A DNA stretch of 64,000 nucleotides, taken from contig OZ243972.1 in the NCBI GenBank assembly GCA_965214705.1, positions 1,312,001-1,376,000 of the forward strand, read 5' to 3'. Below the pieces are notes generated by a model, which made no database searches, was not told the origin of the DNA, and saw nothing but the letters and a program-made list of their open reading frames with translations. A program made the translations under genes and the position numbers. This document shows positions 1 through 64,000 of this stretch, piece by piece; the first letter of the stretch is position 1; the number at the start of each line of letters is the position of its first letter. Source of the DNA: Alphaproteobacteria bacterium (GTDB lineage Bacteria; Pseudomonadota; Alphaproteobacteria; UBA828).

Positions 1-3000
1 CGCGACGACGAGCCCCGGCTCGGGGAGGTCTCGCCGGGCCGCCGGTTCGCCTTCGACGGCGACGGCCGCCTGTTCCGGCTGGCCTCCGAGGCGCTGCGCA
101 TCCGCCTCGCCCATCTCTTCGATCCCCATGTCGCCGTCAATGCCTCGCGGATCGAACCGCTCCCGCATCAGTTGACGGCCGTCTACGGCGCCATGCTCGA
201 CCGCCAGCCGCTGCGCTTCCTGCTGGCCGACGACCCGGGCGCCGGCAAGACCGTTATGGCCGGGCTGCTGGTCAAGGAGTTGCTGATCCGGGGCAGCCTC
301 GAGCGCTGCCTGATCGTCGCGCCCGGCAGCCTGGTCGAGCAGTGGCAGGACGAACTCATGGACAAGTTCGATCTCGCCTTCGACATCCTGAGCCGGGAGC
401 AGGTCGAATCCTCGGCGACCGGCAACCCCTTCGCCGAACGGCCGCGCCTCATCGCCAGGCTCGACATGCTGGCCCGTAACGACGATCTCAAGGCGAAACT
501 GGAATCCGCGCCCGAATGGGACCTCATCGTCTGCGACGAAGCGCACCGCATGTCCGCGAGCTTCTTCGGACAGGAGGTCAAGTACACCAGGCGCTTCCAG
601 CTGGGTGTGCTGGCCGGCAGGCTCGCGCGACACTTCCTGCTGATGACGGCGACGCCGCACAACGGCAAGGAGGCCGATTTCCAGCTCTTCATGGGGCTTC
701 TCGACGCGGACCGGTTCGAGGGGCGCTTCCGGGAAGGAGTCCACAAGGTCGATCCCTCCGACATGATGCGCCGGCTCACCAAGGAAGAGCTGTTCCGCTT
801 CGACGGCAGCCCGCTCTTCCCCGAACGCCGGGCGTACACCGTCTCCTATGCGCTGTCGCCGCGCGAGGCCGCACTCTACGAGGCGGTCACCCACTACGTC
901 CGCGAGGAGATGAACCGCGCCGACCGCCTGTCCGAAGACGGCTCCAGACGGCGGAACAACGTGGGCTTCGCGCTGCAGATCCTCCAGCGCCGCCTCGCGT
1001 CCTCTCCGGCCGCGATTCACGAATCGCTCAAGCGGCGCCTGTCGCGCCTCGAAGCGCGCCTGCAGGAAGAGAGGCTCGGGCAGGCGGGCGGCGGATCCGC
1101 CGGGCCGCTTTCGCGGCCGGAAGCCCCACCAGCGCTCGACGAGGACGACCTGGAAGAGGCATCAGGAGAGGAGCTGGAGGCCCACGAGGACACCCTTCTG
1201 GATCGGGCCACGGCGGCGCAGACCGTCGCCGAGCTCGAAGCGGAAATCGCCAGGCTCGGAGGTCTCGAACGCATGGCCGGCGCCCTCCGGCGCTCCGGCG
1301 AGGACACCAAGTGGCGCGAGCTCGACCGCATCCTCGACGATCCCCTGGTGCACGACCCCGCACGGGACATCGGGCGCAAGATCGTCATCTTCACCGAGGC
1401 GCGCGACACCCTGGAATACCTGGCGGGACGCATCCGCGGCCGTACCGGCGAGGCGGAGAGCGTCGCGGTCATCCACGGCGGCGTCCCGCGCGACCGGCGG
1501 CGGGCCACGATCGCCGCCTTCAACGACGATCCCGCGGTCCGCTTCCTGCTGGCGAACGACGCGGCGGGAGAGGGTGTCAACCTCCAGCGCGGCGCCCACC
1601 TCATGGTCAACTACGACCTGCCGTGGAACCCGAACCGCCTGGAGCAGCGCTTCGGGCGCATCCACCGGATCGGCCAGACCGAGGTCTGCCACCTGTGGAA
1701 CCTGGTCGCGAGCGAGACCCGCGAAGGCGCGGTCTACCGTCGGCTCCTGGAGAAGCTGGAGACGGCGCGGGAGACCCTCGGCGGCAAGGTCTACGACGTG
1801 CTGGGCGAGCTGTTCGAGGCGCGGCCCCTGCGGGAGCTGTTCATGGAGGCGATCAGGTACGGAGAGCGGCCGGAGGTGCGCGAGCGCCTGTTCCGGGCGA
1901 TCGACGGCGCGGTCGACGTCGACAACATCAACGACCTCGTCGCCCGCAACAAGCTCACGCAGGAAGGTCTCGATCCAACGACGGTGCGGAGCGTGCGGGA
2001 GGATATGGAGCGGGCGGCCGCGCGCCGGCTCCAGCCGCATCACATCCGCTCTTTCTTCGAAGCCGCCTTCGCCGAGGCGGGCGGTGTCCTGCGCCCGCGC
2101 GAGAAGGGGCGCTTCGAGGTCACGCGCGTGCCGCCGATCCTGCGCGACCGCGACCGCCTGATCGGGCGCGCCGATCCGGTGCTGCCGCGCTACCGGCGTA
2201 TCTGCTTCGACAAGGAGCACATCTCAGGCCAGCCGCAGGCCGCGCTGGTGGCGCCGGGCCATCCCTTGCTCGACTCCCTGATCGACCTCACGCTGGAACG
2301 CTACCGGGACCTGCTCGCGCGAGGCGCGGTGCTGGTGGACGCGACGGACCGGCACGAGGGCCTGCGCGTTCTGATCGCGCTGCGCCATGCCGTCCGCGAC
2401 GGCCGGACGACACGGCACGGCAGGCCGCAATCGATCTCCGAGCGGCTCCAGTTCGTCTGGCTCGACGAGGCCGGCAGGGCAATCGACGGCGGACCGGCGC
2501 CCTATCTCGATTGCCGCCCGCCGAGAGAGGAAGAGCGCGGCCGGTTGGCGGACCTGATGGAAGCACCCTGGCTCAAGGAGCCCCTGGAGGAGCGGGCGCG
2601 GACTCTCGCGGTCACCGGTCTCGTGCCGCGGCACCTGAGCGAGGTGAAGGAACGGCGCCTTGCCGAGCTTGACAAGATCGAGGCCGCGGTCAAGGAGCGA
2701 ATGCGCCGGGAGATTGCCCATCTTCAGCACCGCGCCCTCGAGATTGAAGCCGAAGAACGGGCCGGCAAGAAGCCCCGGCTCAATTCCGAGAATGTCCGGC
2801 GCCAGGTAGAGCCCCTGACCGACCGGCTGGAGCAGCGGCTTGCCGAGATCGCGCGGCAGCGCGACATCGCTCCGCTGCCGCCGGAGATCTGCGCCGCGGC
2901 GCTGGTGGTTCCGGCCAGGTTGCTGGCTTCGGAGAATACCGACGAAGAAGCCGCTGCCGGTGTTGCCGATGCCGCCGACCCGCTCTCCCGCGCGGAGGTC

Positions 3001-3393
3001 GAGGCCATGGCCATGCAGGCGGTCATGGAGCGCGAGCGGAGCCTGGGCTTCGAGCCCCGCGACGTCTCCGCCGAAAACCGGGGCTACGATATCGAGAGTA
3101 CCGATCCCGGGACCGGGCGGCTCCGCTTCATCGAGGTCAAGGGGCGGCGCGCCGACGCCCGCGCCGTCGCAATCACACGCAACGAGATGCTGGCGGCGCT
3201 CAACTCTGGCGACTCCTTCATCCTGGCCGTGGTGTTCGTCGACGGAGAGTCGGTGCATGAACCTCTCTATGTGCCCGACCCCGCTCCGGTGTTCGGCCCG
3301 GAGCCAGGCTTCAACGAGGTCCACCGCGCGATCTCCGTGGCCTCGATCGAGGCAGCGGCGCAACAGAGACGATCCGCAGGGAAGCGACCGTGA
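1..3393 (+). CDS. SNF2-family helicase with C-terminal DUF3883/NOV-C-like nuclease (5' end lies upstream of the window)
   Basis: Frame is open from base 1. Walker A ADDPGAGKT, DEAH box, MTATPH, helicase-C motifs (AAGEGVNLQ, NYDLPWNPNRLEQRFGRIHRIGQ), C-terminal GYDIES..FIEVKG. Confidence 0.92.
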   Translation, partial: RDDEPRLGEVSPGRRFAFDGDGRLFRLASEALRIRLAHLFDPHVAVNASRIEPLPHQLTAVYGAMLDRQPLRFLLADDPGAGKTVMAGLLVKELLIRGSLERCLIVAPGSLVEQWQDELMDKFDLAFDILSREQVESSATGNPFAERPRLIARLDMLARNDDLKAKLESAPEWDLIVCDEAHRMSASFFGQEVKYTRRFQLGVLAGRLARHFLLMTATPHNGKEADFQLFMGLLDADRFEGRFREGVHKVDPSDMMRRLTKEELFRFDGSPLFPERRAYTVSYALSPREAALYEAVTHYVREEMNRADRLSEDGSRRRNNVGFALQILQRRLASSPAAIHESLKRRLSRLEARLQEERLGQAGGGSAGPLSRPEAPPALDEDDLEEASGEELEAHEDTLLDRATAAQTVAELEAEIARLGGLERMAGALRRSGEDTKWRELDRILDDPLVHDPARDIGRKIVIFTEARDTLEYLAGRIRGRTGEAESVAVIHGGVPRDRRRATIAAFNDDPAVRFLLANDAAGEGVNLQRGAHLMVNYDLPWNPNRLEQRFGRIHRIGQTEVCHLWNLVASETREGAVYRRLLEKLETARETLGGKVYDVLGELFEARPLRELFMEAIRYGERPEVRERLFRAIDGAVDVDNINDLVARNKLTQEGLDPTTVRSVREDMERAAARRLQPHHIRSFFEAAFAEAGGVLRPREKGRFEVTRVPPILRDRDRLIGRADPVLPRYRRICFDKEHISGQPQAALVAPGHPLLDSLIDLTLERYRDLLARGAVLVDATDRHEGLRVLIALRHAVRDGRTTRHGRPQSISERLQFVWLDEAGRAIDGGPAPYLDCRPPREEERGRLADLMEAPWLKEPLEERARTLAVTGLVPRHLSEVKERRLAELDKIEAAVKERMRREIAHLQHRALEIEAEERAGKKPRLNSENVRRQVEPLTDRLEQRLAEIARQRDIAPLPPEICAAALVVPARLLASENTDEEAAAGVADAADPLSRAEVEAMAMQAVMERERSLGFEPRDVSAENRGYDIESTDPGTGRLRFIEVKGRRADARAVAITRNEMLAALNSGDSFILAVVFVDGESVHEPLYVPDPAPVFGPEPGFNEVHRAISVASIEAAAQQRRSAGKRP

Positions 3394-6287
3394 TGACCAT
3401 CCGGCGCAAGAAGCTCATCGAAGTCTCGCTGCCGCTCGAGGCCATCAACAGGGCATCGGCCAAGGAGAAGTCTATCCGGCACGGGCACCCCTCCACACTG
3501 CATCTGTGGTGGGCGAGGCGGCCGCTGGCGGCCTGCCGGGCCGTTCTGTTCGCTCAACTCGTCGACGACCCGTCCGCCTGGCCGGAGGAGTTCCCGACAG
3601 AGGATGACCAGGCGCGCGAGCGCAAGCGTCTGCACGGGATCATCGCCGAGATGATGCCGTGGGAGGCAGCCAACGACGAGCACATCCTCGCCAAGGCGCG
3701 GTACGAGATTGCCCGTTCGCTCGCTCGCGGCCAGGGCGAGCCGCCCCCGCCGCAACACGATCCGGAGGCGGTTCTGTCATATCTCGCCGAGCACGCGCCG
3801 CCGGTCTGCGACCCGTTCTGCGGCGGAGGCTCGATCCCGCTGGAAGCGCAGCGGCTCGGCCTGAAGGCGCACGGCTCGGACCTCAATCCGGTCGCTGTGC
3901 TGGTCTCCAAGGCGACCTGCGAAATCCCGCCCAAATTCGCCGGCCGCCCGCCGGTCAACCCCGACCGCGATCCTCATGTGGCGTGGAAGGGGGCGCAAGG
4001 TCTGGCAGAGGACATTCGGTATTACGGCCGATGGATGCGGGACGAGGCCGAATCCCGGATCGGGCATCTCTATCCGAAGCTCGCTTTCAACGAAGCGCTG
4101 GCGACATCAAGGCCCGACCTCGAGCCCTATACCGGCAAGGAGCTGACCGTCATCGCCTGGCTCTGGGCGCGCACCGTCGCCTCGCCAGACCCGATGATGC
4201 AGGGAGCGCATGTGCCGTTGGCGAGCTCTTTCGTCCTGTCGTCGAAGAAGGGCAAGGAGGCCATAGCGGTGCCGGAGGTGAATCGAGAGAATGGCACCTA
4301 CCAGTTCACCGTGAAATCCGGCGGTATCGGTGCGGACGAGTTGGCGAAAGCCAGATCGGGAACGAAGGCCGCGCGCGGAGCCAACTTCGTCTGCCTCGTT
4401 TCGGGCGCTCCGATCTCCGGCGATCACATCAAGGCCGAGGGCATGGCGGGCCGCATGGGTGCCCGGCTGATGGTTGTTGTAGCGGAAGGCCAGCGTGGTC
4501 GCGTCTACCTCAATCCGGCCGAGGACATGGAGAAAGCCGCGCGCGCCGCAGAGCCGGAGTGGAGGCCTGAGCAACAACTGCCGAAGAACCCTCGCTGGTT
4601 TTCCCCGCCGGACTACGGCATGCCGCGTTACGCCGATCTCTTCACCGACCGGCAGCTGGTGGCGCTGACGACGTTCTCGGACTTGGTTTCGGAAGCGCGC
4701 GAGAAGGTGCTCGCGGATACGCTGTCTTCCGGCATGGACGCCGACGCGCCCCGCCTCGCCCACGGCGGCGCCGGCGCCGAAGCCTATGCCGACGCGGTGG
4801 CGACGTATTTGGGCTTGGGAATTGGCCGCGCTCTTGACTATTGGAGCAGCAACGCGACCTGGGTTAACAGCGGCGAATTCATCCGAAACACGTTCGCTCG
4901 GCAAGCTATCCCAATGGTCTGGGATTTCGCGGAAAGCAATCCGTTCAGTGGCGCGAGCGGCAATTGGGAAGACACGGCAATAGGATGGATTGACCGTGTG
5001 GTGGAGGCGCTAGGAATTTCCCACACTCCGGCTGCCGTCGTTCAGCAAGACGCCGCCGGCGAAACCCGACTGATTCACAACGCGATCGTCGCAACCGATC
5101 CCCCCTACTACGACAACATCGGCTACGCCGATCTCTCGGACTTCTTCTATGTCTGGCATCGCCGCACGCTGCGCAATGTATGGCCCGAACTGTTCCGCCG
5201 CGTGCTGGTACCCAAGGACGAGGAACTCGTCGCCACGCCATACCGTCACGGTGGAAGAGACGCCGCCGAACGGTTCTTCATGGAAGGCATGGGCAAGGCG
5301 CTGGCCAACATGCACGCTTCGGGGAGGGACGATTTTCCGGTCACGATCTACTACGCATTCAAGCAGTCCGAGATCGCCAAGGAAGGTCTGACCTCTCCGG
5401 GCTGGGCGACATTCCTGCAAGGCGTGGTGGATGCAGGCTATCTCGTTGACGGAACCTGGCCGGTAAGGACGGAGCGGACGGCTCGCTCCATCGGCATCGG
5501 AACCAACGCCCTCGCCTCGTCCATTGTCCTTGTCTGCCGTAAACGGGCCGAAGATGCGCCCGTCACCACGCGTCGTGAGTTCGTCTCCCGGCTGCGGGCC
5601 GAGCTGCCCGATGCGCTGGACAAGATCCGCGCCGGCGGCGTCAGCCCGGTGGACATGGCGCAGGCTTCGGTCGGTCCCGGCATGGGCGTCTTCACGGCTG
5701 CCTCGAACGTGTTGGAGCCGGACGACACGCCGATGACGGTGCGCACCGCGATCGCGCTCATCAACCAGGTGCGGGATGAACTCTCCGGAGAAGAGGCGAC
5801 GGGTTACGACGCCGATTCCCGCTTTTGTATCGACTGGTTCGACATCTTCGGCATGGATGCCGGCAAGTCAGGCGATGCGATCACCATGGCTCAAGCCTAC
5901 GGCATCGGGATCGACGATCTGGAAAACGCCGGCGTGTTCAGTGCCCGCGGCGGCTCGGCACGCTTGCTCCGCCGCGACGAGTTGCCGCCCGGCTGGAATC
6001 CCGAGACCGACAAGCGCCTCACCGACTGGGAATGCGCACAGCATCTGGCGCGGGTGCTGGACTCGCCCGCCGGCGGCCTCGACGCCGCAGCGAAGCTCTA
6101 TTCGAAGATGCCGCCTGAACGGGGCGACTCCGCGCGCATGCTCGCCTACCGCCTCTACGACATCTGCGAGCGCAAGGACCGCGCCTCCGAGGCGCAGGTC
6201 TGGAACATGCTCGCCCAGGAGTGGCCGGCGCTGGAAGCAACCGCGTTGCGCCTCGAGACCGAGGCTCCGGCACCGACGCTGTTGTGA
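3390..6287 (+). CDS. DUF1156-domain adenine DNA methyltransferase
   Basis: N-terminal KKLIEVSLPL..HLWWARRPLAACRA, motif I DPFCGGGSIP, motif IV TDPPYYD. Start overlaps the helicase stop. Confidence 0.92.
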   Translation: MMTIRRKKLIEVSLPLEAINRASAKEKSIRHGHPSTLHLWWARRPLAACRAVLFAQLVDDPSAWPEEFPTEDDQARERKRLHGIIAEMMPWEAANDEHILAKARYEIARSLARGQGEPPPPQHDPEAVLSYLAEHAPPVCDPFCGGGSIPLEAQRLGLKAHGSDLNPVAVLVSKATCEIPPKFAGRPPVNPDRDPHVAWKGAQGLAEDIRYYGRWMRDEAESRIGHLYPKLAFNEALATSRPDLEPYTGKELTVIAWLWARTVASPDPMMQGAHVPLASSFVLSSKKGKEAIAVPEVNRENGTYQFTVKSGGIGADELAKARSGTKAARGANFVCLVSGAPISGDHIKAEGMAGRMGARLMVVVAEGQRGRVYLNPAEDMEKAARAAEPEWRPEQQLPKNPRWFSPPDYGMPRYADLFTDRQLVALTTFSDLVSEAREKVLADTLSSGMDADAPRLAHGGAGAEAYADAVATYLGLGIGRALDYWSSNATWVNSGEFIRNTFARQAIPMVWDFAESNPFSGASGNWEDTAIGWIDRVVEALGISHTPAAVVQQDAAGETRLIHNAIVATDPPYYDNIGYADLSDFFYVWHRRTLRNVWPELFRRVLVPKDEELVATPYRHGGRDAAERFFMEGMGKALANMHASGRDDFPVTIYYAFKQSEIAKEGLTSPGWATFLQGVVDAGYLVDGTWPVRTERTARSIGIGTNALASSIVLVCRKRAEDAPVTTRREFVSRLRAELPDALDKIRAGGVSPVDMAQASVGPGMGVFTAASNVLEPDDTPMTVRTAIALINQVRDELSGEEATGYDADSRFCIDWFDIFGMDAGKSGDAITMAQAYGIGIDDLENAGVFSARGGSARLLRRDELPPGWNPETDKRLTDWECAQHLARVLDSPAGGLDAAAKLYSKMPPERGDSARMLAYRLYDICERKDRASEAQVWNMLAQEWPALEATALRLETEAPAPTLL

Positions 6288-6324
6288 GCGCAGGGATCGA
6301 GAATTCGGTGAAGTCCGCCGGATC

Positions 6325-6573
6325 ATGAAGACGACGCGATATTTCCGGGAGCAGGTTCTGCGCAAACGTCCCTATATCGACCCGGCATGGTGCGCGGTCG
6401 TCGCCGAGCCTCTGCGGCGCGAGGAGCAATCCGACGGCCGCATACGGTTCTGGGGAGAAGTCAGACGGGCCGGCGAGGACGCGCCTCGCATCCTTCGCGT
6501 CGTTACGCTGGACGACGGGGAAACGGTCCACAAAGCATTCCTCGACCGGGGTTTCGGAAGGGGAGAACGATGA
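6325..6573 (+). CDS. Small RelE/DUF4258-like putative toxin
   Basis: 82 aa MKTTRYFREQVLRKRPYI..DGRIRFWG..LRVVTLDDGETVHKAFLDR. Stop overlaps the ATG of a DUF2283-like gene. Confidence 0.6.
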   Translation: MKTTRYFREQVLRKRPYIDPAWCAVVAEPLRREEQSDGRIRFWGEVRRAGEDAPRILRVVTLDDGETVHKAFLDRGFGRGER

Positions 6574-6621
6574 AGCTGCACTACTATTGAAGCTGCACTA
6601 CTATTGAAGCTGCACTACTAT
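6571..6621 (+). repeat. Three perfect tandem copies of 17-bp TGAAGCTGCACTACTAT
   Basis: Units at 6571-6587, 6588-6604 and 6605-6621. Confidence 0.97.
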
Positions 6622-6819
6622 AAGGAGACCGACAGCCTGTACATCGAATTCCGGCCCGGACCGGGGGCCGAGTCGCGGGAGGTTTCGGACGGGCTGAACG
6701 TCGATCTCGACAGCGAGGGCGGCGTGGTCGGATTCGATATCGACCATGCCTCGCGGCGGCTCGATCTATCCACGCTGGAGACCGAGTCGCTGCCGCTGCA
6801 TTCGATCAAAGTGGGATGA
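6604..6819 (+). CDS. DUF2283-family putative antitoxin; the native ATG at 6570 is cut off by the repeat, only a TTG start at 6604 is in frame
   Basis: MKLHYYKETDSLYIEF..SREVSDGLNVDLDSEGGVVGFDI is the typical DUF2283 pattern. Confidence 0.75.
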   Translation: MKLHYYKETDSLYIEFRPGPGAESREVSDGLNVDLDSEGGVVGFDIDHASRRLDLSTLETESLPLHSIKVG

Positions 6820-6963
6820 CTGCCTGACGGCGATGCCCGAACCTGGCAGTTGGGGTGGGCGCCAATGCCCCGATTGCGGTAGCGGCAGCCTTTGACAGGC
6901 GCTTGCCCGCGGCACATATACAGGCAAGTCAGTATTACCGCGAATGTCGGGGAGGAGCGGGCC

Positions 6964-7434
6964 ATGGCCGCGAACAGGGATCGGTTGGTCCGGGAAGCCG
7001 CCTCGCGCGGCAAGTACGCCCCGCTCTATCGCCATCTGGCCGCGAAGACCGGGCCCGACTGGCGCGTCTCTTTCGAGGAGATCGAAGCTCTACTCGGCTT
7101 CGGCCTGCCGGTCTCAGCGCGACTCTATCGGGCCTGGTGGGCGAACCAGAAGCGGGGCGCCGGGCACAGCCATGCGCTGTCCTGGTGCGCGGCGGGATGG
7201 AAGACGCGGGCCGTGGACCTCGAAGCGGAAACCCTGGTGTTCGAACGCACGGTAGCCTCGCCCGACATGGCCGGGCCAGCGCCCGGGAAAAGGAGATTCA
7301 ACCTCGACACGATCTGGCCCGCGATCCCCGGCGGTTCCTGGCCCCCCGGCTTCACGGTCAGCCGCGAGCAGATCTACGACGAGGCCGGGCGTCTGACAGG
7401 CGGGCCGCAGGACGAGGCCGAACACGGCCGCTGA
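6964..7434 (+). CDS. Putative antitoxin/DNA-binding protein upstream of the PIN toxin
   Basis: KYAPLYRHL..SFEEIEALLGFGLP.SA..RAWWAN domain, then a C-terminal SREQIYD VapB-like tail; position directly before vapC. Confidence 0.6.
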   Translation: MAANRDRLVREAASRGKYAPLYRHLAAKTGPDWRVSFEEIEALLGFGLPVSARLYRAWWANQKRGAGHSHALSWCAAGWKTRAVDLEAETLVFERTVASPDMAGPAPGKRRFNLDTIWPAIPGGSWPPGFTVSREQIYDEAGRLTGGPQDEAEHGR

Positions 7435-7444
7435 AGCATCGCGC

Positions 7445-7879
7445 ATGTTCGTTGACACCAACGTCCTGGTCCGGGCGCGTTTCGAGGCGGCCCCGAGCCA
7501 CTCCCTCGCCCGGCGGCGGATGCAGGAGGCCGGGGAGAGCGGCGAAGCGCTGCGCATCAGCCGGCAGGTCCTGCGGGAGTACCTGGCCACGGTGACCCGC
7601 CCGCAATCCTGGTCTCCGCCGGTCGCCATGGACGCGGCCTTGGCACACATTGCTTCGCTGGAGGGCGCGTTCGAGATCCTGGAGGACGGCCCGAGGGTGA
7701 CGCAGACGCTCACGGGTCTGTGTCGTGAGGTTCCCGTCGCGGGGCGGCAGATCCACGACGCCAATATCGCGGCGACCATGCTGGCCCACGGCGAGCGGAG
7801 GTTGCTGACGTTCAACGCCGGCGATTTCCGCCGCTATGGCGAGCGCATCGAACTGATCGACATGGAGGGAGCGCCATGA
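7445..7879 (+). CDS. vapC: PIN-domain (VapC-like) toxin
   Basis: MFVDTNVLV, QVLREY, IHDANIAATM, LLTFNAGDF acidic PIN motifs. Confidence 0.88.
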   Translation: MFVDTNVLVRARFEAAPSHSLARRRMQEAGESGEALRISRQVLREYLATVTRPQSWSPPVAMDAALAHIASLEGAFEILEDGPRVTQTLTGLCREVPVAGRQIHDANIAATMLAHGERRLLTFNAGDFRRYGERIELIDMEGAP

Positions 7880-10800
7880 GCGGCACGGACACGCGGGACG
7901 CGGCGCCCGCGGCCAAGCAGAGGGTCGAAAGGAGCCTGGAAGCGCTCCGGACCGGGCTCGGTCCCTATGTCGCCAGGCACATGCGCGACCGCCACGGCAA
8001 CCACTGGCGCCACCACGCGAGCCGCGCGCAAGGTGACGAGGCCGGCGGGGAGCTCGACGTCTATGCGCTCCTGAAGACGGTGCTCGACAACTGGAACGAC
8101 CTGTTCCGGCACGACGCCAAGCTCAGGAAGGCGCGGAGCTTCATTTCCCTTGCCATGGACGCGCGCAACAGTGCGGCACATTTCACCGGGGCGATGACCT
8201 CTCGCGAGGCGCTGCGATATCTCGACGCCATGCGGGAGCTGGCGGTCGCGGTGGCAGCCGAGCGGCAGGCGAAGATCGTCGAGAAACTCTACGACGAACA
8301 GCGGGCAGCGAACGGCGCCGGGCGCTCTCCGGAAACCCCGGCGCTGGCCCTCGACGAGCCTCCGGCACCGGAAGCGCTGCGCCCGTGGCGCGAGGTCTGC
8401 GAGCCCCACCCGGATGTGCTCGAAGCGCGCTTCTCCGATGCCGAGTTCACCGCAAATCTCGCACTGGTCGACCAGGGCGAGGGCAGCGAGGAGTACGTCG
8501 ACCCGGCGGCGTTCTTCCGCATCACCTACGCGACCGAGGGCCTGCGGCGCGTGTTGACGGCAACGATCCTGCGTCTGGCTGGCAGGGGCGGCGATCCGGT
8601 GATCGGGCTTCAGACCAATTTCGGCGGCGGCAAGACCCACACCATGCTGGCGCTTCACCATCTGGCCGGCGCCGCCGACGCTGGTTACGAGGCGCACAGG
8701 CTCGCCGGCATGGCGCCGATCTTCGAGGCTGCGGGCATCGACACGCTCGACCCGGTCAAACGAGCCGTGTTCGTCGGCACTCACAAGGGCGCGGCCGAGG
8801 CGATGCATTCGGAGGAAGGCCGCGAGATCCGTACCTTGTGGGGCTACCTCGCCTGGCGCCTCGGCGGCTGGGAGGCGGTCGAGACCATCTCCGCTTCCGA
8901 GGCCGCCGGCACCAATCCGGGATCGGAACGGCTGATCCCGATCCTGCGCAACGCCGCGCCGTGCCTGATCCTGATGGACGAGGTCGTTGCCTTCGCGCGG
9001 CAGTTGCGCGGCCTCGAGTACGACGCCTTCCACGCCTTCATCCAGTCTCTGACGGAGGCCGCGGCGGCGGCCGAGGGGGTCGTCGTCGTGGGCTCGCTGC
9101 CGGAGTCCGGCGCCGAGGTCGGCGACGAGCAGGGCCGCGACGCGCTCCGGCGGCTGGAAAAGATCTTCGGCCGCGTGCAATCGGCGTGGACGCCGGCGAG
9201 CGGCATCGAGACCTTCGAGATTGTCCGCCGGCGCCTGTTCCAGCCTCTGGACGAGGCAGGAGAAGAATCCCGCGATGAGACCGTCCGGGCGTTTCGCAGG
9301 CTCTACCGCGACAACCGGGCGGACTTTCCGGCGGGGATGCACGACGCTGCCTACGAGGAGCAGATGCGCCGGGCCTATCCCCTCCATCCCGAGCTGCTGC
9401 GGAGGTTCTCCGGCGACTGGTCGGTGCTCGACAAGTTCCAGCGCACCCGAGGCATCCTCAAGATCATGGCGAATGCCGTCTATGCGCTGTGGAGCGGGGA
9501 GAGCAACGCGCCGCTGATCACGCCGGCGCTGCTGCCGTTCCGCGACGACAAGGTGCGCACCGCGCTGCTGGAGCCGCTTGACCGTGCGTTCGGGCCGATC
9601 CTGCAATCGGAGGTCGACGGCGATCAGTCGCTGACGGCCCGGATCGAGGCGCAGCGTCCGCGCCTTTCCAGATCGAAGGCGGCGACGCTGGCGGCACGGT
9701 CGGTGTTCTTCGCCACCGCGCCGCATGGCGGGGCCGCTCGAGGCGGCATGACGGGCGCCGAGCTTCGGCTTGCCTGCGCCCAGCCCGGCGACCAGATCGC
9801 CATATTCGGCGAAGCGCTGCAGGAGATCGCGGCGCGCTCGGCCCATCTCTACCGCGACGGCGAGAGCTACTGGTTCTCGCCCCAGCCGACGCTGAACAAG
9901 CTGGCCGCCGACCGTGCCCGGGACGTGAGCGAGGAACGGGCCGACCGGCGCATCGTCGAAATCCTGCGCGAGGAACAGCGCGGCCGCGCCGGGTTCCCCC
10001 GGGTGCATGCCGCGCCCGACAACCTGGCCGATATCGAGGACCGGCGCTCCACCGCGCTGATCATGCTGCCGCCGTCGGCGCCGCACGATGCCGGCGCAGG
10101 CCCCGGATCCGAGGCCGCCGCCTTGGCGCGGGAGGCGCTTGAGCGAAGGGCCGGCGGTCAGCGCCAATACTGCAACGCCCTGGTGTTCGTTGCCGCGGAC
10201 GCGTCGAACGTCGGGGCGGCCCGCGAGAACGCTCGCCGCGAGCGCGCCTGGGATTCGATCGTGAACGACGCCGATCTGAGACAGAACCTGACACAGGCGC
10301 AATCGACCGACGCCCAGACGCAAGCGGGGCGCAGCCGCGAGGCCCTGCGGCAGAGCATTCGGGGAGCCTGGGTCCATGTGCTCTACCCGGCACCGCTCGG
10401 CGAGGGTGGCGGCACCCCGGCTGGGAACGCCCGTTACCTCATACGCTCGACGCGGCTGGTGAACCGCGGCGCAGCCAAGGGCATCCCCCAAGCGGTCTGG
10501 GATAAGGCCGGCACGGACGGCACCGTGATCGGAGAGATCGGGCCCGGCAACCTGATGAGAAGCCTCGATCCCATCTGGCCACCTGATCGACCGCACATTT
10601 CGGTCGATGAAATCCGGAAGTGGTTCGCGTCCTACGTCTACCTGCCGCGGCTGCGTGACGAGGCCACCCTTGATGGCGCGCTGCAGCGGCTGGTCGAGGA
10701 CATGGCCAGCCCCTATGCCTACGCGTCGGCCTTCGATGAAGACACCGGCGCCTATGAGGGCGTGATCGACGGCAAGGCCCAGTTGCCTGGCGGTCTTGGC

Positions 10801-11190
10801 GACGGACTTCTGGTGCGCCGTGAAGCAATCCCAACGGAAGAGCGCGAGCCCGCTTCCGATGAAGGAGACGGCGCGCTCGGGCATCCTGAGGGTTCCGGGC
10901 CGAGCCCGGAGCAGCCCGGAGCGGAACCGATACCGGCCGAGCCGCTTCCGGGACGTTTCTTCGCGAGCATCCCGCTCGAGCCCGAGCGCGCCGGTCTCGA
11001 AGTCGCGCGCATCATGGACGGGCTCCTGGTTGAGCTCACCGGATCGCCAGGGGCGAACATTCGGCTCACACTCGAAATCGAGGGAACGTCAGCCGACCCG
11101 GGTTATCCCAAGGATGTCGTCGAGACGGTCAAGGCCAATGCCCTCGACCTGAAGCTGGATCCGGACTCGTTCGGCTTCGAGGAGAACTGA
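7876..11190 (+). CDS. Swt1-like HEPN domain fused to DUF499 AAA+ ATPase
   Basis: HEPN RxxxxH (ARNSAAH), LRPWREVCEPHPDV, Walker A TNFGGGKTH, Walker B LILMDE, YPLHPEL, FQRTRGILK. Confidence 0.9.
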   Translation: MSGTDTRDAAPAAKQRVERSLEALRTGLGPYVARHMRDRHGNHWRHHASRAQGDEAGGELDVYALLKTVLDNWNDLFRHDAKLRKARSFISLAMDARNSAAHFTGAMTSREALRYLDAMRELAVAVAAERQAKIVEKLYDEQRAANGAGRSPETPALALDEPPAPEALRPWREVCEPHPDVLEARFSDAEFTANLALVDQGEGSEEYVDPAAFFRITYATEGLRRVLTATILRLAGRGGDPVIGLQTNFGGGKTHTMLALHHLAGAADAGYEAHRLAGMAPIFEAAGIDTLDPVKRAVFVGTHKGAAEAMHSEEGREIRTLWGYLAWRLGGWEAVETISASEAAGTNPGSERLIPILRNAAPCLILMDEVVAFARQLRGLEYDAFHAFIQSLTEAAAAAEGVVVVGSLPESGAEVGDEQGRDALRRLEKIFGRVQSAWTPASGIETFEIVRRRLFQPLDEAGEESRDETVRAFRRLYRDNRADFPAGMHDAAYEEQMRRAYPLHPELLRRFSGDWSVLDKFQRTRGILKIMANAVYALWSGESNAPLITPALLPFRDDKVRTALLEPLDRAFGPILQSEVDGDQSLTARIEAQRPRLSRSKAATLAARSVFFATAPHGGAARGGMTGAELRLACAQPGDQIAIFGEALQEIAARSAHLYRDGESYWFSPQPTLNKLAADRARDVSEERADRRIVEILREEQRGRAGFPRVHAAPDNLADIEDRRSTALIMLPPSAPHDAGAGPGSEAAALAREALERRAGGQRQYCNALVFVAADASNVGAARENARRERAWDSIVNDADLRQNLTQAQSTDAQTQAGRSREALRQSIRGAWVHVLYPAPLGEGGGTPAGNARYLIRSTRLVNRGAAKGIPQAVWDKAGTDGTVIGEIGPGNLMRSLDPIWPPDRPHISVDEIRKWFASYVYLPRLRDEATLDGALQRLVEDMASPYAYASAFDEDTGAYEGVIDGKAQLPGGLGDGLLVRREAIPTEEREPASDEGDGALGHPEGSGPSPEQPGAEPIPAEPLPGRFFASIPLEPERAGLEVARIMDGLLVELTGSPGANIRLTLEIEGTSADPGYPKDVVETVKANALDLKLDPDSFGFEEN

Positions 11191-11993
11191 TACAGATCGC
11201 AGGATGCCCACTGCACGCCCCGGGATCGCGATCCTGCGGCCTCCTCGGTCTCGACCGCACCGGATGCCGGGTCTCTCGACGGCCGCAGACCGGTGCGCTT
11301 GTTTGCCGCACGGAGCGCGCGCCGGTGACGACCAGCCATGCGGCGAACCCGTGACGCCGATTGCCGCGGTCTGCCAGCACCCGTCGGGCACTGCGTGACC
11401 TCGTCGCCATCGACGGGCGAAGCCGCCTCCGTCCAGGTTTACGTCGCGCGATGACGGCGTCGAGGCTTTCCGCCGCCGCCGTCGACCGACATGCATCCCG
11501 CCGTCTCCCGTCTCTCATGCCACCGCCAGGGCCGCACGCTGCCGAGAGCGAGAGTCTGGCCGGGAGTGGGCGCGGCGGGTCGCGTCCGGCGAGAGGGCGC
11601 GGCCGCCGTTTCTACCCACCAGCCAGCGGGAGGCGGCACAATGCGGACATCCGGCACTGTCCATCGAAGCGCCAGGACCTTTCTCACTCACTTCTTCGGC
11701 CGCGGCCTCGACGACGAGCGCTATGTCGTCGAGAGGTTCCAGTCCGATTACGAGGGCCAGATCCGGTCCTGGCGTCCCAGCAAGGAGTCGAACGGCGGGC
11801 GGAAGGAGGCACGAAAGGTGATGAGCCTGCGCGCCGTTCAGCGCCTGCGGCCCGAGCGCAACGAAATCATCGTGGCGACCGGGATCGAGCTCGCCGGCGG
11901 GGTACAGCTCTATGGCAACCTCGCCTGCGGTTTGTTCGCCGGCGGCAGGCATCGGTGATGCGTGCCGGGGGCGTCCACATAACGTGAATCTTC

Positions 11994-12185
11994 GCGGGAT
12001 TGGGGGACGGACTGGTGCACCGCCGCCGGAAACCGCCCGGATAAGAGTTGGGTAGGTGCACAGGTGCGCGACCGATGCGAAAAGCGTTCCGACCTGGCAG
12101 GAGCCGGCGCCGAATCCACCATCTGAGGGAGGGCAGGAGATGCGGACAGGAACAGGGTAGATTTCTCGACGGAAACGGCCTCGTC
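11994..12185 (+). mobile_element. Orphan, diverged IS1111-type non-coding right end (donor-binding half of a bridge/seekRNA region)
   Basis: Shares GCGGGATTG, ACCGCCCGGATAAGAGTTGGGTA and AAGCGTTCCGACCTGGCA, collinear with the reverse complement of ~14860-14990. No transposase adjacent. Confidence 0.75.
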
Positions 12186-12302
12186 CCGTGCAGGAATTAC
12201 CAGGAAGGATTGAATGCTGCGAGACGGCGACGAAAATCAGAACGAACTAGCCGCGCCACCGGTGCCCCCACTCCATCAACGGCCTGATTTCCAGCCATAG
12301 CG

Positions 12303-13019
12303 TTACCGGAAGTCCCGGGAGTTGGGAATCACGCGCTGATTGCGCGGGTGACGGGCGGGTGCCCCGGCGAGCCGCCTGCCGCCCTGCGGCGCGGCGCCTT
12401 GGTCCGGCGTCAGCAGGTCGAGCCAGTAGGTCAAATCTTCCAGGTGGGCCGCGACCAGATGGACGATCTCGCCGGCGCGCTGCACCCGGCCCCGCACCAG
12501 CGCGAGGCGCCCGCCCAGCACCGCCCGGCGGTACCGCTCCAGGATGTTGGGCCAGACCACGACGTTCACGGTCCCGCTCTCGTCCTCCAGCGTCATGAAG
12601 ATCACGCCCTTGGCGCTGCCCGGCCGCTGGCGCACCAGCACGAGCCCGGCCGTCGCCGCCCGATCTCCGTCCCGCGCGCGCGCCATCGCCTCGGCCGCAA
12701 GCGCGCCCTGGGCCGCGAGCCGCTCACGCAGGAAGGAGAGCGGATGGGCTCTCAGCGAGAGGCGGAGGGTGCGGTAGTCCTCGACCACCTGCTCGCCGTC
12801 GGCCATGGCCGGCAGCGCCACCGCCGGCTCCGGCTCCTCCCCGCACCGGTCCGCGGCCTCGAAGAGCGGCAGCGGCGGCGCCTTGGCCAGCGCGCGGGCC
12901 TGCCACAACGCCTGGCGGCGCACGAGACCCATGGAACGGAAGGCATCCGCCCCCGCCAGGGTCTCGATGACGGAGGCCGAGATCCCCGCGCGGCGGGCGA
13001 GCGTGCCGATATCGGGATA
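12303..13019 (-). pseudogene. dnaE2: dnaE2/imuC 3' fragment (HhH/OB-fold region), separated by IS insertion
   Basis: YPDIGTLARRAG..LSLRAHPL..GLVLVRQRPGSAKGVIFMTLEDESG..SRDFR. Joins the 5' part across the GATA duplication. Confidence 0.93.
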
Positions 13020-14809
13020 CCCAAGTTGGCACTTTTTCCGGTTGCTCAATGCCGGTCTGCCCATATTTTGCGGACCGAAGTACCACATATTGGGGTGGCT
13101 CCGAGATGATGCCACTATATATGTAATTGAGACGCTGGAAGCGCGTTGTAGTGCCAGGAGTTGTTAGGTATTGACGATTTTCCCTTGACCCCAGACCCCA
13201 AGCCGACAAATCTTGGCCCCTCGCAACAATCTCGCGACGGGCGACATGTTCATCAGGGCAACCAAGACCCACACCACCGACGGCAAGCCCGTCCGAAGCC
13301 ATCGCCTCGTACTCTCCCAGCGCATCGGCGACAAGGTCAGGCAGCGCACGCTCCTCAACCTCGGCACCGACTATCCGGTGCCGAAGGAGAAATGGCGCGA
13401 AGTGGCCGAACTCGCCGAGGCGCTGCTGCACGGCCGCCCGCCGCTGCTCCAAGCCGTCCCGGACGTGCAGGCCGCAGCCGAGGATATCGTCGCCAAGCTC
13501 AGGGCCAGGGGGTTCCGCGTCGAGGCGATGCAGGAAGAGGCGCGCAAGCCCGACATCGCCACCGTCGACCTCGATACCCTGGAGCACGAGAACCCGCGCA
13601 CGGTCGGCTGCGAGCGCCTGTGCCTCAAGGCCCTCGACGCCCTCGGCTTCGCCGAAATCCTCCACGGCCTCGACATCAAGGGCCGCGACGGGCGCATCGC
13701 CAGCGCGCTGATCGTCGCCAGGATGGTCCATCCCGCCAGCGAGCGTGAGACCAGATGCCGTAATGGGGCGCGGCATCAACCGGCACCGTTGGAGCCTGTA
13801 CCGATGACGGCGAATCGGGGTGTCGTTGCCCTTACACGCTGAGCGTGTCCACGGGGTCTTGCCGGAAGGCGCGCCCCAATTCCTCGAAAGAAAAGGGCAA
13901 CGACATGGATGTCTATATCGGGCTGGATGTATCGCTGGCAAGCACGACAATCTGCGTGATCGGCGAGAAGGGCAAGATCGTGACCGAGGCGCAGGTCGCC
14001 AGCACGCCTGAAGCGCTGGTCGTGTTCATGGGCAAGCTGGAGCACGAGATCGCGGCGATCGGTCTCGAGGCCGGTCCCCTGTCCCACTGGCTGCACAAGG
14101 GGCTGACCGACGCCGGCTTCGAGGCCGTGCTGATGGAGACCCGGCGGGTGAAGGCGGCGCTGAAGGCGATGCCGATCAAGACGGATCGGCGGGATGCCGA
14201 GGGCATCGCGCGTCTTCTGCAGATGGGCTGGTTCAGGCCGGTGCACTGCAAGTCGGTATCGTCGCAGGAGATGCGCGCACTTCTGACCTCGCGCAGGTCC
14301 GTGAAGGACGCGCTCACCGATATGGAACTCTCGGCGCGCGGCGTGTTGCGCAACTTTGGCCTGAAGCTGGGCCAGGTCTCGAAGGGCCGCTGGGAGGCCC
14401 GCGTCCGGGAGTTGATCGCGGGCAACGCGATGCTGGAAGCCGCGGCTGAACCGATCCTGAGAGCACGGGTGGCCCTGCGCCGCGAGCTGGCCGGCCTGGA
14501 AAAGCTGGTCCGCGACCTGGCCAGGGAGGATCCGGTGTGCCGGCTCCTGATGACCATGCCCGGCGTGGGCCCGGTCGTGGCCCTGACGTTCACGTCCGCG
14601 ATCGACGATCCCGAGCGGTTCCGGAGATCGAAGGATGTCGGCCCCTGGGTGGGACTGACGCCGGGCCGGGACCAATCCGGCGAGCGAGATATTGTCGGCG
14701 GCATCACGAAGTGCGGCGACGCAGGTCTGCGGGCCGCGCTGTATCAGGCGGCCACGGTGATGCTGAACTGCACCGCCGGGCCGAACTGGCTCTTATGGGG
14801 CTGTAGAAT

Positions 14810-15127
14810 GTCAAACAAGAAATTCAGAACCAGCTACCACATGTGTCGGCCTCCCTGGGTTCGCAGGATCGGCGGCTACTCTTGCCAGGTCGGAACGCTT
14901 GTTGCACCGGTCACACGGCTTTGCGCGTACCCAACTCTTATCCGGGCGGTTGCCAGCGGCGAGACGCTGGCTCCATCCCACAATCCCGCTTGCTGCGGGC
15001 ACAGCGTTCCGGAGGCGGGGCCCATCTGAAGGTCGGCGTCTTTCAGCCCGCCAGTTCTCCGGCCACACGCCACCCGGCCCAGCGCCGGCCGCGTCCGGCT
15101 GACGCAAGAACGGAACGGTCTCACGAT
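14810..15127 (-). ncRNA. Predicted bridge/seekRNA region of element B (boundaries approximate)
   Basis: Non-coding region 3' of the recombinase containing GAACTGGC and CCTTCAG (target halves) plus GGAT and ATAAGAG (donor-junction halves). Confidence 0.7.
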
Positions 15128-16324
15128 TCAGGCGATCCTGGCGCCCGTCGGCACGAGACCGGTTTCAGAGAACCGCCACAAGGCGATGAGCAGCTTCCGG
15201 GCAAGTGCTACAACCATCACTCGACGGATGCGCCCGCGCCCGCCAGCAGTGCGCTTTTCGAACCACTCGCTAAGTGCACTATCGGGCTGATGGCGCAGCC
15301 AGCGCCACGCCATTTCGATGAGTTGAGATCGGACCCAGCCAGGGCCATCTCGGCCGATCCCTTGGTCTCGGTGCGTGTCACCGCTCGCCCACGGGGTTGG
15401 CGCCAGGCCGACCCAGCTCGCGAGTTCGCGGCGGTTTCGGAAGTCGCGATAGAAAATCTCATTGGTGAGCAGGGTCGCATCGTTTTTGCCGATCCCCTTG
15501 AGCCGGGCCAGCGTTGCGATCTTCGCCGCCGCCTGTTTATCGCTCCCCTCCGAGACATCCGTGATCGGGAGGTCGGCTCCCGACCGTGCGACCGCGTCGC
15601 GCTCGGCCTCGACATCTGCGAGCTGTCGTTCCACCAAGGACAACCTCTCCTTGAGCCGCTCGATCTCCATACGCGCCCGCGGCGGGAACGGTGAGCCGTA
15701 CGCGGTCACCACTTCCGCGAACTCCTCCTCGAACTCCTTGGCTCGGGGGGCCAGGTCGAAGACCCCTTGCAGCTTGAGCAGCCCTTTGATCGAGTTCGTC
15801 AGTGAGGTCCGCTCTTTCACCAGCCGCCGACGCTCACGAAGCAGGCGCTTGCGGTCCTCTTCCTCCACGCTCGGCACCCGCACCCGGCTCAGCACTGCAG
15901 CGTCGCCTCGGTCGTGCGCCAGTAGCGCGCGCACCATCTTCTTCGCATCGATCCGATCCGTCTTGCGCTGCTTCGCTTTTCGGTTCACCAGCAGACTCGC
16001 CGGATCGAGCACCACTGTCTCAATGGACATCTCCTGATCTAACCAGCGCACAAGCCAGAAGCCCTGGTAGCCCGCCTCGTAGCAACACAGAACACGCACC
16101 TCTCGGCCGAGAGCCTGTTCAGCCTTGGCTCGCTGCTTCTCGATCAATTCCTTGAGCCCTTCGACCGTCGCCGCGTCCACTGGCCCCAGTGAATGCAGCC
16201 CGATCCGATCACTGGCAGGGCTCTTCACTCCCACCACCCAGCTCTTTCCGCTGATCTCGATGGCAACGTACAGCGTGCTATGCTCTGCGTTGACCGGCGC
16301 GGCGGTCTCGTTCGTTGGGGACAT
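15128..16324 (-). CDS. IS110-family recombinase of element B
   Basis: YVAIEIS, CYEAG, KTDRIDA, GIG, GLAPTPWASG, VVALARKLLIALWR. Confidence 0.93.
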   Translation of the reverse strand: MSPTNETAAPVNAEHSTLYVAIEISGKSWVVGVKSPASDRIGLHSLGPVDAATVEGLKELIEKQRAKAEQALGREVRVLCCYEAGYQGFWLVRWLDQEMSIETVVLDPASLLVNRKAKQRKTDRIDAKKMVRALLAHDRGDAAVLSRVRVPSVEEEDRKRLLRERRRLVKERTSLTNSIKGLLKLQGVFDLAPRAKEFEEEFAEVVTAYGSPFPPRARMEIERLKERLSLVERQLADVEAERDAVARSGADLPITDVSEGSDKQAAAKIATLARLKGIGKNDATLLTNEIFYRDFRNRRELASWVGLAPTPWASGDTHRDQGIGRDGPGWVRSQLIEMAWRWLRHQPDSALSEWFEKRTAGGRGRIRRVMVVALARKLLIALWRFSETGLVPTGARIA

Positions 16325-16553
16325 CTCTTGTCTCCTGATGAGGTCTGGCGAGAACGGCACCGTAGTGCCGGTCTCCGAGTCGGCCCCATAGGATCTGAAG
16401 GCCTGGACGCTGCGTCTGGCGAAGCTCCGTGGCAAGAAGCGTGCGACCGTCGCCTTGGCCCGGCGCATCGGCGTGGTACTTCACCGGATGTGGCGGGACG
16501 GTACCGAGTTCCGCTTCACGCGCGAGGAGGCGATGGCGCTCCAGATGGCATAG

Positions 16554-16975
16554 GCGCGGCTGCATCCCACCGGCAATCAGCAGCGAGAGGAGGAAAGAGC
16601 CGCGCCTGAAGGTGGCGATCCACCGCTATCCCCTCGCCGGGACGCGGTTCCCGATGATGCACGTGCTAGCGGCTGTTGCCGAATCGCCTCTTGGCGTTCG
16701 AGCACGCAGACCAGATCGGCACTCGGGAATCGTCTTGGACCAGGCATGAAGTTGGCAGCCGCTCTGCGCTGACCACGGACGGAAGCGAGAGCCTGGCGAC
16801 GGGGACATATCCGGGGGTCCCGCTTCCTTCACCGTGCCGTGTCGACGAGCCCGTTAGCCGCCAAGGCAACCACCTGTGTCGATCATGTTGACCATGCCTG
16901 CGAGAGGTCCAACCGCAGGCGACGGTGCCCCATGTTCGAATGGCCGTGCCAGGCCGGAACGTTGTGAAGATCGGT
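16554..16975 (+). ncRNA. Predicted bridge/seekRNA region of element A (boundaries approximate)
   Basis: Contains AGCGGCTG and AGACCAG (target halves) plus GGCAT and ACGGAAG (donor-junction halves), among visible stems CCGAT/ATCGG and CGTGCT/AGCACG. Confidence 0.7.
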
Positions 16976-18417
16976 GCTTGACATCAACCGCCCCATTACG
17001 GAAGCCGCTGGCTCCGCCACGACAGCGCGGCCGCCGAGCTCCTGGGGCTGGAGGGCGACCGCAAGGCGCTGCGGCGCAAGACGCTCTACCGCATCGGCGA
17101 CCTGCTCTGGCGCCACCGGGCCGCCATCCAGAGGGAACTGTTCAACCGTGAGCGCGCGCTGCTCGACCTGCCCGAGACGATCGCCTTCTACGATCTCACC
17201 AACGTCCACTACCACGGCCACGCGGGCGGCGAGCTTCCCAGGTTCGGGCGCTCCAAGCAGAAGCGCGACGACTGTCCCCTCATCACGCTGGCGCTGGCGC
17301 TCGACGGCGCGGGCTTCCCGCGCAGTTGCGAGATCCTGCCCGGCAACGTGAGCGAGCCGGGCACGCTGCACGACGCGCTGGCGCGGCTCGAGGCGGTGTG
17401 CGGCGGCACGGCGGCGAAGCCCACGGTGGTCATGGACGCGGGCATCGCCACCGAGGAAAACATCGTCTGGCTGGGCGAGCAGGGCTACGACTGGATCGCG
17501 GTCAGCCGCGGCGCCAGGCCTGCGCCGCCCGAGGGCGGACCCGAGGCCCTGCTGATCACCAGCGCGCGCCACGAGGTGCGGGCCTGGCGGCTTGCCAGCG
17601 AGGACGGCGAGGCGCGGCTCTACGTCGTCAGCGAGGGCAAGAAGAAGGCCGAGAACGCGATCCTCGGCCTGCGGAGGAACCGCTTCGAGGCGGCGCTGCA
17701 AAGGCTCCACGGCGGCCTTGCGGTCAAGGGCCGCCTCAAGCGCTACGACAAGGTGCTGGAGAGCATAGGCCGCCTCAAGCAGCGCTTCTCCGCCGTCGCC
17801 AGGCACTACGAGATCACGGTCGAGAAGGCGGACACCGGCCCCAATGCCACCGCCGTGCGCTTCAAGCGCAGGCCGCGATACGACGAGGCCGATGAGGGCG
17901 CGGGCGCCTATGTGCTGCGCACCAGCCACGTCGACTGGGATATCGAGACGGTCCTGCGGACGTACTGGCGGATCACGGATATCGAGGCGACATTCCGAAG
18001 CCTGAAATCCGAACTCGGCCTTCGCCCGATCTGGCACCAGCTCGACCGGCGCATCGCGGCCCACCTGCTGATCGCCGTGCTGGCCTACCACGCCGTGCAT
18101 CTGATCCGTACCCGGCTGGCCGCGCGGGACATCCACAAGTGCTGGGCATCGATCCGCGAGAGCATGCGGACCTGGGTGCGGATCACCACGCGCCTGCGCC
18201 AGACCGACGGCACCTTGATCGTCAATCGACAGGACACGCGCCCGGCCGCCGAGGTTGCCGCAATCTCCTCGGCGGCGGGCGTGGAACCCGCCATCCACCG
18301 CACGAGGACCCGCCTGCCGAACTGACAGAATCCAACAAAATGTAGTGCCATGTTGGAATCGGCCGAGAGAAATATCGCGTTACATCAACACGATAAAGGA
18401 CATGGGTAGGACAAAAG

Positions 18418-19309
18418 GTAGAGTCGAGGACTGGCGCGCCTGCTGTAGGGTCCGGTGGCAATTCCGCCGCTTTCGCTGCGGGCCTCAATCCGGCTCCCTT
18501 GGCCGCGTTTCCGGTCCCCGCTCTCCGAACCCGGCGTGCCCATTTCGAGCACCGAGCTCTCCAGTGGGATCATGCATCTCGCACACAGGCAAAGCTCGCG
18601 ACGATGGCGCACGTGATCGGAACCTCCGATCCGGTCGCAAGGGTGCGCTCCCCTCAACCATCGCGGTCCATTCGTCGTCCGCCTTGACCGCCGGGCCTGT
18701 CGATGCCCCGGCGGTGCCGCGCAGATTTGCTCCGGGCGGCCCCTTCGCTTCCATTTGCATGTGATGCCGCCGGGATCTCCGGCCATTCTCGGGGTTACAG
18801 GCTTAGCCACTCCCTGGCCCTTCTCCCTTCAAGGCACCCCTCCACGCCTGAGGCCCCTTTCCTCGGCCGGCATTACCCGGCGTCCTCAGTCTTACGGGCC
18901 TCTCCGCCACCCTGACGGCCCGGCCTGTCCCTCGCGGGCTTCCGGTTGATGTGCGCGCACCACCGTCAGGGCTTCCCGTGTTGCTGCTCTCTTCCTCTTC
19001 CGTGCGTGCCGGCGCCACTACCCCGGCGAGCCGCGATCGGTGCGCATGTCGCTCTCTTCCCGATCAGCGACGGTCTTCCCCTTTTGGCAGGAGGGTCGAC
19101 ACTCGCATTACCCGTTTCGAGGCCTGCTCAGCGTTCACTCACGTTCCGGCCCGCACGGTCGCTGAGCCACCCAACGGTGGCCCTTTTCCACCAAGGTGCT
19201 TCAGCCCATGTCGTCACCTCCATGAACCGCCCTGGCTGCTACCAACCGGAGCGACAGTTGTTGGGCGGGATTCGCACCCGCTGAAAGAGAGCGCCTTTCC
19301 ACGGCGCAC
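18418..19309 (-). ncRNA. ORF-less group II (IIB-like) intron, 892 nt
   Basis: 5' GTGCG at 19309; 3' ..CTCGACTCTAC at 18418; domain V-like GAGCTCGGTGCTCGAAATGGGCACGCCGGGTTC; conserved AACACGGGAAGCCC and GCGGAGAGGCCCGTA blocks. Exon joining restores the IS TIR. No RT ORF. Confidence 0.9.
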
Positions 19310-19321
19310 TGCCAACTTGGG

Positions 19322-21896
19322 GATAGGGCGCGTGCCGCCCGTCCACGATGCGCGCGTCCACGATGCGCACCGCGTCCTCCTGGCGCAGGCCGCCGACCTG
19401 GCGAAGGCCGAGACGGAGCGCGCAGCACCCCGCACGGCACCCCGCGCCCTCCTCCGCATCTTCTAGGCTGTTGTCCCACCCGCTCGCGTTGACATCCACC
19501 GGGCGCACCTCGACGCCGTGCTCGCGGGCGTCGCGCACGATCTGAGCGGGGGCGTAGAAGCCCATGGGTTGGGCGTTCAGAAGGGCACACGCGAACGCGT
19601 CCGGGTGGTGGCACTTGAGCCACGAGGAGACGTAGGCCAGCAGCGCAAAGCTCGCGGCGTGGGATTCGGGAAAGCCGTAGTCCCCGAACCCCTCGATCTG
19701 GCGGAAGCAGCGCTCCGCAAGCGCGGGCTCGTAGCCGCGCGCCACCATGCGCCCGACCATCCTCTCCTTCAGCAGGCTGAGCGTGCCGCGCCGGCGGAAG
19801 GTGGCCATGGCGCGGCGCAGCGCGTCCGCCTTGTCCGGCGTGAACCTGGCCGCCTCCATGGCGAGGCGCATCGCCTGCTCCTGGAACAGCGGCACGCCGA
19901 GGGTCTTTTCGAGCACTCGGCGCAGCTCGTCGGGCGGCCCGTGCTCGGGCGCGGGCGCGGGGTAGATCACCTCCTCCAGCCCGTCGCGGCGGCGCAGGTA
20001 GGGGTGCACCATGTCGCCCTGGATTGGGCCGGGGCGCACGATCGCGACCTCGATCACCAGGTCGTAGAAGCGGCGGGGCCTGAGCCTCGGCAACATGTTC
20101 ATCTGCGCCCGGCTCTCGATCTGGAAGACGCCGACCGTGTCGGCCCGGCACAGCATGTCGTAGACCGCCGGATCGTCCTGCGGCACCAAGGAGAGCGTCA
20201 GGTGCAGGCCCTTGTGCCGGGCCAGCAGCGCGAAGGCCTTGCGGATGCAGGTCAGCATACCAAGCCCCAGCACGTCGACCTTCATCAGGCCGAGCGCTTC
20301 GAGGTCGTCCTTGTCCCATTCGACGAAGGTGCGGTCCTTCATCGCCCCGTTGCCGATGGGCACGATCTCCTCCAGGGGCCCGCGGGTCAGCACGAAGCCG
20401 CCGACATGCTGAGAGAGGTGTCGGGGAAAGCCGATCAGCTCGCCCGCCAGCGCCACGGTCTGGCGCAGCAGGGGATCGGCGGGGTCGAGGCCGGCCTCGC
20501 CGAGCCGCCGCGCGACGGCGACGGCTCCGTCGTGGTGCAGGTCCCGGATCGCGCCGGCGAGCGCTGCGGCGGTGTCCTCGGAGAGCCCCATGGCCTTGCC
20601 CACGTCCCGCGCCGCGCTCCGCCCCCGGTAGCCGATGACGGTGGCGGCGAGGCCTGCGCGGTCACGGCCGTAGCGGCCGTAGATGTACTGGATCACCTCC
20701 TCGCGCCGCTCGTGCTCGAAGTCGACGTCGATGTCGGGGGGCTCGCGCCGCTCGCGCGAGACGAAACGTTCGAACAGGAGGTCGATCCGGGCCGGGTCGA
20801 CGGCGGTGATGCCGAGGCAGTAGCAGACGGCGGAGTTGGCGGCCGAGCCCCGCCCCTGGCAGAGGATGTCCTTCTCCCTGGCGAAGCGCACGATGTCGTA
20901 CACGGTGAGGAAGTAGGGCGCGTAGCCGAGCTCGTCGATGAGCCCGAGCTCGTGCATCAGCGTGCGGCGCACCTTGGCCGGGATGCCCTCGGGATAGCAC
21001 TGCCCGGCGCCGGCCCAGGTCAGCGCCTCCAGGTGCTGCTGCGGCGTTGTGCCGGCGGGCACCGGCTCGTCGGGATATTCGTAGGCCAACTCGTCGAGGC
21101 TGAAGCTGCAGAGGCGCACGATCTCCAGGGTGCGGGCGACGGCGTCCTCATGGCCCCGGAAGAGCCGCGCCATCTCGGCCCCGCTCTTGAGATGGCGCTC
21201 GGCGTTGGCGGCGAGGCGCCAGCCGGCCTGCGCCACCGTAACGCGCTCACGGATCGCGGTCAGCACGTCCTGCAGGGGCCGGCGCTCGCGCGTGTGATAG
21301 TGGACGGCGTTGGTGGCGATGAGGGGTACCTCGTGGCGTTCGGCCAGCGCCGCCAGCCGGTTGAGGCGGCTGCGGTCATCGCCCCGGTAGAGCATGTGGG
21401 CGGCGAGGTAGAGGGGGCCCGCATGGCGCCGGCGGAGTGCGGCCAGCGCCGCCGTGAACGGCTCGCCAGCCCCGCCCTTGCCACCCTCCTCATCCAGGCG
21501 ATCCGGCGGCAGCGCGATCAGAACCTGGCCCTCGGCGTGCGCCATCGCATCGTCCAGGTGGAGCACGCAGCCGCCCTTGGGCGCGCGCCGCTGGCCCAGG
21601 GTGAGCAGGCGGCAGAGGCGGCCGTAGGCGGCGCGGTCGCGGGGATAGCAGAGAAGCGAGAACCCGCAGGCGAGGTCGAGCCGCGCGCCGGTCAGGAGCC
21701 GCAGGCCCGCCGCCTTCGCTGCGACGTGGGCACGTACCGCACCGGCGAGGGTGTTGCGGTCGGCGATGCCGATGGCGGCAAGCCCCAGCGCCGCCGCGCG
21801 CTCCACCAGCTCGTCCGCGTCGGAGGCGCCGCGCAGGAAGCTGAAGTTGCTCACCGCCTGCAGCTCGGCGTAGGCCGTGGATCGGCCGTCAACCAT
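19322..21896 (-). pseudogene. dnaE2: dnaE2/imuC 5' part (PHP and polymerase domains)
   Basis: YAELQAVSNFSFLRGAS, QGRGSAANS, PPDIDVDFEHERREE, FGDYGFPESHAASFA. Confidence 0.95.
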
Positions 21897-23559
21897 AGAG
21901 CCCGTGCACGTACCAGCGGGGCGAGTCCCCGGTGCCGGCATTGCCATAGAGGCCGGCACGGTAGAGCCAGTAGCGCCGGCCGTCTGCATCCTCGATGCGG
22001 TAGTAGTCGCGCACCGCCTCGTCGCGGTCGCCAGCGCCGGCCCACCATTCCGGCTCGATGCGCTCGGGCCCGGCAGCGCGGGCGACGCGGCGGCGCACCC
22101 GCCGCCAAGTGAAGAGCAGCGGCGGGCCGTCCGGCACCTCGGCCATCACGTTCACCGGCTCGGGCCGGTCGAACAGGCGGAAGGGCCGTTGCGGCCGTTT
22201 GGGTGTTTCGGTCGCCTCGGGTGCTTCGCGCCAGGGCACGGGCTCCCGGCCGGGCGTCACCGGTCGCTCGGCCTTCTCCGGCCTGTGGCGTGCGACCGGC
22301 TCCAGGCGGCAGACGGCACCGGTGCCGAGGCGGGCCAGCAGGCGGTCGACCAGCAGGTCCAGATCGCCCCGCCTCTGCCCGCCGTCGGTGAGGGAGAGCT
22401 GCCTGGGCGCCAGGGGCTCGACGCGCTCGGCATGGAGCGCCGCGAGATCGATGCCCAAGCCGGGGTCGACGGTCTCAAGCGTCTCCCGGAACAGACGCAG
22501 CAAGTGATCGCCGTCCCGTGTCGCGCGCGCCGTGGCGACCCCGCGCCGCACCACACCGCCGTCGACCCGGTAGCACCAGAGCGCGAGCCGCCGCACGCCG
22601 AGTTCGTCCCGCTCCAGGGACGCGGCCAGTTCGGGCATGAGCCGGGCCAGCACGGCATCCAGCCCCGCCCGGTCGAATAGGGGGTCCGACAGGGCCAGGC
22701 GCTCCAGGCAGGCGGGCGGCGGGGTCATGGGCACGATCGGCTCGGCCTGCCGGCCCAGCGCCCGGTCGAGGCGTGCGAGCACCGCGCTGGCCCGCTCGCG
22801 GCTGGGGAAGCGCCGGGCGAGCGACGCGCGCGGCAGGTTTTCTATCGCGCCGATGGTGACCAGCCCCAGGCGACGCAGCAGGCGGGCGTCCTCGGCCGCG
22901 AGCCTGAGCGCCTCCACCGGGAGACCCGTGATCGACGGGCGTGTCTCACCGGGCGCGGCGATGCGTGCGTCCGGACGACCGTTCGTCGCCGGGCCGAAGC
23001 GGGCGAGCGCCCAGGCGGCGCCCGGGGTATCGGCAAGCCCGAGGCGGTTCTCGAGGCCCAGGCCCGCAAGCCGCGCCGCGATCTCGTCCATCAGCGCCGC
23101 CTCGTCGCCGAAGAGGTGGGCGCAGCCAGTGATGTCGAGGAGCAGCCCACCGTCACCGTCATCGCAATCGCAATCGTCGCCGTTGTCCACAGCGCACCAG
23201 GGCGTGAAGCGGTTGCACCAGAGGGCGAGCCGTTCGAGCCCCCGCCGGTCCGCCGCCGGGTCGGCGCGCTCCGTGGCGAGGCCGGCGAGCAGGGCGCGGG
23301 CATCGGCGAGGCGCATGCCGGGCCTCAGTCCCTTCGCGCCGGCCTCGCGGTTGACCGCCCACAGCACCGGCCCGCGCCGGCCGGGCGCGACCAGCACGAA
23401 GGGGACCGGCGCAGACGGCGCGGTCGCCTTCGCCGCCTCAGCCGCCGGCGTGTGCGCGGCCTCGGGCCCGGCGCGGGGCCTCGACCTCGCTCGCGCCCGC
23501 TCGCGGCGCAGCCGGTCGATCGGCCAGCGCGGTAGCCATACGGAAATCACCCGTCTCAC
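21889..23559 (-). CDS. imuB: ImuB, inactive Y-family polymerase
   Basis: RRVISVWLPRW, GLLLDITGCAHLFG, GPERIEPEWW, RDYYRIED..RRYWLYR, WYVHGLYG; synteny with dnaE2. Confidence 0.93.
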   Translation of the reverse strand: MRRVISVWLPRWPIDRLRRERARARSRPRAGPEAAHTPAAEAAKATAPSAPVPFVLVAPGRRGPVLWAVNREAGAKGLRPGMRLADARALLAGLATERADPAADRRGLERLALWCNRFTPWCAVDNGDDCDCDDGDGGLLLDITGCAHLFGDEAALMDEIAARLAGLGLENRLGLADTPGAAWALARFGPATNGRPDARIAAPGETRPSITGLPVEALRLAAEDARLLRRLGLVTIGAIENLPRASLARRFPSRERASAVLARLDRALGRQAEPIVPMTPPPACLERLALSDPLFDRAGLDAVLARLMPELAASLERDELGVRRLALWCYRVDGGVVRRGVATARATRDGDHLLRLFRETLETVDPGLGIDLAALHAERVEPLAPRQLSLTDGGQRRGDLDLLVDRLLARLGTGAVCRLEPVARHRPEKAERPVTPGREPVPWREAPEATETPKRPQRPFRLFDRPEPVNVMAEVPDGPPLLFTWRRVRRRVARAAGPERIEPEWWAGAGDRDEAVRDYYRIEDADGRRYWLYRAGLYGNAGTGDSPRWYVHGLYG

Positions 23560-24319
23560 GGTTCCACTCCACCTCACAGGTCGCAGGCCGCCCGCCGCGT
23601 GCGCGCACGAGGGCGAGGCGCCAGCGGGGCAGGCCGGGCGCGCCCGCGTCGAACGGGTCGGCACCGCCCGGCAGCGCCGCCACCCGCCAGCGCGTGAGCG
23701 CCGCGCTCGCTGGACCGAGCTCGTCGTGGCGCAGCAGCAGCGCAGGTGTCGCGCCCTCGGCAGCGGCGAGCGCGAGGCGCCGGCTGGCGATGAATTCGAT
23801 GCTCTCGGCCTCGGCCAGCACCGCCGCGAGCGCACCGCAGCGCAGCCCCTCCTCCATCGCCCAGGGCACGTCCTTCTCGCAGCGGGCGCGGAGAATCAGC
23901 AGGTCCGCCGGCTCAAGGCCGAGATCGCACCAGCCCGGACCATGGAGGCGGCCGAAGCGGGCGGCCCCGCCAAGGCTCTGGCAGACCAGCACCGGGCCGC
24001 GCTCGGCGGCGCGCGCATGCCGCGCCAGGAGCGCGGCGAGAAAGGCGGTCGCCGCCGGCCCATCCGCCGCGCTCGCACCCGCGGCCTCGTGCAGGCCGTC
24101 CGGCGCAAGGCCGCCCTCGGGCAGGGCACCGTCCAGAGCATCGATGCCGAGCGGCCAGGGCCGCCTCGTCCGGCTTTCGGCGGTGGCGTCCTCCAGCTCG
24201 GCCGGACGGCGTTCGAGCGCCGCGATGTGCCGCCGCAGCGCCGCCAGATCGGCGTGGGCGACCGCTTCGGCGCGCTCGCGCGAGACTCGCGTCGGGGGTA
24301 TGGGGCGAGAGGCGCTCAT
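23438..24319 (-). CDS. imuA: ImuA RecA-like protein
   Basis: PLGIDALDGALPEGGL..GLHE, WAMEEGLRC, SRRLALAA, SAALTRWRV, WRLALVRARGG. Confidence 0.9.
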   Translation of the reverse strand: MSASRPIPPTRVSRERAEAVAHADLAALRRHIAALERRPAELEDATAESRTRRPWPLGIDALDGALPEGGLAPDGLHEAAGASAADGPAATAFLAALLARHARAAERGPVLVCQSLGGAARFGRLHGPGWCDLGLEPADLLILRARCEKDVPWAMEEGLRCGALAAVLAEAESIEFIASRRLALAAAEGATPALLLRHDELGPASAALTRWRVAALPGGADPFDAGAPGLPRWRLALVRARGGRPATCEVEWNRETGDFRMATALADRPAAPRAGASEVEAPRRARGRAHAGG

Positions 24320-24322
24320 ATT

Positions 24323-24337
24323 GTTCACTATTTGTTC
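24323..24337. promoter_or_regulatory. Alphaproteobacterial LexA box
   Basis: GTTC-ACTATTT-GTTC immediately upstream of the imuA ATG. Confidence 0.9.
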
Positions 24338-24365
24338 GATTATCGAGCTTGTCAAGACGCGAGGC

Positions 24366-24944
24366 ATGTGCGCTTCCGTAATGGGGCGGAAGGCTTGCCC
24401 GTTCCGCTTCACGAGCGCCAGGTGGGGCGCGTTCAGCGAACTCCAGCCGCTCGCCGTGCCCATCCTGGCCGGCCCCTGGAGCTGCCCCACGTCCGAAAAT
24501 CTTTACCAGGCCTGCAAGTTCCCGGCCCACCCCGACGTCCAGCAACACATCGCCGAGGCCCCGACGGCGAGGCAAGCCGCCGCCATCGGCCGCACCCCCG
24601 GTCTCGGCATCGACCCCGGCTGGAACGCGCAGCGTGTCGACGTCATGCGCCGGGTCCTGCGCATGAAGCGCGAGGCGAACGCGGCCGGGATCGACGCGGT
24701 GCTCGCCGAAACCGGCGTGCGCCCCATCGTCGAGATCTCGACCCGCGACCCCTGGTGGGGCGCGCGCCCCGTCTCGGACCGCTACGAGGGCCACAACGTC
24801 CTCGGCCGGCTCTGGATGGAATTGAGACAGCAGCTCCGCGAAGCCGATCCGGCCGCGTGCTCCGGCACCTGGACCGGCCGCATCCGCGTCGGCGGCCTCG
24901 CCGGCGGCACCCCTCTTGCGCATGCCGCGCCGGAGAGCGCCTGA
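24366..24944 (+). CDS. NADAR (YbiA-like) family protein; start uncertain, possibly damaged
   Basis: WGAFSELQP, PTSENLYQACKF, W..QRVDVMRRVLRMK, IVEISTRDPWWG, GHNVLGRLWMELR. Confidence 0.82.
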   Translation: MCASVMGRKACPFRFTSARWGAFSELQPLAVPILAGPWSCPTSENLYQACKFPAHPDVQQHIAEAPTARQAAAIGRTPGLGIDPGWNAQRVDVMRRVLRMKREANAAGIDAVLAETGVRPIVEISTRDPWWGARPVSDRYEGHNVLGRLWMELRQQLREADPAACSGTWTGRIRVGGLAGGTPLAHAAPESA

Positions 24945-25081
24945 CCGTCTGTCCGCCACCTACGCCTCATCCATCACGCCGATTGCGTCCAAGCACCCGG
25001 AGGACGTGGCGCCCGGGCCTGGGGCGAGTCCGCAGACGTTCAGAGACGTCCGCGCCGTCTCCCCGCATTCAGGAGCCGCCC

Positions 25082-25679
25082 ATGACCGACCCCGACACAA
25101 TCTCCGCCGACTACACGCTGCGCCCCAGCGAACTGGCCGCCACCCTCAAGGTCCTTGTCGAAGCCAGGCAGCCCGTGATGGTCAGGGGATCTCCAGGCTG
25201 CGGCAAAAGCGAGCTCGCGCAGCAGGTCGCCGCCGAAGGCAGCCGCGGCTACTGCGACGTCCGGGCGCTGCTGCTCGATCCTGTCGACGTGCGCGGCATC
25301 CCCTGGCGCGACGCCGACAACCGCACCCGCTGGGCGCCCCCCGACTTTCTGCCGCCCACGGACAGCACCGACCTGTGGCTCGTCAACCTGGAGGAGCTCC
25401 CCTCCGCCGTACCCATGGTGCAGGCCGCGCTCTTCCAGCTCGTCCGCGACCGCAAGTGCGGGGAGTACGAGCTCCCGGAAGGCGCCTCGATCATGGCCTG
25501 CGGCAACCGCGAGGGCGACCGCGGCGTCACCCACCGCATGCCGACCCCGCTGGCCTCGCGCTTCGTCCACCTCGAGATCAAGGTCGATGCCTCCGACTGG
25601 TGCGCGTGGGGAGCCGCCAACGGAATCGCGCCCGAGACCCTGTTCTTCATCCAGCTCAGGCCGGAGCTTCTGAATGTGT
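25082..25679 (+). pseudogene. MoxR-like AAA+ ATPase, 5' part (interrupted by the integrative element)
   Basis: GSPGCGKS, NLEEL, ACGNREGD, LASRF; ends at RPELLNV, where composition shifts. Confidence 0.88.
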
Positions 25680-25750
25680 GACAAACTACAAGCGAGGATT
25701 ACCAAGTTGGTAGTTCTCTTTAGCGTTGCGAGCTCCTCCTTATACTGGTT

Positions 25751-25779
25751 ATACTACAGTGGGTTGGAGGCGGCGTCAA
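25751..25779 (-). promoter_or_regulatory. Candidate outward-facing sigma70 promoter
   Basis: TTGACG-N17-TAGTAT on the minus strand. Confidence 0.45.
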
Positions 25780-26090
25780 CGGAATTTTCGTGATGGGGTG
25801 GGGTCCATAAGGCAGACTCCTCGATAGCTCGATAGTTGCATTCGGGGACTTAACGTATTTCATTCGAATGTCGCGGGCGCAGTTTGGTATCTCTCTAGTA
25901 GAAGCCAGTGATTGGCTTGAGTATGGAAGCCATAACATATGTGTAATAGTGTCTTTGGACGCTATGGTGCCTGTAGGCGAGTCGTTGGCAGATGTCACGC
26001 GAATATCGCAGCGTGCTTCGCGCGACATTCGCTCATCTTGTGGCGTCGCTGGGCACGGGCGGAGCGATCGTACCACCGGATGCGGACGGC

Positions 26091-26417
26091 ATGAACGAGG
26101 CAGCAGAGGGGCGCAAACGACAGCGCGCAGTGATGGCCACGGACAGCGACTGGCAGGCGCTCAAGGAGCGCGCGGACGCTGTGGGAATGGACGTGTCGCG
26201 CTTCATCATGGAGCGGCTGACGGCGCCCGTTGCGGTGCAGGATGATGTGGACTTGAGGCGCGATCTCGCGGGCGCGGTGGCGCGCATCGAGCGCATGGTC
26301 AGGGTGCTCTACGAGGTCGAGAAAGAGCGCGTCGAGGGTTCCGCAGGGGCGGAGACCTGGCAGGCTCTGGTGCGCCGTGCCGGCACACGGAGCGATGCAG
26401 AGGAGGCACTCGGGTGA
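26091..26417 (+). CDS. Ribbon-helix-helix (MobC/CopG-like) protein 1
   Basis: RQRAVMATDSDWQALKERADAVGMDVSRFIMER. Confidence 0.65.
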   Translation: MNEAAEGRKRQRAVMATDSDWQALKERADAVGMDVSRFIMERLTAPVAVQDDVDLRRDLAGAVARIERMVRVLYEVEKERVEGSAGAETWQALVRRAGTRSDAEEALG

Positions 26418-26776
26418 CGGCAATCGAGGGTGGCGGGAAGCGGGAGATTGCGCGCATTCGCAGCGTCTACTGTTCGCCGGAGAACCGCGCATTGATCGGA
26501 CGGCGGGCCAAGGAAGCAGGGATGAGTTTCTCGCGCTTCATGATCGCCTGCGCGCTTCATGGGGTAGACGCCGAAGACGGCGAGGAAGGTCCTAGCCTGA
26601 TTCTGTCCGAGGATGAGCAGAGGCAGCTGTATGAGCGCGTGGCGCTTCTTGATCGGTGCAACGAGGCGCTGTTTTCGCGTCTGCCGGGGACGGAGATATC
26701 GGCGCTCGGCGCACTCGCCTTCCTTGCGCGGGAAGCGCGCGTCAGGTCCGGCGGCGAGGACGGGGACGGTTCATGA
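26414..26776 (+). CDS. Ribbon-helix-helix protein 2
   Basis: RIRSVYCSPENRALIGRRAKEAGMSFSRFMIAC; translationally coupled. Confidence 0.65.
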   Translation: MTAIEGGGKREIARIRSVYCSPENRALIGRRAKEAGMSFSRFMIACALHGVDAEDGEEGPSLILSEDEQRQLYERVALLDRCNEALFSRLPGTEISALGALAFLAREARVRSGGEDGDGS

Positions 26777-27219
26777 GGAGGCGTGACCGGACCCGGCCGA
26801 GGGCGTATTCGCTCTCATGCACCGACACCGACTGGGGACGCGTGCGGGTGCTGGCCGAGCGGAAAGGACTCTCCATCTCGCGCTACATGGTCGAGCGCGG
26901 CCTCACCGTGAACCCGGAGACCGAACCTGAACCGCCGCCTCGCCTCGTGCTGGACGAGGCAGAGCAGCGCACCCTTCTGGACCGTGTGGCCGCCATTGCG
27001 GAGCGCACGGTGAAGGCAGAGACGGACGATGCAGTGATGACGCGCATCCGCAACTCCCTCGCCTTCCTGGCCGAGGAGACGATGCGAACCATGATGCGCG
27101 AGGGCCGCGGGGATGAGCTGCGGGAGATGCTGACGGACCTCTTCGGCGAGCGGGTTGCGGCGGCAACCGTCGACCGGCTCCGCGCCCGCACGAGCGCCGA
27201 GAGTTCCGACTCGCCATGA
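26773..27219 (+). CDS. Ribbon-helix-helix protein 3
   Basis: RAYSLSCTDTDWGRVRVLAERKGLSISRYMVER; translationally coupled. Confidence 0.65.
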   Translation: MRRRDRTRPRAYSLSCTDTDWGRVRVLAERKGLSISRYMVERGLTVNPETEPEPPPRLVLDEAEQRTLLDRVAAIAERTVKAETDDAVMTRIRNSLAFLAEETMRTMMREGRGDELREMLTDLFGERVAAATVDRLRARTSAESSDSP

Positions 27220-27310
27220 TCGGAAGGCGGCCCGCCGCCGGTTGCGGGGGCCGGCCGCCGTGCCGGAAGACTGGACCGGGGGCGATCGAAGGGCGGGCCG
27301 GCGGGGCGAG

Positions 27311-30300
27311 TCACAGCTCGAGGCCCATGTCGATGTCGCGCTCCTTCGCCTTGCTGGCTTCGAGCTCCTGCCGGCGGCGTTCGATCTCGGCCTTGTCCGA
27401 TGCCAGGGTGGATTCGATCTTCGCCGAAAGGCGCCTGATCTCGTCATCCGCGCCCGGACGGCGCGAAAAATGCCTGCCGTAGGTCTCGGGGTCGTCGAAG
27501 ATGCGGCGGCAGCCATCTAGGGCGCGGAGGGCGCCATCGCGCCATTCGCCGTAGGCGGGATCCTCGGTGACATGGGCGCTGTTACTGGCAGCAATCGTCG
27601 CGTGCTCTTCGCGCTGCCGGATCGAGGCGGCGGCCGCTGACAGAGCCTGGTCCAGGAAGCGTTCCGCCGTCTTGCGGTTCTCCCGCGTCGCCTCGTCCAG
27701 GACCGCTTCCCTCTCTGGAGGCGGGTGCCGGGGAACATTCTCCGGCGAGGTCGAGACCGAGACCGAGGTCTCGAACTGCTCGCCGATGGCCCTGAGCGCC
27801 GACATCTGCTCTGCAGGCGAAGTCTCCAGGACTTCGATCAGCGCCTCCCGGTCGTCGGTCAGCAGCACCACGTTGTCGCGGGCGCGGGTGAGTTCCACAT
27901 AGAAGGTCGCCTGGTCGGCCACTCCCCCGCGCTCGGTATCCAGGACGGCGATGGCCCGGTCGCATGTGATGCCCTGGGCGGCGTGCACGGTGGACGAGTA
28001 GGCGTGGTCCAGGTGGTGAAGCTGAGGATCGTCGCGGGCCATGACGATCTCGCGGCCGTCCACTGTGCGTATCGTGACGTTCACCCGGCGGATGGACAGC
28101 ACTTCGGCATTCTCACCGTTGATCAGGCCGCGCGTGGAATCGTTGCGGGTCCAGCGCACCCGGTCGCCCGCCTTGAGCACCATCGGCCGGGTCTCGAAGA
28201 GGTCGAGGCGGTAGCGGATATAGCCGGAGGGATCGATGGCGCGCTCCTTGCCGCCGGGCATGGTGAGCACGACGCGCTCGTCTCCGACTTCGGTCACGCA
28301 GCAGGCGTCGCCGGCCTTCGCGCGGACGCCGTAGACGTCATGGTGAAAGACGGCGACATCGCCTTCCCCGTAGTTGGCGATGTCGCCCTTCTGGGAGCGG
28401 GTCAGGTGGAGGTTGACGTAGCGCTCGATCTCCAGCACGGGGCCGTGCAGCACCCCTTCGTCCTCCAGGCCGTGGCGGACGGCTGCGTTGATCTCGGCCC
28501 TGAGCTCGTGCGTGGGCGCCAGAATCGCCGTTCCGGGCCGCAGGTCCGGGTCGAGGTCGAGCCAGAGTTGCGCCGCCTTCCTGCCGAGCTCGTCACCCGC
28601 CGTCTCCAGGACGCCGTTGCCGAGTTCCTCGACCGCCAGGCGCGGCTCGTCCGCCACCATGTGCAGCACGGCCTGGCGCAGGTCCGCGTCGCGCTGGCGC
28701 ACCACCTCGTCCATCCTGGCGGTGGGCATCCCTGCGTCCTGCAGCAGGGCGAAGGGCTGGCCCGCCTCGACCGCGCGCAGCTGCCTCCTGTCGCCGATCA
28801 GCGCGAGGCGCTCGACGCCGGTCTCGGCAGCAATCCGCGTCAACGCCCGCATCTGGGTCGTGCCGACCATCGATGCTTCGTCGAGGATCAGCACCGAGCC
28901 GCCGAGCGCCTTGCGGGCTTCCTCCGTCCTCTCGGGCGAGGCGATGCCGTCGCCCACGTCGCGGTAGCGCGTGAGGAACCATTGCAGCGTGCGGGCCGGG
29001 ATGTCGGCTTCGCCTTCGAGCACGCGCGCGGCGCTCGCCGAAGGGGCGAGGCCGACGATCTGCCGCTCGCCTGCCAACTGCGCGACAGCGCGCAGCATGG
29101 TGGTCTTGCCGGAGCCCGCGTGCCCCTGCACCCCCACCGTCCGGTGAGGCGAGAGCAGGATCGCGCGCACCGCATCGCGCTGGCCGGGGTTCAACCCGGC
29201 CGCGTCGAGCTTAGCCTCAACCGCCCCTGCCGGCGCCAGGCTCCGCCCTGCGTCCAGGCCTACGCGCATGCCGGCGATAATGTCGCGCTCGGCGTTGCGC
29301 GCCCTGTCGGTGACGAAGGCCAGGTCCGCCCTCCGCGCCGTCGCTTCGATCAGGTGTCCGTCGCGCCGGAGCCGGGCGATACCGGCGTCCAGCGCGTCGA
29401 GCGAGTGCCGGCCGCCCCCGTGCGCCAGCGCCCAGGCGCGTAAGTCGTTGGCCGGGATCACGGTGCGCCGTTCCTCCAGGTGCTCCACGGCCTGCCGCAC
29501 CACCGCAAGCGCGGACGGCTGCGCCCGCGGCTCTGGCACGGGGGTTGCCGATGCGCCGATCCCGTTGCGGCCCCTTGCGATGTCCCGGTCGCGCGCCGGG
29601 CCGAGTTCTTGGGCCCGTTCCTGCCAAGTCTCGCGCAGGACCTGCCGGTCAGGCTCGGCCTTGCGCTGCCGTGTGTAAAGCGCCGCCTGCTGTGCTCTCG
29701 CCGGCGTGTTCTCCCAGCCACGCTCCTGCATGTAGTCCAACAACTCGCGGCGGCGGGTCGAGAAGGCGTCCAGCATCGGCTTCTGGTAGCCCGCGATCTC
29801 GAACCCCGGCATCCGCCCCACAAGCGTCGGCACCGTGGCGTAGCCGATCTTCTCGAGCCCCATGCGCAGCTCGTTGCGGTAGTAGGCGCCGATAAGCAGC
29901 TTCGAGCGCTCGACTGCGGTGAACTCGGCGCTCCGCCACTCCCCGTTCCGGCCGCGGGTCATGTTGGCGACCACCGCGTGCGTGTGCAGCTGAGGGTCCA
30001 GATTGCGGCTTGCGAGATGCCGGAAGGTCGCCGCCGCCATGCCATCCGCCTCTACCCTCGGCCTGCGCCCGGTCGCCGGGTCGTAGGTCCGTGTCTGGAA
30101 AAGCTCGGTCTCGATGAAGCCCAACGTTGCGCGCACCGCCTCGTCGTGTGCCTTCACCACACGAGCCCCCGTCTTCGGCGCTGCGTAGACCAGCGCCTCC
30201 AGCGAGACCGACTTGGGCGCCGAGAAGGTCACGTCCACGCCGGGCCTGTGCTGGTGCTCGCCGTCGCGCAGGCGGCCGAGGCGAAGGTCGGTGCCGGGAA

Positions 30301-30490
30301 CATAGCCCGCAAGCAGGTCCTCGAAGCGCTTCGGCTTGACCGGCCCCTTCAGGCCCATCAACGCCGCCGCCTCGCCGCACCAACCGCTCGCCTTGCGGTG
30401 CTCCGGGTCTCCCTTCGCGTAGTAGCCGTCCGCCTCGAAGTAGTGCACCGTCGTGGCGGCGGCCTTCAGGCGGGTGACGGTCGCGACCAT
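27311..30490 (-). CDS. MOBF (TrwC/TraI-like) relaxase-helicase
   Basis: YFEADGYY, DVTFSAPKSVS, HLASRNLDPQLHTH, FSTRR, helicase GHAGSGKT, LDEASM, HAYSSTVHAAQG, YVELTRAR. Confidence 0.93.
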   Translation of the reverse strand: MVATVTRLKAAATTVHYFEADGYYAKGDPEHRKASGWCGEAAALMGLKGPVKPKRFEDLLAGYVPGTDLRLGRLRDGEHQHRPGVDVTFSAPKSVSLEALVYAAPKTGARVVKAHDEAVRATLGFIETELFQTRTYDPATGRRPRVEADGMAAATFRHLASRNLDPQLHTHAVVANMTRGRNGEWRSAEFTAVERSKLLIGAYYRNELRMGLEKIGYATVPTLVGRMPGFEIAGYQKPMLDAFSTRRRELLDYMQERGWENTPARAQQAALYTRQRKAEPDRQVLRETWQERAQELGPARDRDIARGRNGIGASATPVPEPRAQPSALAVVRQAVEHLEERRTVIPANDLRAWALAHGGGRHSLDALDAGIARLRRDGHLIEATARRADLAFVTDRARNAERDIIAGMRVGLDAGRSLAPAGAVEAKLDAAGLNPGQRDAVRAILLSPHRTVGVQGHAGSGKTTMLRAVAQLAGERQIVGLAPSASAARVLEGEADIPARTLQWFLTRYRDVGDGIASPERTEEARKALGGSVLILDEASMVGTTQMRALTRIAAETGVERLALIGDRRQLRAVEAGQPFALLQDAGMPTARMDEVVRQRDADLRQAVLHMVADEPRLAVEELGNGVLETAGDELGRKAAQLWLDLDPDLRPGTAILAPTHELRAEINAAVRHGLEDEGVLHGPVLEIERYVNLHLTRSQKGDIANYGEGDVAVFHHDVYGVRAKAGDACCVTEVGDERVVLTMPGGKERAIDPSGYIRYRLDLFETRPMVLKAGDRVRWTRNDSTRGLINGENAEVLSIRRVNVTIRTVDGREIVMARDDPQLHHLDHAYSSTVHAAQGITCDRAIAVLDTERGGVADQATFYVELTRARDNVVLLTDDREALIEVLETSPAEQMSALRAIGEQFETSVSVSTSPENVPRHPPPEREAVLDEATRENRKTAERFLDQALSAAAASIRQREEHATIAASNSAHVTEDPAYGEWRDGALRALDGCRRIFDDPETYGRHFSRRPGADDEIRRLSAKIESTLASDKAEIERRRQELEASKAKERDIDMGLEL

Positions 30491-30496
30491 GGTCGG

Positions 30497-31135
30497 CTAG
30501 CCCTCCGCTTCGGGACCGGCATGCTCATCGGGCGGTGCGGGACTCAGGCTCGCCTCTGGGTAGACGGGGATCGTCACCTTCCGCGTTGAACGGATGTTCA
30601 GCCGGCACTCGATGGGCCTGTCCTTCATGCGTGCCAACGATGCGCAGGGGGCAAGCCGAGGCGCGAAGTGCTCCACGACGTGCCGGTTCCACTCGTGGCG
30701 GGGATCGCCGAAGGAGACCACGTCAGTTTCGCGTTGCAGCACCGCGCCGAGTGCGAAGAAGACGAATGCCGCGCCCGCCACGGCGAGACGGAAGCGCCAG
30801 TGCCGCCAACGCAGACTGTGGGAGATGCGGAGCAAGTCGTCGCCGAGGGCGCGGAGCTGTTGGTTGAGCTCCATCGCCGACTGGTTCATGTCCTCCAGGC
30901 TGTGGGCGGCGATCGCCGACTGCCGGTCCGTGGCGTGGATGCGCTGGTCCAGGGCCTCGCCCTGCGTTTTCAGCGCGGCAGCGGCCCCGGCCAGGGCGCG
31001 CGCTGCCTCGGCCGTCTCGCGGGCCGGTTCTGGCTCGCACTGGAGCGCGTCGATACGGGAAGCGGTAGCCCGAACCGTCGCGAGGATCTCCGCGATGGCG
31101 TCGTCGTGCGCAGTGGGCCGGCCTTTCGGAACGTC
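30497..31135 (-). CDS. Hypothetical coiled-coil protein with one TM helix, upstream of the relaxase; 5' start not identifiable
   Basis: Frame stays open upstream of the 30889 ATG to ~31135 with no canonical start; TM segment LAVAGAAFVFFALGAVL. Confidence 0.5.
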   Translation of the reverse strand, partial: DVPKGRPTAHDDAIAEILATVRATASRIDALQCEPEPARETAEAARALAGAAAALKTQGEALDQRIHATDRQSAIAAHSLEDMNQSAMELNQQLRALGDDLLRISHSLRWRHWRFRLAVAGAAFVFFALGAVLQRETDVVSFGDPRHEWNRHVVEHFAPRLAPCASLARMKDRPIECRLNIRSTRKVTIPVYPEASLSPAPPDEHAGPEAEG

Positions 31136-31315
31136 TCAAAGGCCCAGCCACTCCTCGGAGAGAAACCAACTCCCCCTACTTGCGTGCTGCCCAAACCGAA
31201 CACATCATATGGTAGCACAACCTTCCGACACTTCCTATTGCGCCCTCCGCCGTGCATGGGTTAGATTCGCATGTCCTCCTAGCTGGGCAGACTTCTGTAC
31301 GCAACATGGGAGTTT

Positions 31316-31450
31316 TGCTCTATGCCGGGTGTATAGCCAGGCTGAAGTGAATTGCGCGACATTCTTCGCCGGATAACCGGGAGACCCCGGACCGGCGAGC
31401 TAGCCGGTCCGGGGTCTCCCGGTTATCCGGCTCGCTCCAGGTAAGAGGGC
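31316..31450 (+). ncRNA. Retron msr-msd RNA
   Basis: Perfect 29-bp stem (31368-31396 / 31403-31431, loop GAGCTA). Imperfect a1/a2-like pairing CTCTATGCCGGG / CCAGGTAAGAG. Directly upstream of the effector-RT operon. Confidence 0.78.
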
Positions 31451-31453
31451 TCA

Positions 31454-32359
31454 GTGAGCCATCCGCTTAAGCATCCCAAAGGGGTAAACTTGCTAAAGCG
31501 GGTGGCCCACTCTTTCCGCTCAGATTCTACATACATCCTACCGTCCAGCGCGATCATATTTGTTTGCGGTGGTCCGTTGAATGAAGATTCTATGCGTCGC
31601 CGCTTTTCCGATTACGCCAGTTCGCATCTTCCTGAGCTGCGTCTGTTTCATGCTGAAGATGTAATGGAAGATTATAGCAGCCATGACGAGTCTGACTTTC
31701 AGAATGTTGCAGAGTTCGAAGACATCATGGCTTCGATTTCCAATTGCGTAATTCTTTTCCCAGAAAGCCCCGGCTCGCACGCTGAGTTAGGATATTTTTC
31801 TAGACATGAAGAACTACGCAAGAAGCTTCTCGTAGTGAACAATGCGAGTCTACAAAGCGCAGACAGCTTCATTTCTTTGGGACCAGTAGCGTTAATCGAT
31901 CAGAATTCTGACTTTCGACCGTCTATTCAACTGTCTCCCGACGATCCCGCATTTGACCTTGTGAAGCAGCGTCTGCAGAAGCGGGCGATTGTGAAAAGAA
32001 GAAGGAGGTACTTAGCATCGACTTACAAAGAGTTGTCCGATCAAAAAGTGTTTTATGCAGTATTTGATCTTATACACATTTTTCGTATTCTCACATTCGA
32101 AGAGTTGGAACATGCGTTTCGCCGAATTTGGAAAAATGCTAGTCGCACAAACCTGCGGCGAGCTCTTTCCATTCTAGTGGCTGCGAATTATGTTTGGAGA
32201 AGAGGCGATGACAACAACTACTTCTGTAAGAACCCATCGATGCAACCATTTTTGGATTTGCAAGATTTGGATTCGGATCAAGTTACAATGGAAGCTCTAG
32301 ACCTGTACGAGAAGAGCTTTCCAGAGGTGGTAGGTGTGTTACGAGGCGTGAAGTCGTGA
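31454..32359 (+). CDS. Retron effector, NDT-like domain plus C-terminal helical domain (St85/Ec86-type)
   Basis: IIFVCGG, FEDIMASISNCVILFPESPGSHAELGYF, SFISLGP; coupled to the RT. Confidence 0.85.
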   Translation: MSHPLKHPKGVNLLKRVAHSFRSDSTYILPSSAIIFVCGGPLNEDSMRRRFSDYASSHLPELRLFHAEDVMEDYSSHDESDFQNVAEFEDIMASISNCVILFPESPGSHAELGYFSRHEELRKKLLVVNNASLQSADSFISLGPVALIDQNSDFRPSIQLSPDDPAFDLVKQRLQKRAIVKRRRRYLASTYKELSDQKVFYAVFDLIHIFRILTFEELEHAFRRIWKNASRTNLRRALSILVAANYVWRRGDDNNYFCKNPSMQPFLDLQDLDSDQVTMEALDLYEKSFPEVVGVLRGVKS

Positions 32360-33270
32360 TAATTGATAAAATAGCCGGTGAGGCTGGTGTTGACAGTGCG
32401 CGTTTACTTGAAGTCGCTATGACCGCAGAACATCGGTATAGGACGTATCAGATACCAAAGCGCAAGGGCGGACTTCGGACAATTAGCCACCCAACGCCCC
32501 GCGTTAAATTCCTGCAACGATGGTTGAATAGGAATGTTTTCATAGGACTGCCTGTTCATCACACGGCATTCGCATACAGACGGGGGGTTGGAATCGCAGA
32601 TAACGCGAAAAAGCATGTTGAAAATAGTTACTTGCTCAAAATTGATTTCGCTGATTTCTTCCCATCGCTGACGGCACGCGATGTACGAACGGTATTAAGG
32701 AACAATAAGGAAGGCTTCAGTTTCGGTCCGCTCGAGGATGAGTTGGAGGTAATTGTAAGTATCGTATGCAGAAAGGGCGCTTTGACCATCGGAGCACCGA
32801 GCTCCCCAATTCTGGCTAATGCAATTATGTACGAGTTTGACACATGTTTGTACGATTTCTGTCATACAAACGGTATAGTATACACAAGATATGCTGATGA
32901 CATATTCCTTTCAACTAAACAACCCAACGTATTGTCGGGCGCTCTGAAATATGTGCGGCGTGACATAGCATCGCGAGAATCTCCTAGACTGTGTATAAAT
33001 GAGGCGAAAACAGTGTTCACATCAAAGAAACGTCGCCGACTAGTAACGGGCCTGGTCCTGACGTCGGATGGAAGGATATCAATCGGACGAAGGAACAAAA
33101 GAAAGACAAGAAGTCAGGTATATTCATATCTGAAGGGCGGGCTTGATAAAGAAGATGTGCTATATTTGAAGGGGTATTTGGCATTCGCAGAGTCTGTTGA
33201 ACCGGAGTTCGTAAGAGGCTTGTCGCTAAGGTACGGCGAAGACATTCTTGCAAAACTCCAAGAAGACTAG
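32356..33270 (+). CDS. Retron reverse transcriptase
   Basis: IPKRKGGLRTISHP, region X NAKKH, KIDFADFFPS, GAPSSP, YTRYADD, region Y VTGLVL. Confidence 0.95.
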   Translation: MIIDKIAGEAGVDSARLLEVAMTAEHRYRTYQIPKRKGGLRTISHPTPRVKFLQRWLNRNVFIGLPVHHTAFAYRRGVGIADNAKKHVENSYLLKIDFADFFPSLTARDVRTVLRNNKEGFSFGPLEDELEVIVSIVCRKGALTIGAPSSPILANAIMYEFDTCLYDFCHTNGIVYTRYADDIFLSTKQPNVLSGALKYVRRDIASRESPRLCINEAKTVFTSKKRRRLVTGLVLTSDGRISIGRRNKRKTRSQVYSYLKGGLDKEDVLYLKGYLAFAESVEPEFVRGLSLRYGEDILAKLQED

Positions 33271-33374
33271 CTCAGCGTATTCCTTGCTCGGCGACTTTGG
33301 TGCTCGGTTTTATACAGCCAAACGACATATCCATCGCCCTCGCGCTCGATGATCGCGGTCAACTGCTTGTTCAT
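33267..33374 (-). pseudogene. Truncated HicB-like antitoxin fragment
   Basis: AGGAGA RBS then MNKQLTAIIEREGDGYV, after which similarity is lost. Confidence 0.5.
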
Positions 33375-33848
33375 GCCGTGTCTCCTATTCCGAACACCGT
33401 CCTACCGTTGCCTGTCAAGAACGGTAGCGACAGCGCTTCGATGGCGGTCTTGAGGGCGGCTTCCCTATTGTGCCGCTTGTCACGGTATCCTTGCCAACAT
33501 CTGTTGCAGCCACCAAACCAAAACTGGCAGTATGGCGTGAGGTTGGCCGTGCGCGGGCGCATGCCTATGCACCTCCCGTTCGATCCGATGTCTCGGAACA
33601 GATCCGTGTCGTCTCCACCACTCGAGAACGGCACCGAGGACTATGGGCGATGACGGTGTGGCGTAGCGCGGCGTGGCGCGGCGTTTCTAGTTGCATCTCC
33701 AATTCACTCGTTACCGTGAGGGTGACCACTTAGGCAGACGTTCATCGAGAGGTTGTCGTCATTTGTCGACCAATGATAGGCGACACATTCACAGCCTCAT
33801 AGCCATTTGCCTCCGTATTCTGTGCGAGGGAAATAACAAAAAATTCCT

Positions 33849-34460
33849 TTAACGGGTTGCTAGTGCAAATCCAAGCGACTTGCACAACGCGAGATACACG
33901 GGATTTCTCGCAAGCCCATCACGACAGCTCTTAACGATATCCGAGGTAATCTGTTTATTTCCTCCAAATTGAAGACTCTCCAATAGCAGCAAGTCAAGAG
34001 CCATAGATTCCATCCAATCTATGTCTTTTGTATACCCGCTTACTGCGCTGGCATTAGTTGTCTCCAGGAATCGCCCAGCAGCGTTACCAGACAGGTTCAA
34101 TGTACTGCACGATGCAAAATGTATCAGACGATAGTTGCACCCACCCAACTCAGAGAGCTTCTCACCAACAGAAACAAAAGTCATCGCACTTCCAGTCTCG
34201 TCTTCGAATTCAACCTTGCCTGGTCGGCCGTGATAGCCCAAATATAAGATGGGAAACTCAGATGGGCGCAACTCTAGCCACTTACGTAGATTTAACTGGA
34301 ATTCTCTTTTGGTTTGGGCAGTGCGATGAATAAAGGGAACTTGCAAGAAACTCGCCTCGAGGAGTTGCAACATGGGTCGTACTGATGTCTGGTCCTTAGT
34401 ACCGAACCAAACCGTTTCAATGCAATAGATGCCGCGCCTCTTGCTCTTGGCCATGATCAC
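33849..34460 (-). CDS. DUF6642-like protein with caspase/CHAT-type His-Cys motifs
   Basis: IYCIETVW, ILYLGYHG, IHFASCSTL, AVSGYTKDIDWMES. Confidence 0.65.
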   Translation of the reverse strand: MIMAKSKRRGIYCIETVWFGTKDQTSVRPMLQLLEASFLQVPFIHRTAQTKREFQLNLRKWLELRPSEFPILYLGYHGRPGKVEFEDETGSAMTFVSVGEKLSELGGCNYRLIHFASCSTLNLSGNAAGRFLETTNASAVSGYTKDIDWMESMALDLLLLESLQFGGNKQITSDIVKSCRDGLARNPVYLALCKSLGFALATR

Positions 34461-34511
34461 TTCTCTCTTGTTCCTTTGTAGGCTGTGAGCGAAGTTTTAA
34501 GTCATCGTACT

Positions 34512-35498
34512 TCAGTTTCGGTGATGCGCCGCAACGGTCGTGCACATGTCCGCTAGACGCTGGCGAAGATGAGCGGGGTTTTCCACCGTGACGCTCTCGC
34601 CCCAGGTGACGAGGTGCCAGCACATCTCGTCGATGCCGCCGGCAGTGAAGCGCACCGTAAGCGTGCCGTCGGCGTTCTCCTGCATCGTCTGGCTGGGGTG
34701 GAATAGAAAGGCAGATGCGTCCCGCTTCGCCTCGGCCGTGAAGTGCAGCACAACGTCCACCGGCTCCTCCTGAAAGGTGCCGAAGGAACGCCTGGCGTAG
34801 GCCTCCAGGTCGAAGCCGGGGTCGCGCGTGAAGCTCTCGCTCGTGACGCGGGCCTCACTCATGTTGGCGAGCCGCCACAACCGCATGTCGTCGTTCCAGT
34901 CCGTCCGCCCCACCAGGAAGGGGCGGTTGCCGTAGAGCAGGCCGTAGGGCTCGATGCGCTGCCAACTTCGGCGCCCAGTCGTTCGGGCGAGATAGCGTAG
35001 CGCGACGACGCGGCGGGTGATGATCGCCTCGCGCAGGAGCGCGAGCAGGTCCTGGTCGAGTTGCGGCCTTGGGCCGGGTCGCATGGCCAGTCCTTCCGCC
35101 TGCACCAGCGCCTCGATGTCGGCTTCGATCCGCGCCAGCGAGTCGGTGTGCATGGTGGCCCGCAGCTTGACGTCCAACTCCTGCAGCGCCGCCCCGCGCG
35201 CTTCGAAGCCGGTGCGCTCCAGCGTCTCGGCCGCGGACCCAAGCTCCGCCAGTTCTTCGCCAGACAGGGGGACAAGGCGCCGGAGCGCGTCCGAGCGGAG
35301 CCGCCAGTGGTTCTTGTTGTCGTCGTGCTCCACCGATTCCAGCACCCCGAACGCCTCTTGGACCGCGTCGCGCATGCGCTCGGCCGTTCGTCGACTGACG
35401 CCGAACTCGGCCTCGATTTCGTCGAGCGTCATGCCGCCGCGCAGGCCCTGCATCCGGATCGCCAGCTTCACGATATTCGTCAGCCCTTCGTAACGCAC
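34512..35498 (-). CDS. HTH-WYL-WCX transcriptional regulator
   Basis: HTH TLDEIEAEFGVSRRTAERMRD, IEPYGLLYG, RLWRLANM, FDLEAYARRSFG, EMCWHLVTWG. Confidence 0.92.
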   Translation of the reverse strand: MRYEGLTNIVKLAIRMQGLRGGMTLDEIEAEFGVSRRTAERMRDAVQEAFGVLESVEHDDNKNHWRLRSDALRRLVPLSGEELAELGSAAETLERTGFEARGAALQELDVKLRATMHTDSLARIEADIEALVQAEGLAMRPGPRPQLDQDLLALLREAIITRRVVALRYLARTTGRRSWQRIEPYGLLYGNRPFLVGRTDWNDDMRLWRLANMSEARVTSESFTRDPGFDLEAYARRSFGTFQEEPVDVVLHFTAEAKRDASAFLFHPSQTMQENADGTLTVRFTAGGIDEMCWHLVTWGESVTVENPAHLRQRLADMCTTVAAHHRN

Positions 35499-35584
35499 CG
35501 GACACCCCTCTCCCGGCACTGCGGGTTCCGCGACCCTCACCCTAACCGGCGAGCACAGGGCGCGGAACCCGTGCACTGCGCTGC

Positions 35585-37666
35585 CTACAGTCCGAAGCCG
35601 ACGGGCCGAGGCCGGTCCGGCTTGGCTGCGCATTCGGCGCTCAGCATGGCGGCCAGTGCTGCCGGTTCTTCCAACCGGCCGAGGAGCGCGGCCTTCCGCC
35701 GCACCACGGCGAAGTCGGCGGGGGTAAGGGCGGTTAGACTTGCGATCTCCGCCGGCGGGACGAGGCCGAAATAGGTGCGGAACGCCGCCTTCGCCTGCGC
35801 TGGCGAGAGATAGTCGAACGCGACCTTGAAGACGAAGCGGCGGAAGGTCGCCGCGTCCAGGTGCTCACCGAAGTTGGTGGTGCAGGCGAAGGGCAGGGGG
35901 TGGCTCTCCATCCAGGTGAGCATCTCGTTCACCCGACTCACCTCCCAGGATTGCTCGGCGCCGCGGCGGTCGGCGAGCACAGAGTCTGCTTCGTCGAAGA
36001 TCAGGAACGCGCCCGCATCGCGCGCCTGGGCGAAGGCGGCGGCGATGTTTCGCTCCGTCCCTCCAACCCACATTGACATCAGGTCGGAGGACCGCTTCTG
36101 CATCACCTCCAGACCCATTCGCTCCGCGAGGTAGCGGACGAAGGCGCTCTTTCCCGTCCCTGGCGGTCCTTGCAGACAGAGCGAGAAGCGCCGCTCGCCG
36201 CTCGCCGTCAGGCTGTCCGCCAGCACGACTGGGTCGGTATCGGCCCGGATCAGCGCGGGGTCGAAGATCAGCGGTGCCCCTTGCGGCGGCGCCTCGCACG
36301 AAAGCACGCGGGAGAGGCCGCGCACTCCCAGCCGCACCGTCTCGATGCCTCCGCCGGCGATCCCCGCGGCCGCGGTGGCGCCCGCAGCCACGCCGGGGGT
36401 CGCAGTGAACTCCTGCGCCAGCGCGTGAGCCTCGTCGGGGCCGGCCTCGATTCCGTGGCGCTCAAGCTGGCGCTTCCAGACTTGTTCTCTGACCGCGGCG
36501 GTCGGCGGGCGAAGCTCCAGCGCAAACATCATGCGACGCAAGAGGGCTTTGCTGACTGCGCTCGCGTCGTTGAGCACCCAGAGCGTCGGCGCGGGCGCCC
36601 GCTCCAGCAGCCGATGCGTGTAGACCTTGGAGCCGCCGCTACGGGAATCGGAGAAAATCGGCTGCCCGAAGAGCGAGAGGCCGCCGCCGTCAGAGCCCGA
36701 CAGCAGATCCTCCATCTCGTCGAAGAGAAGAAGAGCGCTACGGTTTCGCGACACAAGGCGCTGGGCGAGCCGGAGCTCCTGCAGCCTCTCGCGGCGGCTG
36801 GGCTCGTCGCCCCCGTCGTCCGCCTCGCCGATGCCGTAGAGAGTAACGCCGAGGCGTTCGGCGAGGACCTTGCACAGCTCCGTCTTGCCAGTGCCGGGCG
36901 GTCCATACAAGAGGACGTTCACGCCCTTCGCTCCGCTCTGGAGCGCACCCCGGATCAGGCGTTCGATGTGATCGCGGCCCTCGGCGATATGACCAAAGTC
37001 CGACCATTCAAGCTCGCTTGCAGGCGCGGCGTCCAGCAGCAGGCGATGCACGTCGAGGCCGGCGCTACCGGGCACCGTAGCCAGGCGCCGCAGCCGATCA
37101 ACGATCGTCACGTCCCCATCGCTCTCGACGGAAAGAAGCCCCGAGCTCACCAACGGCGCGCTATCGGAAAGCCGGTCGCGGATGGTGCTGGCGGAAATGC
37201 TGAGAAGGGCGGGAACGATCGAGCCCTTGAGCGTGCGGGTGGCGAGCCTCTCGAACAGGGTCGAGCGGAGCATGACATCGTCGATCATCGACTCGATGAC
37301 GGGCTGCGTGTGATAGCGCAGCAGCAGCTCCAGGATCGCGACGTCCGTTCGATCGAGGCCAGTCGTCTGTGCCAGGCGTTGCAGCCGCCGCGCCGTGAGG
37401 TCGGGCTTGGGTTGCGCCCCCGTCGCGCGTTCCTCCTGCAGGGCTCGCTGAAAGACGCGCCATTCGCTCCTGGACAGCTTATCGTCAGGATCGATGTTCG
37501 CCCGATCCAGGCGGGAGCGAAGGCGCCTGCTCGCGAAGGCGACGCCTTGCTCGTTCTCCATCACCCATTCGGCCAACGCATCCGCCGCCCTGTCGCGGTG
37601 ACGGAGCCGCGCTGCGGCATTGGCCAGGTAGGTAACGATGAGATGTCGTTCGTAGTCGGTTGTCAT
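35585..37666 (-). CDS. Tandem double-AAA+ ATPase
   Basis: Two Walker A (GPPGTGKT, GPPGTGKS) and two Walker B (LFDEMED, IFDEAD) motifs; CTTN; FRRF. Confidence 0.9.
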   Translation of the reverse strand: MTTDYERHLIVTYLANAAARLRHRDRAADALAEWVMENEQGVAFASRRLRSRLDRANIDPDDKLSRSEWRVFQRALQEERATGAQPKPDLTARRLQRLAQTTGLDRTDVAILELLLRYHTQPVIESMIDDVMLRSTLFERLATRTLKGSIVPALLSISASTIRDRLSDSAPLVSSGLLSVESDGDVTIVDRLRRLATVPGSAGLDVHRLLLDAAPASELEWSDFGHIAEGRDHIERLIRGALQSGAKGVNVLLYGPPGTGKTELCKVLAERLGVTLYGIGEADDGGDEPSRRERLQELRLAQRLVSRNRSALLLFDEMEDLLSGSDGGGLSLFGQPIFSDSRSGGSKVYTHRLLERAPAPTLWVLNDASAVSKALLRRMMFALELRPPTAAVREQVWKRQLERHGIEAGPDEAHALAQEFTATPGVAAGATAAAGIAGGGIETVRLGVRGLSRVLSCEAPPQGAPLIFDPALIRADTDPVVLADSLTASGERRFSLCLQGPPGTGKSAFVRYLAERMGLEVMQKRSSDLMSMWVGGTERNIAAAFAQARDAGAFLIFDEADSVLADRRGAEQSWEVSRVNEMLTWMESHPLPFACTTNFGEHLDAATFRRFVFKVAFDYLSPAQAKAAFRTYFGLVPPAEIASLTALTPADFAVVRRKAALLGRLEEPAALAAMLSAECAAKPDRPRPVGFGL

Positions 37667-37709
37667 GGCTCACTCCGTTCTTGGGGCTTGGATATAAGCT
37701 AGCGGAGGA

Positions 37710-37730
37710 GTACGTCAGATACGGTCGTAT
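37710..37730 (-). promoter_or_regulatory. Candidate WYL-regulator (DriD-like) operator
   Basis: Pseudo-palindrome ATACGAC-N7-GACGTAC, 8 bp upstream of a TAGCTT -10-like hexamer preceding the ATPase. Confidence 0.5.
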
Positions 37731-38276
37731 CCTAATCGAGAAGACAACGATTTCGTAGTGCCACTCGCAAGACTCCTGAATGAGAACGCCGTCGTCGCCG
37801 CCGGTCTCTCGTAACGTGTTGCCGTTCACGGCGATGGTATGGCCAAGATCGCCGTCAAGTCACGTCTCGCCAGCGCCGGCCTCGCCAGGAGGCAAGTTCG
37901 CAGCCCATGTCTCAGGCTGATGAGTGGATGAACAGGAGCCTTCGTCGCTGAGCCCGACACCGATACCTAAGAGTGTCAACGCAATTGCTGTGTGGTGACG
38001 TTCTGCCTGATCAGTTAAGCTACCAGTCAGGGAGACGAGTAGGCGAATCATCTTGGCGGCTCTTGCCATTCTGGACATTATAGGAATTGAAGCCGCTGAG
38101 GCCTCGCCTACCCGGCGCTTTAAGCATCCGAAAGAGTAAACCAAATGCAGCCCCCGCAACTCCCGGCAACCGACATCCTTTCCATACCACCGACGTACTT
38201 CGGCGGTCGTCAGGTATTCCCTGGTGGTCCACAGGCTTTGGCCGGCACTGCATGTCATGCGTTCTCATCAACCGCA

Positions 38277-39095
38277 ATGCATCTTGGTGCACCGCTGCGC
38301 ACACCAGCTCCACGTGTATGTTCCATAGTACGTTTTGTGATATTTCTTTGCGTGTTCGTGTTCTTTGTTGCATCCCAAGTCGAAGCATTCTCGTCGCTTC
38401 GTTATATCCCTCGCGTAACCGACGAAGTGTTCGACAAGCTTCTCGACTTATCAAAATCGACGGGTGGAACGAAGAAAGTTGGAAAACTTCATGATGAGAC
38501 TTTGCCGTCTCAAGTGCTGGAATTATCCCCTCCAATTCGGGAGGAACTTCTGGCCGGGACTTTTCTACACTTGGCAGTCAGAAAGGGCGTGCTTCCTTCC
38601 GAAGAAGCAGTAGGAATGTTTTTCAGGCTGAGAGGCGTCAAGGGCTTTCGTGAAACCCTCAGAAAGATTGTGGGAGTCAGTGATTCGGTGATGAAGGGTC
38701 ACTTGTACGAGCTGCGTCTTGCCAATGCTTCTTCGATACATGGATTCCGCGTCAAGCACATCAATGAACTCTATCACGACGGCCTAAAGAGGGGACCTAC
38801 TGATATCGACTTGGTATTGGAGAGAGGCGACGCATTAGTGGCAATTGAAGCCAAAAGCTATACTCCCCCGCTCGATAAGCTGCGCGCAGACATGGATACA
38901 CTAAAGGCTTACGTTGAGTCTGCTGCCCCACAACGGGTGATTCCCGTTCTCGCCATGCCCACGCCCAAGAATCAGAATACACGTCGTCTTGTGGATGAGG
39001 CAGCCAAAAGACGAGGCGTCGAGGTTATTCTAGGTTCTACAGACGATCAGGTTTTGCGTCTGAAGCATCTGACGTTTGCAGGTAATGCGCAATGA
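38277..39095 (+). CDS. Putative exported or membrane-anchored PD-(D/E)xK-fold protein (start uncertain)
   Basis: Hydrophobic N-terminus ending ASQVEA; GHLYEL..TDIDLVL..VAIEAKSY. Confidence 0.6.
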   Translation: MHLGAPLRTPAPRVCSIVRFVIFLCVFVFFVASQVEAFSSLRYIPRVTDEVFDKLLDLSKSTGGTKKVGKLHDETLPSQVLELSPPIREELLAGTFLHLAVRKGVLPSEEAVGMFFRLRGVKGFRETLRKIVGVSDSVMKGHLYELRLANASSIHGFRVKHINELYHDGLKRGPTDIDLVLERGDALVAIEAKSYTPPLDKLRADMDTLKAYVESAAPQRVIPVLAMPTPKNQNTRRLVDEAAKRRGVEVILGSTDDQVLRLKHLTFAGNAQ

Positions 39096-40642
39096 GCCTT
39101 AGCCGTAGACGGTTGCTTTCGTACTGTGCGCTCACTTGCGTTGTCATTAGTGTAGCTGTCGTTTCTGCACTGGTCTACGTGCAACCCGGCTACGCCATTT
39201 TAGGAATTGGTCAAGCGGGCGGAAGTTTCGAGAGTTTCTATACTACCAAGGGCCTTAGCTGGATCGACTGGGCGATAGCTGGACTTTCGACCTTAGGGTT
39301 GGGAGTGGTTGTATTCTTTACGGGTGGATTGGCAAGCCCGCTATTGGTTTTGGCTCCTGGGGTAAAGGTCATTGCGACGTGGATTGGTGGCTTGGGAACA
39401 AAGCTCGCCGGCACAGCGGCCCTAAACCACGGTCTTGCCCTGCTTGGCGGAGGCACCATTGCAGCTGGCGGTTTGGGGAAGGCGGGAGGAGCTGCAGTGC
39501 TATCTACGGTGCTAGCGGGCGCATGGGAAGCGCCTTTCTGGACCGCTGGGGAAGTGTATGACGCGCTGGTAGTTACGGAGGACAGAGACTACGACTATAA
39601 TGGGCTTTTGCAGCAGAGGCGGAATTTTCTGGCGACATTGCCACTCCCGAAAAACCACTCGGGCCCGAAGGCCTATGAGGCAGGGATTGACGTTTTGGAA
39701 GAAATTGAAGACTTGAAAGATTTAAGTCGCGATGACGCACTATTGATTGTGCAGGAAAATCACCGCGTGCTAGTTGAGGCGATCCACGCGATACGATGGA
39801 ACTTGAATTCGGAAAGTGAATTCCGAAAACGACTGGAAATGATTGATGACACATTGGAGCTGTCGTCGCCACTAAATCAAGAAATCATTAACACGGCCGT
39901 AGGGCACTTGCTCTATGACACATGGGCCGTTGAAGATCTGGCAGACGCGTCTTTGCTTTCTCTTTTGTACTTCATCTTGAATGATTATGAACGAGCGAAG
40001 CAATACTCAAGCCGAGCTGAAATTATAGCCAGATACGAAGCCGGTTCCGCGAGCGATATTGATGAAGGGGCAAACTTGGCGATATTTGTTGGCGCAGTGA
40101 GTTCCTTGTACGATGAAGACTTCGACTGGAAGGAGGTGCTCGATAGAGTTGAGCGCTCTGTTCTATCTGATCCTGAAAATGTTCTGATTCCTCTGCTGTT
40201 GGCGATTTTGCTGGATCGAGTAGAGTTGCGAATTAATGACGGTTATCTTGACGAGCAGGCGTTTGCACAAATACTCGAGATCATGGAGCAACCTGAAATG
40301 GAAGAGTTCAGGTTTAAAAACTTCGTGATATTACTTTCCCGGTATCTGAAGCGCCTAGAGGTGGAGCGCCAAACTATCGAGGTCCTAGTGCGAACCGAGA
40401 ATGATACAATTCGAAGCAACCTAAAAACTCTGGAAACTGTTGAAGAGTCGCTGCGAGCGTACAAAGCTCTCTTGGACGAGGGTAGCTATGTTGAGAAGTG
40501 GATCACAGTGCTTCCACTAGAGGAAGAAGAGGATCGACGAAATGTGGTCAACGTTAGCAGCGCCTTCAGCCGGTACTCCTTCAAGACGCAGGAGCTTGTA
40601 GACTTGGTCGTCGGTCTTCGAGCATACCAAGCTAAGGGCTAA
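39092..40642 (+). CDS. Membrane protein with Gly/Ala-rich hydrophobic hairpin and helical C-terminus
   Basis: N-terminal TM segments; AALNHGLALLGGGTIAAGGLGKAGGAAVL; ATGA-coupled to the previous gene; lower GC. Confidence 0.75.
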   Translation: MSLSRRRLLSYCALTCVVISVAVVSALVYVQPGYAILGIGQAGGSFESFYTTKGLSWIDWAIAGLSTLGLGVVVFFTGGLASPLLVLAPGVKVIATWIGGLGTKLAGTAALNHGLALLGGGTIAAGGLGKAGGAAVLSTVLAGAWEAPFWTAGEVYDALVVTEDRDYDYNGLLQQRRNFLATLPLPKNHSGPKAYEAGIDVLEEIEDLKDLSRDDALLIVQENHRVLVEAIHAIRWNLNSESEFRKRLEMIDDTLELSSPLNQEIINTAVGHLLYDTWAVEDLADASLLSLLYFILNDYERAKQYSSRAEIIARYEAGSASDIDEGANLAIFVGAVSSLYDEDFDWKEVLDRVERSVLSDPENVLIPLLLAILLDRVELRINDGYLDEQAFAQILEIMEQPEMEEFRFKNFVILLSRYLKRLEVERQTIEVLVRTENDTIRSNLKTLETVEESLRAYKALLDEGSYVEKWITVLPLEEEEDRRNVVNVSSAFSRYSFKTQELVDLVVGLRAYQAKG

Positions 40643-40715
40643 AGGGTCCACACATACCGCGCTTACAGGGGTTTCCGAGTTGCTGCGGCGTCGTTGGAGT
40701 TGGGGTGCTGGCATT

Positions 40716-41855
40716 TCAACCCCTTAGTAGCCGTGCGAGGCTCACTCCGATGCGTTCTGCCGCGGCCTCAGTCTCACGGTCGCCGACATGGGCGTAGCGC
40801 AGTGTCATGCCCGGATTCTTGTGACCAAGCAAGCGGGAGACCACTGGCAGGGGAATGCCTTGGAGCACGGCGTGGCTGGCGTACGTGTGCCGAAGGTCAT
40901 GAATTCGCACATCCTCGATCCCGGCTTCCCTGCGCGCGGAGTACCAGAGCGGCAGATCGGAGCACTGCGGCCGCTCCGGATCGAGCGGCGATGGAAAGAC
41001 GAAGGCGCTGCCCGACCGCGGCTGGCGCTCCAGGATGGCGCGGGCCGGCGCATTCAGGAACACCTGTCTCGGGCCGGTCTTGGCATCGGCGAGGTTGACG
41101 GTATCCCCGTCCACGTCCCGCCAGCGCATGGTCACAATCTCGCTCTTGCGGCAGCCTGTCAGCAGCAGGAGGCGGATGATGTCGGCCTGTTGCGCGCGCG
41201 ACGGCCGCGCGCCGGCGTAGCGGTCCAGCACGCGGTGAAGGCGATGGACTTCATCGCGCGAGAGGAAGCGGGTGAGCCTGGGTCGGGGGTTGCGCTTGAT
41301 GCCGTGCGTGGGGTTGGTGTCGAGGTGGCCGCAGTCGATTGCATGGTTCAGGATCTGGCGGAGCACGTTCAACGCACGATTGGCACCGCCGGGCGCGGTC
41401 CGGCTGTATTCGTCGAACCAGCGGGTCACGGCGATTCGGCCGATCCGGTCCACCGGAATCGGGCCGAAGGCCGGAAGCAGGAGCCCGTTGAGGACCAGGC
41501 GCACGCCCTTTTGCGTCGACGGCTTGCATGTGTCGAGCCGCGCCTGCGCCGGACCGGCGACGAAGTCCGCGAAGGTCGGGACCGCTCCCCGTTCCGGCCT
41601 GCCACCGTGCGGCGCGGTTTCGATTTTGAGGCACCGCGCACGCGCTTCCTCGACGCCCATGAGCGCAGCAGGTCCGAGGGTGATCCTGCGCGCGCCGCCC
41701 TCGCCCTTGCGGCAATACACGAAGCTGCGGTGTCCCGACGGGCGGACGCGGACGCCGAGACCCGCAAGGCGCGTGTCCCAGACCGTATACTCGCGCGCCG
41801 CTGGCGCAAGCTTCGCCACGTTGGCGTCGGTCAGACGCCGCCTCTTCGCGGCCAT
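40716..41855 (-). CDS. Tyrosine recombinase 2 with N-terminal arm-binding domain
   Basis: WDTRLAGLGVRV, LLTGCRKSE, AKTG, HDLRHT, LLGH, TLRY. Confidence 0.93.
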   Translation of the reverse strand: MAAKRRRLTDANVAKLAPAAREYTVWDTRLAGLGVRVRPSGHRSFVYCRKGEGGARRITLGPAALMGVEEARARCLKIETAPHGGRPERGAVPTFADFVAGPAQARLDTCKPSTQKGVRLVLNGLLLPAFGPIPVDRIGRIAVTRWFDEYSRTAPGGANRALNVLRQILNHAIDCGHLDTNPTHGIKRNPRPRLTRFLSRDEVHRLHRVLDRYAGARPSRAQQADIIRLLLLTGCRKSEIVTMRWRDVDGDTVNLADAKTGPRQVFLNAPARAILERQPRSGSAFVFPSPLDPERPQCSDLPLWYSARREAGIEDVRIHDLRHTYASHAVLQGIPLPVVSRLLGHKNPGMTLRYAHVGDRETEAAAERIGVSLARLLRG

Positions 41856-41858
41856 GCC

Positions 41859-42992
41859 TCAACCCTCCACCAGTGCGGCGCCGACGATGTCGGCCGCCTC
41901 GCGCACCATGGCGTCGGACAGATGGGTGTATTTCAGCGTCGTCGCCGGATTGCGGTGCCCGAGGAGGCGGCCGATGGTCAGCACCGTCTCGCCCTGCGCG
42001 AGCGCCATGCTGGCGTACGTGTGCCGGCAATCGTGAAGGCGGACATCGGACAGACCGGCTTCCGCTCCGACGTGGTGCCAGAATTTGCCGAGCGTCACCG
42101 TGTGCACGAAGCCGTCCGTCCGCGGCGAGGGGAAGATCCAGGTTGCCGTGCGAGGCAGTTCGTCGAGGACCGCGCGCGCGGCGGACGAGAGCCAGACCGT
42201 GCGCGGCCCCGACTTGGAATCGCGCAGGAACAGCTTGCCCTCGCGGTAGTCGCGCCATTTGAGCGAGACGATTTCGCCCTTGCGGCATCCGGTGAGCAGC
42301 AGCAGCCGTACGATCGCCACGGCTTGCGGATTATCGGCTTCATGGCGTGCCAGCACTTCGCCCAGCCGGCGCATGTCGGCGGCAGACAGGAAGCGCTCCC
42401 GGCCCTGGCGGCGGTAGCGCTTGATGCCGACGCACGGGTTGGTGCCCTCGGGCCGGTAGCCGTAGACCTCGGCCTGGCTCATGATGACCGAGAGCACCGG
42501 AGCCGAGCGGTCGGCGGCCACCGGGGTCTCGTGGAGCGAGGCGAACCAGCGCTTGACGTCGCTGGCGGCGATGTCCGCGATGGAACGCCCTTCGAACCAG
42601 GGCAGGATCTGGTTCTTGTAGTAGCCCCGGTTGACGTTGAGCGTGGACGGCTTCCAGTTCCGGGCGTAGCGGCGGAAGACTTCTTCTGCGACCGTCTCGA
42701 AGGCGACGTCCGCGGGTGCTGCGGTCTCGTCGCCGCTTCCGTTGCGGATCGCGGCCAGCAGGGTCCTGGCCCGGCTGCGGGCTTCGTCCAGGTCGATGTC
42801 CCCTGCCTGGCCGACGATCTTCCAGATTCGCCGCCCGTTGTGCTGGCTGTGGATGAAGTAGCGTCTGGCGCCCGAGGTCAGGACCCTTACGCCGAAACCC
42901 TTGAGTTCCCGGTCGCGCACGTCGTAGGCGGACTTGCGGGGCTTGAGCGCATCGACGCGGCGTTGGTCGAGGCGAAGCGTCGCCATCGGCAT
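41859..42992 (-). CDS. Tyrosine recombinase 1 with N-terminal arm-binding domain
   Basis: RDRELKGFGVRV, LLTGCRKGE, SKSG, HDCRHT, LLGH, TLKY. Confidence 0.93.
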   Translation of the reverse strand: MPMATLRLDQRRVDALKPRKSAYDVRDRELKGFGVRVLTSGARRYFIHSQHNGRRIWKIVGQAGDIDLDEARSRARTLLAAIRNGSGDETAAPADVAFETVAEEVFRRYARNWKPSTLNVNRGYYKNQILPWFEGRSIADIAASDVKRWFASLHETPVAADRSAPVLSVIMSQAEVYGYRPEGTNPCVGIKRYRRQGRERFLSAADMRRLGEVLARHEADNPQAVAIVRLLLLTGCRKGEIVSLKWRDYREGKLFLRDSKSGPRTVWLSSAARAVLDELPRTATWIFPSPRTDGFVHTVTLGKFWHHVGAEAGLSDVRLHDCRHTYASMALAQGETVLTIGRLLGHRNPATTLKYTHLSDAMVREAADIVGAALVEG

Positions 42993-43106
42993 TCCTCCTG
43001 CGTTCCGTTGCAGCCGGGGCGAAATCGGGGATCGATTCCGTGTCGTCCGGCTAGATCAGGAGGAAAAAAGCAACGCTGTGTCAGTATATTAGCACCGTAG
43101 GTGCGC

Positions 43107-43544
43107 CTGATGGTGTTCGATCCTCAGTCGCGCGAGGCGGCGTTCGCATGTCCCCGCACCTGGGAGTTTGTCTCGAACGTCGTGAACCAGCGCGGCAGCC
43201 TCGACCCCGCCGCGGAGCGGGCGCTGTTCCGGGGCGCTGTCGGCGAGTCGGCGGCGGTCGAGTTCTCCGCCTTCCTCAAGGTCTGGCGCGAGCTGCCCCA
43301 TCCCCGGGCCGTCATCGACGATCCCGAGAACGCGGACGTACCCGAGAACGCCAGCGCGCTGATCGCGCTCTGCGGCTCGCTCTACCGCATGGCCGACGAC
43401 GTCAACCTCGGTTCGATCGTCAGCTACGCCATGAGGCTGAGGCGCGAGGTGGGCGAGTTCCTCGTCGGCTCGTGCGTGCGCCGCGAACCCGCGCTCCAGC
43501 ATACCGACGCCTTCATCCGCTGGGCCGCCGCCCGGACCCAGTGA
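43107..43544 (+). pseudogene. MoxR-like AAA+ ATPase, 3' part
   Basis: VFDPQSREAAFACPRTWEFVS continues in frame from PELL at 25670. Confidence 0.85.
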
Positions 43545-43571
43545 CCCCCTGCCCATCGGGAGACTTCACCC

Positions 43572-44468
43572 ATGAACCTCACCCACGACGCCATGCTGGT
43601 CAGCTTGCGCATCACCGCCTGGTCCGGCCGGCTCTACGACCGCCAGGCCTCCAACCACGTCGCGGCCCAGCACGACGCCTCCGCCAGCGCCGGGCGCTAC
43701 AACAAGCGCCTGCTTCCCAAGGCCGCGTTCGCCGCGCTCACCGCCACCGTGAGCGAGGCGCGCACGCAGCACTATGCCAACTCCCTTCCCTGGGACGATC
43801 AGGGCTCGCGGCTGCTCACCGTCGCCAACTACGAAGCCTACACGGACCTGATGGACGGGCTCAGGGAGCGCATGGTGCGCGAGCGCGCCCGCTTCATCGA
43901 GGACTACGACGACAACATCGACCGCGCCCGGCTCGACCTGGGAAAACTCTTCCGCATCGGTGACTACCCCTCGAAGGAGGCGCTGCAGGGCAAGTTCGGG
44001 ATCCGCTACCGCATCGTGCCGGTGCCGGACGCGGACCACTTCATGGCAAAGCTCGCGTCCGACGACACCGAGCGGGTCAAGCGCGGCATCGAGCGCGAGA
44101 TCGAGGAACGCTTGCACGACGCCGTGGGCGATCTCTACCGGCGCCTCGGCGAGGCGGTCGAGCGGGTCTCGGAGCGCCTCACCGAGGACGGCGAGGGCAA
44201 GCCGCTGGTCTTCCGCGACACGATGATCTCCAACGTCCGGGACCTGGTCGACGTCGTGCCCCGGCTCAACATCTTCGGGGACGACCGGCTTGCCAGCCTC
44301 TGCCAGGAAGTGAAGGACAGGATCGCCCACGCGGATCCGGCGACCCTCAGGCCGTCGCCCAAATTCAACCCGAATGTGCGGCGCCAAGTGAAGCGCGACG
44401 CCGATGCGCTGGCGGAGAAGTTCGCGGGGTATTTCGGCAGCCCCGCCGTTGACCGGGAGGCCGCGTAA
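43572..44468 (+). CDS. DUF3150-like protein
   Basis: AMLVSLRITAWSG, YNKRLL, SLPWDDQGSRLL, FRIGDYP; context next to MoxR and vWA genes. Confidence 0.65.
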   Translation: MNLTHDAMLVSLRITAWSGRLYDRQASNHVAAQHDASASAGRYNKRLLPKAAFAALTATVSEARTQHYANSLPWDDQGSRLLTVANYEAYTDLMDGLRERMVRERARFIEDYDDNIDRARLDLGKLFRIGDYPSKEALQGKFGIRYRIVPVPDADHFMAKLASDDTERVKRGIEREIEERLHDAVGDLYRRLGEAVERVSERLTEDGEGKPLVFRDTMISNVRDLVDVVPRLNIFGDDRLASLCQEVKDRIAHADPATLRPSPKFNPNVRRQVKRDADALAEKFAGYFGSPAVDREAA

Positions 44469-45874
44469 TGGGCGCCCGCGCCCGCAAGGAGTCCGCCCGT
44501 CGCGTCAGCGACTGCGTGACCGCGCTGCTGCGCGACCAGCCCTTCTTCGGAAGCCTCGCGCTGCGCCTGCCCATCCGCCCCGACGCGGCCCGAGAGACGC
44601 TGGCGAGCGACGGGCGGGAGATCCGCTACTCGCCCGGCTGGGTCGCGCAGACCGATGCCGATCTCATAAAGACCGCGATCGGACGCGTGGTGCTGGCCTG
44701 CGCACTCAAGCACCACACGCGGCGGGGCGAGCGCGAGCCCGGGCGCTGGCAGCAAGCCTCCCAGCTCGTCACCCACGGACTGCTGCGCGATGCGGGCTTC
44801 AAGCTCCCGCCCGACGCCGAGGCGTGGGACGGTATCAGCGTGGAACAGGCTTACGACCGCCTGCCCGAACCGCAGGAGGGCGGCGGGGAAGGGAGCGACG
44901 GCCCGCCGTCGCCAGGCAACGGCGGCACTGCGGGCGGCCCGCAACCCGACACGGACGACAACGACGGCGGCGGCGATGACGGTGACGACGGCAACGGACC
45001 CGCCGACGCATCCGACGACGGCAATCCTGAAACCGACGACGACGGCGCCGCCGGTCACGGCGGTTCCGCCGATGACGGAGACCCGCAGCCCCCGGCCGAT
45101 TCATCCGGCGACAGCGACTCCGGCACGCCGCCGAGCTGCGATCCATCCGGCACCGGCGAGGTGATGGACGCACCGGCCGGCAGCGGCGACGAGGCCGGCC
45201 CCGGCCAGGCACCGCCCGACTTCTCCGCCGAGGAGCAGGCCTGGGACGAGGCGATGCACCAGGCGCTCAACCTCGCCAAGGCGCAAGGCAAGGCGCCCGG
45301 CGCGGTGGAGGAGACCGTCCGGGACGCCCACCGCAGCACCCTCGATTGGCGCTCGCTCCTGCGCCGCTACATGACCGACGCAGCCGCCCGCGACTATTCC
45401 TGGAGCGTGCCCAACAGGCGCTTCATCGACTCCGGTCTCTATCTCCCCTCGATCCGCTCGGAGGGGATGGGAACCCTCGCCGTCATCATCGACACCTCGG
45501 GCTCTGTCGACAGCGACGCTCTCGCGTCGTTCTGGTCGGAGGTCCGCGAGGTCGCGGCCGAGATCGAACCCGAGCGCATCGTCGTGCTCCAGGTCGACGC
45601 CGCCGTGCGGGACGAGCAGGAGTACGCGCCGGGCGAGTTGCCCGAGCAAATCGTCGTCAAGGGACGCTGGGGCACCGACTTCCGGCCGGGCTTCGCCTGG
45701 CTCGACGAGCAGGGCATCCGGCCCGCCGTGTGCCTGTATTTCACGGACATGGACTGCGACTGCTACCCCGTGACGGAGCCCGGCTACGACGTAATCTGGG
45801 CTGATTACGGGGAGGGCGTCGGGCTCTGGTGCCAGCCACCGCCCTGGGGCGAGCACGTCAGGATCAGGGACTGA
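44468..45874 (+). CDS. DUF2201-like (degenerate metallopeptidase + vWA) protein
   Basis: QPFFGSLALRL, TLASDG, acidic linker, LDWRSLLRR, SWSVPNRR, MIDAS IIDTSGSV, GTDFRP, YFTD. Confidence 0.85.
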   Translation: MGARARKESARRVSDCVTALLRDQPFFGSLALRLPIRPDAARETLASDGREIRYSPGWVAQTDADLIKTAIGRVVLACALKHHTRRGEREPGRWQQASQLVTHGLLRDAGFKLPPDAEAWDGISVEQAYDRLPEPQEGGGEGSDGPPSPGNGGTAGGPQPDTDDNDGGGDDGDDGNGPADASDDGNPETDDDGAAGHGGSADDGDPQPPADSSGDSDSGTPPSCDPSGTGEVMDAPAGSGDEAGPGQAPPDFSAEEQAWDEAMHQALNLAKAQGKAPGAVEETVRDAHRSTLDWRSLLRRYMTDAAARDYSWSVPNRRFIDSGLYLPSIRSEGMGTLAVIIDTSGSVDSDALASFWSEVREVAAEIEPERIVVLQVDAAVRDEQEYAPGELPEQIVVKGRWGTDFRPGFAWLDEQGIRPAVCLYFTDMDCDCYPVTEPGYDVIWADYGEGVGLWCQPPPWGEHVRIRD

Positions 45875-45943
45875 CCTTCGGCAGTGGGGCGGCATGTCCG
45901 CCCTGCCAACGATCGCCAGTCCGAAACCGAAGGAAATCACGCC

Positions 45944-46330
45944 ATGATGCCCACCGCCACCTGCCAGTACTGCGGCTGGAACGGGCCGGCAGACCGGTGC
46001 GGCCCGCTCAAGAACGCCGGGGAGCGAGTCGAGCCCGGAACTCCGTTGCCCGCCGGCGAGTGCCCGAACTGCAACGCCTCCGCGATGCTCGACGAGGCCA
46101 GGCAGGAGCCCAGCGTCACCATCGTCACCACGCTGGAGCCGGAACGCGCCACCAGGTTCGGCGTCCGCTCGACCGCCCAGGCCCTCGCCGACGTCATGTG
46201 GCTTGCCGCCAACAGGTACAGCTACCCCGTGCAGGATCTCGGCTCCTCCGGCTTCCGCGTCGCCGTCTGTCGCGAGACATCGAAGCGCGAGACCGTCCCG
46301 CGCGGCTACCTGCGCATCGAGACGGGTTGA
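45944..46330 (+). CDS. Zn-ribbon protein 1
   Basis: CQYCGW..PAGECPNC; RBS present. Confidence 0.65.
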   Translation: MMPTATCQYCGWNGPADRCGPLKNAGERVEPGTPLPAGECPNCNASAMLDEARQEPSVTIVTTLEPERATRFGVRSTAQALADVMWLAANRYSYPVQDLGSSGFRVAVCRETSKRETVPRGYLRIETG

Positions 46331-46346
46331 GAACACGGACGCCTTC

Positions 46347-46451
46347 GGGGCGTGAGGCTCCGGAGAAAGTGTGAACGCGCGTCTTGCGCGGGAGTACCCG
46401 GAGTCAATTGGAGGGAACGACCTCGCGGGTTCGAATCCCGCCCGCCCCACC
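46347..46451 (+). ncRNA. tRNA-like structured RNA (non-canonical)
   Basis: GGGGCG/CGCCCC acceptor-like stem followed by ACC; T-arm GCGGG-TTCGAAT-CCCGC; no canonical D or anticodon arm. Confidence 0.45.
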
Positions 46452-46479
46452 TTTCCCCCGCATTGCCAGGAGCGACTCC

Positions 46480-46986
46480 ATGACGAAGGTAGAAACCGCC
46501 ACTTGCCAGGACTGCGGCTGGCGGGGTCCGGTGGAAGAGACGAAGGAGTTCCGCAACGTCTGGGACCGCGTTCTGCCGGGCGACGTCATGCCGGCCGGCG
46601 AGTGTCCCGAAGAAGGCTGCGGCGGCGCGGCGATGCTGGACGCGGATCGCGACCGCGCGGACGATCTCCGCCCCCAGATGGTCGCGCTCATGCTCGGGCT
46701 CAACCGGCTTCGCGAGGACCTCCGCAACGGCGTGCTGCGCTCTCCGGTTGCCTTTCACCTCGAGGAGCTTGCCGGCTACGCGCGCAGGGCGCTCGCGTCC
46801 GGCCCGCCCGTTCGGCCCGTCTGCAACGCCTGCGGCGGCACCGGCGTGCGGGTGGACGCCTGGGCGAGCTGGGACGTCCACGCCCAGCGCTGGGAGTTGC
46901 ACTCCGCCTGCGAGGCGGTCGCCATCTGCGCGGATTGCGACCTCGAGTGCAGCTACACGATGAAACCCGTCACGGAGGCGGCGTGA
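46480..46986 (+). CDS. Zn-ribbon protein 2 (paralogous N-terminus, second CxxC pair)
   Basis: CQDCGW..PAGECPEEGC; CNAC..CADC. Confidence 0.65.
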   Translation: MTKVETATCQDCGWRGPVEETKEFRNVWDRVLPGDVMPAGECPEEGCGGAAMLDADRDRADDLRPQMVALMLGLNRLREDLRNGVLRSPVAFHLEELAGYARRALASGPPVRPVCNACGGTGVRVDAWASWDVHAQRWELHSACEAVAICADCDLECSYTMKPVTEAA

Positions 46987-47324
46987 TGCAGGAGAGAAGC
47001 GCGTTCGACTTCGGCGGCAACCGGATCGTCCGACAGTCCGAGCCGATGACGATCGGCAAGCACGAATGGCGGCTCACCCTCTACCGCTCCCCGCATCGCG
47101 AGCACCCGCTGATCGGCTACGAATGGCGCCGCGCCGACGGCGCGCCCATCCGCCGCACGTGCCCCGGCGGCGCCTACCGGCTCGACGGCTCCACCTGGAT
47201 GCGCGACCGGGACTGGCCCTCCTACAACCACAACGACGGAGAGTGGGGCGGCATGCCGCGCACGCTGCGCAAGCTCTGGGAACGGTGCCCGTGGGCGCAC
47301 ACCCGCGAGACCCGCCCGGCCTGA
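46986..47324 (+). CDS. Hypothetical protein
   Basis: GGAGG RBS, coupled start, Trp-rich 112 aa ORF. Confidence 0.55.
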   Translation: MQERSAFDFGGNRIVRQSEPMTIGKHEWRLTLYRSPHREHPLIGYEWRRADGAPIRRTCPGGAYRLDGSTWMRDRDWPSYNHNDGEWGGMPRTLRKLWERCPWAHTRETRPA

Positions 47325-47567
47325 CCCTCCCCGATAGCGCGGCGCACCCTCGCCGGCAGCTCCACGGTCCCCGTCTCTCGCCGGCGCGAGTGGCGAAGCG
47401 CGCGCCCCGGGGCGACGGGCCGGGGCCATGGAGAGAGCCGATCGCTCCGCATCCCCGTTCCCGTCGCCCACACATCCGTCCCCGCGCCCACTGGCCTACC
47501 CACGGAGGCCTCGGCTCCACCCCTGCGGTGCGCGCCGATCCCGATCCGGCATCAACGAGGAATCGCA

Positions 47568-48305
47568 ATGGACCCACGAACCGACATCGTCGCAGTCGCG
47601 GCGCTGCTGGTCGCCGCGCGCACCGTCGTGGCCGATCCCGCGCGCTGGTGCGCGTACCCGCACGCGCTCGATGCGAACGGCCACAGTTGCGAGGGGCGGG
47701 CGGGCAACGCCGTCTGCTGGGGCGCTGCCGGCGCCCTCGACCGCGCGGCCGCCGACGCGGGGGCCGCCGAGCACGACATCGCCGAGGCGCGCCGGCAACT
47801 GAACCAGGCCGCTCTCCGCGTCGCGAGCGGCTGGACGGGCACGGCTTGGCTTCTGGATCGCAAGGCCGCCCACGCCATGACCGTCGCCGGTTTCGACGAC
47901 GCGATCCGCGCCATGCCCAGGCCGGAGACCACCGGTGCGGTCGATATCCTCAGCCTCGCCCGCACCCTCATCGCGCACCCCGGCCGCTGGGCGCAGGGCG
48001 CCATCGCGCTTGATCGGAACGGGCGGGCGCTGACCACCTTCGACGGCGGCTGCCGCTTCTGCGCCGCGGGCGCAGTGGGCCTCGCCGTCCATGTGCTGGG
48101 ACAGGACGAAGCGGCCCGCCGCAGCATCGGCCCCACCTTCGATTACGTGGGCCGTCTGCTCGACTGCGCCGCCTGCAAGCTCGGTGAGTTCGAGAGCTAC
48201 ATCGGCCTCAACGAGCACGACAGCCACGCCAACGTCGTCGCCATGTTCGACCATGCCCTCGGCATGGCGCGCGCGGACTCCGCTCCCGACCCGGAGGCAT
48301 CGTGA
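47568..48305 (+). CDS. DUF6197-like protein with two internal repeats
   Basis: Two copies of AR..(V/I)A.P.RW....ALD.NG.....C..GA. Confidence 0.6.
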   Translation: MDPRTDIVAVAALLVAARTVVADPARWCAYPHALDANGHSCEGRAGNAVCWGAAGALDRAAADAGAAEHDIAEARRQLNQAALRVASGWTGTAWLLDRKAAHAMTVAGFDDAIRAMPRPETTGAVDILSLARTLIAHPGRWAQGAIALDRNGRALTTFDGGCRFCAAGAVGLAVHVLGQDEAARRSIGPTFDYVGRLLDCAACKLGEFESYIGLNEHDSHANVVAMFDHALGMARADSAPDPEAS

Positions 48306-48730
48306 CCATGACCGCCATCGCTCCCACGCCCCGCGACCTCCTCGTGGAGGCGCGCACGCTCATCGCCAGGCCCGAGGCCTGGACCCAGGGCGCCGGCGCG
48401 CGCGACGCCAATGGCGAGCCCGTCGGCGTCGAGCATGAGGACGCCGTCTCGTGGTGCGCCACCGGCGCGATCAACTGCGCCATGTACCGCCATGTGGATT
48501 CCCTAGAGGTCCCGCCGCCGCTGCAGCGCGCCCGCGAGCGCGCCAGCGCCATGCTCACCGACACGGTGCGCGCCCTGACCCTTGGCCACTACACGGAGGC
48601 CACCACTTACAACGACCGGACCAATCACGGCTGCATCGTCCATGCCTTCGACATCGCGATCGCCGACGCCGACAGGCGTTGCCGCAAGCACTCGACCGGC
48701 CGTGCCAGGGTTACGGAGCGCGCACGATGA
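48302..48730 (+). CDS. DUF6197-like protein
   Basis: ARTLIARPEAWTQG..ARDANG..SWCATGA..YNDRTNH..VHAFD. Confidence 0.6.
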   Translation: MTMTAIAPTPRDLLVEARTLIARPEAWTQGAGARDANGEPVGVEHEDAVSWCATGAINCAMYRHVDSLEVPPPLQRARERASAMLTDTVRALTLGHYTEATTYNDRTNHGCIVHAFDIAIADADRRCRKHSTGRARVTERAR

Positions 48731-49635
48731 CCGCCGCCGCCCGTCTCCCCCGCACGATCCGGAATCCCTACCGCGTGCCGCTCCCTGCCGTGATCAGCTT
48801 CTCGGGCGGCCGCACCTCGGGATTCATGCTGAAAATGATCGTCGACGCTTATGGCGGTCGGCTACCCGATTCGGTCTCCGTGATCTTCGCGAATACCGGT
48901 CTTGAACGTCCCGAAACCCTGGAATTCGTGGAGGTGTGCGGCCGCGCGTGGGGGGTCGAGATCCATTGGGTCGAGTATCTGTGGGACGCACCGCACCGCA
49001 CCCGCGTCGTCGACTTCGCCACCGCGTCCAGGAGCGGCGAGCCCTACGCGGCATTGATCGACCGCAAGGGATTCGTCCCGAACGTCAAACTCCGCGCATG
49101 TAGCAGCTTCTTGAAAAGAGACCGCATCGAGTCCTACGCCCGGCACCGGTTGGGCCTGAAACGCTGGCACTCGGTGATCGGGCTGCGCGCCGACGAGCAG
49201 CGCCGCGTGCTGAGGATGCGCGCCATGAACTGCGGCTCGCGCACCGGCGCCCACGCCGTGCTGCCGCTCGCCGATGCGGGCGCGCGCCAGGCCGACGTGC
49301 TCGACTGGTGGAGGCGCCAGCCCTTCGATCTCGGCATTCCCTCCTACGCCGGAAACTGCACGCTCTGCATGCTGAAGGGCCGGGCCAAGCTGATCCGCCT
49401 CATCCGCGAGGATCCGACCCTGGCGGACTGGTGGATAGAGCAAGAGGCCAAAGTCGCGAACCGAACCGGCCCGGACGGCCGCGCCTGCGACTCCATGAAG
49501 CGCTTCCGGCTCGGCGAGACCTACGCCGAACTCAAGGCCGCGGCGCTCGCCCACCGCGACCTGTTCGACGATGCGGCGGCGTCCCCCGGCGAGAGCGCCG
49601 AGTCCGACTCCTTCGACTGCCACTGCACCGACTAG
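48727..49635 (+). CDS. PAPS-reductase-like (PP-loop) protein
   Basis: ISFSGGRTS, FANTGLE, IGLRADE, GNCTLC, terminal CHCTD. Confidence 0.8.
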   Translation: MTAAARLPRTIRNPYRVPLPAVISFSGGRTSGFMLKMIVDAYGGRLPDSVSVIFANTGLERPETLEFVEVCGRAWGVEIHWVEYLWDAPHRTRVVDFATASRSGEPYAALIDRKGFVPNVKLRACSSFLKRDRIESYARHRLGLKRWHSVIGLRADEQRRVLRMRAMNCGSRTGAHAVLPLADAGARQADVLDWWRRQPFDLGIPSYAGNCTLCMLKGRAKLIRLIREDPTLADWWIEQEAKVANRTGPDGRACDSMKRFRLGETYAELKAAALAHRDLFDDAAASPGESAESDSFDCHCTD

Positions 49636-49815
49636 CCGCCGGTCCATCCGACCCCGCCGGCACGGCCCGGAGAGGCCGAGCCCGGCGGCATCCCTCCGAG
49701 AGTCCCGGGCGCCCGAGAGAGCGCCCGCGGTCTTTTCCATCGACGCGCGATCGCACACGGCCGCGCGTCCCCCGTCCACTCGCCGCCTGCGTGCGGCCCA
49801 TCTCCGGAGAAGCCG

Positions 49816-52353
49816 ATGACCGAACCCGTCATCCGATCCATCCCGCTCCACCGCCTGGAGCCTTCGCCCGCCAACGTCCGCAAGACCGCGGCCGGCAACA
49901 ACGCCTTCGCCGAGCTCAAGGCCTCCATCGCCGCTCTCGACGTGCTCGAGAACCTGGTGGTCCGCGACGTCGGACCCGCCGAAGACCCCGGAACGGGTCC
50001 GGGGCAAGCTCTTGGCGAGCGCTTCGCCGTCATCGCCGGCGCCAGGCGCCTCGCCGCGCTCAACGAGCTCGCGCAAGAGGGCGTCATCGAGGCCAACCAC
50101 CCCGTCCCCTGCCGCATCGTCGCCAATGGCGCCGCCGACGGCGAGATCTCGCTGGCCGAGAACGTGGTCCGGGTCGCCATGCACCCGGCCGACCAGGTCC
50201 AGGCCTTCGGCGCGCTCGCGCTCGCCGGCGCGACTGTCGCCGACATCGCCGCCCGCTTCGGCGTCTCCGAGCGCACCGTCGAGCAGCGTCTCCGCCTCGG
50301 CCACACCGCGCCCGAGCTGCTGGATGCCTACCGGGAGAACGCCATCGACCTCGAGACGCTGAAGGCCTTCGCCGTGACCACCGACACCGCGCGCCAGATG
50401 GCGGTGTGGGAGCAGGTCAGGGACCAAGGCTACCGGCCCACCGGCTGGCAGATCAAGCGCATGCTCACCGACGACCGCATCCCCGCCGGCGCCGCGCTCG
50501 CCCGCTACGTCGGGGTGGACGCCTACGAGGCGGCGGGCGGACCGGTGCTGCGAGACCTCTTCGCCGACGAGCACGAGAACGGCGTCTGGCTGGAGGACCC
50601 GGCGCTCTTGATGCAGCTCGCCATGGACCGGCTCAAGGTGGCGGCGGACGAGCTCGCGACGCGGTGGAGGTGGGCCGAGGCCCGCCTCGACGTCGAGTGG
50701 TCCGACCTCGCCCGCTTCGGACGGGTGCGTCCCACTCCGGCCGAGCCCACCGACGAGGAGAAGGCGGAGATCGAGCGCCTGCATACCCGGCACGACGAGC
50801 TCGTCAACATGGACGAGGACGCGTGGACCGACGAGCTGATCGAGGAGGCCGAGGCGATCGAGCCGCGCCTCGCCGAGATCCAGGACGCCGTCAAGGCCCG
50901 CGCCGTCTTCAAGCCCGAGGACATCGCGATCGCGGGCTGCATCGTCACCGTCGGCGGCAACGGCGAGCTGCAGCTCGTCCAGGGGCTGGTGAAGCCCGAG
51001 GACATGCCGGCCGACGACACCGGCGGTGGCGACGCCGATGCCGCCGGCCAGATGCGGCACACCGGCGAGCAGCACGCTGGATCCGGCATCGCGGCGCCCG
51101 CCGTCTCCGGCCCGGCCATGCCGCCCGCGCGGCCCGACCCGGAAGCAGAGGCGCGCAAGGAGGCCGGTGTCGGCATCGGCCTCGCCGACGACCTCCGCGC
51201 CATCCGCACGGCGTTGGTCAAGACCCACCTCGCCGAGGACTTCGGGGCCGCCTTCGACCTCATGCTGTTCCAGATGGGGCGCGCGGTGTTCACCCCCGGC
51301 TATCACGACCATGCGCTCGACATCGCGGTGCGCGAGACCCGCGACCGCCCGCCGCTCCGCGTCAACGACGACGCCTTCGGCGACTGGAGCCCCGGCGAGG
51401 CCATGCTGGCCGACCGCTCGTCGCTCCCCTTCGACTGGCTGGAGATCGAAGACCGCCAGGAGTCATTCGCGGCGCTCCGGGCGCTCCCGGAGTTGGACAA
51501 GCGCCGCCTGTTCGCGGCCTGCGTCGCCCGCACGGTCAACGGCCAGCTCGCGTTCGAGGCGGACGCCCGGCCCGAGCTGGAAGCCACCGTCGCCCGCCTC
51601 GACATCGAGTTCGCGGCGCATGTCCGGCCCACCGCCGAGATGTTCTGGTCGCGCGTCCGCAAGGACAAGATGCTCGGCATCGCCCGCAAGGTCCTCGGCG
51701 TCGAGTGAACGCACGCCCACCGCAAGGACAAGAAGGCCACGCTGGCCACGGCGATGGAGACCGCGTTCGCCAAGGCCGATTCCCCTCCGCTCGGGGTCGC
51801 AAAGGAGGGCCACGCCGCCGCGCTCGCCTGGGCGCCGCCCGGCTTCGGAGCCTTCGACTCCGGCCACGTCGACGACGGCGAGACCGGCGAACCGGAAGCG
51901 CCACCTGCGGAGCTGCCCTCCCAGGACGCGGCGCCTTCGGACGAGGCTCAGTCCGGCGCCCGGCACGAGGACGCAGCGGAGCAGCCCGAACCCGCCGCCG
52001 ACGCCGAGGCTCCCGAGGACCGGGCGCCCGATGCGGGCGACGTGGACCAGTCCGCGCCGCCCAACGGGACCCCTGTGCCGGACACCGCCGGATCGCCCGG
52101 CGCCCCACACGGGGAAGCCATCGCCCCCACCAGCCACGAGGCGATCGACGCCATGAACGCCGTGCCCGTCGCGGGCGGCGGACCCAGGGTGATCGTGAAC
52201 ACCGTGGGCTTCGAGAACGGCGGCGACGGCGACGCCGATGCGTCCACCGAAGACGTCCCGCCCGCGCCGCCGGTCCCGGGCAACGGCCACGATACCGCCG
52301 GCGCAAGCGGCGGCGACGGACTCGAGATCCCCGCCTTCCTGCGCCGCACGTAG
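49816..52353 (+). pseudogene. parB: ParB/RepB/Spo0J-family protein with in-frame nonsense codon at 51706-51708
   Basis: SPANVRKT, VIAGARRL, SLAENVVR..MHPAD, HTH. Reading continues in the same frame after TGA (VE*THAHRKDKKATLA). Confidence 0.8.
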
Positions 52354-52477
52354 GCGCCGCGTCACTTCCCCGCGCCCCGCCGTTCGGCGGGCTTCGGGTC
52401 GGCGGCCTTCGGGTCAACGGCCCTTGGACTCGTCCGGCGGGGCGCCTTTCCATCCACCGCTTTCATGGGAGACCGCC

Positions 52478-54244
52478 ATGACCGATCCTTCCGATCTGCC
52501 CGCCACGATCCGGGCCCGCGTCCACGAGGGCGCCATCGACCGCGTCACGAGATTCTTCGATGCCGGGCTCGCCCAGGCGTTCACGGAGCTGATCCAGAAC
52601 TCGCGCCGCAGCGGCGCCACCCGCATCGCCGCCGTCACGGAGGTCGTCAGCCAGGACGAGCCTTCCTGCGCCATCCGCGTCACCGTCAGCGACGACGGCG
52701 ACGGCATCGCCGACCCCGCCGTCCTCCTCTCCTTCGGCGAGAGCGGCTGGGACGAAGACACGGCGGAGCGCGAGGACCCCGCCGGAATGGGGGTCTATGC
52801 GCTGTCGAAGCGCGGCTGCACGATCTCCTCGCGTGCGCGCGGGCCTCTGCTGGATCTCGCCCCCGGCTGGCGCGTCGCGCTCACCCCCGAGTGCTTCCTC
52901 GGCAAGGAGGAGGCCGCCGTGGTCGAGGGCCACGCTCCCTGGCCCCACGGCACGATCATCTCCTTCACGGCCCACGAGAGCCTCGCCACCATCGAGCGTG
53001 CTCTCGCGGACGCCGCCCGCTACTGTCCGTTGCCCGTCACCTTCAACGGGGAGGCCTGCAAGCGGAAGGCCTTCCTCGACGGCGCCGTCCATGCAGAGCG
53101 TTGGCGCGGCCTCGCCTTCGGCGTCTTCAGGAACAGGCTCGCCGGCTTCAACCAACCCGACCTCAACTTCCATGGCCTCACCCTCTCCGTGCGCCTGCCT
53201 TCGGTCGATCCGGTCGAGGGCGGCGCCTGGTCGGTGCGCGCCGACATCGAGGCCTGTCCCGAGCTGGAGCTGGTGCTCCCCGCCCGCCGCGAGGCGGTCG
53301 AAACCGAGTTCCTCAAGGAGATGCGCCACGCGGCGCGTCTCGCGATCTACCGCGCCATGGCCGCGGCCGATCCCGCGCCGCGCATCGCCTTCAAGGACCA
53401 CAAGAGAGCCGCGGACGCCGGCATCGCGCTCCCCGTGCCGCCGGCCGAGCTCCGCCCCTGGCGCCCCGGCATCGCCGACATCGACGACTGGCGCGACACC
53501 CCGTCCTATGCGCCCGTCGACAGCCGCACGCTGGTCATGGCTGTCGATCCGGAGACGCAAGATCAGCAGGCGTTCTGGCGCGCGGCGGACAGGGCGGGAA
53601 TCGTCGGCGCGGGATCCCTGTTCGAAGCCGACACGCGCTTCGAGGGATATGCCTGGTACGACGCGCTCGCACGGGTGACCGAGATCCGCATCGAGGTCAC
53701 GGAGGCCGGCGTGACGCACGCCCTCGATGTGCTGCGCGAGGCCCCCGACCCTGTGACCGGCGTGTCCACCGCGCCGGGCCTGCCGGATACGCTCGCCCGG
53801 CCCGACGAGATCCACATGCACCTTCGCATCGAGCGGGGCGACGGGCCGCCCGAGACCATGACCGTCCCTGCCGACGTCGCCTTCGTCGGCGAGGACGGGG
53901 CCTGGATCGAGGACGCCCGCCCGCTGGTGACCAGGGACAGCAAGCTCACGCCGATGCAGCTCACGCGGCTGCTTCACGCGAGCTATTTCTCGGCCTCCGA
54001 CGACGCCGACGCCGACAGCTACGACACCCAGTCCGCCCGCTTCGACCAGGACGCCACGCACATGGCGATCAAGCTGCTCGCCACGGAGGACGAGGCCCGC
54101 AAGCACACTATCGCGGAGGCCGTCTGGCGCGAAATCCTCTGGGTGATGCCGCGCGACCGCGAAGTCTCCATCAAGGTGCACGGCGGCAAGGTCGCGGTGG
54201 AGTTCGGGCCCGAAAACCCCGCGCCGCAGGAGGCCGCGGCATGA
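52478..54244 (+). CDS. GHKL (HATPase) ATP-binding protein
   Basis: ELIQNSRRSGA, VSDDGDGI, DPAGMG, GT motif. Confidence 0.78.
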   Translation: MTDPSDLPATIRARVHEGAIDRVTRFFDAGLAQAFTELIQNSRRSGATRIAAVTEVVSQDEPSCAIRVTVSDDGDGIADPAVLLSFGESGWDEDTAEREDPAGMGVYALSKRGCTISSRARGPLLDLAPGWRVALTPECFLGKEEAAVVEGHAPWPHGTIISFTAHESLATIERALADAARYCPLPVTFNGEACKRKAFLDGAVHAERWRGLAFGVFRNRLAGFNQPDLNFHGLTLSVRLPSVDPVEGGAWSVRADIEACPELELVLPARREAVETEFLKEMRHAARLAIYRAMAAADPAPRIAFKDHKRAADAGIALPVPPAELRPWRPGIADIDDWRDTPSYAPVDSRTLVMAVDPETQDQQAFWRAADRAGIVGAGSLFEADTRFEGYAWYDALARVTEIRIEVTEAGVTHALDVLREAPDPVTGVSTAPGLPDTLARPDEIHMHLRIERGDGPPETMTVPADVAFVGEDGAWIEDARPLVTRDSKLTPMQLTRLLHASYFSASDDADADSYDTQSARFDQDATHMAIKLLATEDEARKHTIAEAVWREILWVMPRDREVSIKVHGGKVAVEFGPENPAPQEAAA

Positions 54245-54738
54245 CGTGGTATTCGGTGCAGGCAGGCTACGCCGCTTACTACGGCAACACGGTCTCGGTC
54301 GAGGCCGAGACCCTCGAAGAGGCGCTGGAGAAGGCCATCGAGGCCGCCAACGACGACCCCAACTGGAAGTCGCTGGACCATTGCGGCCCGACTCACGTCG
54401 ATGCGTGCTGCATGGGCCGGGACGAGGGTCCGTGGGAGGACGGCAAGTCGCTGCCCGTGCCGGCCAGGTTCACGGAGCGCGGAGAGCCGCCCGTCGTCAC
54501 CTTGACCGGTCCCCACCCGCCCGGCGGCGTGGAGGTCACGGGCGGCACGGTCCAATTGCGCATCGTCGACCGCGCCGCGACCGTCACCACGGAGGTTTCC
54601 GATCCGCCGCCGCCGCCCGGCAGCAAGCCGGTGGTGACGGTCCGGCCCCGCCCCGATCGCGCCCCTGAGGTCGAAGTGACCCGCGGCAAGGCCATCGTAA
54701 GGATCGCGGGTTGGGAAGGAGGCGACCATGCCCAATGA
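54241..54738 (+). CDS. Hypothetical protein
   Basis: Coupled ORF MTWYSVQAGY..VEAETLEEALEKA. Confidence 0.55.
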   Translation: MTWYSVQAGYAAYYGNTVSVEAETLEEALEKAIEAANDDPNWKSLDHCGPTHVDACCMGRDEGPWEDGKSLPVPARFTERGEPPVVTLTGPHPPGGVEVTGGTVQLRIVDRAATVTTEVSDPPPPPGSKPVVTVRPRPDRAPEVEVTRGKAIVRIAGWEGGDHAQ

Positions 54739-55147
54739 ACCCGGCAACGCTGCCGCATTCGGCCCCGCGATCTCCACATACTCGCGCGCCCAGGCGATCG
54801 AGGACGGCATCCTCGTCGACGTCTCCGACACCGCGCGCGAAGCGGGCTTCAACATCCCCGTCGCGATCACGCGCACCGTCTGGAACCGCCTGATCGCCCT
54901 GCCCCAGCGCTACCGCGGCTTCCAGGACGAGCGCGGGCGCCTGTGGGACATGCTCTGGATGGCGCGCCACTACGCGCTCCGCGCCTCCGACCGCGACCGC
55001 GTGACCATGTGCGTGCTGGTGCGCGACATCCGCAAGGACCTCCGCGACAGCAACCGGCCGCCCCGCAAGCACTTCCCCATCGTGGCGATCGGCGCCGGCG
55101 ACGAGGGTCAGGCCGCAATCACCATCATGTTTCCCGAGGACGACTGA
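54728..55147 (+). CDS. DUF6573-like protein
   Basis: YSRAQAIEDGILVDVS..AREAGF..QDERGRLWD..ITIMFPED. Confidence 0.7.
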   Translation: MPNEPGNAAAFGPAISTYSRAQAIEDGILVDVSDTAREAGFNIPVAITRTVWNRLIALPQRYRGFQDERGRLWDMLWMARHYALRASDRDRVTMCVLVRDIRKDLRDSNRPPRKHFPIVAIGAGDEGQAAITIMFPEDD

Positions 55148-55324
55148 GCGCGCCTTCGCCACACCGGTCTCTCCGGCGCCGCCAGCAGCAGGGCCGGGCG
55201 TCGGTCGGGCGAGCGGCGCGGAACCTGGAGGACTCCGGCGCCGCCTCCCGCTCTCCTTCGGCGCCCCGCCGCGGTCTCTCCTCCCGTGGCGGGGCGTTTC
55301 CATTCCCCGCCATGGAGCCGTGCC

Positions 55325-55669
55325 ATGTCCCATTCGAGCGCCGCCCTCGCGATCCCCGACCTGCCGCCCGCGCCGCCCCCGGACCTGCACCCGATGGACC
55401 CGCGCCGGGGCGAGAGCCTCTCGCCCATGTTCGCGGCATTCCTGTGCTGGCTGTTGGTCCTGGAACCGATGACCGACCCGGCGATCACCGGCATCGCCGT
55501 CTCCGGCCGCTCGGTCCTCGCGGCCACGTCCGACGATCCGCTGTTCAACGCCCACATCGGCGCGCTGGAGGAATTCGAGCGCAACCTGCGCGGATGGGGC
55601 GAGGCCTGCGGGGCCGACCCGCACACGGTCGACGCGCTGGTGGCCAGGCTCCGGAGGGCCGGGCGATGA
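55325..55669 (+). CDS. Hypothetical protein
   Basis: RBS present; stop overlaps the radC ATG. Confidence 0.5.
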   Translation: MSHSSAALAIPDLPPAPPPDLHPMDPRRGESLSPMFAAFLCWLLVLEPMTDPAITGIAVSGRSVLAATSDDPLFNAHIGALEEFERNLRGWGEACGADPHTVDALVARLRRAGR

Positions 55670-56330
55670 CCTTCTCCGACGCTACTGCCCCCGGCCTGCG
55701 CGACGTGGCGCCGTTCCCTGCGCCCGCGGCGCAGCACCCCGCCGCCGACACCGCTCTCGACGGCCTGCGCGCCCGCCTTCTCCGCGCCGGGCGCGAGGCC
55801 GTCGACGACCGCGAGCTTCTGCAGCTCCTCCTGGCCGGGTCCCACTCCACCGCCGAAGCCACGCAGCTCGCAACGGTCCTGCTCGACACCTTCGGCTCGC
55901 CCGCCCGCGTCCTCGCCGCCCGCCCCGACACGCTGCGCGCAGTCACCGGGCTGGGTGAGGCCGGCGTCGCCGCCATCAAGACCGCAGAGGCGCTCGGCAT
56001 CGCGATGGCGAAGGCCGCGCTGCCCGAGACCTTCCATCCGCAGCTCGCGACCTACGAAAAGGTGGTCGAATACTGCCGGTCGCTGACGGCGCACCGCGAC
56101 GTCGAGGAGTTCCGCGCGCTGTACCTCGACACCAAGAACCGACTGATCCGCGATGAGTGCCTCCAGACCGGCACGGTCAACCACACCCCGGTCTATCCCC
56201 GGCAGGTCTGCGTCCGCACGCTGGAAGTGGCCGCAGCCGCAGTCGTCGTCTTGCATAATCACCCCTCGAACGACCCCACTCCGTCGAGGGCGGACGTCGA
56301 GATGACCGCCCGCCTGCGCGACGCCCTCAA

Positions 56331-58490
56331 CCCAAGTTGGCACTTTTCCGCTGCCTGTGTTCCCTATTGGTTTGATTCAACGCGATATTTTTCTCGGTCG
56401 ATTCCAACATGGCCCCACATTTTGTGAGATTCTGTCAGCTCATCAGACGGGTCCTCGTGCGGTGGATGGCGGGGTCCACGCCCGCCGCCGAGGAGATTGC
56501 GGCAACCTCGGCGGCCGGGCGCGTGTCCTGGCGGTTGACGATCAAGGTGCCGTCGGTCTGGCGCAGGCGCGTGGTGATCCGCACCCAGGTCCGCATGCTC
56601 TCGCGGATCGACGCCCAGCACTTGTGGATGCCGCGCGCGGCCAGCCGGGTACGGATCAGATGCACGGCGTGGTAGGCCAGCACGGCGATCAGCAGGTGGG
56701 CCGCGATGCGCCGGTCGAGCTGGTGCCAGATCGGGCGAAGGCCGAGCTCGGATTTCAGGCTCCGGAATGTCGCCTCGATATCCGTGATCCGCCAGTACGT
56801 CCGCAGGACCGTCTCGATGTCCCAGTCGACGTGGCTGGTGCGCAGCACATAGGCACCGGCGCCCTCATCGGCCTCGTCGTATCGCGGCCTGCGCTTGAAG
56901 CGCACGGCGGTGGCATTGGGGCCGGTTTTCGCCCTCTCGACCGTGATCTCGTAGTGCCTGGCGACGGCGGAGAAGCGCTGCTTGAGGCGGCCTATGCTCT
57001 CCAGCACCTTGTCGTAGCGCTTGAGGCGGCCCTTGACCGCAAGGCCGCCGTGGAGCCTTTCCAGCGCCGCCTCGAAGCGGTTCCGCCTCAGGCCGATGAT
57101 CGCGTTCTCGGCCTTCTTCTTGCCCTCGCTGACGACGTAGAGCCGCGCCTCGCCGTCCTCGCTGGCAAGCCGCCAGGCCCGCACCTCGTGGCGCGCGCTG
57201 GTGATCAGCAGGGCCTCGGGTCCGCCCTCGGGCGGCGCAGGCCTGGCACCGCGGCTGACCGCGATCCAGTCGTAGCCCTGCTCGCCCAGCCAGACGATGT
57301 TCTCCTCGGTGGCGATGCCCGCGTCCATGACCACCGTGGGCTTCGGCGCCGTGCCGCCGCACACCGCCTCGAGCCGCGCCAGCGCCTCGTGCAGCGTGCC
57401 CGGCTCGCTCACGTTGCCCGGCAGGATCTCGCAACTGCGCGGGAAGCCCGCGCCGTCGAGCGCCAGCGCCAGCGTGATGAGGGGACAGTCGTCGCGCTTC
57501 TGCTTGGAGCGCCCGAACCTGGGAAGCTCGCCGCCCGTGTGGCCGTGGTAGTGGACGTTGGTGAGATCGTAGAAGGCGATCGTCTCGGGCAGGTCGAGCA
57601 GTGCGCGCTCACGGTTGAACAGCTCCCGCTGGATGGCGGCGCGGTGGCGCCAGAGCAGGTCGCCGATGCGGTAGAGCGTCTTGCGCCGCAGCGCCTTGCG
57701 GTCGCCCTCCAGGCCCAGGAGCTCGGCGGCCGCGCTGTCGTGGCGGAGCCAGCGGCTGGTATCACGCTCGCTGGCGGGATGGACCATCCTGGCGACGATC
57801 AGCGCGCTGGCGATGCGCCCGTCGCGGCCCTTGATGTCGAGGCCGTGGAGGATTTCGGCGAAGCCGAGGGCGTCGAGGGCCTTGAGGCACAGGCGCTCGC
57901 AGCCGACCGTGCGCGGGTTCTCGTGCTCCAGGGTATCGAGGTCGACGGTGGCGATGTCGGGCTTGCGCGCCTCTTCCTGCATCGCCTCGACGCGGAACCC
58001 CCTGGCCCTGAGCTTGGCGACGATGTCCTCGGCTGCGGCCCGCACATCCGCCTCGCCCTCGAACAGCGGCGGCTTGCCGTGAAGCAGCGCCTCGGCGAGT
58101 TCGGTGACGGCCTTCCACTTCTCGCGCGGCACCGGATAGTCGGTGCCGAGATTGAGCAGCGTCCTGTGGCGCACCTTGTCGCCGACGCGCTGGGCGAGCA
58201 CGAGGCGATGGCTTCGGACCGGCTGGCCGGCCTTGTCGGTGTGTGTCCTGGTTGCCTTGATGTACATGGCGGCGCCGTTTCTGCGATGCCTGTTTCGCAT
58301 ACACGGCGTTCGCGGCATCTGGCAAGAGGGATATCGACTCAACTCCAAAGTCCTGGCCCCACAATTGGCTTCCAGGACCACGAATGGCAAATGTGGGTCT
58401 CAGGTGTCCTCCAACCCCAACATCTAGTGGTTCAGCGCCGCAAAACTAGCTCGAACAGGCTCGGCTGGTCGGAAAAAGTGCCAACTTGGG
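56331..58490 (-). mobile_element. IS1634-like element, copy 2, intact (2160 bp)
   Basis: TIRs CCCAAGTTGGCACTTTT / AAAAGTGCCAACTTGGG; 4-bp TSD TCAA (56327-56330 and 58491-58494). Confidence 0.93.
56435..58267 (-). CDS. IS1634-family DDE transposase
   Basis: FYDLTN, FGRSKQKRDD, VVMDAGI, IEATFRSLKSELGLRPIWH. Confidence 0.92.
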   Translation of the reverse strand: MYIKATRTHTDKAGQPVRSHRLVLAQRVGDKVRHRTLLNLGTDYPVPREKWKAVTELAEALLHGKPPLFEGEADVRAAAEDIVAKLRARGFRVEAMQEEARKPDIATVDLDTLEHENPRTVGCERLCLKALDALGFAEILHGLDIKGRDGRIASALIVARMVHPASERDTSRWLRHDSAAAELLGLEGDRKALRRKTLYRIGDLLWRHRAAIQRELFNRERALLDLPETIAFYDLTNVHYHGHTGGELPRFGRSKQKRDDCPLITLALALDGAGFPRSCEILPGNVSEPGTLHEALARLEAVCGGTAPKPTVVMDAGIATEENIVWLGEQGYDWIAVSRGARPAPPEGGPEALLITSARHEVRAWRLASEDGEARLYVVSEGKKKAENAIIGLRRNRFEAALERLHGGLAVKGRLKRYDKVLESIGRLKQRFSAVARHYEITVERAKTGPNATAVRFKRRPRYDEADEGAGAYVLRTSHVDWDIETVLRTYWRITDIEATFRSLKSELGLRPIWHQLDRRIAAHLLIAVLAYHAVHLIRTRLAARGIHKCWASIRESMRTWVRITTRLRQTDGTLIVNRQDTRPAAEVAAISSAAGVDPAIHRTRTRLMS

Positions 58491-58547
58491 TCAAGACGAT
58501 CGACGTCGATCTCCACGACCACATCGTCGTGACGCCGGGCGGCGCGT

Positions 58548-58844
58548 TCAGCTTCCGCGAGAAGGGTCTCCTTTGACCTCCCGCGCTGCATCGCGGTCCT
58601 CGCCGCGCTTTCGCAACGCCCCGTAGGGATCGGGCGTGCCGTGACCCGGCGGCGGCGCCTTGCCGAAGCACCGCATCCCGCAGAGCTCCAGGTGTTCCAC
58701 GACTCTCTGCGCCACCGGCCGGAGCCGGTCGTGATCGCCGGGCACGCGTTTCCTCGGCCAGAAGCGCTCCGCCTTGAGCAGCGCCATCTCGACGGTGAAC
58801 AGCAGGTCGCCCCGCGAGACCGGGCGGTCGTAATCCTCGTCCAT
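58548..58844 (-). CDS. Small hypothetical protein divergent from SRAP
   Basis: MDEDYDRPVSRGDLLFTVEMALL..VAQRVVEHLELCGMR; lies next to a LexA box. Confidence 0.55.
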   Translation of the reverse strand: MDEDYDRPVSRGDLLFTVEMALLKAERFWPRKRVPGDHDRLRPVAQRVVEHLELCGMRCFGKAPPPGHGTPDPYGALRKRGEDRDAAREVKGDPSRGS

Positions 58845-58863
58845 CCGGCGGACACTGCCACAG

Positions 58864-58878
58864 GAACATTGCGAGAAC
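58864..58878. promoter_or_regulatory. Alphaproteobacterial LexA box
   Basis: GAAC-ATTGCGA-GAAC between divergent genes. Confidence 0.85.
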
Positions 58879-58918
58879 AACATGACAGCCCGCCGCCGCT
58901 GCGGGTAGGTTCGCGAAC

Positions 58919-59611
58919 ATGTGCGGCCGCTTCACCCAACGCATGTCATGGCGGGAGCTGCACGAGCGGATGGACCTCATCGGCACGCCGCTCAACCTGC
59001 GGCCCCGCTACAACGTCGCGCCGGGCCAGGACGTCTCCGTCGTGCGCGCCGCCGAGGGCGGGCGCAGCCTCGCCATGCTGCGTTGGGGGCTGATTCCGGC
59101 CTGGGCGAAGGATCCCGCTATCGCCTGGAAGCTGATCAACGCCCGGTCCGAGACGGCGGCGCAGAAACCCTCCTTCCGCGCAGCCTACCGCCATCGCCGC
59201 TGCCTGATCCCGGCCGACGGGTTCTATGAGTGGCGGCGCGAAGGCAAGCCCCGCCAGCCCTGGCTGTTCGGGCTCACGGACGGCGCGCCCTTCGCCTTCG
59301 CCGGCCTGTGGGAACGCTGGACGGTGCCGGCGGGTGCGGCGCTTACGGGCTCGCTCGCGGAGCGCAGTCAGGGCGACGCGGTCGAGACCTGCACCATCCT
59401 CACCACCGCCGCCAACGAGACGGTGGCGCCTGTGCACGGCCGTATGCCGGTCATCCTGCCGCGCGATGCTTACGACCCCTGGCTCGCGGGGGAGGACGTG
59501 CCGCTCCCACCCTTCCCGGCGAACGACATGACCGCTTGGCCGGTGAGCATGCTGGTCAACCGGCCGGCCAACGACGACCCCCGCTGCGTCGAGCCCGTCG
59601 CTCCGGCCTGA
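58919..59611 (+). CDS. SOS response-associated peptidase (SRAP/YedK)
   Basis: MCGRF, RYNVAP, WGLIP, INARSET, RRCLIPADGFYEW, VHGRMPVIL. Confidence 0.95.
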   Translation: MCGRFTQRMSWRELHERMDLIGTPLNLRPRYNVAPGQDVSVVRAAEGGRSLAMLRWGLIPAWAKDPAIAWKLINARSETAAQKPSFRAAYRHRRCLIPADGFYEWRREGKPRQPWLFGLTDGAPFAFAGLWERWTVPAGAALTGSLAERSQGDAVETCTILTTAANETVAPVHGRMPVILPRDAYDPWLAGEDVPLPPFPANDMTAWPVSMLVNRPANDDPRCVEPVAPA

Positions 59612-59769
59612 TCCCCGGCCGCCCGGCGGCCTGACCGCTTCCCTCCCCACGTCTCCGCGCCCCTCGCCGGCGAGAGTCCGGCCAGCCGGCGCCGGGTGGG
59701 CCGCCGGTGCCGGCGCGGGACGATCCGCCGCAAGCCGGACGCCCACGCCCTTCCAGCCCGGAGGCCGCC

Positions 59770-60303
59770 ATGCTGCACAGGATCACCGGCCGCGCCGTCA
59801 AATGCGGCCCCGCCGCGATTTCCGCGATCGCCGGCGTGCCCACGCATGAGGCTGCCGCCGTCATCCGCCGACTGTTCGACCGTCCCGCGGTCAACGGCGT
59901 CTTCATCGACGAGCTCGCGGCGGCACTTCACGAGTTCGGCTGGACGCCCGAATGTGCGATCCGCCACCCCAACTATCGCGACCGCCGTTTCGCCCGCCGT
60001 GCGTGCGAATGGGAGCGCCTCTTCGCCGGCGTCCCCTCCCGCGTCCGCGCCGTGACCCTCGGCACCTTCCTCGACGCCGCGCCCGCCGGGACGTGGGCGG
60101 TTTCGGCGAGCAATCATTTCGTCGCCTGTGCGGGCGGCTTCGTCGCGGATTCCGGCGCCTGGTTCTCGCGCAAACCCGCCCTCCGGTCCCGCGCCGAGAA
60201 CGGCCACGGCCGCGTCGCGCTCAGGCGCGTCCGGGAAGCCGTCCGGTTCGTCCGCGTTTCCCCCGAGAACGCCCGGCGCGGCCCAGACACGGAGGAGTGC
60301 TGA
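59770..60303 (+). CDS. Hypothetical protein
   Basis: GGAGG RBS; KCGPAAISAIAG..SNHFVA. Confidence 0.55.
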   Translation: MLHRITGRAVKCGPAAISAIAGVPTHEAAAVIRRLFDRPAVNGVFIDELAAALHEFGWTPECAIRHPNYRDRRFARRACEWERLFAGVPSRVRAVTLGTFLDAAPAGTWAVSASNHFVACAGGFVADSGAWFSRKPALRSRAENGHGRVALRRVREAVRFVRVSPENARRGPDTEEC

Positions 60304-60305
60304 CC

Positions 60306-60946
60306 ATGCCCCGCATCGTCGAGACCACGGTCTACACCATCGAAGAGCTGTCCGAAGCGGCCAGGCAGCGCGCCCGCGCGTGGTATCGCGAGACCTGCCT
60401 CGATTACGAGTGGTACGACTTCGTCTACGAGGATTTCCAGGCCATCTGCGAGATCCTCGGCGTAACACTCCGCACCAGCCCCGTGTGTCTCCATGGCCGC
60501 GGAACGCGTCAAAAGCCGCACCTGTACTTTCGTGGCTTCGCCAGCCAGGGAGACGGCGCGAACTTCGAAGGCTCGTACAGCAACGCCTGGGGCGTCGCCA
60601 GAGCCATCCGCGCGCGCCGCAGGACGCCGAGCTGCACCGCATCGCGGACGAGTTGCAGGCGGTGCAACGGCGCAATTTCCATGCCCTTGCCGCCACGATC
60701 CGCCCACACGGCCGCTATTGCCACGAGTACACCATGGCGATCGACGTCGAGCGCCACAGCCCGCACTGGCAGCCACCCACGGACGGCGCGCAAGACACGG
60801 TGATCGAGGCCATGCGCGACCTCGCGCGCTGGCTCTACCGCCAGCTCCGGCAGGAGTACGAGCATCTGACCTCGGACGAAGCGATCGACGAAACCCTCGC
60901 TGCCAACGAATGGACCTTTACGGGCGGCGGCGAGCGCTTCGGCTGA
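60306..60946 (+). pseudogene. Conserved ICE/plasmid protein (often annotated 'antitoxin of TA stability system'), frameshifted near 60612
   Basis: MPRIVETTVY..ARAWYR..YFRGFASQGDGA in one frame; APQDAELHRIA..EYEHLTSDEAIDETL..FTGGGERF in another. Confidence 0.75.
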
Positions 60947-61153
60947 CCCGGCCCGGCTCCGTTCCCGCGGCATCCGCCATTCCGGATCGGGATTCCGGCC
61001 GCTGACCCACCGCGCGGCCTGACCGCCTCATCGCGCCACGCCCCGAGGAGCACGGGTGGCGGCGGCGGGACAGGCCGGACGGAGCGTTGCGGGAGAATTT
61101 TCCTGCGCCGCTCCGGTGCCGGCTTCCCCGCAGCCCCTCACCGGAGCCCTCTC

Positions 61154-64000
61154 ATGCTCGACGCCCACCCGGCGCCGGCCGCGCCCGCGCGTCCGCCCAC
61201 CGCCGCACTCCCCGCCACCGCGCCGCAGCCCGCCTCCGCGCCCACAGCCTTGCTCACCGCGGCCCGTACGCTGCTGCCCGTCCTGGAAGCCGGCCGCCCG
61301 CTCGATGCCCGCACGCTCCGCAATGCGATAACGGGGGCCTTCGGCGCTTCCGACGCGGACGGCGCCTGGCTCTGGAAGGATTCCTACGAGGCGGCCGAGG
61401 CCGCGCTGGTGCTGTTCCTCCAGCGCTACGGACGCGCCATGCGGCGCGAGGCCGGCGCCGGTCCCGGCGGCTCCGCCGCCATGCTGCGGATGCTGGAGAC
61501 CCTGGCGGCCCTGGAGCCCTCGCAGACGCGGCGCTCCGAAGAGCAGCTCAAGTATCAGCAGTTCTCGACGCCGCTGCCGCTCGCCTACGCCGCTTTGCAG
61601 GCCGCGATGATCCGTCCCGGCGACGTCGTGCTCGAACCGTCGGCGGGCACCGGGATGCTGGCGGTGATGGCGCAGCTTGCGCTCGGCAACGCATCCGCCG
61701 GCGCGCTGCACCTCAACGAGATCGCCGCCACCCGCGCGGGCCTTCTCGCTGGGCTGTTTCCGGGTAACACCGTCACCCGCCACAACGCGGAGTCCATCAG
61801 GGACCGGCTGCCGGAACTGCGCCCCACGGTGGTGCTGATGAACCCGCCCTTCTCGGCGAGCCCGGGCGTGGACCGCATCCGCCACCACGCGGATCTCCAT
61901 CACATCCGCTCGGCCTTCTCGATGCTGCCGCCGGGCGGGCGCCTGGTCGCCATCTCATCTTCTCATTGCGTCCCCGGCGATGCCGCGTGGCAAGACGCCT
62001 TCGCCTCCCTCGACCCGCCGGCCCATGCGGTGTTCACCGCGCCCATCGACGGGCGCGCCTACGCAAAGCGCGGCACCACCTTCGACACCCGCCTCACCGT
62101 CCTCGACAGGGGCGGGGAGAAGCCTTCGCGGGTCTATGCCGGCCATCCCGTGCGCGACGCCGGCCATTTGCTGCAGGCGGTCACCGGCACCGTGCTGCCC
62201 CGGCGCCCCATCGAGCCCGTGCCCGGAGCGGACCTGTTCGGCCAGGCGCCAGCACCGTCGAGACGGTCCCGGCCCACACGGGCCAGGCGCATCAGGACCG
62301 CCCCGGAAGAGGCCCGGCCCCACGACTGGGGCCCGGTCGCGGAGCTCGCATACGAGGCGGTGCCGGCCGGCGCCGGTTCCGCCGGGGCCGCTCATCCCTC
62401 CGGCCCCTACGCACGATGGCGGGCATCGTGCATCCACGTGCCCGGCGCGGTCGAGCACCCGACGCCGCTGGTGCAGTCCGGCGCCATGGCAGCGGTGCCG
62501 CACCCCATGCCGTCCTACCGCCCGATGCTGCCGGAGAAGGTGGTGACCGAGGGGCTGCTGTCCGACGCCCAGCTCGAGAGCGTCATCCTCGCCGGCCAGG
62601 CGCACGAGAAGCACCTCGCCGCCGAGTACCGCATCGGCGCCGGCTGGGAGACCGTACGGCGCGTCGACGCCGACAGCGACGGCGACAACGATGCCGCGCC
62701 GGAGTCAGACGACGACGGCAAGACCGTCGACGCGGACGAGCCGCTGTCCGATCCGGTCCGCTTCCGGCGCGGCTGGATGCTGGGCGACGGCACCGGCTGC
62801 GGCAAGGGACGGCAGGTCGCCGCCATCGTCCTCGACCAGTGGCTCAGGGGTCGCAAGCGCGCGCTCTGGCTCTCACAGTCCGACAAGCTGCTGGAGGACG
62901 CGCGCCGCGACTGGTGCGCCGTCGGCGGGCGCGAGGACGACGTCATCCCCCTCGCCAAGGTTCGCCAGGGGGCCGAGATTCCCCATGCGCAAGGAATCCT
63001 GTTCGCCACCTATGCCACGCTGCGCTCGCCCGCCCGGCAGGGCAAGCCGTCACGCCTCGACCAGATCGTGGGTTGGCTCGCGGACGGCGGCGACGAGGAG
63101 GAGCGCCACGCATATCAGGGCGTGATCGTCTTCGACGAGGCTCACGCCATGGCCAACGCGGCGGGGTCGAAGGGATCGCGCGGCGAGGTGAGGCCGTCGC
63201 AGCAGGGTCGCGCCGGCTTGCGGTTGCAGAACGCGCTGCCCGACGCCCGCATCCTCTACGTCTCCGCCACCGGCGCCACCACCGTCCCTGGCCTCGCCTA
63301 TGCGCGGCGCCTCGGGCTCTGGGCCTCCGGCGAGACCCCGTTCGAGACCCGCACCGCCTTCGTCGCCGCCATGGAGGCGGGCGGGGTGGCCGCGATGGAG
63401 GTGGTAGCGCGCGACCTCAAGGCCCTCGGTCTCTACCAGGCCCGGGCGCTCTCCTACGACGGGGTCGAGGTCGACATCCTGGAGCACCCGCTCACGCCGG
63501 AGCAACGGCGCATCTACGACTCCTACGCGGGCGCCTTCAAGATCATCCACCAGAACATCCAGGAGGCGCTGAAGGCGACCGGGATCGTCGACGGGGACTC
63601 GACGCTCAACAAGAACGCCAAGTCCGCCGCGCTCTCGGCCTTCGAGGGCGCAAAGCAGCGCTTCTTCGGCCACCTGCTGACCTCCATGAAGTGCCCCTCG
63701 CTGATCCGCGCCATCGAGGCGGATTTGCAGGAAGGGCGCTCCGCCGTGGTGCAGCTCGTCTCCACCGGCGAGGCGCTGATGGAGCGGCGCATCGCCGAGA
63801 TCCCGGCGTCGGAATGGGACGACCTCTCCATCGACCTGACGCCGCGCGAGTACGTGCTCGACTTCCTTGAGCACGCCTTCCCGGTGCAGCTGCAGGAGCC
63901 CTTCGAGGACGATGACGGCAACCTCATGTCGCGCCCCGTCTTCGACGCCGACAACAACCCGGTGCTCTGCCAGGACGCACTGGCGAAGCGCGACGCGCTG
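61154..64000 (+). CDS. Strawberry-notch-family methyltransferase/helicase (runs off the window)
   Basis: QQFSTP, VLEPSAGTG, LMNPPFS, LSDAQLE, GDGTGCGKGR, VFDEAH, YVSATGAT; no stop before the end. Confidence 0.9.
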   Translation, partial: MLDAHPAPAAPARPPTAALPATAPQPASAPTALLTAARTLLPVLEAGRPLDARTLRNAITGAFGASDADGAWLWKDSYEAAEAALVLFLQRYGRAMRREAGAGPGGSAAMLRMLETLAALEPSQTRRSEEQLKYQQFSTPLPLAYAALQAAMIRPGDVVLEPSAGTGMLAVMAQLALGNASAGALHLNEIAATRAGLLAGLFPGNTVTRHNAESIRDRLPELRPTVVLMNPPFSASPGVDRIRHHADLHHIRSAFSMLPPGGRLVAISSSHCVPGDAAWQDAFASLDPPAHAVFTAPIDGRAYAKRGTTFDTRLTVLDRGGEKPSRVYAGHPVRDAGHLLQAVTGTVLPRRPIEPVPGADLFGQAPAPSRRSRPTRARRIRTAPEEARPHDWGPVAELAYEAVPAGAGSAGAAHPSGPYARWRASCIHVPGAVEHPTPLVQSGAMAAVPHPMPSYRPMLPEKVVTEGLLSDAQLESVILAGQAHEKHLAAEYRIGAGWETVRRVDADSDGDNDAAPESDDDGKTVDADEPLSDPVRFRRGWMLGDGTGCGKGRQVAAIVLDQWLRGRKRALWLSQSDKLLEDARRDWCAVGGREDDVIPLAKVRQGAEIPHAQGILFATYATLRSPARQGKPSRLDQIVGWLADGGDEEERHAYQGVIVFDEAHAMANAAGSKGSRGEVRPSQQGRAGLRLQNALPDARILYVSATGATTVPGLAYARRLGLWASGETPFETRTAFVAAMEAGGVAAMEVVARDLKALGLYQARALSYDGVEVDILEHPLTPEQRRIYDSYAGAFKIIHQNIQEALKATGIVDGDSTLNKNAKSAALSAFEGAKQRFFGHLLTSMKCPSLIRAIEADLQEGRSAVVQLVSTGEALMERRIAEIPASEWDDLSIDLTPREYVLDFLEHAFPVQLQEPFEDDDGNLMSRPVFDADNNPVLCQDALAKRDAL

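What the first reader, a model, noticed from the sequence alone, without database searches (positions are those of the whole stretch)
18418..19309. ORF-less group II intron that homes into the terminal inverted repeat of an IS
Seen: ligating the exons gives CCCAAGTTGGCA|CTTTTG, the IS1634 TIR. A hairpin loop in domain I (CCTCC-TGCCAA-AAGGGG, + strand 19084-19089) is exactly complementary to the last six 5'-exon bases TTGGCA (EBS1-IBS1). Domain IV holds only a short eroded remnant, with no RT. Known: some introns target IS coding regions (e.g. RmInt1), and ORF-less introns need a maturase in trans. Inference: this non-autonomous retroelement is specialised on a TIR, so each IS copy offers two sites. 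Insertion breaks a DNA-level transposase site that RNA splicing cannot repair, so it may immobilise the IS. I do not recall this TIR-targeting arrangement being described, but cannot check.
Basis: partly seen in the sequence, partly recalled or inferred. Interest (0 to 1): 0.82.

Follow-up and report, generated by a model that had tools for sequence, protein, structure and literature searches.

The report
ORF-less intron splitting an IS end
An 892-base self-splicing intron that has lost its own protein gene sits exactly 12 bases inside the end repeat of a multicopy jumping gene; this is a real example of a homing strategy already published for another bacterial intron.

Summary
Window 19309-18418 (minus strand) is an 892-nt group II intron: Rfam D1D4-4 at 80.2 bits, an intact domain V, and a bulged A in domain VI. 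It has no RT gene. It splits the 17-bp terminal inverted repeat of an IS1634-family element 12|5.

In the genome, 6 of 6 intron 5' ends follow CCCAAGTTGGCA, and both IS ends are used. 117 such ends are empty. The EBS1 loop sits exactly at 19084-19089. Nine relatives with different targets show matching EBS1/IBS1 changes, and 0 of 7389 permutations reach the observed pairing.

Relatives that keep an RT sit 12-14 nt inside the ends of other IS1634- and IS1380-family elements. The only uninterrupted same-lineage RT gene in this genome lies in a 5'-truncated intron on another replicon, and it is a candidate helper.

The novelty claim fails. RmInt2 of Sinorhizobium meliloti was shown in 2014 to home into both inverted repeats of ISRm17, with the same "two sites per IS" argument. 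ORF-less introns driven in trans are also published.

Splicing, present mobility and immobilisation of the IS remain untested. I rate it a new variant of a known kind, of moderate interest.

The parts
18418..19309 (-). ORF-less group II intron, 892 nt, GUGCG...CUCUAC
   Evidence: Sequence; Rfam RF02003 80.2 bits; RF00029 36.9 bits
19310..19321 (-). 5' exon: the outer 12 bp of the IS terminal inverted repeat (CCCAAGTTGGCA). IBS1 is TTGGCA at 19310-19315.
   Evidence: The same 12-mer precedes 6 of 6 intron copies.
18413..18417 (-). 3' exon start: the inner 5 bp (CTTTT) of the 17-bp TIR
   Evidence: All 3 of 3 full copies are followed by CTTTT.
19084..19089 (-). EBS1 (UGCCAA) in the 9-nt loop of the hairpin at 19073-19097
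   Evidence: for the place; covariation with the 5' exon in relatives
19110..19114 (-). Candidate EBS2 (CGGGU). GGGU would pair with ACCC, which is one flanking base plus TIR bases 1-3 (exon -13..-10).
   Evidence: The columns were chosen after looking at the alignment, so support is weaker than for EBS1.
19139..19283 (-). Domain I core matched by Rfam group-II-D1D4-4
18866..18881 (-). Domain IVa hairpin GCCGGGUAAUGCCGGC, followed by a purine-rich GAGGAAAGG. Taken by analogy to be the RT-binding site.
   Evidence: The core GCCGGGUAAUGCCGG is identical in 4 of the 5 aligned sequences, i.e. in 2 of 3 RT-bearing relatives and in the other ORF-less copy. Binding is inferred.
18560..18851 (-). Domain IV filler (intron 459-750) with no RT coding capacity
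   Evidence: no alignment to a relative's ORF; evolves 2.5 times faster than the ribozyme domains
18527..18559 (-). Domain V with AGC triad, 2-nt bulge and GAAAU loop
   Evidence: All 13 pairs are standard in all 9 sequences, and 5 pairs carry two-sided compensatory changes.
18418..18526 (-). Extended domain VI; the bulged branch-point A is at 18424, 7 nt from the 3' splice site
13020..19321 (.). The host IS1634-family IS copy (divergent variant). It carries the intron in one end and two nested IS110-family elements, and it has 4-bp target duplications GATA at 13016-13019 and 19322-19325.
   Evidence: Pieces match IS positions 42-1427 (97.0%) and 1426-1941 (90.3%).
17348..18322 (+). C-terminal part of the IS1634-family transposase gene; it is antisense to the intron
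   Evidence: NF033559 130.6 bits
13845..16468 (.). Two IS110-family transposase genes (13845-15026 +, 15131-16468 -) nested in the IS
   Evidence: NF033542 213 and 190.4 bits
19323..21989 (-). 5' part of an error-prone DNA polymerase (dnaE2-type) gene cut by the IS. It has the same orientation as the intron. The reading frame continues below 13019.
   Evidence: NF004225 1245.4 bits, model positions 4-837 of 1047. Frame continuity across the IS; the 3' part was not family-tested.
56331..58490 (.). Intact 2160-bp reference copy of the IS. Both TIRs are uninterrupted (CCCAAGTTGGCACTTTT), the duplication is TCAA, and the transposase gene is at 56438-58267 (-).

Best explanation
This is a non-autonomous (ORF-less) group II intron of the endonuclease-less, Rfam D1D4-4 structural type. 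It descends from an RT-encoding intron that lost its ORF.

How it targets. It inserts by retrohoming into the tip of the terminal inverted repeat of an IS1634-family element. EBS1 (UGCCAA) pairs with TIR bases 7-12. A probable EBS2 (GGGU) pairs with TIR bases 1-3 plus the flanking base. Reverse splicing therefore places the intron between TIR bases 12 and 13, always pointing into the IS, and each IS offers two sites on opposite strands.

How it moves. It encodes no protein, so splicing and reverse transcription must come from an RT/maturase supplied in trans by a same-lineage intron. In this genome the only uninterrupted candidate is an RT gene left in a 5'-truncated intron on contig C2.

Shown here: the anatomy, the site specificity, the use of both ends, the EBS1 pairing, descent from RT-bearing relatives, and slower change in the ribozyme domains than in the domain IV filler.

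Inferred: retrohoming as the mechanism of spread, the identity of the helper, and any effect on the IS.

The low occupancy and the decayed host IS copies suggest that the intron is little active or inactive now.
For: Site specificity.
- The genome holds 3 full copies (99.55-100% identical) and 3 5' fragments. All 6 of 6 are preceded by CCCAAGTTGGCA, with six different outer flanks, and 3 of 3 full copies are followed by CTTTT.
- One full copy abuts IS position 2148, the opposite end. Two abut position 13, in two clearly different IS variants. There were therefore at least three separate insertions.
- Of 124 genomic CCCAAGTTGGCA, 117 continue with CTTTT and 6 with GTGCG.

EBS1.
- Nine introns with distinct targets pair 4-7 nt contiguously from exon position -1. 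The observed sum is 55, against a permuted mean of 11.2 and a maximum of 28; 0 of 7389 derangements reach it.
- The pair closing the loop switches between G-C and U-A.

Ribozyme integrity.
- Domain V keeps 13 of 13 standard pairs in 9 of 9 sequences, with 5 two-sided compensations between the ORF-less and RT-bearing types. Domain VI has a bulged A.
- Against the 95%-identical ORF-less copy in another species of the genus (G037), the ribozyme domains differ at 20 of 600 sites and the domain IV filler at 24 of 292 (Fisher p = 0.0026).

Descent.
- The intron is 80% identical over positions 1-458 and 86% over 771-892 to a 1983-nt intron (G039) with a roughly 450-aa RT/maturase and no endonuclease domain.
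- The domain IVa hairpin is conserved.

Candidate helper.
- G000 C2:25553-26836 is 84% identical to that RT, has no stop codons, and covers RVT_1 1-205 of 205, GIIM 1-78 of 80 and TIGR04416 at 335.5 bits against a cut-off of 300.

Relatives use the same kind of site.
- Two junctions are at CCCGACTTCCGC|A, the TIR of a second IS1634-family IS (NF033559 303.7 bits).
- In G043 both ends of an IS1380-family IS are occupied.
Against: - No RNA data for the organism were found. The runs laid were contigs only, so splicing and lariat formation are unobserved.
- The candidate helper lacks about 22 N-terminal residues found in its relatives, has no obvious start codon, and sits in a truncated intron. 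The other same-lineage RT, at C1:24589-28029, is in pieces.
- G037 holds the ORF-less copy but gave no match to the same-lineage RT at E <= 1e-30 (0 matches of 14 candidates scored). That copy therefore has no helper of its own lineage there.
- Only 6 of about 123 TIR ends are occupied.
- None of the 36 full-length IS copies at 99.58% identity or more carries the intron. The three IS bodies that can be assessed next to an intron are 97.0%, 96.6% and 91.9% identical to the reference and are truncated or interrupted.
- Three of the six intron copies are themselves truncated.
- RF00029 falls below its gathering score.
- The window copy has a C-A mismatch in domain VI and a C instead of A at exon position -13.
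- EBS2 was picked after inspecting the alignment, and EBS3 could not be placed.
Confidence: 0.8

Rival explanations
1. Fossil reading. The copies are relics of a past burst and nothing is mobile now. The helper RT is dead or absent, and the intron merely persists in old, decaying IS copies.
For: - Occupancy is 6 of about 123 ends.
- 0 of 36 young full-length IS copies are occupied, and all 3 assessable host IS bodies are divergent and broken.
- 3 of 6 intron copies are truncated.
- There is no complete same-lineage RT intron in the genome.
- G037 has the intron but no match to the same-lineage RT.
Against: - The full copies are 99.55-100% identical to each other, and two are identical. That argues for recent spread.
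- The ribozyme domains changed 2.5 times more slowly than the filler since the split from the G037 copy.
- An uninterrupted RT frame of the same lineage exists.

This reading concerns present activity only. It is compatible with the origin given in the best explanation.
Confidence: 0.4
2. The copies spread as DNA, not through RNA. The IS transposed with the intron on board, or recombination or gene conversion between IS copies carried the intron along.
For: The genome is full of repeats and rearranged IS copies. Many IS copies would allow conversion.
Against: - The three full copies lie in three different contexts: two different IS variants at one end, and the opposite end, where sequence beyond TIR base 17 is unrelated. 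Conversion would have to act through 12 + 5 bp of identity.
- The junctions are exact splice sites with matching EBS1.
- No two intron-bearing IS bodies are the same variant.
Confidence: 0.05
3. Host-beneficial brake. The intron is kept because splitting the TIR disables transposition of each IS end it enters, so it acts as a natural IS silencer.
For: - The split leaves only 12 bp of the 17-bp TIR at the tip, and RNA splicing cannot mend DNA.
- Intron-bearing IS copies are the old, non-proliferating ones, and the window copy still sits in its original 4-bp duplication.
- The literature already argues that RmInt1 and RmInt2 limit the spread of their host IS (passages read in PMC4615759 and PMC5894124).
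Against: - There is no transposition data.
- Only about 5% of ends are occupied, so any effect on the IS population is small.
- The same pattern is expected if the young IS burst simply came after the intron's activity.
- What the transposase needs at the tip is unknown for this IS.
Confidence: 0.15

Closest known systems
RmInt2 of Sinorhizobium meliloti GR4 (class D group II intron) in the inverted repeats of ISRm17. Source: PMC4615759 (sections 6 and 7 and passages read) and PMC5894124 (passages read).
   Same: [quoted passage not shown] In both cases this gives two sites per IS on opposite replication strands, and recognition is through EBS1 and EBS2. A head-to-tail double copy is reported for RmInt2, and one is seen here in G037.
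   Different: - RmInt2 encodes its own 419-aa RT and was shown experimentally to retrohome. This intron has no ORF and nothing was tested.
- The same-lineage RT here lacks the class D C-terminal motif given in that paper. It is about 29-32% identical to the two S. meliloti RT rows listed.
- The host IS is IS1634-family here. I did not learn the family of ISRm17 or the exact position in its repeat, because these are in supplementary figures that I could not see.
- No RmInt2 sequence was compared directly.
ORF-less TeI3 introns of Thermosynechococcus elongatus, driven in trans by TeI4 RTs. Source: PMC2882425 (passages read).
   Same: Both are ORF-less derivatives made by one ORF deletion in domain IV that then spread by retrohoming with good EBS/IBS pairing. 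Both depend on the RT of related introns. Twintrons occur in the same genome in both cases.
   Different: There the helpers are intact and mobility was measured. The targets are not IS ends. Here the only uninterrupted helper candidate is an RT gene in a truncated intron.
RmInt1 in ISRm2011-2, and the E. coli introns that home into IS elements (E.c.I1, I3, I4, I9). Sources: PMC3522654 and PMC5894124 (passages read).
   Same: All are group II introns that use a multicopy IS as their home.
   Different: E.c.I4 copies lie at specific positions in IS3-like transposase genes (PMC3522654). For RmInt1 and the other E. coli introns the passages I read give only the host IS, not the position within it. 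The intron here sits in the DNA-level end repeat, outside any gene.
RT-bearing relatives in the same genus, found here: G039 C2:98162-100144; G000 C3:604468; G043 C2:2311481 and 2325336.
   Same: They share the same ribozyme (77-81% identity in domains I-III), the same EBS1 hairpin and the same extended domain VI. Several sit 12-14 nt inside IS ends that begin CCYGR.
   Different: They keep, or kept, the RT ORF. Their EBS1 is retargeted to other ends. 4 of the 11 distinct 5' junctions examined, including the complete G039 copy, do not look like IS ends.

Membership tests
Group II intron ribozyme | 5' GUGYG and 3' AY boundaries | tested here: met
   GUGCG at 19309 and ...CUAC at 18418
Group II intron ribozyme | Domain I core fits a curated covariance model | tested here: met
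   RF02003, 80.2 bits against a gathering score of 49
Group II intron ribozyme | Domain V: helix of about 34 nt with AGC triad and 2-nt bulge | tested here: met
   18527-18559. 13 of 13 pairs are standard and 5 have two-sided compensations across 9 sequences.
Group II intron ribozyme | Domains V-VI reach Rfam RF00029's gathering score | tested here: inconclusive
   36.9 bits against 40, with a long insertion in domain VI. RT-bearing relatives score 42.5-45.9.
Group II intron ribozyme | Domain VI with a bulged branch-point A 7-8 nt from the 3' end | tested here: met
   An unpaired A at 18424 in both the single-sequence and the alignment folds
Group II intron ribozyme | EBS1-IBS1 pairing with the 5' exon | tested here: met
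   6 bp here. Covariation in 9 relatives, with 0 of 7389 permutations reaching the observed pairing.
Group II intron ribozyme | Splicing through a lariat | not testable with these tools
   No RNA reads of the organism; contigs only
ORF-less (non-autonomous) group II intron | No RT/maturase coding sequence in domain IV | tested here: met
   None of 43 GIIM matches lies in any copy. tblastn with a relative's RT gives a best E of 0.001, outside RT motifs.
ORF-less (non-autonomous) group II intron | Mobilised by an RT supplied in trans | not testable with these tools
   Only a candidate gene was found, at C2:25553-26836.
IS1634-family insertion sequence (the host element) | Transposase matches the family model above its cut-off | tested here: met
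   NF033559: 255.8 bits for the intact copy and 130.6 bits for the fragment beside the intron, against a cut-off of 100
IS1634-family insertion sequence (the host element) | Terminal inverted repeats and target duplication | tested here: met
   17-bp perfect TIR. 4-bp duplications TCAA and GATA.
IR-homing group II intron (the behaviour described for RmInt2) | All natural copies in the IS inverted repeats, with both ends used | tested here: met
   6 of 6 5' junctions are in the TIR. Of 3 full copies, 2 are in one end and 1 in the other.
Bacterial class D introns (RmInt1/RmInt2 clade) | Class D C-terminal motif LX3AX3PXLF[V/A]HW in the RT (motif as printed in PMC4615759) | tested here: not met
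   No match in the same-lineage RT of G039, nor in the S. fredii D1D4-4-type RT
Bacterial class D introns (RmInt1/RmInt2 clade) | RT groups with class D in a phylogeny with reference sequences | not tested
   No reference set was at hand. The S. meliloti rows in the plasmid search are 29-32% identical. The class stays unassigned.

The most novel reading that the evidence does not exclude
A whole sub-lineage of endonuclease-less group II introns in this genus has specialised on the tips of IS1634- and IS1380-family elements.

It keeps an EBS2 that reads the shared CCC tip plus the flanking base, and it changes only EBS1 to jump from one IS type to another. It always lands 12-14 nt inside the end, pointing inward.

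Its ORF-less offshoot lives as a parasite of both the IS population and a leftover RT gene. Each end it enters is disabled for transposition, because RNA splicing cannot restore a DNA site.
Probability: 0.3. Interest if true: 0.6.

Novelty: new variant of a known kind. Interest (0 to 1): 0.42.

Why it matters
Homing into an IS end repeat gives an endonuclease-less intron two sites per IS on opposite strands, so one of them always faces the lagging-strand template. That argument is already in print for RmInt2.

What this locus adds:
- A second, unrelated intron lineage uses the same strategy.
- Relatives have been retargeted to several IS types of two IS families.
- An ORF-less derivative has kept its ribozyme under constraint across species.

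It also offers a clean natural test of whether a retroelement can disable a DNA transposon at a site that splicing cannot repair. The genome supplies an intron without an RT and an RT without an intron, which makes a simple two-part assay possible.

Tried and rejected
First EBS2 guess. I considered CCUUGG at intron positions about 116-121. I rejected it because the Rfam model places it in a helix and it covaries with its partner strand.

EBS3. With four relatives whose +1 base is known or inferred, no column fitted all four. EBS3 is left unassigned.

Inverted-repeat scan around the locus. It gave only chance-level pairs and did not help.

RNA evidence. The run search found no clear RNA run of the organism. 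The four RNA rows listed hold 5-6% of the sampled words. I laid X1, X5, X7 and X8, all stored as contigs. They show the intron in data from four other organisms and breakpoints at 18417 and 19321, as expected at repeat borders. No contig joined the unique flanks across the intron, so there is no verdict on splicing or on empty alleles.

Replication-strand bias. In 5 of 6 copies the intron's sense strand is the locally G-rich strand. The one-sided binomial probability, my own arithmetic, is about 0.11. The skew is weak in this rearranged genome, so I do not use it as evidence.

Class assignment. The S. meliloti locus that I fetched (L053) proved to be a D1D4-3/-1-type intron with a 455-aa RT, not RmInt1 or RmInt2. 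It gave no direct comparison. An S. fredii D1D4-4-type intron (L054) has a frameshifted RT without the class D motif. The class stays open.

Is the strategy class-wide? Six more distant plasmid relatives, 72% identical in domains I-III, were fetched out of 76 matching records. They sit at ...GGGT| or ...TTT| sites with no adjacent transposase in PLSDB's incomplete tables. End-homing is therefore a feature of the sub-lineage, not of all D1D4-4 introns.

Exon position -13. It is A in 5 of 6 occupied ends and in 77 of 117 empty ends, which is no difference (Fisher p = 0.66).

Literature. Searches found RmInt2 but no paper on group II introns in IS1634-family ends. Six papers hold both 'group II intron' and 'IS1634'; judged from titles and abstract starts in the listing, none concerns this. 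PMC2525955 (Simon 2008, ORF-less introns) is not held. Supplementary figures S1 and S2 of PMC4615759, which show the ISRm17 sites, could not be seen.

Full report
THE OBSERVATION. On the minus strand the window reads ...CCCAAGTTGGCA|GTGCGCCGTG ... CTCGACTCTAC|CTTTTGTCC. The intron runs from 19309 to 18418 and is 892 nt long. A scan of the whole 64-kb window against Rfam gave one match above a gathering score: group-II-D1D4-4 at 19139-19283 (-), 80.2 bits against 49. A permissive scan of 18300-19450 added the domain V-VI model RF00029 at 18418-18561 (-). It scored 36.9 bits, just under its gathering score of 40, because the alignment has to skip a long insertion in domain VI. The ligated-exon string, allowing up to 3 mismatches, matches three other places in the window (13020 +, 56331 +, 58473 -), each with one mismatch, against 0.01 expected.

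THE HOST ELEMENT. Window 56331-58490 is an intact 2160-bp IS. Its two ends share CCCAAGTTGGCACTTTT in inverted orientation and are flanked by TCAA on both sides. Its 610-aa transposase matches the IS1634-family model NF033559 at 255.8 bits against a cut-off of 100. BLAST of this copy against the laid genome (7.92 Mb, three contigs) gave three groups:
- 36 full-length copies at 99.58-100% identity;
- 22 copies of a roughly 94% variant matching positions 1-1941;
- 22 copies of a roughly 68% relative, plus fragments.

The IS that carries the intron spans 13020-19321. It lies inside an error-prone polymerase (dnaE2-type) gene: NF004225 at 1245.4 bits, model positions 4-837 of 1047. GATA is duplicated on both sides and the reading frame continues across the IS. 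Its body matches the reference IS at positions 42-1427 (97.0%) and 1426-1941 (90.3%). Between these pieces lie two IS110-family transposase genes. The intron is antisense to the transposase and in the same direction as the broken polymerase gene.

IS THE SITE SPECIFIC? The genome holds three full copies of the intron: C1:1330418-1331309, which is the window copy, C3:1417944-1418836 and C3:2066433-2067325. They are 99.55-100% identical. There are also three 5' fragments covering intron positions 1-524, 1-179 and 1-106. All six are preceded by CCCAAGTTGGCA, with six different sequences further out. All three full copies are followed by CTTTT. The C3:2066433 copy abuts IS position 2148, the other end of the IS. 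The other two abut position 13, in visibly different IS variants. At least three separate insertions are therefore needed, and carriage by IS transposition or gene conversion is unlikely. Of 124 genomic CCCAAGTTGGCA, 117 continue with CTTTT (empty sites) and 6 with GTGCG.

RNA-TARGET PAIRING. A search of 49 genomes of the order found matches in 9, counting this genome. I aligned ten homologous 5' regions: this intron, the G037 copy, and eight relatives at 77-81% identity from G000, G039, G043, G046 and G048. The seven loop bases at the EBS1 position change with the last bases of each 5' exon. Examples are UGCCAA/TTGGCA, GCGGAA/TTCCGC, UAGUACC/GGTACTA, CGAAUAA/TTATTCG and GAGAAAU/ATTTCTC. I dropped the G037 copy because it shares this intron's target. 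The nine remaining introns give 55 contiguous pairs counted from exon position -1. Derangements of exons among introns give a mean of 11.2 and a maximum of 28, and 0 of 7389 reach 55. The base pair closing the loop switches between G-C and U-A.

A second stretch, CGGGU at 19110-19114, pairs in register (within 2 nt) with exon positions -10 to -14 in most relatives. Examples are CGCUC/GAGCG, CGUAU/AUACG, GCGU/ACGC and GGGC/GCCC. The observed sum is 36, against a mean of 25.0 and a maximum of 32, and 0 of 7389 reach it. I chose these columns after looking at the alignment, so this figure overstates the support. If it holds, EBS2 reads TIR bases 1-3 plus the last base of the target duplication. 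That base is A in 5 of 6 occupied ends and in 77 of 117 empty ends. EBS3 could not be placed.

IS THE RIBOZYME INTACT? I aligned nine domain V-VI sequences: this intron, the G037 copy, a third ORF-less-type fragment at C1:287705, and six from RT-bearing relatives. All 13 domain V pairs are standard in all nine. Five pairs show changes on both sides that separate the ORF-less type from the RT type. Domain VI is extended in all of them and leaves one unpaired A seven bases from the 3' end, at window 18424. The window copy has one C-A mismatch in domain VI.

ORIGIN OF THE ORF-LESS FORM. G039 C2:98162-100144 is a complete 1983-nt relative. Its open frame carries RVT_1 (1-205 of 205) and GIIM and has no endonuclease domain. 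This intron matches it at positions 1-458 (80%) and 771-892 (86%), and nothing in between aligns. The domain IVa hairpin GCCGGGUAAUGCCGG, the purine-rich stretch after it, and the last codons with the stop of the lost ORF are still recognisable.

G037, another species of the genus, holds a 95.07%-identical ORF-less copy with the same domain IV, behind CCCGAGTTGGCA. The ORF loss therefore predates the split of these two copies. Between them the ribozyme domains differ at 20 of 600 sites and the domain IV filler at 24 of 292 (Fisher p = 0.0026). That is what continued selection on the ribozyme after ORF loss would give. It rests on one pair of sequences.

WHO COULD DRIVE IT? The genome has 43 maturase-domain matches that fall into 11 clusters. 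Only three stretches belong to this intron's lineage:
- C2:25553-26836. It is 84% identical to the G039 RT, has no stops, and covers query residues 23-450. It carries full RVT_1 and GIIM and scores 335.5 bits on TIGR04416 against a cut-off of 300.
- A broken set at C1:24589-28029.
- A start-only remnant inside the relative at C3:604468.

The C2 gene sits in an intron that has lost domains I-III, and it has no evident start codon. The abundant 439-aa RT family is 39% identical. G037 gave no match to the same-lineage RT at E <= 1e-30. Trans-mobilisation is therefore an inference with one candidate, not a result.

RELATIVES USE THE SAME KIND OF SITE.
- The relative at C3:604468 follows CCCGACTTCCGC. 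A 3' fragment at C1:28191 is followed by AACTCGG. Together these make the 19-bp TIR of a second, 2031-bp IS whose transposase is also IS1634-family, at 303.7 bits.
- In G043, the only two CCCGAAYTATTCA in five genomes face each other 13.9 kb apart, and each is followed by an intron 5' end. The two intron 3' ends enclose a 1.57-kb body that encodes an IS1380-family transposase at 409.3 bits. Both ends of one IS are occupied there.
- Two further relatives follow CTAG|CCTGGATTATTCG and CTAG|CCCGGATTTCTC. In G000, strings differing from these at no more than one base mark the borders of repeated elements that follow YTAG.
- Against this, 4 of the 11 distinct 5' junctions do not look like IS ends. 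The six more distant plasmid relatives examined sit at other kinds of site.

WHAT IS KNOWN. PMC4615759 (2014; sections 6 and 7 and further passages read) reports that all copies of RmInt2 in S. meliloti GR4 lie within the inverted repeats of ISRm17. [quoted passage not shown] It shows that RmInt2 retrohomes in a plasmid assay. PMC5894124 (2018; passages read) repeats this and argues that RmInt1 blocks the spread of its host IS. PMC2882425 (2010; passages read) shows ORF-less introns that derive from one ORF deletion and are mobilised by 'driver' RTs of related introns.

The two ideas in the finding are therefore both published. What I did not find in five searches is their combination, this intron lineage, or IS1634/IS1380 ends as targets. 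The lineage is not class D by the motif printed in the 2014 paper, and its RT is 29-32% identical to the two S. meliloti RT rows listed. Its class was not assigned.

STATE OF ACTIVITY AND THE IMMOBILISATION IDEA. None of the 36 young full-length IS copies carries the intron. The three assessable host IS bodies are 97.0%, 96.6% and 91.9% identical to the reference, and each is truncated or interrupted. Two readings fit equally well. In one, ends that receive the intron stop proliferating. In the other, the IS burst came after the intron's activity. No RNA data were available.

VERDICT. The claim of an undescribed arrangement is wrong. The locus is a new variant of a known kind: an ORF-less member of another intron lineage, with relatives retargeted across several IS ends. 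It is of moderate interest.

Noticed in passing
G000 contigs, e.g. C3:26836-28843, C1:4025436, C3:604053: A second intron family, with a 439-aa RT and 22 5' ends in the genome, mostly sits just upstream of the start codon of other group II introns that encode 559/560-aa RTs. About 11 of its 22 5' exons read ...GA(A/T)TC(G/A)(G/C)CCATA, and 11 of 20 3' exons begin AGC(A/G)ATGAAG. These are twintrons. One copy is nested in the RT-type relative of the studied intron.
   Followed up: partly
G000 C2:25553-26836 (locus L048:554-1837): An uninterrupted RT/maturase frame of the studied intron's lineage is left in an intron that has lost domains I-III. In effect it is an RT without a ribozyme, in the same genome as a ribozyme without an RT.
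   Followed up: partly
L014:1041-1077 (G037 C8): The 95%-identical ORF-less copy in G037 is followed directly by the first 37 nt of the intron, then by unrelated DNA. This is a head-to-tail junction. A head-to-tail double insertion was reported for RmInt2 (PMC4615759, section 7).
   Followed up: no
L047:2482-16337 (G043 C2:2311481-2325336): A roughly 1.6-kb IS1380-family element has both ends occupied by RT-type relatives of the intron, pointing inward. Each of those introns is itself interrupted, by a D1D4-6-type intron and by other insertions.
   Followed up: partly
window 12303-13019 and 19323-21989 (-): An error-prone DNA polymerase (dnaE2-type) gene is split by the IS, with a clean 4-bp duplication (GATA). 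The gene is therefore inactivated at this locus.
   Followed up: partly
window 13845-15026 (+) and 15131-16468 (-): Two different IS110-family transposase genes are nested inside the IS1634-family copy, between IS positions 1426 and 1427.
   Followed up: no
G000, IS copies such as C1:595674-597586, C1:3391593-3393510, C3:2091132-2093036, C3:1418837-1420737: Several copies of the 2160-bp IS break at positions 1902-1919. This suggests a recurrent insertion or recombination point near the start of the transposase gene.
   Followed up: no
G000 C1:287705-287964: A third, 84%-identical 3' fragment shares the ORF-less type of domain V and part of the domain IV filler. It ends ...CTCTTA|TGAGG at an unrelated site.
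   Followed up: no

Follow-up and report, generated by a model that had tools for sequence, protein, structure and literature searches.

A 17,437-bp insert at positions 25680-43116 of the window (the whole 64,000-nucleotide stretch analysed; 25670-43116 with both cores included) splits the gene of an AAA+ ATPase. The locus raises the question of what this insert is, how it came to lie there and whether the ATPase gene is its dedicated target or one of many. A preliminary description had read it as a mobilisable defence island that reversibly interrupts the gene. We checked every sequence statement of that description and confirmed the interruption itself, and we come to a different view of the target.

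An insert nested in a conjugative element

Orthologue comparison defines both parts of the interrupted gene. The 5′ part of this AAA+ (AAA_5/MoxR-like) gene (25082..25681, + strand) ends in RPELLNV followed by TGA, the stop codon coming from the insert, and the 3′ part (43117..43544, + strand) runs from FDPQSREAAF to its stop. Intact orthologues read through the junction as CTGAATGTGTTCGAT (protein RPELLNVFDPQSRE), and the uninterrupted orthologue DNA of loci L007 and L009 is GAGCTTCTGAATGTGTTCGATCC. When joined, the N part (25082-25679, 598 nt) and the remainder (43117-43544, 428 nt) give 1026 nt, or 342 codons, and the orthologues continue NVFDPQ. Removal of the insert therefore restores a 341-codon ATPase frame, as first proposed, and because both cores are 10 bp long, it does so with either core. 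"MoxR" is a weaker label, derived from an AAA_5 match under the cut-off (E 0.002, 18.5 bits, cut-off 22), weak midasin/CbbQ matches and a DUF2201 VWA-like gene two genes downstream of the split ATPase.

The surrounding DNA belongs to a type IVB ICE of ~130 kb. Upstream of the insert are genes for T4CP, DotH/DotI, DotD, a shufflon-type pilin and a T2SSE ATPase; downstream come another TrwC gene and the gene of a P4-type integrase, followed by housekeeping genes. Coupling protein, mating apparatus, relaxase and integrase are thus found in one block. PF03135 (VirB4) gave no match in the search for this mating apparatus. The preliminary description had called the insert a satellite parasitising the larger element. 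The nesting holds, but parasitism of this host ICE is unsupported, since the insert's relaxase and that of the ICE share only 27% identity and the source genome has 11 T4CP-family matches.

The insert encodes a TrwC/MobF relaxase-helicase of 1059 aa (27311..30490, − strand; TrwC E 2.8e-76; NCBIfam MobF 251.5 bits, cut-off 100). Its TrwC relaxase domain and SF1B helicase place it in MOBF, and it is 32% identical to R388 TrwC over about 900 aa (E 9e-102); its nearest relatives are 92-95% identical. No T4SS or coupling-protein family matched among the ORFs scanned inside 25670-43116, in line with the earlier statement of a MOBF relaxase without a T4SS. With its own integrases, defined ends and a relaxase, and with the mating-pair apparatus absent, the gene content supports an integrative mobilisable element (IME) whose oriT is a candidate. 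A small ribbon-helix-helix (RHH) gene of the NikA-like type, rhh1 (25992..26417, + strand), has a homologue 285-354 bp inside 17/18 left ends of the source genome, and its product may serve in the relaxosome as an accessory protein or act as a directionality factor. Two further NikA-like RHH genes, rhh2 (26414-26776) and rhh3 (ORF 26656-27219), follow by family matches at 26414..27219 (+ strand). BLAST found no similarity between the RHH protein and TrwA.

Among the cargo is a retron of type II-A (St85 family), made up of an NDT effector (31454..32359, + strand; E 1.3e-58; 177.6 bits, cut-off 100), a reverse transcriptase (32356..33270, + strand; E 9.4e-109; 332.7 bits, cut-off 235) and, upstream of these, a structured candidate ncRNA (31270..31450, + strand; z −8.46) with a 29-bp perfect stem at about 31368-31431. 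No Rfam family matched this ncRNA, apart from a palindromic sub-threshold match. "Defence island" is thus a weaker label, the retron being the single recognised system. By family matches, the cargo further includes, with roles that are putative, a DUF6642 gene (33849-34460), a regulator of the WYL/WCX type (34512-35633) and an AAA ATPase of two domains, the second AAA domain being similar to IetA (35585-37666), all on the − strand. Family searches gave no recognisable family for the products (316 and 516 aa) of two overlapping low-GC genes (38145..40642, + strand).

Terminal sequences and the element family

The attL core, CTGAA-TGTGT (CTGAATGTGT, 25670..25679), consists of a 5-nt variable overlap (N5) and a pentamer and agrees at every position with the target as relatives have it uninterrupted; its TGTGT deviates from the GGTGT of the family. 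The attR core, CTGAT-GGTGT (CTGATGGTGT, 43107..43116), has by family end comparison an element-type overlap and the family pentamer. As originally noted, the two cores differ at two positions; N5 alone agrees at 4/5. In the left terminal region (25680..25792, + strand), a hairpin (25694-25718) is followed by TTTAGCGTTGC and CTCCTCC. The right terminal region (42995..43106, − strand) mirrors it in inverted orientation: on the − strand, a GCGCACC-TAC-GGTGC hairpin (43106-43092) precedes TAATATACTGAC-ACAGCGTTGC, which is followed by a T-run, CCTCCTG and the leader of intA. Within them AGCGTTGC (25722-25729) pairs with GCAACGCT (43070-43077), and CTCCTCC nearby with GGAGGAA. A family left-end profile (nhmmer) matches the insert's right end in inverted orientation (E 8.7e-07), as it does the right ends of other members, so the shared inverted motif of the preliminary description is not due to chance. 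Across the family, imperfect terminal inverted repeats of ~70 bp are laid out as flank-ACACC-N5-GCGCACC hairpin on the right and N5-GGTGT on the left.

Homologous integrase pairs were collected and their ends mapped, as had been suggested. In the source genome, tblastn found 137 integrase-like places, and there are 26 full A-then-B pairs that share conserved upstream ends; many of the copies are related to one another (in at least three, the right ends have flank and N5 in common via duplication of a larger unit), so that the family counts do not represent independent events. Right ends of this genome read ACAC[CG]-N5-[GAT]CGCACC in 36/40 cases, 34 of them exactly ACACC, and GGTGTG[CA] occurs in 15/18 true left ends. 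Elsewhere, IntB follows IntA in 44/46 assessable loci of other genomes, and the same end architecture was recognised by eye in 13/14 loci (~58-80% group). The integrase pair is the constant feature of the family; the relaxase is not, and one member of 4.16 kb lacks a relaxase while retaining the two ends, the RHH gene and the integrase pair.

The overlap varies in a regular way. Twelve other cognate end pairs of the source genome match at 5, 5, 4, 4, 4, 3, 5, 4, 5, 5, 3 and 3 of the five N5 positions (mean 4.17), compared with a mean of 1.47 for 528 non-cognate combinations, of which 79 reach 3. Seven of the twelve pairs differ at 1-2 positions, and the adjoining GGTGT is intact in all twelve, which, together with the insert's own cores, bears out the mismatch-tolerant recombination proposed earlier. 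Six copies whose IntA proteins are at least 94% identical lie in six different flanks with N5 of CGTCT, CGCGC, CGCAC, CGTCC, CGTCA and CGCAT, and a 99% identical pair of copies carries CCGAT and CCGGT. Such a pattern fits an overlap that tolerates mismatches and changes gradually from one move of the element to the next, similar to CTnDOT but with partial homology. All ten non-self relatives with the end motif sit in flanks other than the ATPase gene, and five of these are 91-94% identical in IntA. We consider it likely that the insert belongs to a multicopy integrative mobilisable family behaving like low-specificity transposons. The family is large and uses many insertion sites; we found no description of such a two-integrase family in print, and it is apparently undescribed.

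The right end also resembles a transfer origin. The R388 oriT reads GCGCACC-GAAA-GGTGCG-TATTGTCT-ATAGCC and the family right end GCGCACC-TNC-GGTGCT-...CTGAC-ATAGCG, a likeness made up of 12 shared bases in the hairpin arms (7 + 5) and a nic motif of 5 bases, the spacer being 3 nt longer. The hairpin and nic-like motif are probably the element's oriT; the hairpin adjoining N5 could be an integrase core site instead, or both. In the insert itself, the nic-like motif reads ACAGC rather than the family ATAGC.

Two integrases and a possible mode of movement

IntA (41859..42992, − strand, 377 aa, A-type) and IntB (40716..41855, − strand, 379 aa, B-type) are tyrosine recombinases with Arm-DNA-bind_3, Phage_int_M and Phage_integrase domains and a complete R-K-H-R-H-Y set in both. 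Their genes are 3 bp apart (stop TGA, then GGC, then ATG) and the proteins share 39% identity over 375 aa (E 3e-67), all of which agrees with the initial report of two full-length, catalytically complete paralogues. That report had named degeneration of one integrase in relatives as a sign against its reading; in the full pairs of the source genome, which span 55-100% identity, active sites are intact in 26/26 IntA and 24/26 IntB, one IntB carrying a Y-to-F change and one being truncated. The A/B split is ancient and conserved out to Shewanella: of the two genes on the megaplasmid of strain MR-1, int1 shares 42% identity with IntA and 32% with IntB, and int2 shares 40% with IntB and 31% with IntA. 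There is no conserved gene following intB, and the recombinase genes number two. Retention of both enzymes and the conserved split are compatible with a two-subunit recombinase, without proving it, and both may be needed as a hetero-oligomer.

Four other explanations have to be weighed. The insert could be a site-specific satellite for which the ATPase gene is the natural target, with integration and excision as a reversible on/off switch. Excision with either 10-bp core gives the frame back, and the 4/5 agreement of attR and attL N5 makes an earlier stay in a similar gene conceivable. However, its closest relatives (IntA 91-94%) occupy four other flanks and the 25 paralogous pairs of the source genome likewise lie elsewhere; the element-type core does not occur at any intact orthologue site that we read (L002-L009); the other ATPase homologues that we inspected are not interrupted at the insert's site, and further short-framed copies are broken elsewhere, by IS-type DNA in the one checked. 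Because close relatives sit in unrelated flanks, the ATPase gene is an incidental target, and the dedicated switch of the preliminary description is very unlikely. We also doubt that the insert is an immobile relic whose core mismatches and odd left terminus reflect the mutational decay of a perfect direct repeat, a reading to which we give little weight. It would account for the TGTGT of the left core and for the lack of an observed identical second copy, circle or empty site, but the core genes are all intact, and attL has exactly the sequence of the uninterrupted target, so TGTGT comes from the target itself; mismatched N5 next to an intact pentamer are moreover the family rule.

A third possibility, in our view unlikely, is that one enzyme integrates and excises while the other serves, for example, directionality control, dimer resolution or a different site. 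In known islands, one P4/SXT-type integrase suffices, and family elements persist despite the Y-to-F and the truncated IntB. Against this, both enzymes keep the six catalytic residues in nearly all copies, and Alpha- and Gammaproteobacteria have the order and coupling of the genes and the orthology of A and B in common; IntB is missing only in 2/46 loci, in which IntA is also fragmentary. Finally, the HUH relaxase rather than the integrases could insert and excise the element through its oriT-like ends, as in TrwC-mediated oriT-specific recombination. Relaxases of the TrwC type can recombine oriT copies, and each end has a hairpin and then a nic-like motif, the two ends being inverted relative to each other, yet the copies cease to be homologous at N5/GGTGT, about 35-60 bp away from the nic-like motifs, and the constant feature of the family is the integrase pair, the 4.16-kb member having no relaxase at all. 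We regard this as the least probable of the explanations.

The reading we favour as likely starts from the conserved core of the family. At the right end, intA and intB form an operon with translational coupling and encode P4-type tyrosine recombinases that diverged long ago; a small RHH gene lies just inside the left end, and imperfect terminal inverted repeats of ~70 bp and a 10-bp crossover site, N5-GGTGT in window orientation, complete the set. The excised circle would carry an attP of the form ...GGTGCGC-N5-GGTGT-GCAC/GACA... and recombine with any chromosomal N5′-GGTGT whose N5′ resembles its own N5 at a minimum of 3/5 positions. Tyrosine recombinases have an overlap of 6-8 bp, which here must extend into N5, so that mismatches would give a heteroduplex; replication would resolve it into the target's N5 at one junction and the element's at the other. 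The next excision could take the changed N5, and target preference would thereby drift. For the insert, attB would be CTGAA-TGTGT in the ICE ATPase gene, attL having kept the target version and attR the element version. The right-end oriT would be served by the element's TrwC-type relaxase and RHH proteins, and transfer would use a helper T4SS or a passive ride inside the ICE. A bolder reading, to which we give somewhat less than even odds, is that IntA and IntB form the two-subunit recombinase of a widespread undescribed element class, with a 5-base overlap rewritten at each hop, so that target preference takes a random walk, and with an oriT within the terminal repeat. With the origin placed there, an R388-like arrangement of oriT, RHH gene and relaxase would be assembled only in the excised circle. 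If this bolder reading is true, the element has a naturally "reprogrammable" integrase.

Public contigs of four runs gave no direct sign of excision: no attP-type joint appeared in them, and their single empty-site-like joint is explained by an intact paralogue. Present-day activity of the insert is a presumption; as it has no near-identical sibling, it may be old or inactive.

Comparison with known systems

In CTnDOT and Tn916/Tn1549, the junctions can differ because the element bears a coupling sequence from its last site. IntDOT of the Bacteroides element CTnDOT is described as a tyrosine recombinase that tolerates non-matching bases beside a conserved motif (PMC2817482). Our family likewise has a short conserved motif beside about 5 bases that may differ between element and target, and the "Tn916/CTnDOT-like" label of the preliminary description holds for mismatch tolerance. 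It does not hold for the rest: the variable bases are not free and keep partial homology (mean 4.2/5 vs 1.5 in the control), non-identical cognate N5 still matching at 3-4/5, and there are two integrases with arm-binding domains, of P4/SXT type as classed by domain matches (Arm-DNA-bind_3), long terminal inverted repeats and no T4SS of its own.

Multi-recombinase gene sets include intA-tfp-intB-srap of SEs, ginABCD of GInts, ritABC of RITs and tnpABC of Tn554, SEs having a 6-bp "footprint" and SEs and GInts being described as non-mobilisable (PMC10214605). Within these descriptions, the family shares with them more than one tyrosine recombinase in a one-end operon, imperfect terminal inverted repeats and a short spacer recording the previous site. 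It is set apart from them, as described there, by having no Tfp/GinC-like third protein and no Srap/TnpC-like gene, and further by two enzymes of similar size that both have arm-binding domains and by an RHH partner at the opposite end; unlike SEs and GInts as so described, many members carry a MOBF relaxase.

Another precedent for two paralogous tyrosine recombinases acting together is XerC/XerD, a chromosomal housekeeping pair without arm-binding domains. By analogy, IntA and IntB would each be expected to serve one half-site or strand pair, and their co-conservation suggests that such heteromeric action may occur. Classical IMEs rely on a single site-specific integrase and always enter the same attB, in many cases within a tRNA or conserved gene, whereas our family has two integrases and many insertion sites. 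The insert resembles IMEs in combining integrase, relaxase and candidate oriT with defence cargo, in having no mating apparatus and in lying within a conjugative element; IMEs nested in or mobilised by ICEs are a general class that has been reviewed (PMC5704250).

The closest parallel to the transfer functions is the Dtr module of R388, which shares with the insert a TrwC-type relaxase, GCGCACC/GGTGC arms and a nic-like ATAGC at the right end. In the circular form, the site would be divergent from the RHH gene, as oriT is from trwA. The family differs from R388 in its longer hairpin-nic spacer, in an RHH protein dissimilar to TrwA and in having neither coupling protein nor T4SS; unlike the R388 oriT, its candidate oriT doubles as an element terminus.

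The interrupted gene and the conjugative element around it

Based on sequence comparison, the 17,437-bp insert (25680-43116) is a nested, cargo-carrying member of a large mobilisable family with two integrases, whose overlap would be mismatch-tolerant and drifting. At the left border, the ORF starting at 25082 ends with ...CAG CTC AGG CCG GAG CTT CTG AAT GTG TGA, and at the right border CTG ATG GTG TTC GAT CCT CAG... resumes the same frame and reaches 43544. Homologues of the N-terminal fragment were found in 23 of the 61 related genomes searched (18 of 20 of the same genus). The protein of the intact copies at loci L004 and L009 reads ...FFIQLRPELLNVFDPQSREAAFACPRTWEF..., and the DNA across the junction is GAGCTTCTGAATGTGTTCGATCC in the intact orthologues L007 and L009, with one silent base different in L004. 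As these orthologues are continuous across the junction, the gene is split by the insert. The left core, attL (CTGAATGTGT, 25670-25679), is the same as the uninterrupted target; attR (CTGATGGTGT, 43107-43116) is two bases off it, and its version of the core occurs at none of the eight orthologue sites displayed. Joined, the two parts of the gene measure 1026 nt (342 codons); whichever core remains, the reading frame is restored once the insert is lost. Both the split gene with a frame restored on excision and the att-like cores differing at two bases had been proposed in the preliminary description, and both are confirmed here. The AAA+ or MoxR-type label of the gene is a soft one, with an AAA_5 match (E 0.002) under the Pfam cut-off and weak midasin and CbbQ matches; a DUF3150 gene and then a DUF2201 VWA-like gene lie 3′ of it.

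The host genome also contains a 92% paralogue of the ATPase gene (G000:C1:1526112-1526461) that is uninterrupted at the present insertion site. This paralogue (G000:C1:1526112-1534528) is broken 54 bp beyond that site, after ...RTWE, by ~7.8 kb of multicopy IS-type DNA. This DNA comprises a 2.6-kb unit, of which there are at least 7 near-full copies, and a 1.5-kb unit present at least 13 times. The orthologue L007, from the related genome G017, likewise stops after RTWE, so the gene may have a second site of recurrent insertion.

Four public runs, all from one study, hold the locus, and their contigs were examined at a 90% identity threshold. A joint from 25675 to 43113, skipping 17,437 bases, is present in all four. 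We rejected it as an empty site, because the 92% paralogue shows the same uninterrupted junction and passes the threshold, so that the joint is unassignable. No backward joint of ~17.4 kb, as expected of attP, is among the listed joints, which is uninformative either way as contigs drop rare forms. Cargo loss in run X1, proposed from low cover at 31140-40649, was also rejected: this is a shallow run, with a contig that crosses attL without difference.

Conjugation genes lie on either side of the interrupted gene. Upstream of the window are genes for a TraG/VirD4-type coupling protein (G000:C1:1276055-1278112), SSB, DotH/IcmK, DotI/IcmL, DotD, a TcpQ-like protein, a shufflon-type pilin, and a T2SSE ATPase. 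Downstream are a strawberry-notch-type helicase, SSB, a Toprim primase, a second TrwC relaxase (1386487-1390596), and a P4-type integrase (1405439-1406791), followed by housekeeping genes. This arrangement places the gene in an ICE of roughly 130 kb (its ends are approximate) with a type IVB-like apparatus. The mating apparatus is Dot/Icm-like instead of VirB4/TrbE-bearing, and a search of the genome with PF03135 (VirB4/TrbE) was negative. One ICE ORF of 778 aa (G000:C1:1287910-1290246; L034:15910-18246) combines DotI/IcmL and DotH/IcmK domains. This is either a genuine fusion or an effect of the ORF call having joined two genes.

Cargo and transfer genes of the insert

The window has ~70% G+C, with two dips to 45-56% within the reported interval. 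On the left side of the insert, three NikA-like RHH genes (25992-27219, plus strand) are convergent to a TrwC/MobF relaxase-helicase gene (27311-30490, minus strand; MobF 251.5 bits against a cut-off of 100). This relaxase is closer to TrwC of R388 (32% identity over ~900 aa, E 9e-102) than to the ICE relaxase (27%). As proposed from the sequence alone, the insert carries a MOBF relaxase without a T4SS: no coupling protein or mating apparatus is encoded within it. On its right side, intB (40716-41855) and intA (41859-42992) lie 3 bp apart on the minus strand. Their products are 39% identical, and each has a P4/SXT-type arm-binding domain and all six catalytic residues, in agreement with the initial reading of two catalytically complete paralogous recombinases.

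The term "defence island" holds in part: one defence system is certain, a retron, and the remainder is conjecture. The retron is of the type II-A/St85 family, with an effector (31454-32359; PADLOC E 1.3e-58) and an RT (32356-33270; E 9.4e-109), both above the NCBIfam cut-off. A 29-bp perfect hairpin (z -8.46) lies directly upstream of it, and an Rfam scan of 25000-44000 returned no retron or other RNA family. Rightward in gene order, genes for DUF6642, a WYL/WCX regulator, and a two-domain AAA ATPase follow on the minus strand. Two overlapping low-GC genes of 316 and 516 aa (38145-40642; ~52% G+C against 70% for the genome) adjoin the integrases. They have no usable match in Pfam (E up to 5), PADLOC, NCBIfam, or ESM Atlas, where their scores of 0.76 and 0.83 are under the lead level, and this pair, of no recognisable family, is a candidate cargo system.

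Elsewhere in the window, a complete Hma (helicase-methylase-ATPase) defence system occupies 172-11190 (HmaA 172-3393, HmaB 3390-6287, HmaC 7876-11190); the N-terminus of HmaC is a Swt1-like HEPN domain. Two genes of the IS110 family are found at 13845-15029 and 15128-16468.

A family of paired integrases with common ends

With both integrases as tblastn queries, 137 integrase-like places were found in the host genome. Twenty-six full IntA-IntB pairs are present in this one 7.9-Mb genome, a full pair being an IntA-type gene at least 55% identical, followed 7-28 nt on (script estimate) by an IntB-type gene. A check for degeneration of one integrase among relatives found the catalytic residues R-K-H-R-H-Y intact in 26/26 IntA and 24/26 IntB proteins; one IntB has a Y-to-F change and one is truncated. 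About 15 further tandem integrase pairs (for example, C2:538294-540671 and C2:603352-605729), some of them duplicated, are ~34-41% (about 38%) identical to IntA and IntB alike, with gaps of 33-139 nt, and form a second, more distant group.

All 26 pairs have ~125 bp upstream of intA in common. In intA orientation, this region reads flank, ACACC, five variable bases (N5), GCGCACCTNCGGTGCTAA, ...CTGACATAGNGTTGC, a T-run, and CTCC, and the ACACC-N5 junction is the point where likeness between copies ends. Profile searches recovered 40 right ends, with ACAC[CG]-N5-[GAT]CGCACC in 36 (exact ACACC in 34 of those), and 18 true left ends, with GGTGTG[CA] in 15; the left end of the present element is TGTGTGA. 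The left-end profile matches right ends inverted, that of the present element at E 8.7e-07. The shared inverted motif noticed in the preliminary description is therefore genuine, as part of ~70-bp imperfect terminal inverted repeats. A small RHH gene homologue lies 285-354 bp inward of 17 of the 18 left ends, and a MOBF relaxase is found near the left end in many members, though absent from some. The smallest complete member (4.16 kb) consists solely of the two ends, intB and intA, the RHH gene, and a single cargo gene.

Some copies have unusual surroundings. At G000:C1:614526-614848, members are nested, the right end of one starting within the truncated intA of another. In front of two left ends, a 12-base unit is repeated 3-4 times in tandem, GGTGGTGTCGCG at G000:C1 ~360420-360470 and GACAAAACATGA at G000:C3 ~2760690-2760740. 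The first of these units includes the GGTGT core, and the repeats are possibly due to slippage or to repeated abortive recombination at the core.

The family extends well beyond this genome. When one genome per species was scanned for loci with an IntA-type match of at least 39%, IntB was directly downstream of IntA in 44 of the 46 assessable loci, the two exceptions being IntA fragments alone. Collecting homologous pairs and mapping their ends, a check suggested at the outset, gave the same right end: the ACACC-N5-hairpin end seen in the 26 pairs of the host genome is present in 13 of 14 displayed outside loci of the ~58-80% group. Relatives come mostly from uncultured marine Alphaproteobacteria, and also from Paracoccaceae and a few others. 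A pair 77% (IntA) and 82% (IntB) identical is found on an 8.9-kb contig binned as Dehalococcoidia (L048), through transfer between phyla or a mistake in binning. Plasmid matches, at no more than 42% identity, come from Shewanella, Vibrio, sphingomonads, and others; A/B-orthologous pairs are seen on the Shewanella plasmids, and those of Vibrio and sphingomonads are two-place matches, candidates for tandem pairs. The two genes on the megaplasmid of S. oneidensis MR-1 overlap, an A-type first gene (42% to IntA, 32% to IntB) being followed by a B-type second gene (40% to IntB, 31% to IntA). Hence the A and B types separated long ago, and the pair is passed on together. The tmexCD-toprJ units, to which PMC11448381 ascribes "two integrase genes", were considered as relatives and dropped for lack of matches, as no Pseudomonas or Klebsiella plasmid is among the best 25 of 37 plasmid records for IntA or the ten genera tallied.

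Ten relatives other than the element itself have the end motif, five of them with IntA identities of 91-94%; in every case the flanks are unrelated to the ATPase gene, and two of the ten share one flank. The ATPase gene is therefore an incidental landing site, and neither the reversible on/off switch of this gene nor the dedicated satellite of the ICE that had been proposed is borne out.

The right end may also act in transfer. In the R388 record, the sequence between trwA and stbA reads GCGCACC GAAA GGTGCG TATTGTCT ATAGCC; the family right end reads GCGCACC TNC GGTGCT, 11 bases ending in CTGAC, and ATAGCG (ACAGCG in the present copy). By this analogy, drawn by eye, the right end is likely an oriT. 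MAFFT did not align the R388 oriT with the family ends, and a regex for the hairpin and nic motif gave 24 matches in the whole genome, 20 of them family right ends, a count with no bearing on oriT function. An integrase core site is an equally plausible reading of the hairpin, instead of or besides an oriT. As an oriT, the right end would sit ~400 bp from the RHH gene in the excised circle and divergent from it, an arrangement like that of R388, where oriT is divergent from trwA.

The crossover region

In window orientation, attL reads flank-N5-GGTGT-left end and attR reads right end (...GGTGCGC)-N5-GGTGT-flank. For the 12 elements of the genome with both ends paired, N5 agreement between cognate ends is 5, 5, 4, 4, 4, 3, 5, 4, 5, 5, 3, and 3 (mean 4.17), against a mean of 1.47 for 528 non-cognate combinations, 79 of which reach at least 3. 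The present element agrees at four of five positions and has one additional mismatch in the pentamer. As GGTGT is intact in 12/12 pairs, the N5 differences do not reflect general decay. N5 also varies among close copies: six with IntA at least 94% identical, in different flanks, have CGTCT, CGCGC, CGCAC, CGTCC, CGTCA, and CGCAT, and a pair with 99% IntA identity has CCGAT and CCGGT.

Tyrosine recombinases make cuts 6-8 bp apart. Since element and target have no sequence in common to the right of GGTGT, the overlap should reach into N5, and recombination must then tolerate mismatches there. The mismatch tolerance suggested in the preliminary description thus finds support at the sequence level. 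If a heteroduplex forms at N5, each insertion would leave one target-type and one element-type N5; in the present copy the attL N5 is that of the target, as this model predicts.

This two-integrase family is apparently without earlier description. Multi-recombinase elements named in PMC10214605 include SEs, GInts, RITs, and Tn554, and a term search of a tyrosine recombinase classification (PMC8138268) did not return the word "tandem". We found no description of an arm-binding P4-type integrase pair with these ends in the literature, subscription journals and supplements being outside the search. Tandem "site-specific integrase" genes are commonly taken for duplicates or for a pair of nested islands. 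In the present case they are the mark of a distinct and very successful family, which has relaxases and defence systems among its cargo and is able to nest in ICEs. The end signature, ACACC-N5-GCGCACC on the right and N5-GGTGT on the left, allows such islands to be delimited automatically. If the overlap drifts with each move, a tyrosine recombinase could join a fixed short motif to an overlap that is transferable and tolerates mismatches, which would bear on how integrases gain new targets and on the design of integrases targeted by a few donor bases. Such a system is similar to CTnDOT in that a conserved dinucleotide or pentamer stands beside ~5 free bases. However, unlike CTnDOT, the two-integrase family clearly prefers partial homology at N5.
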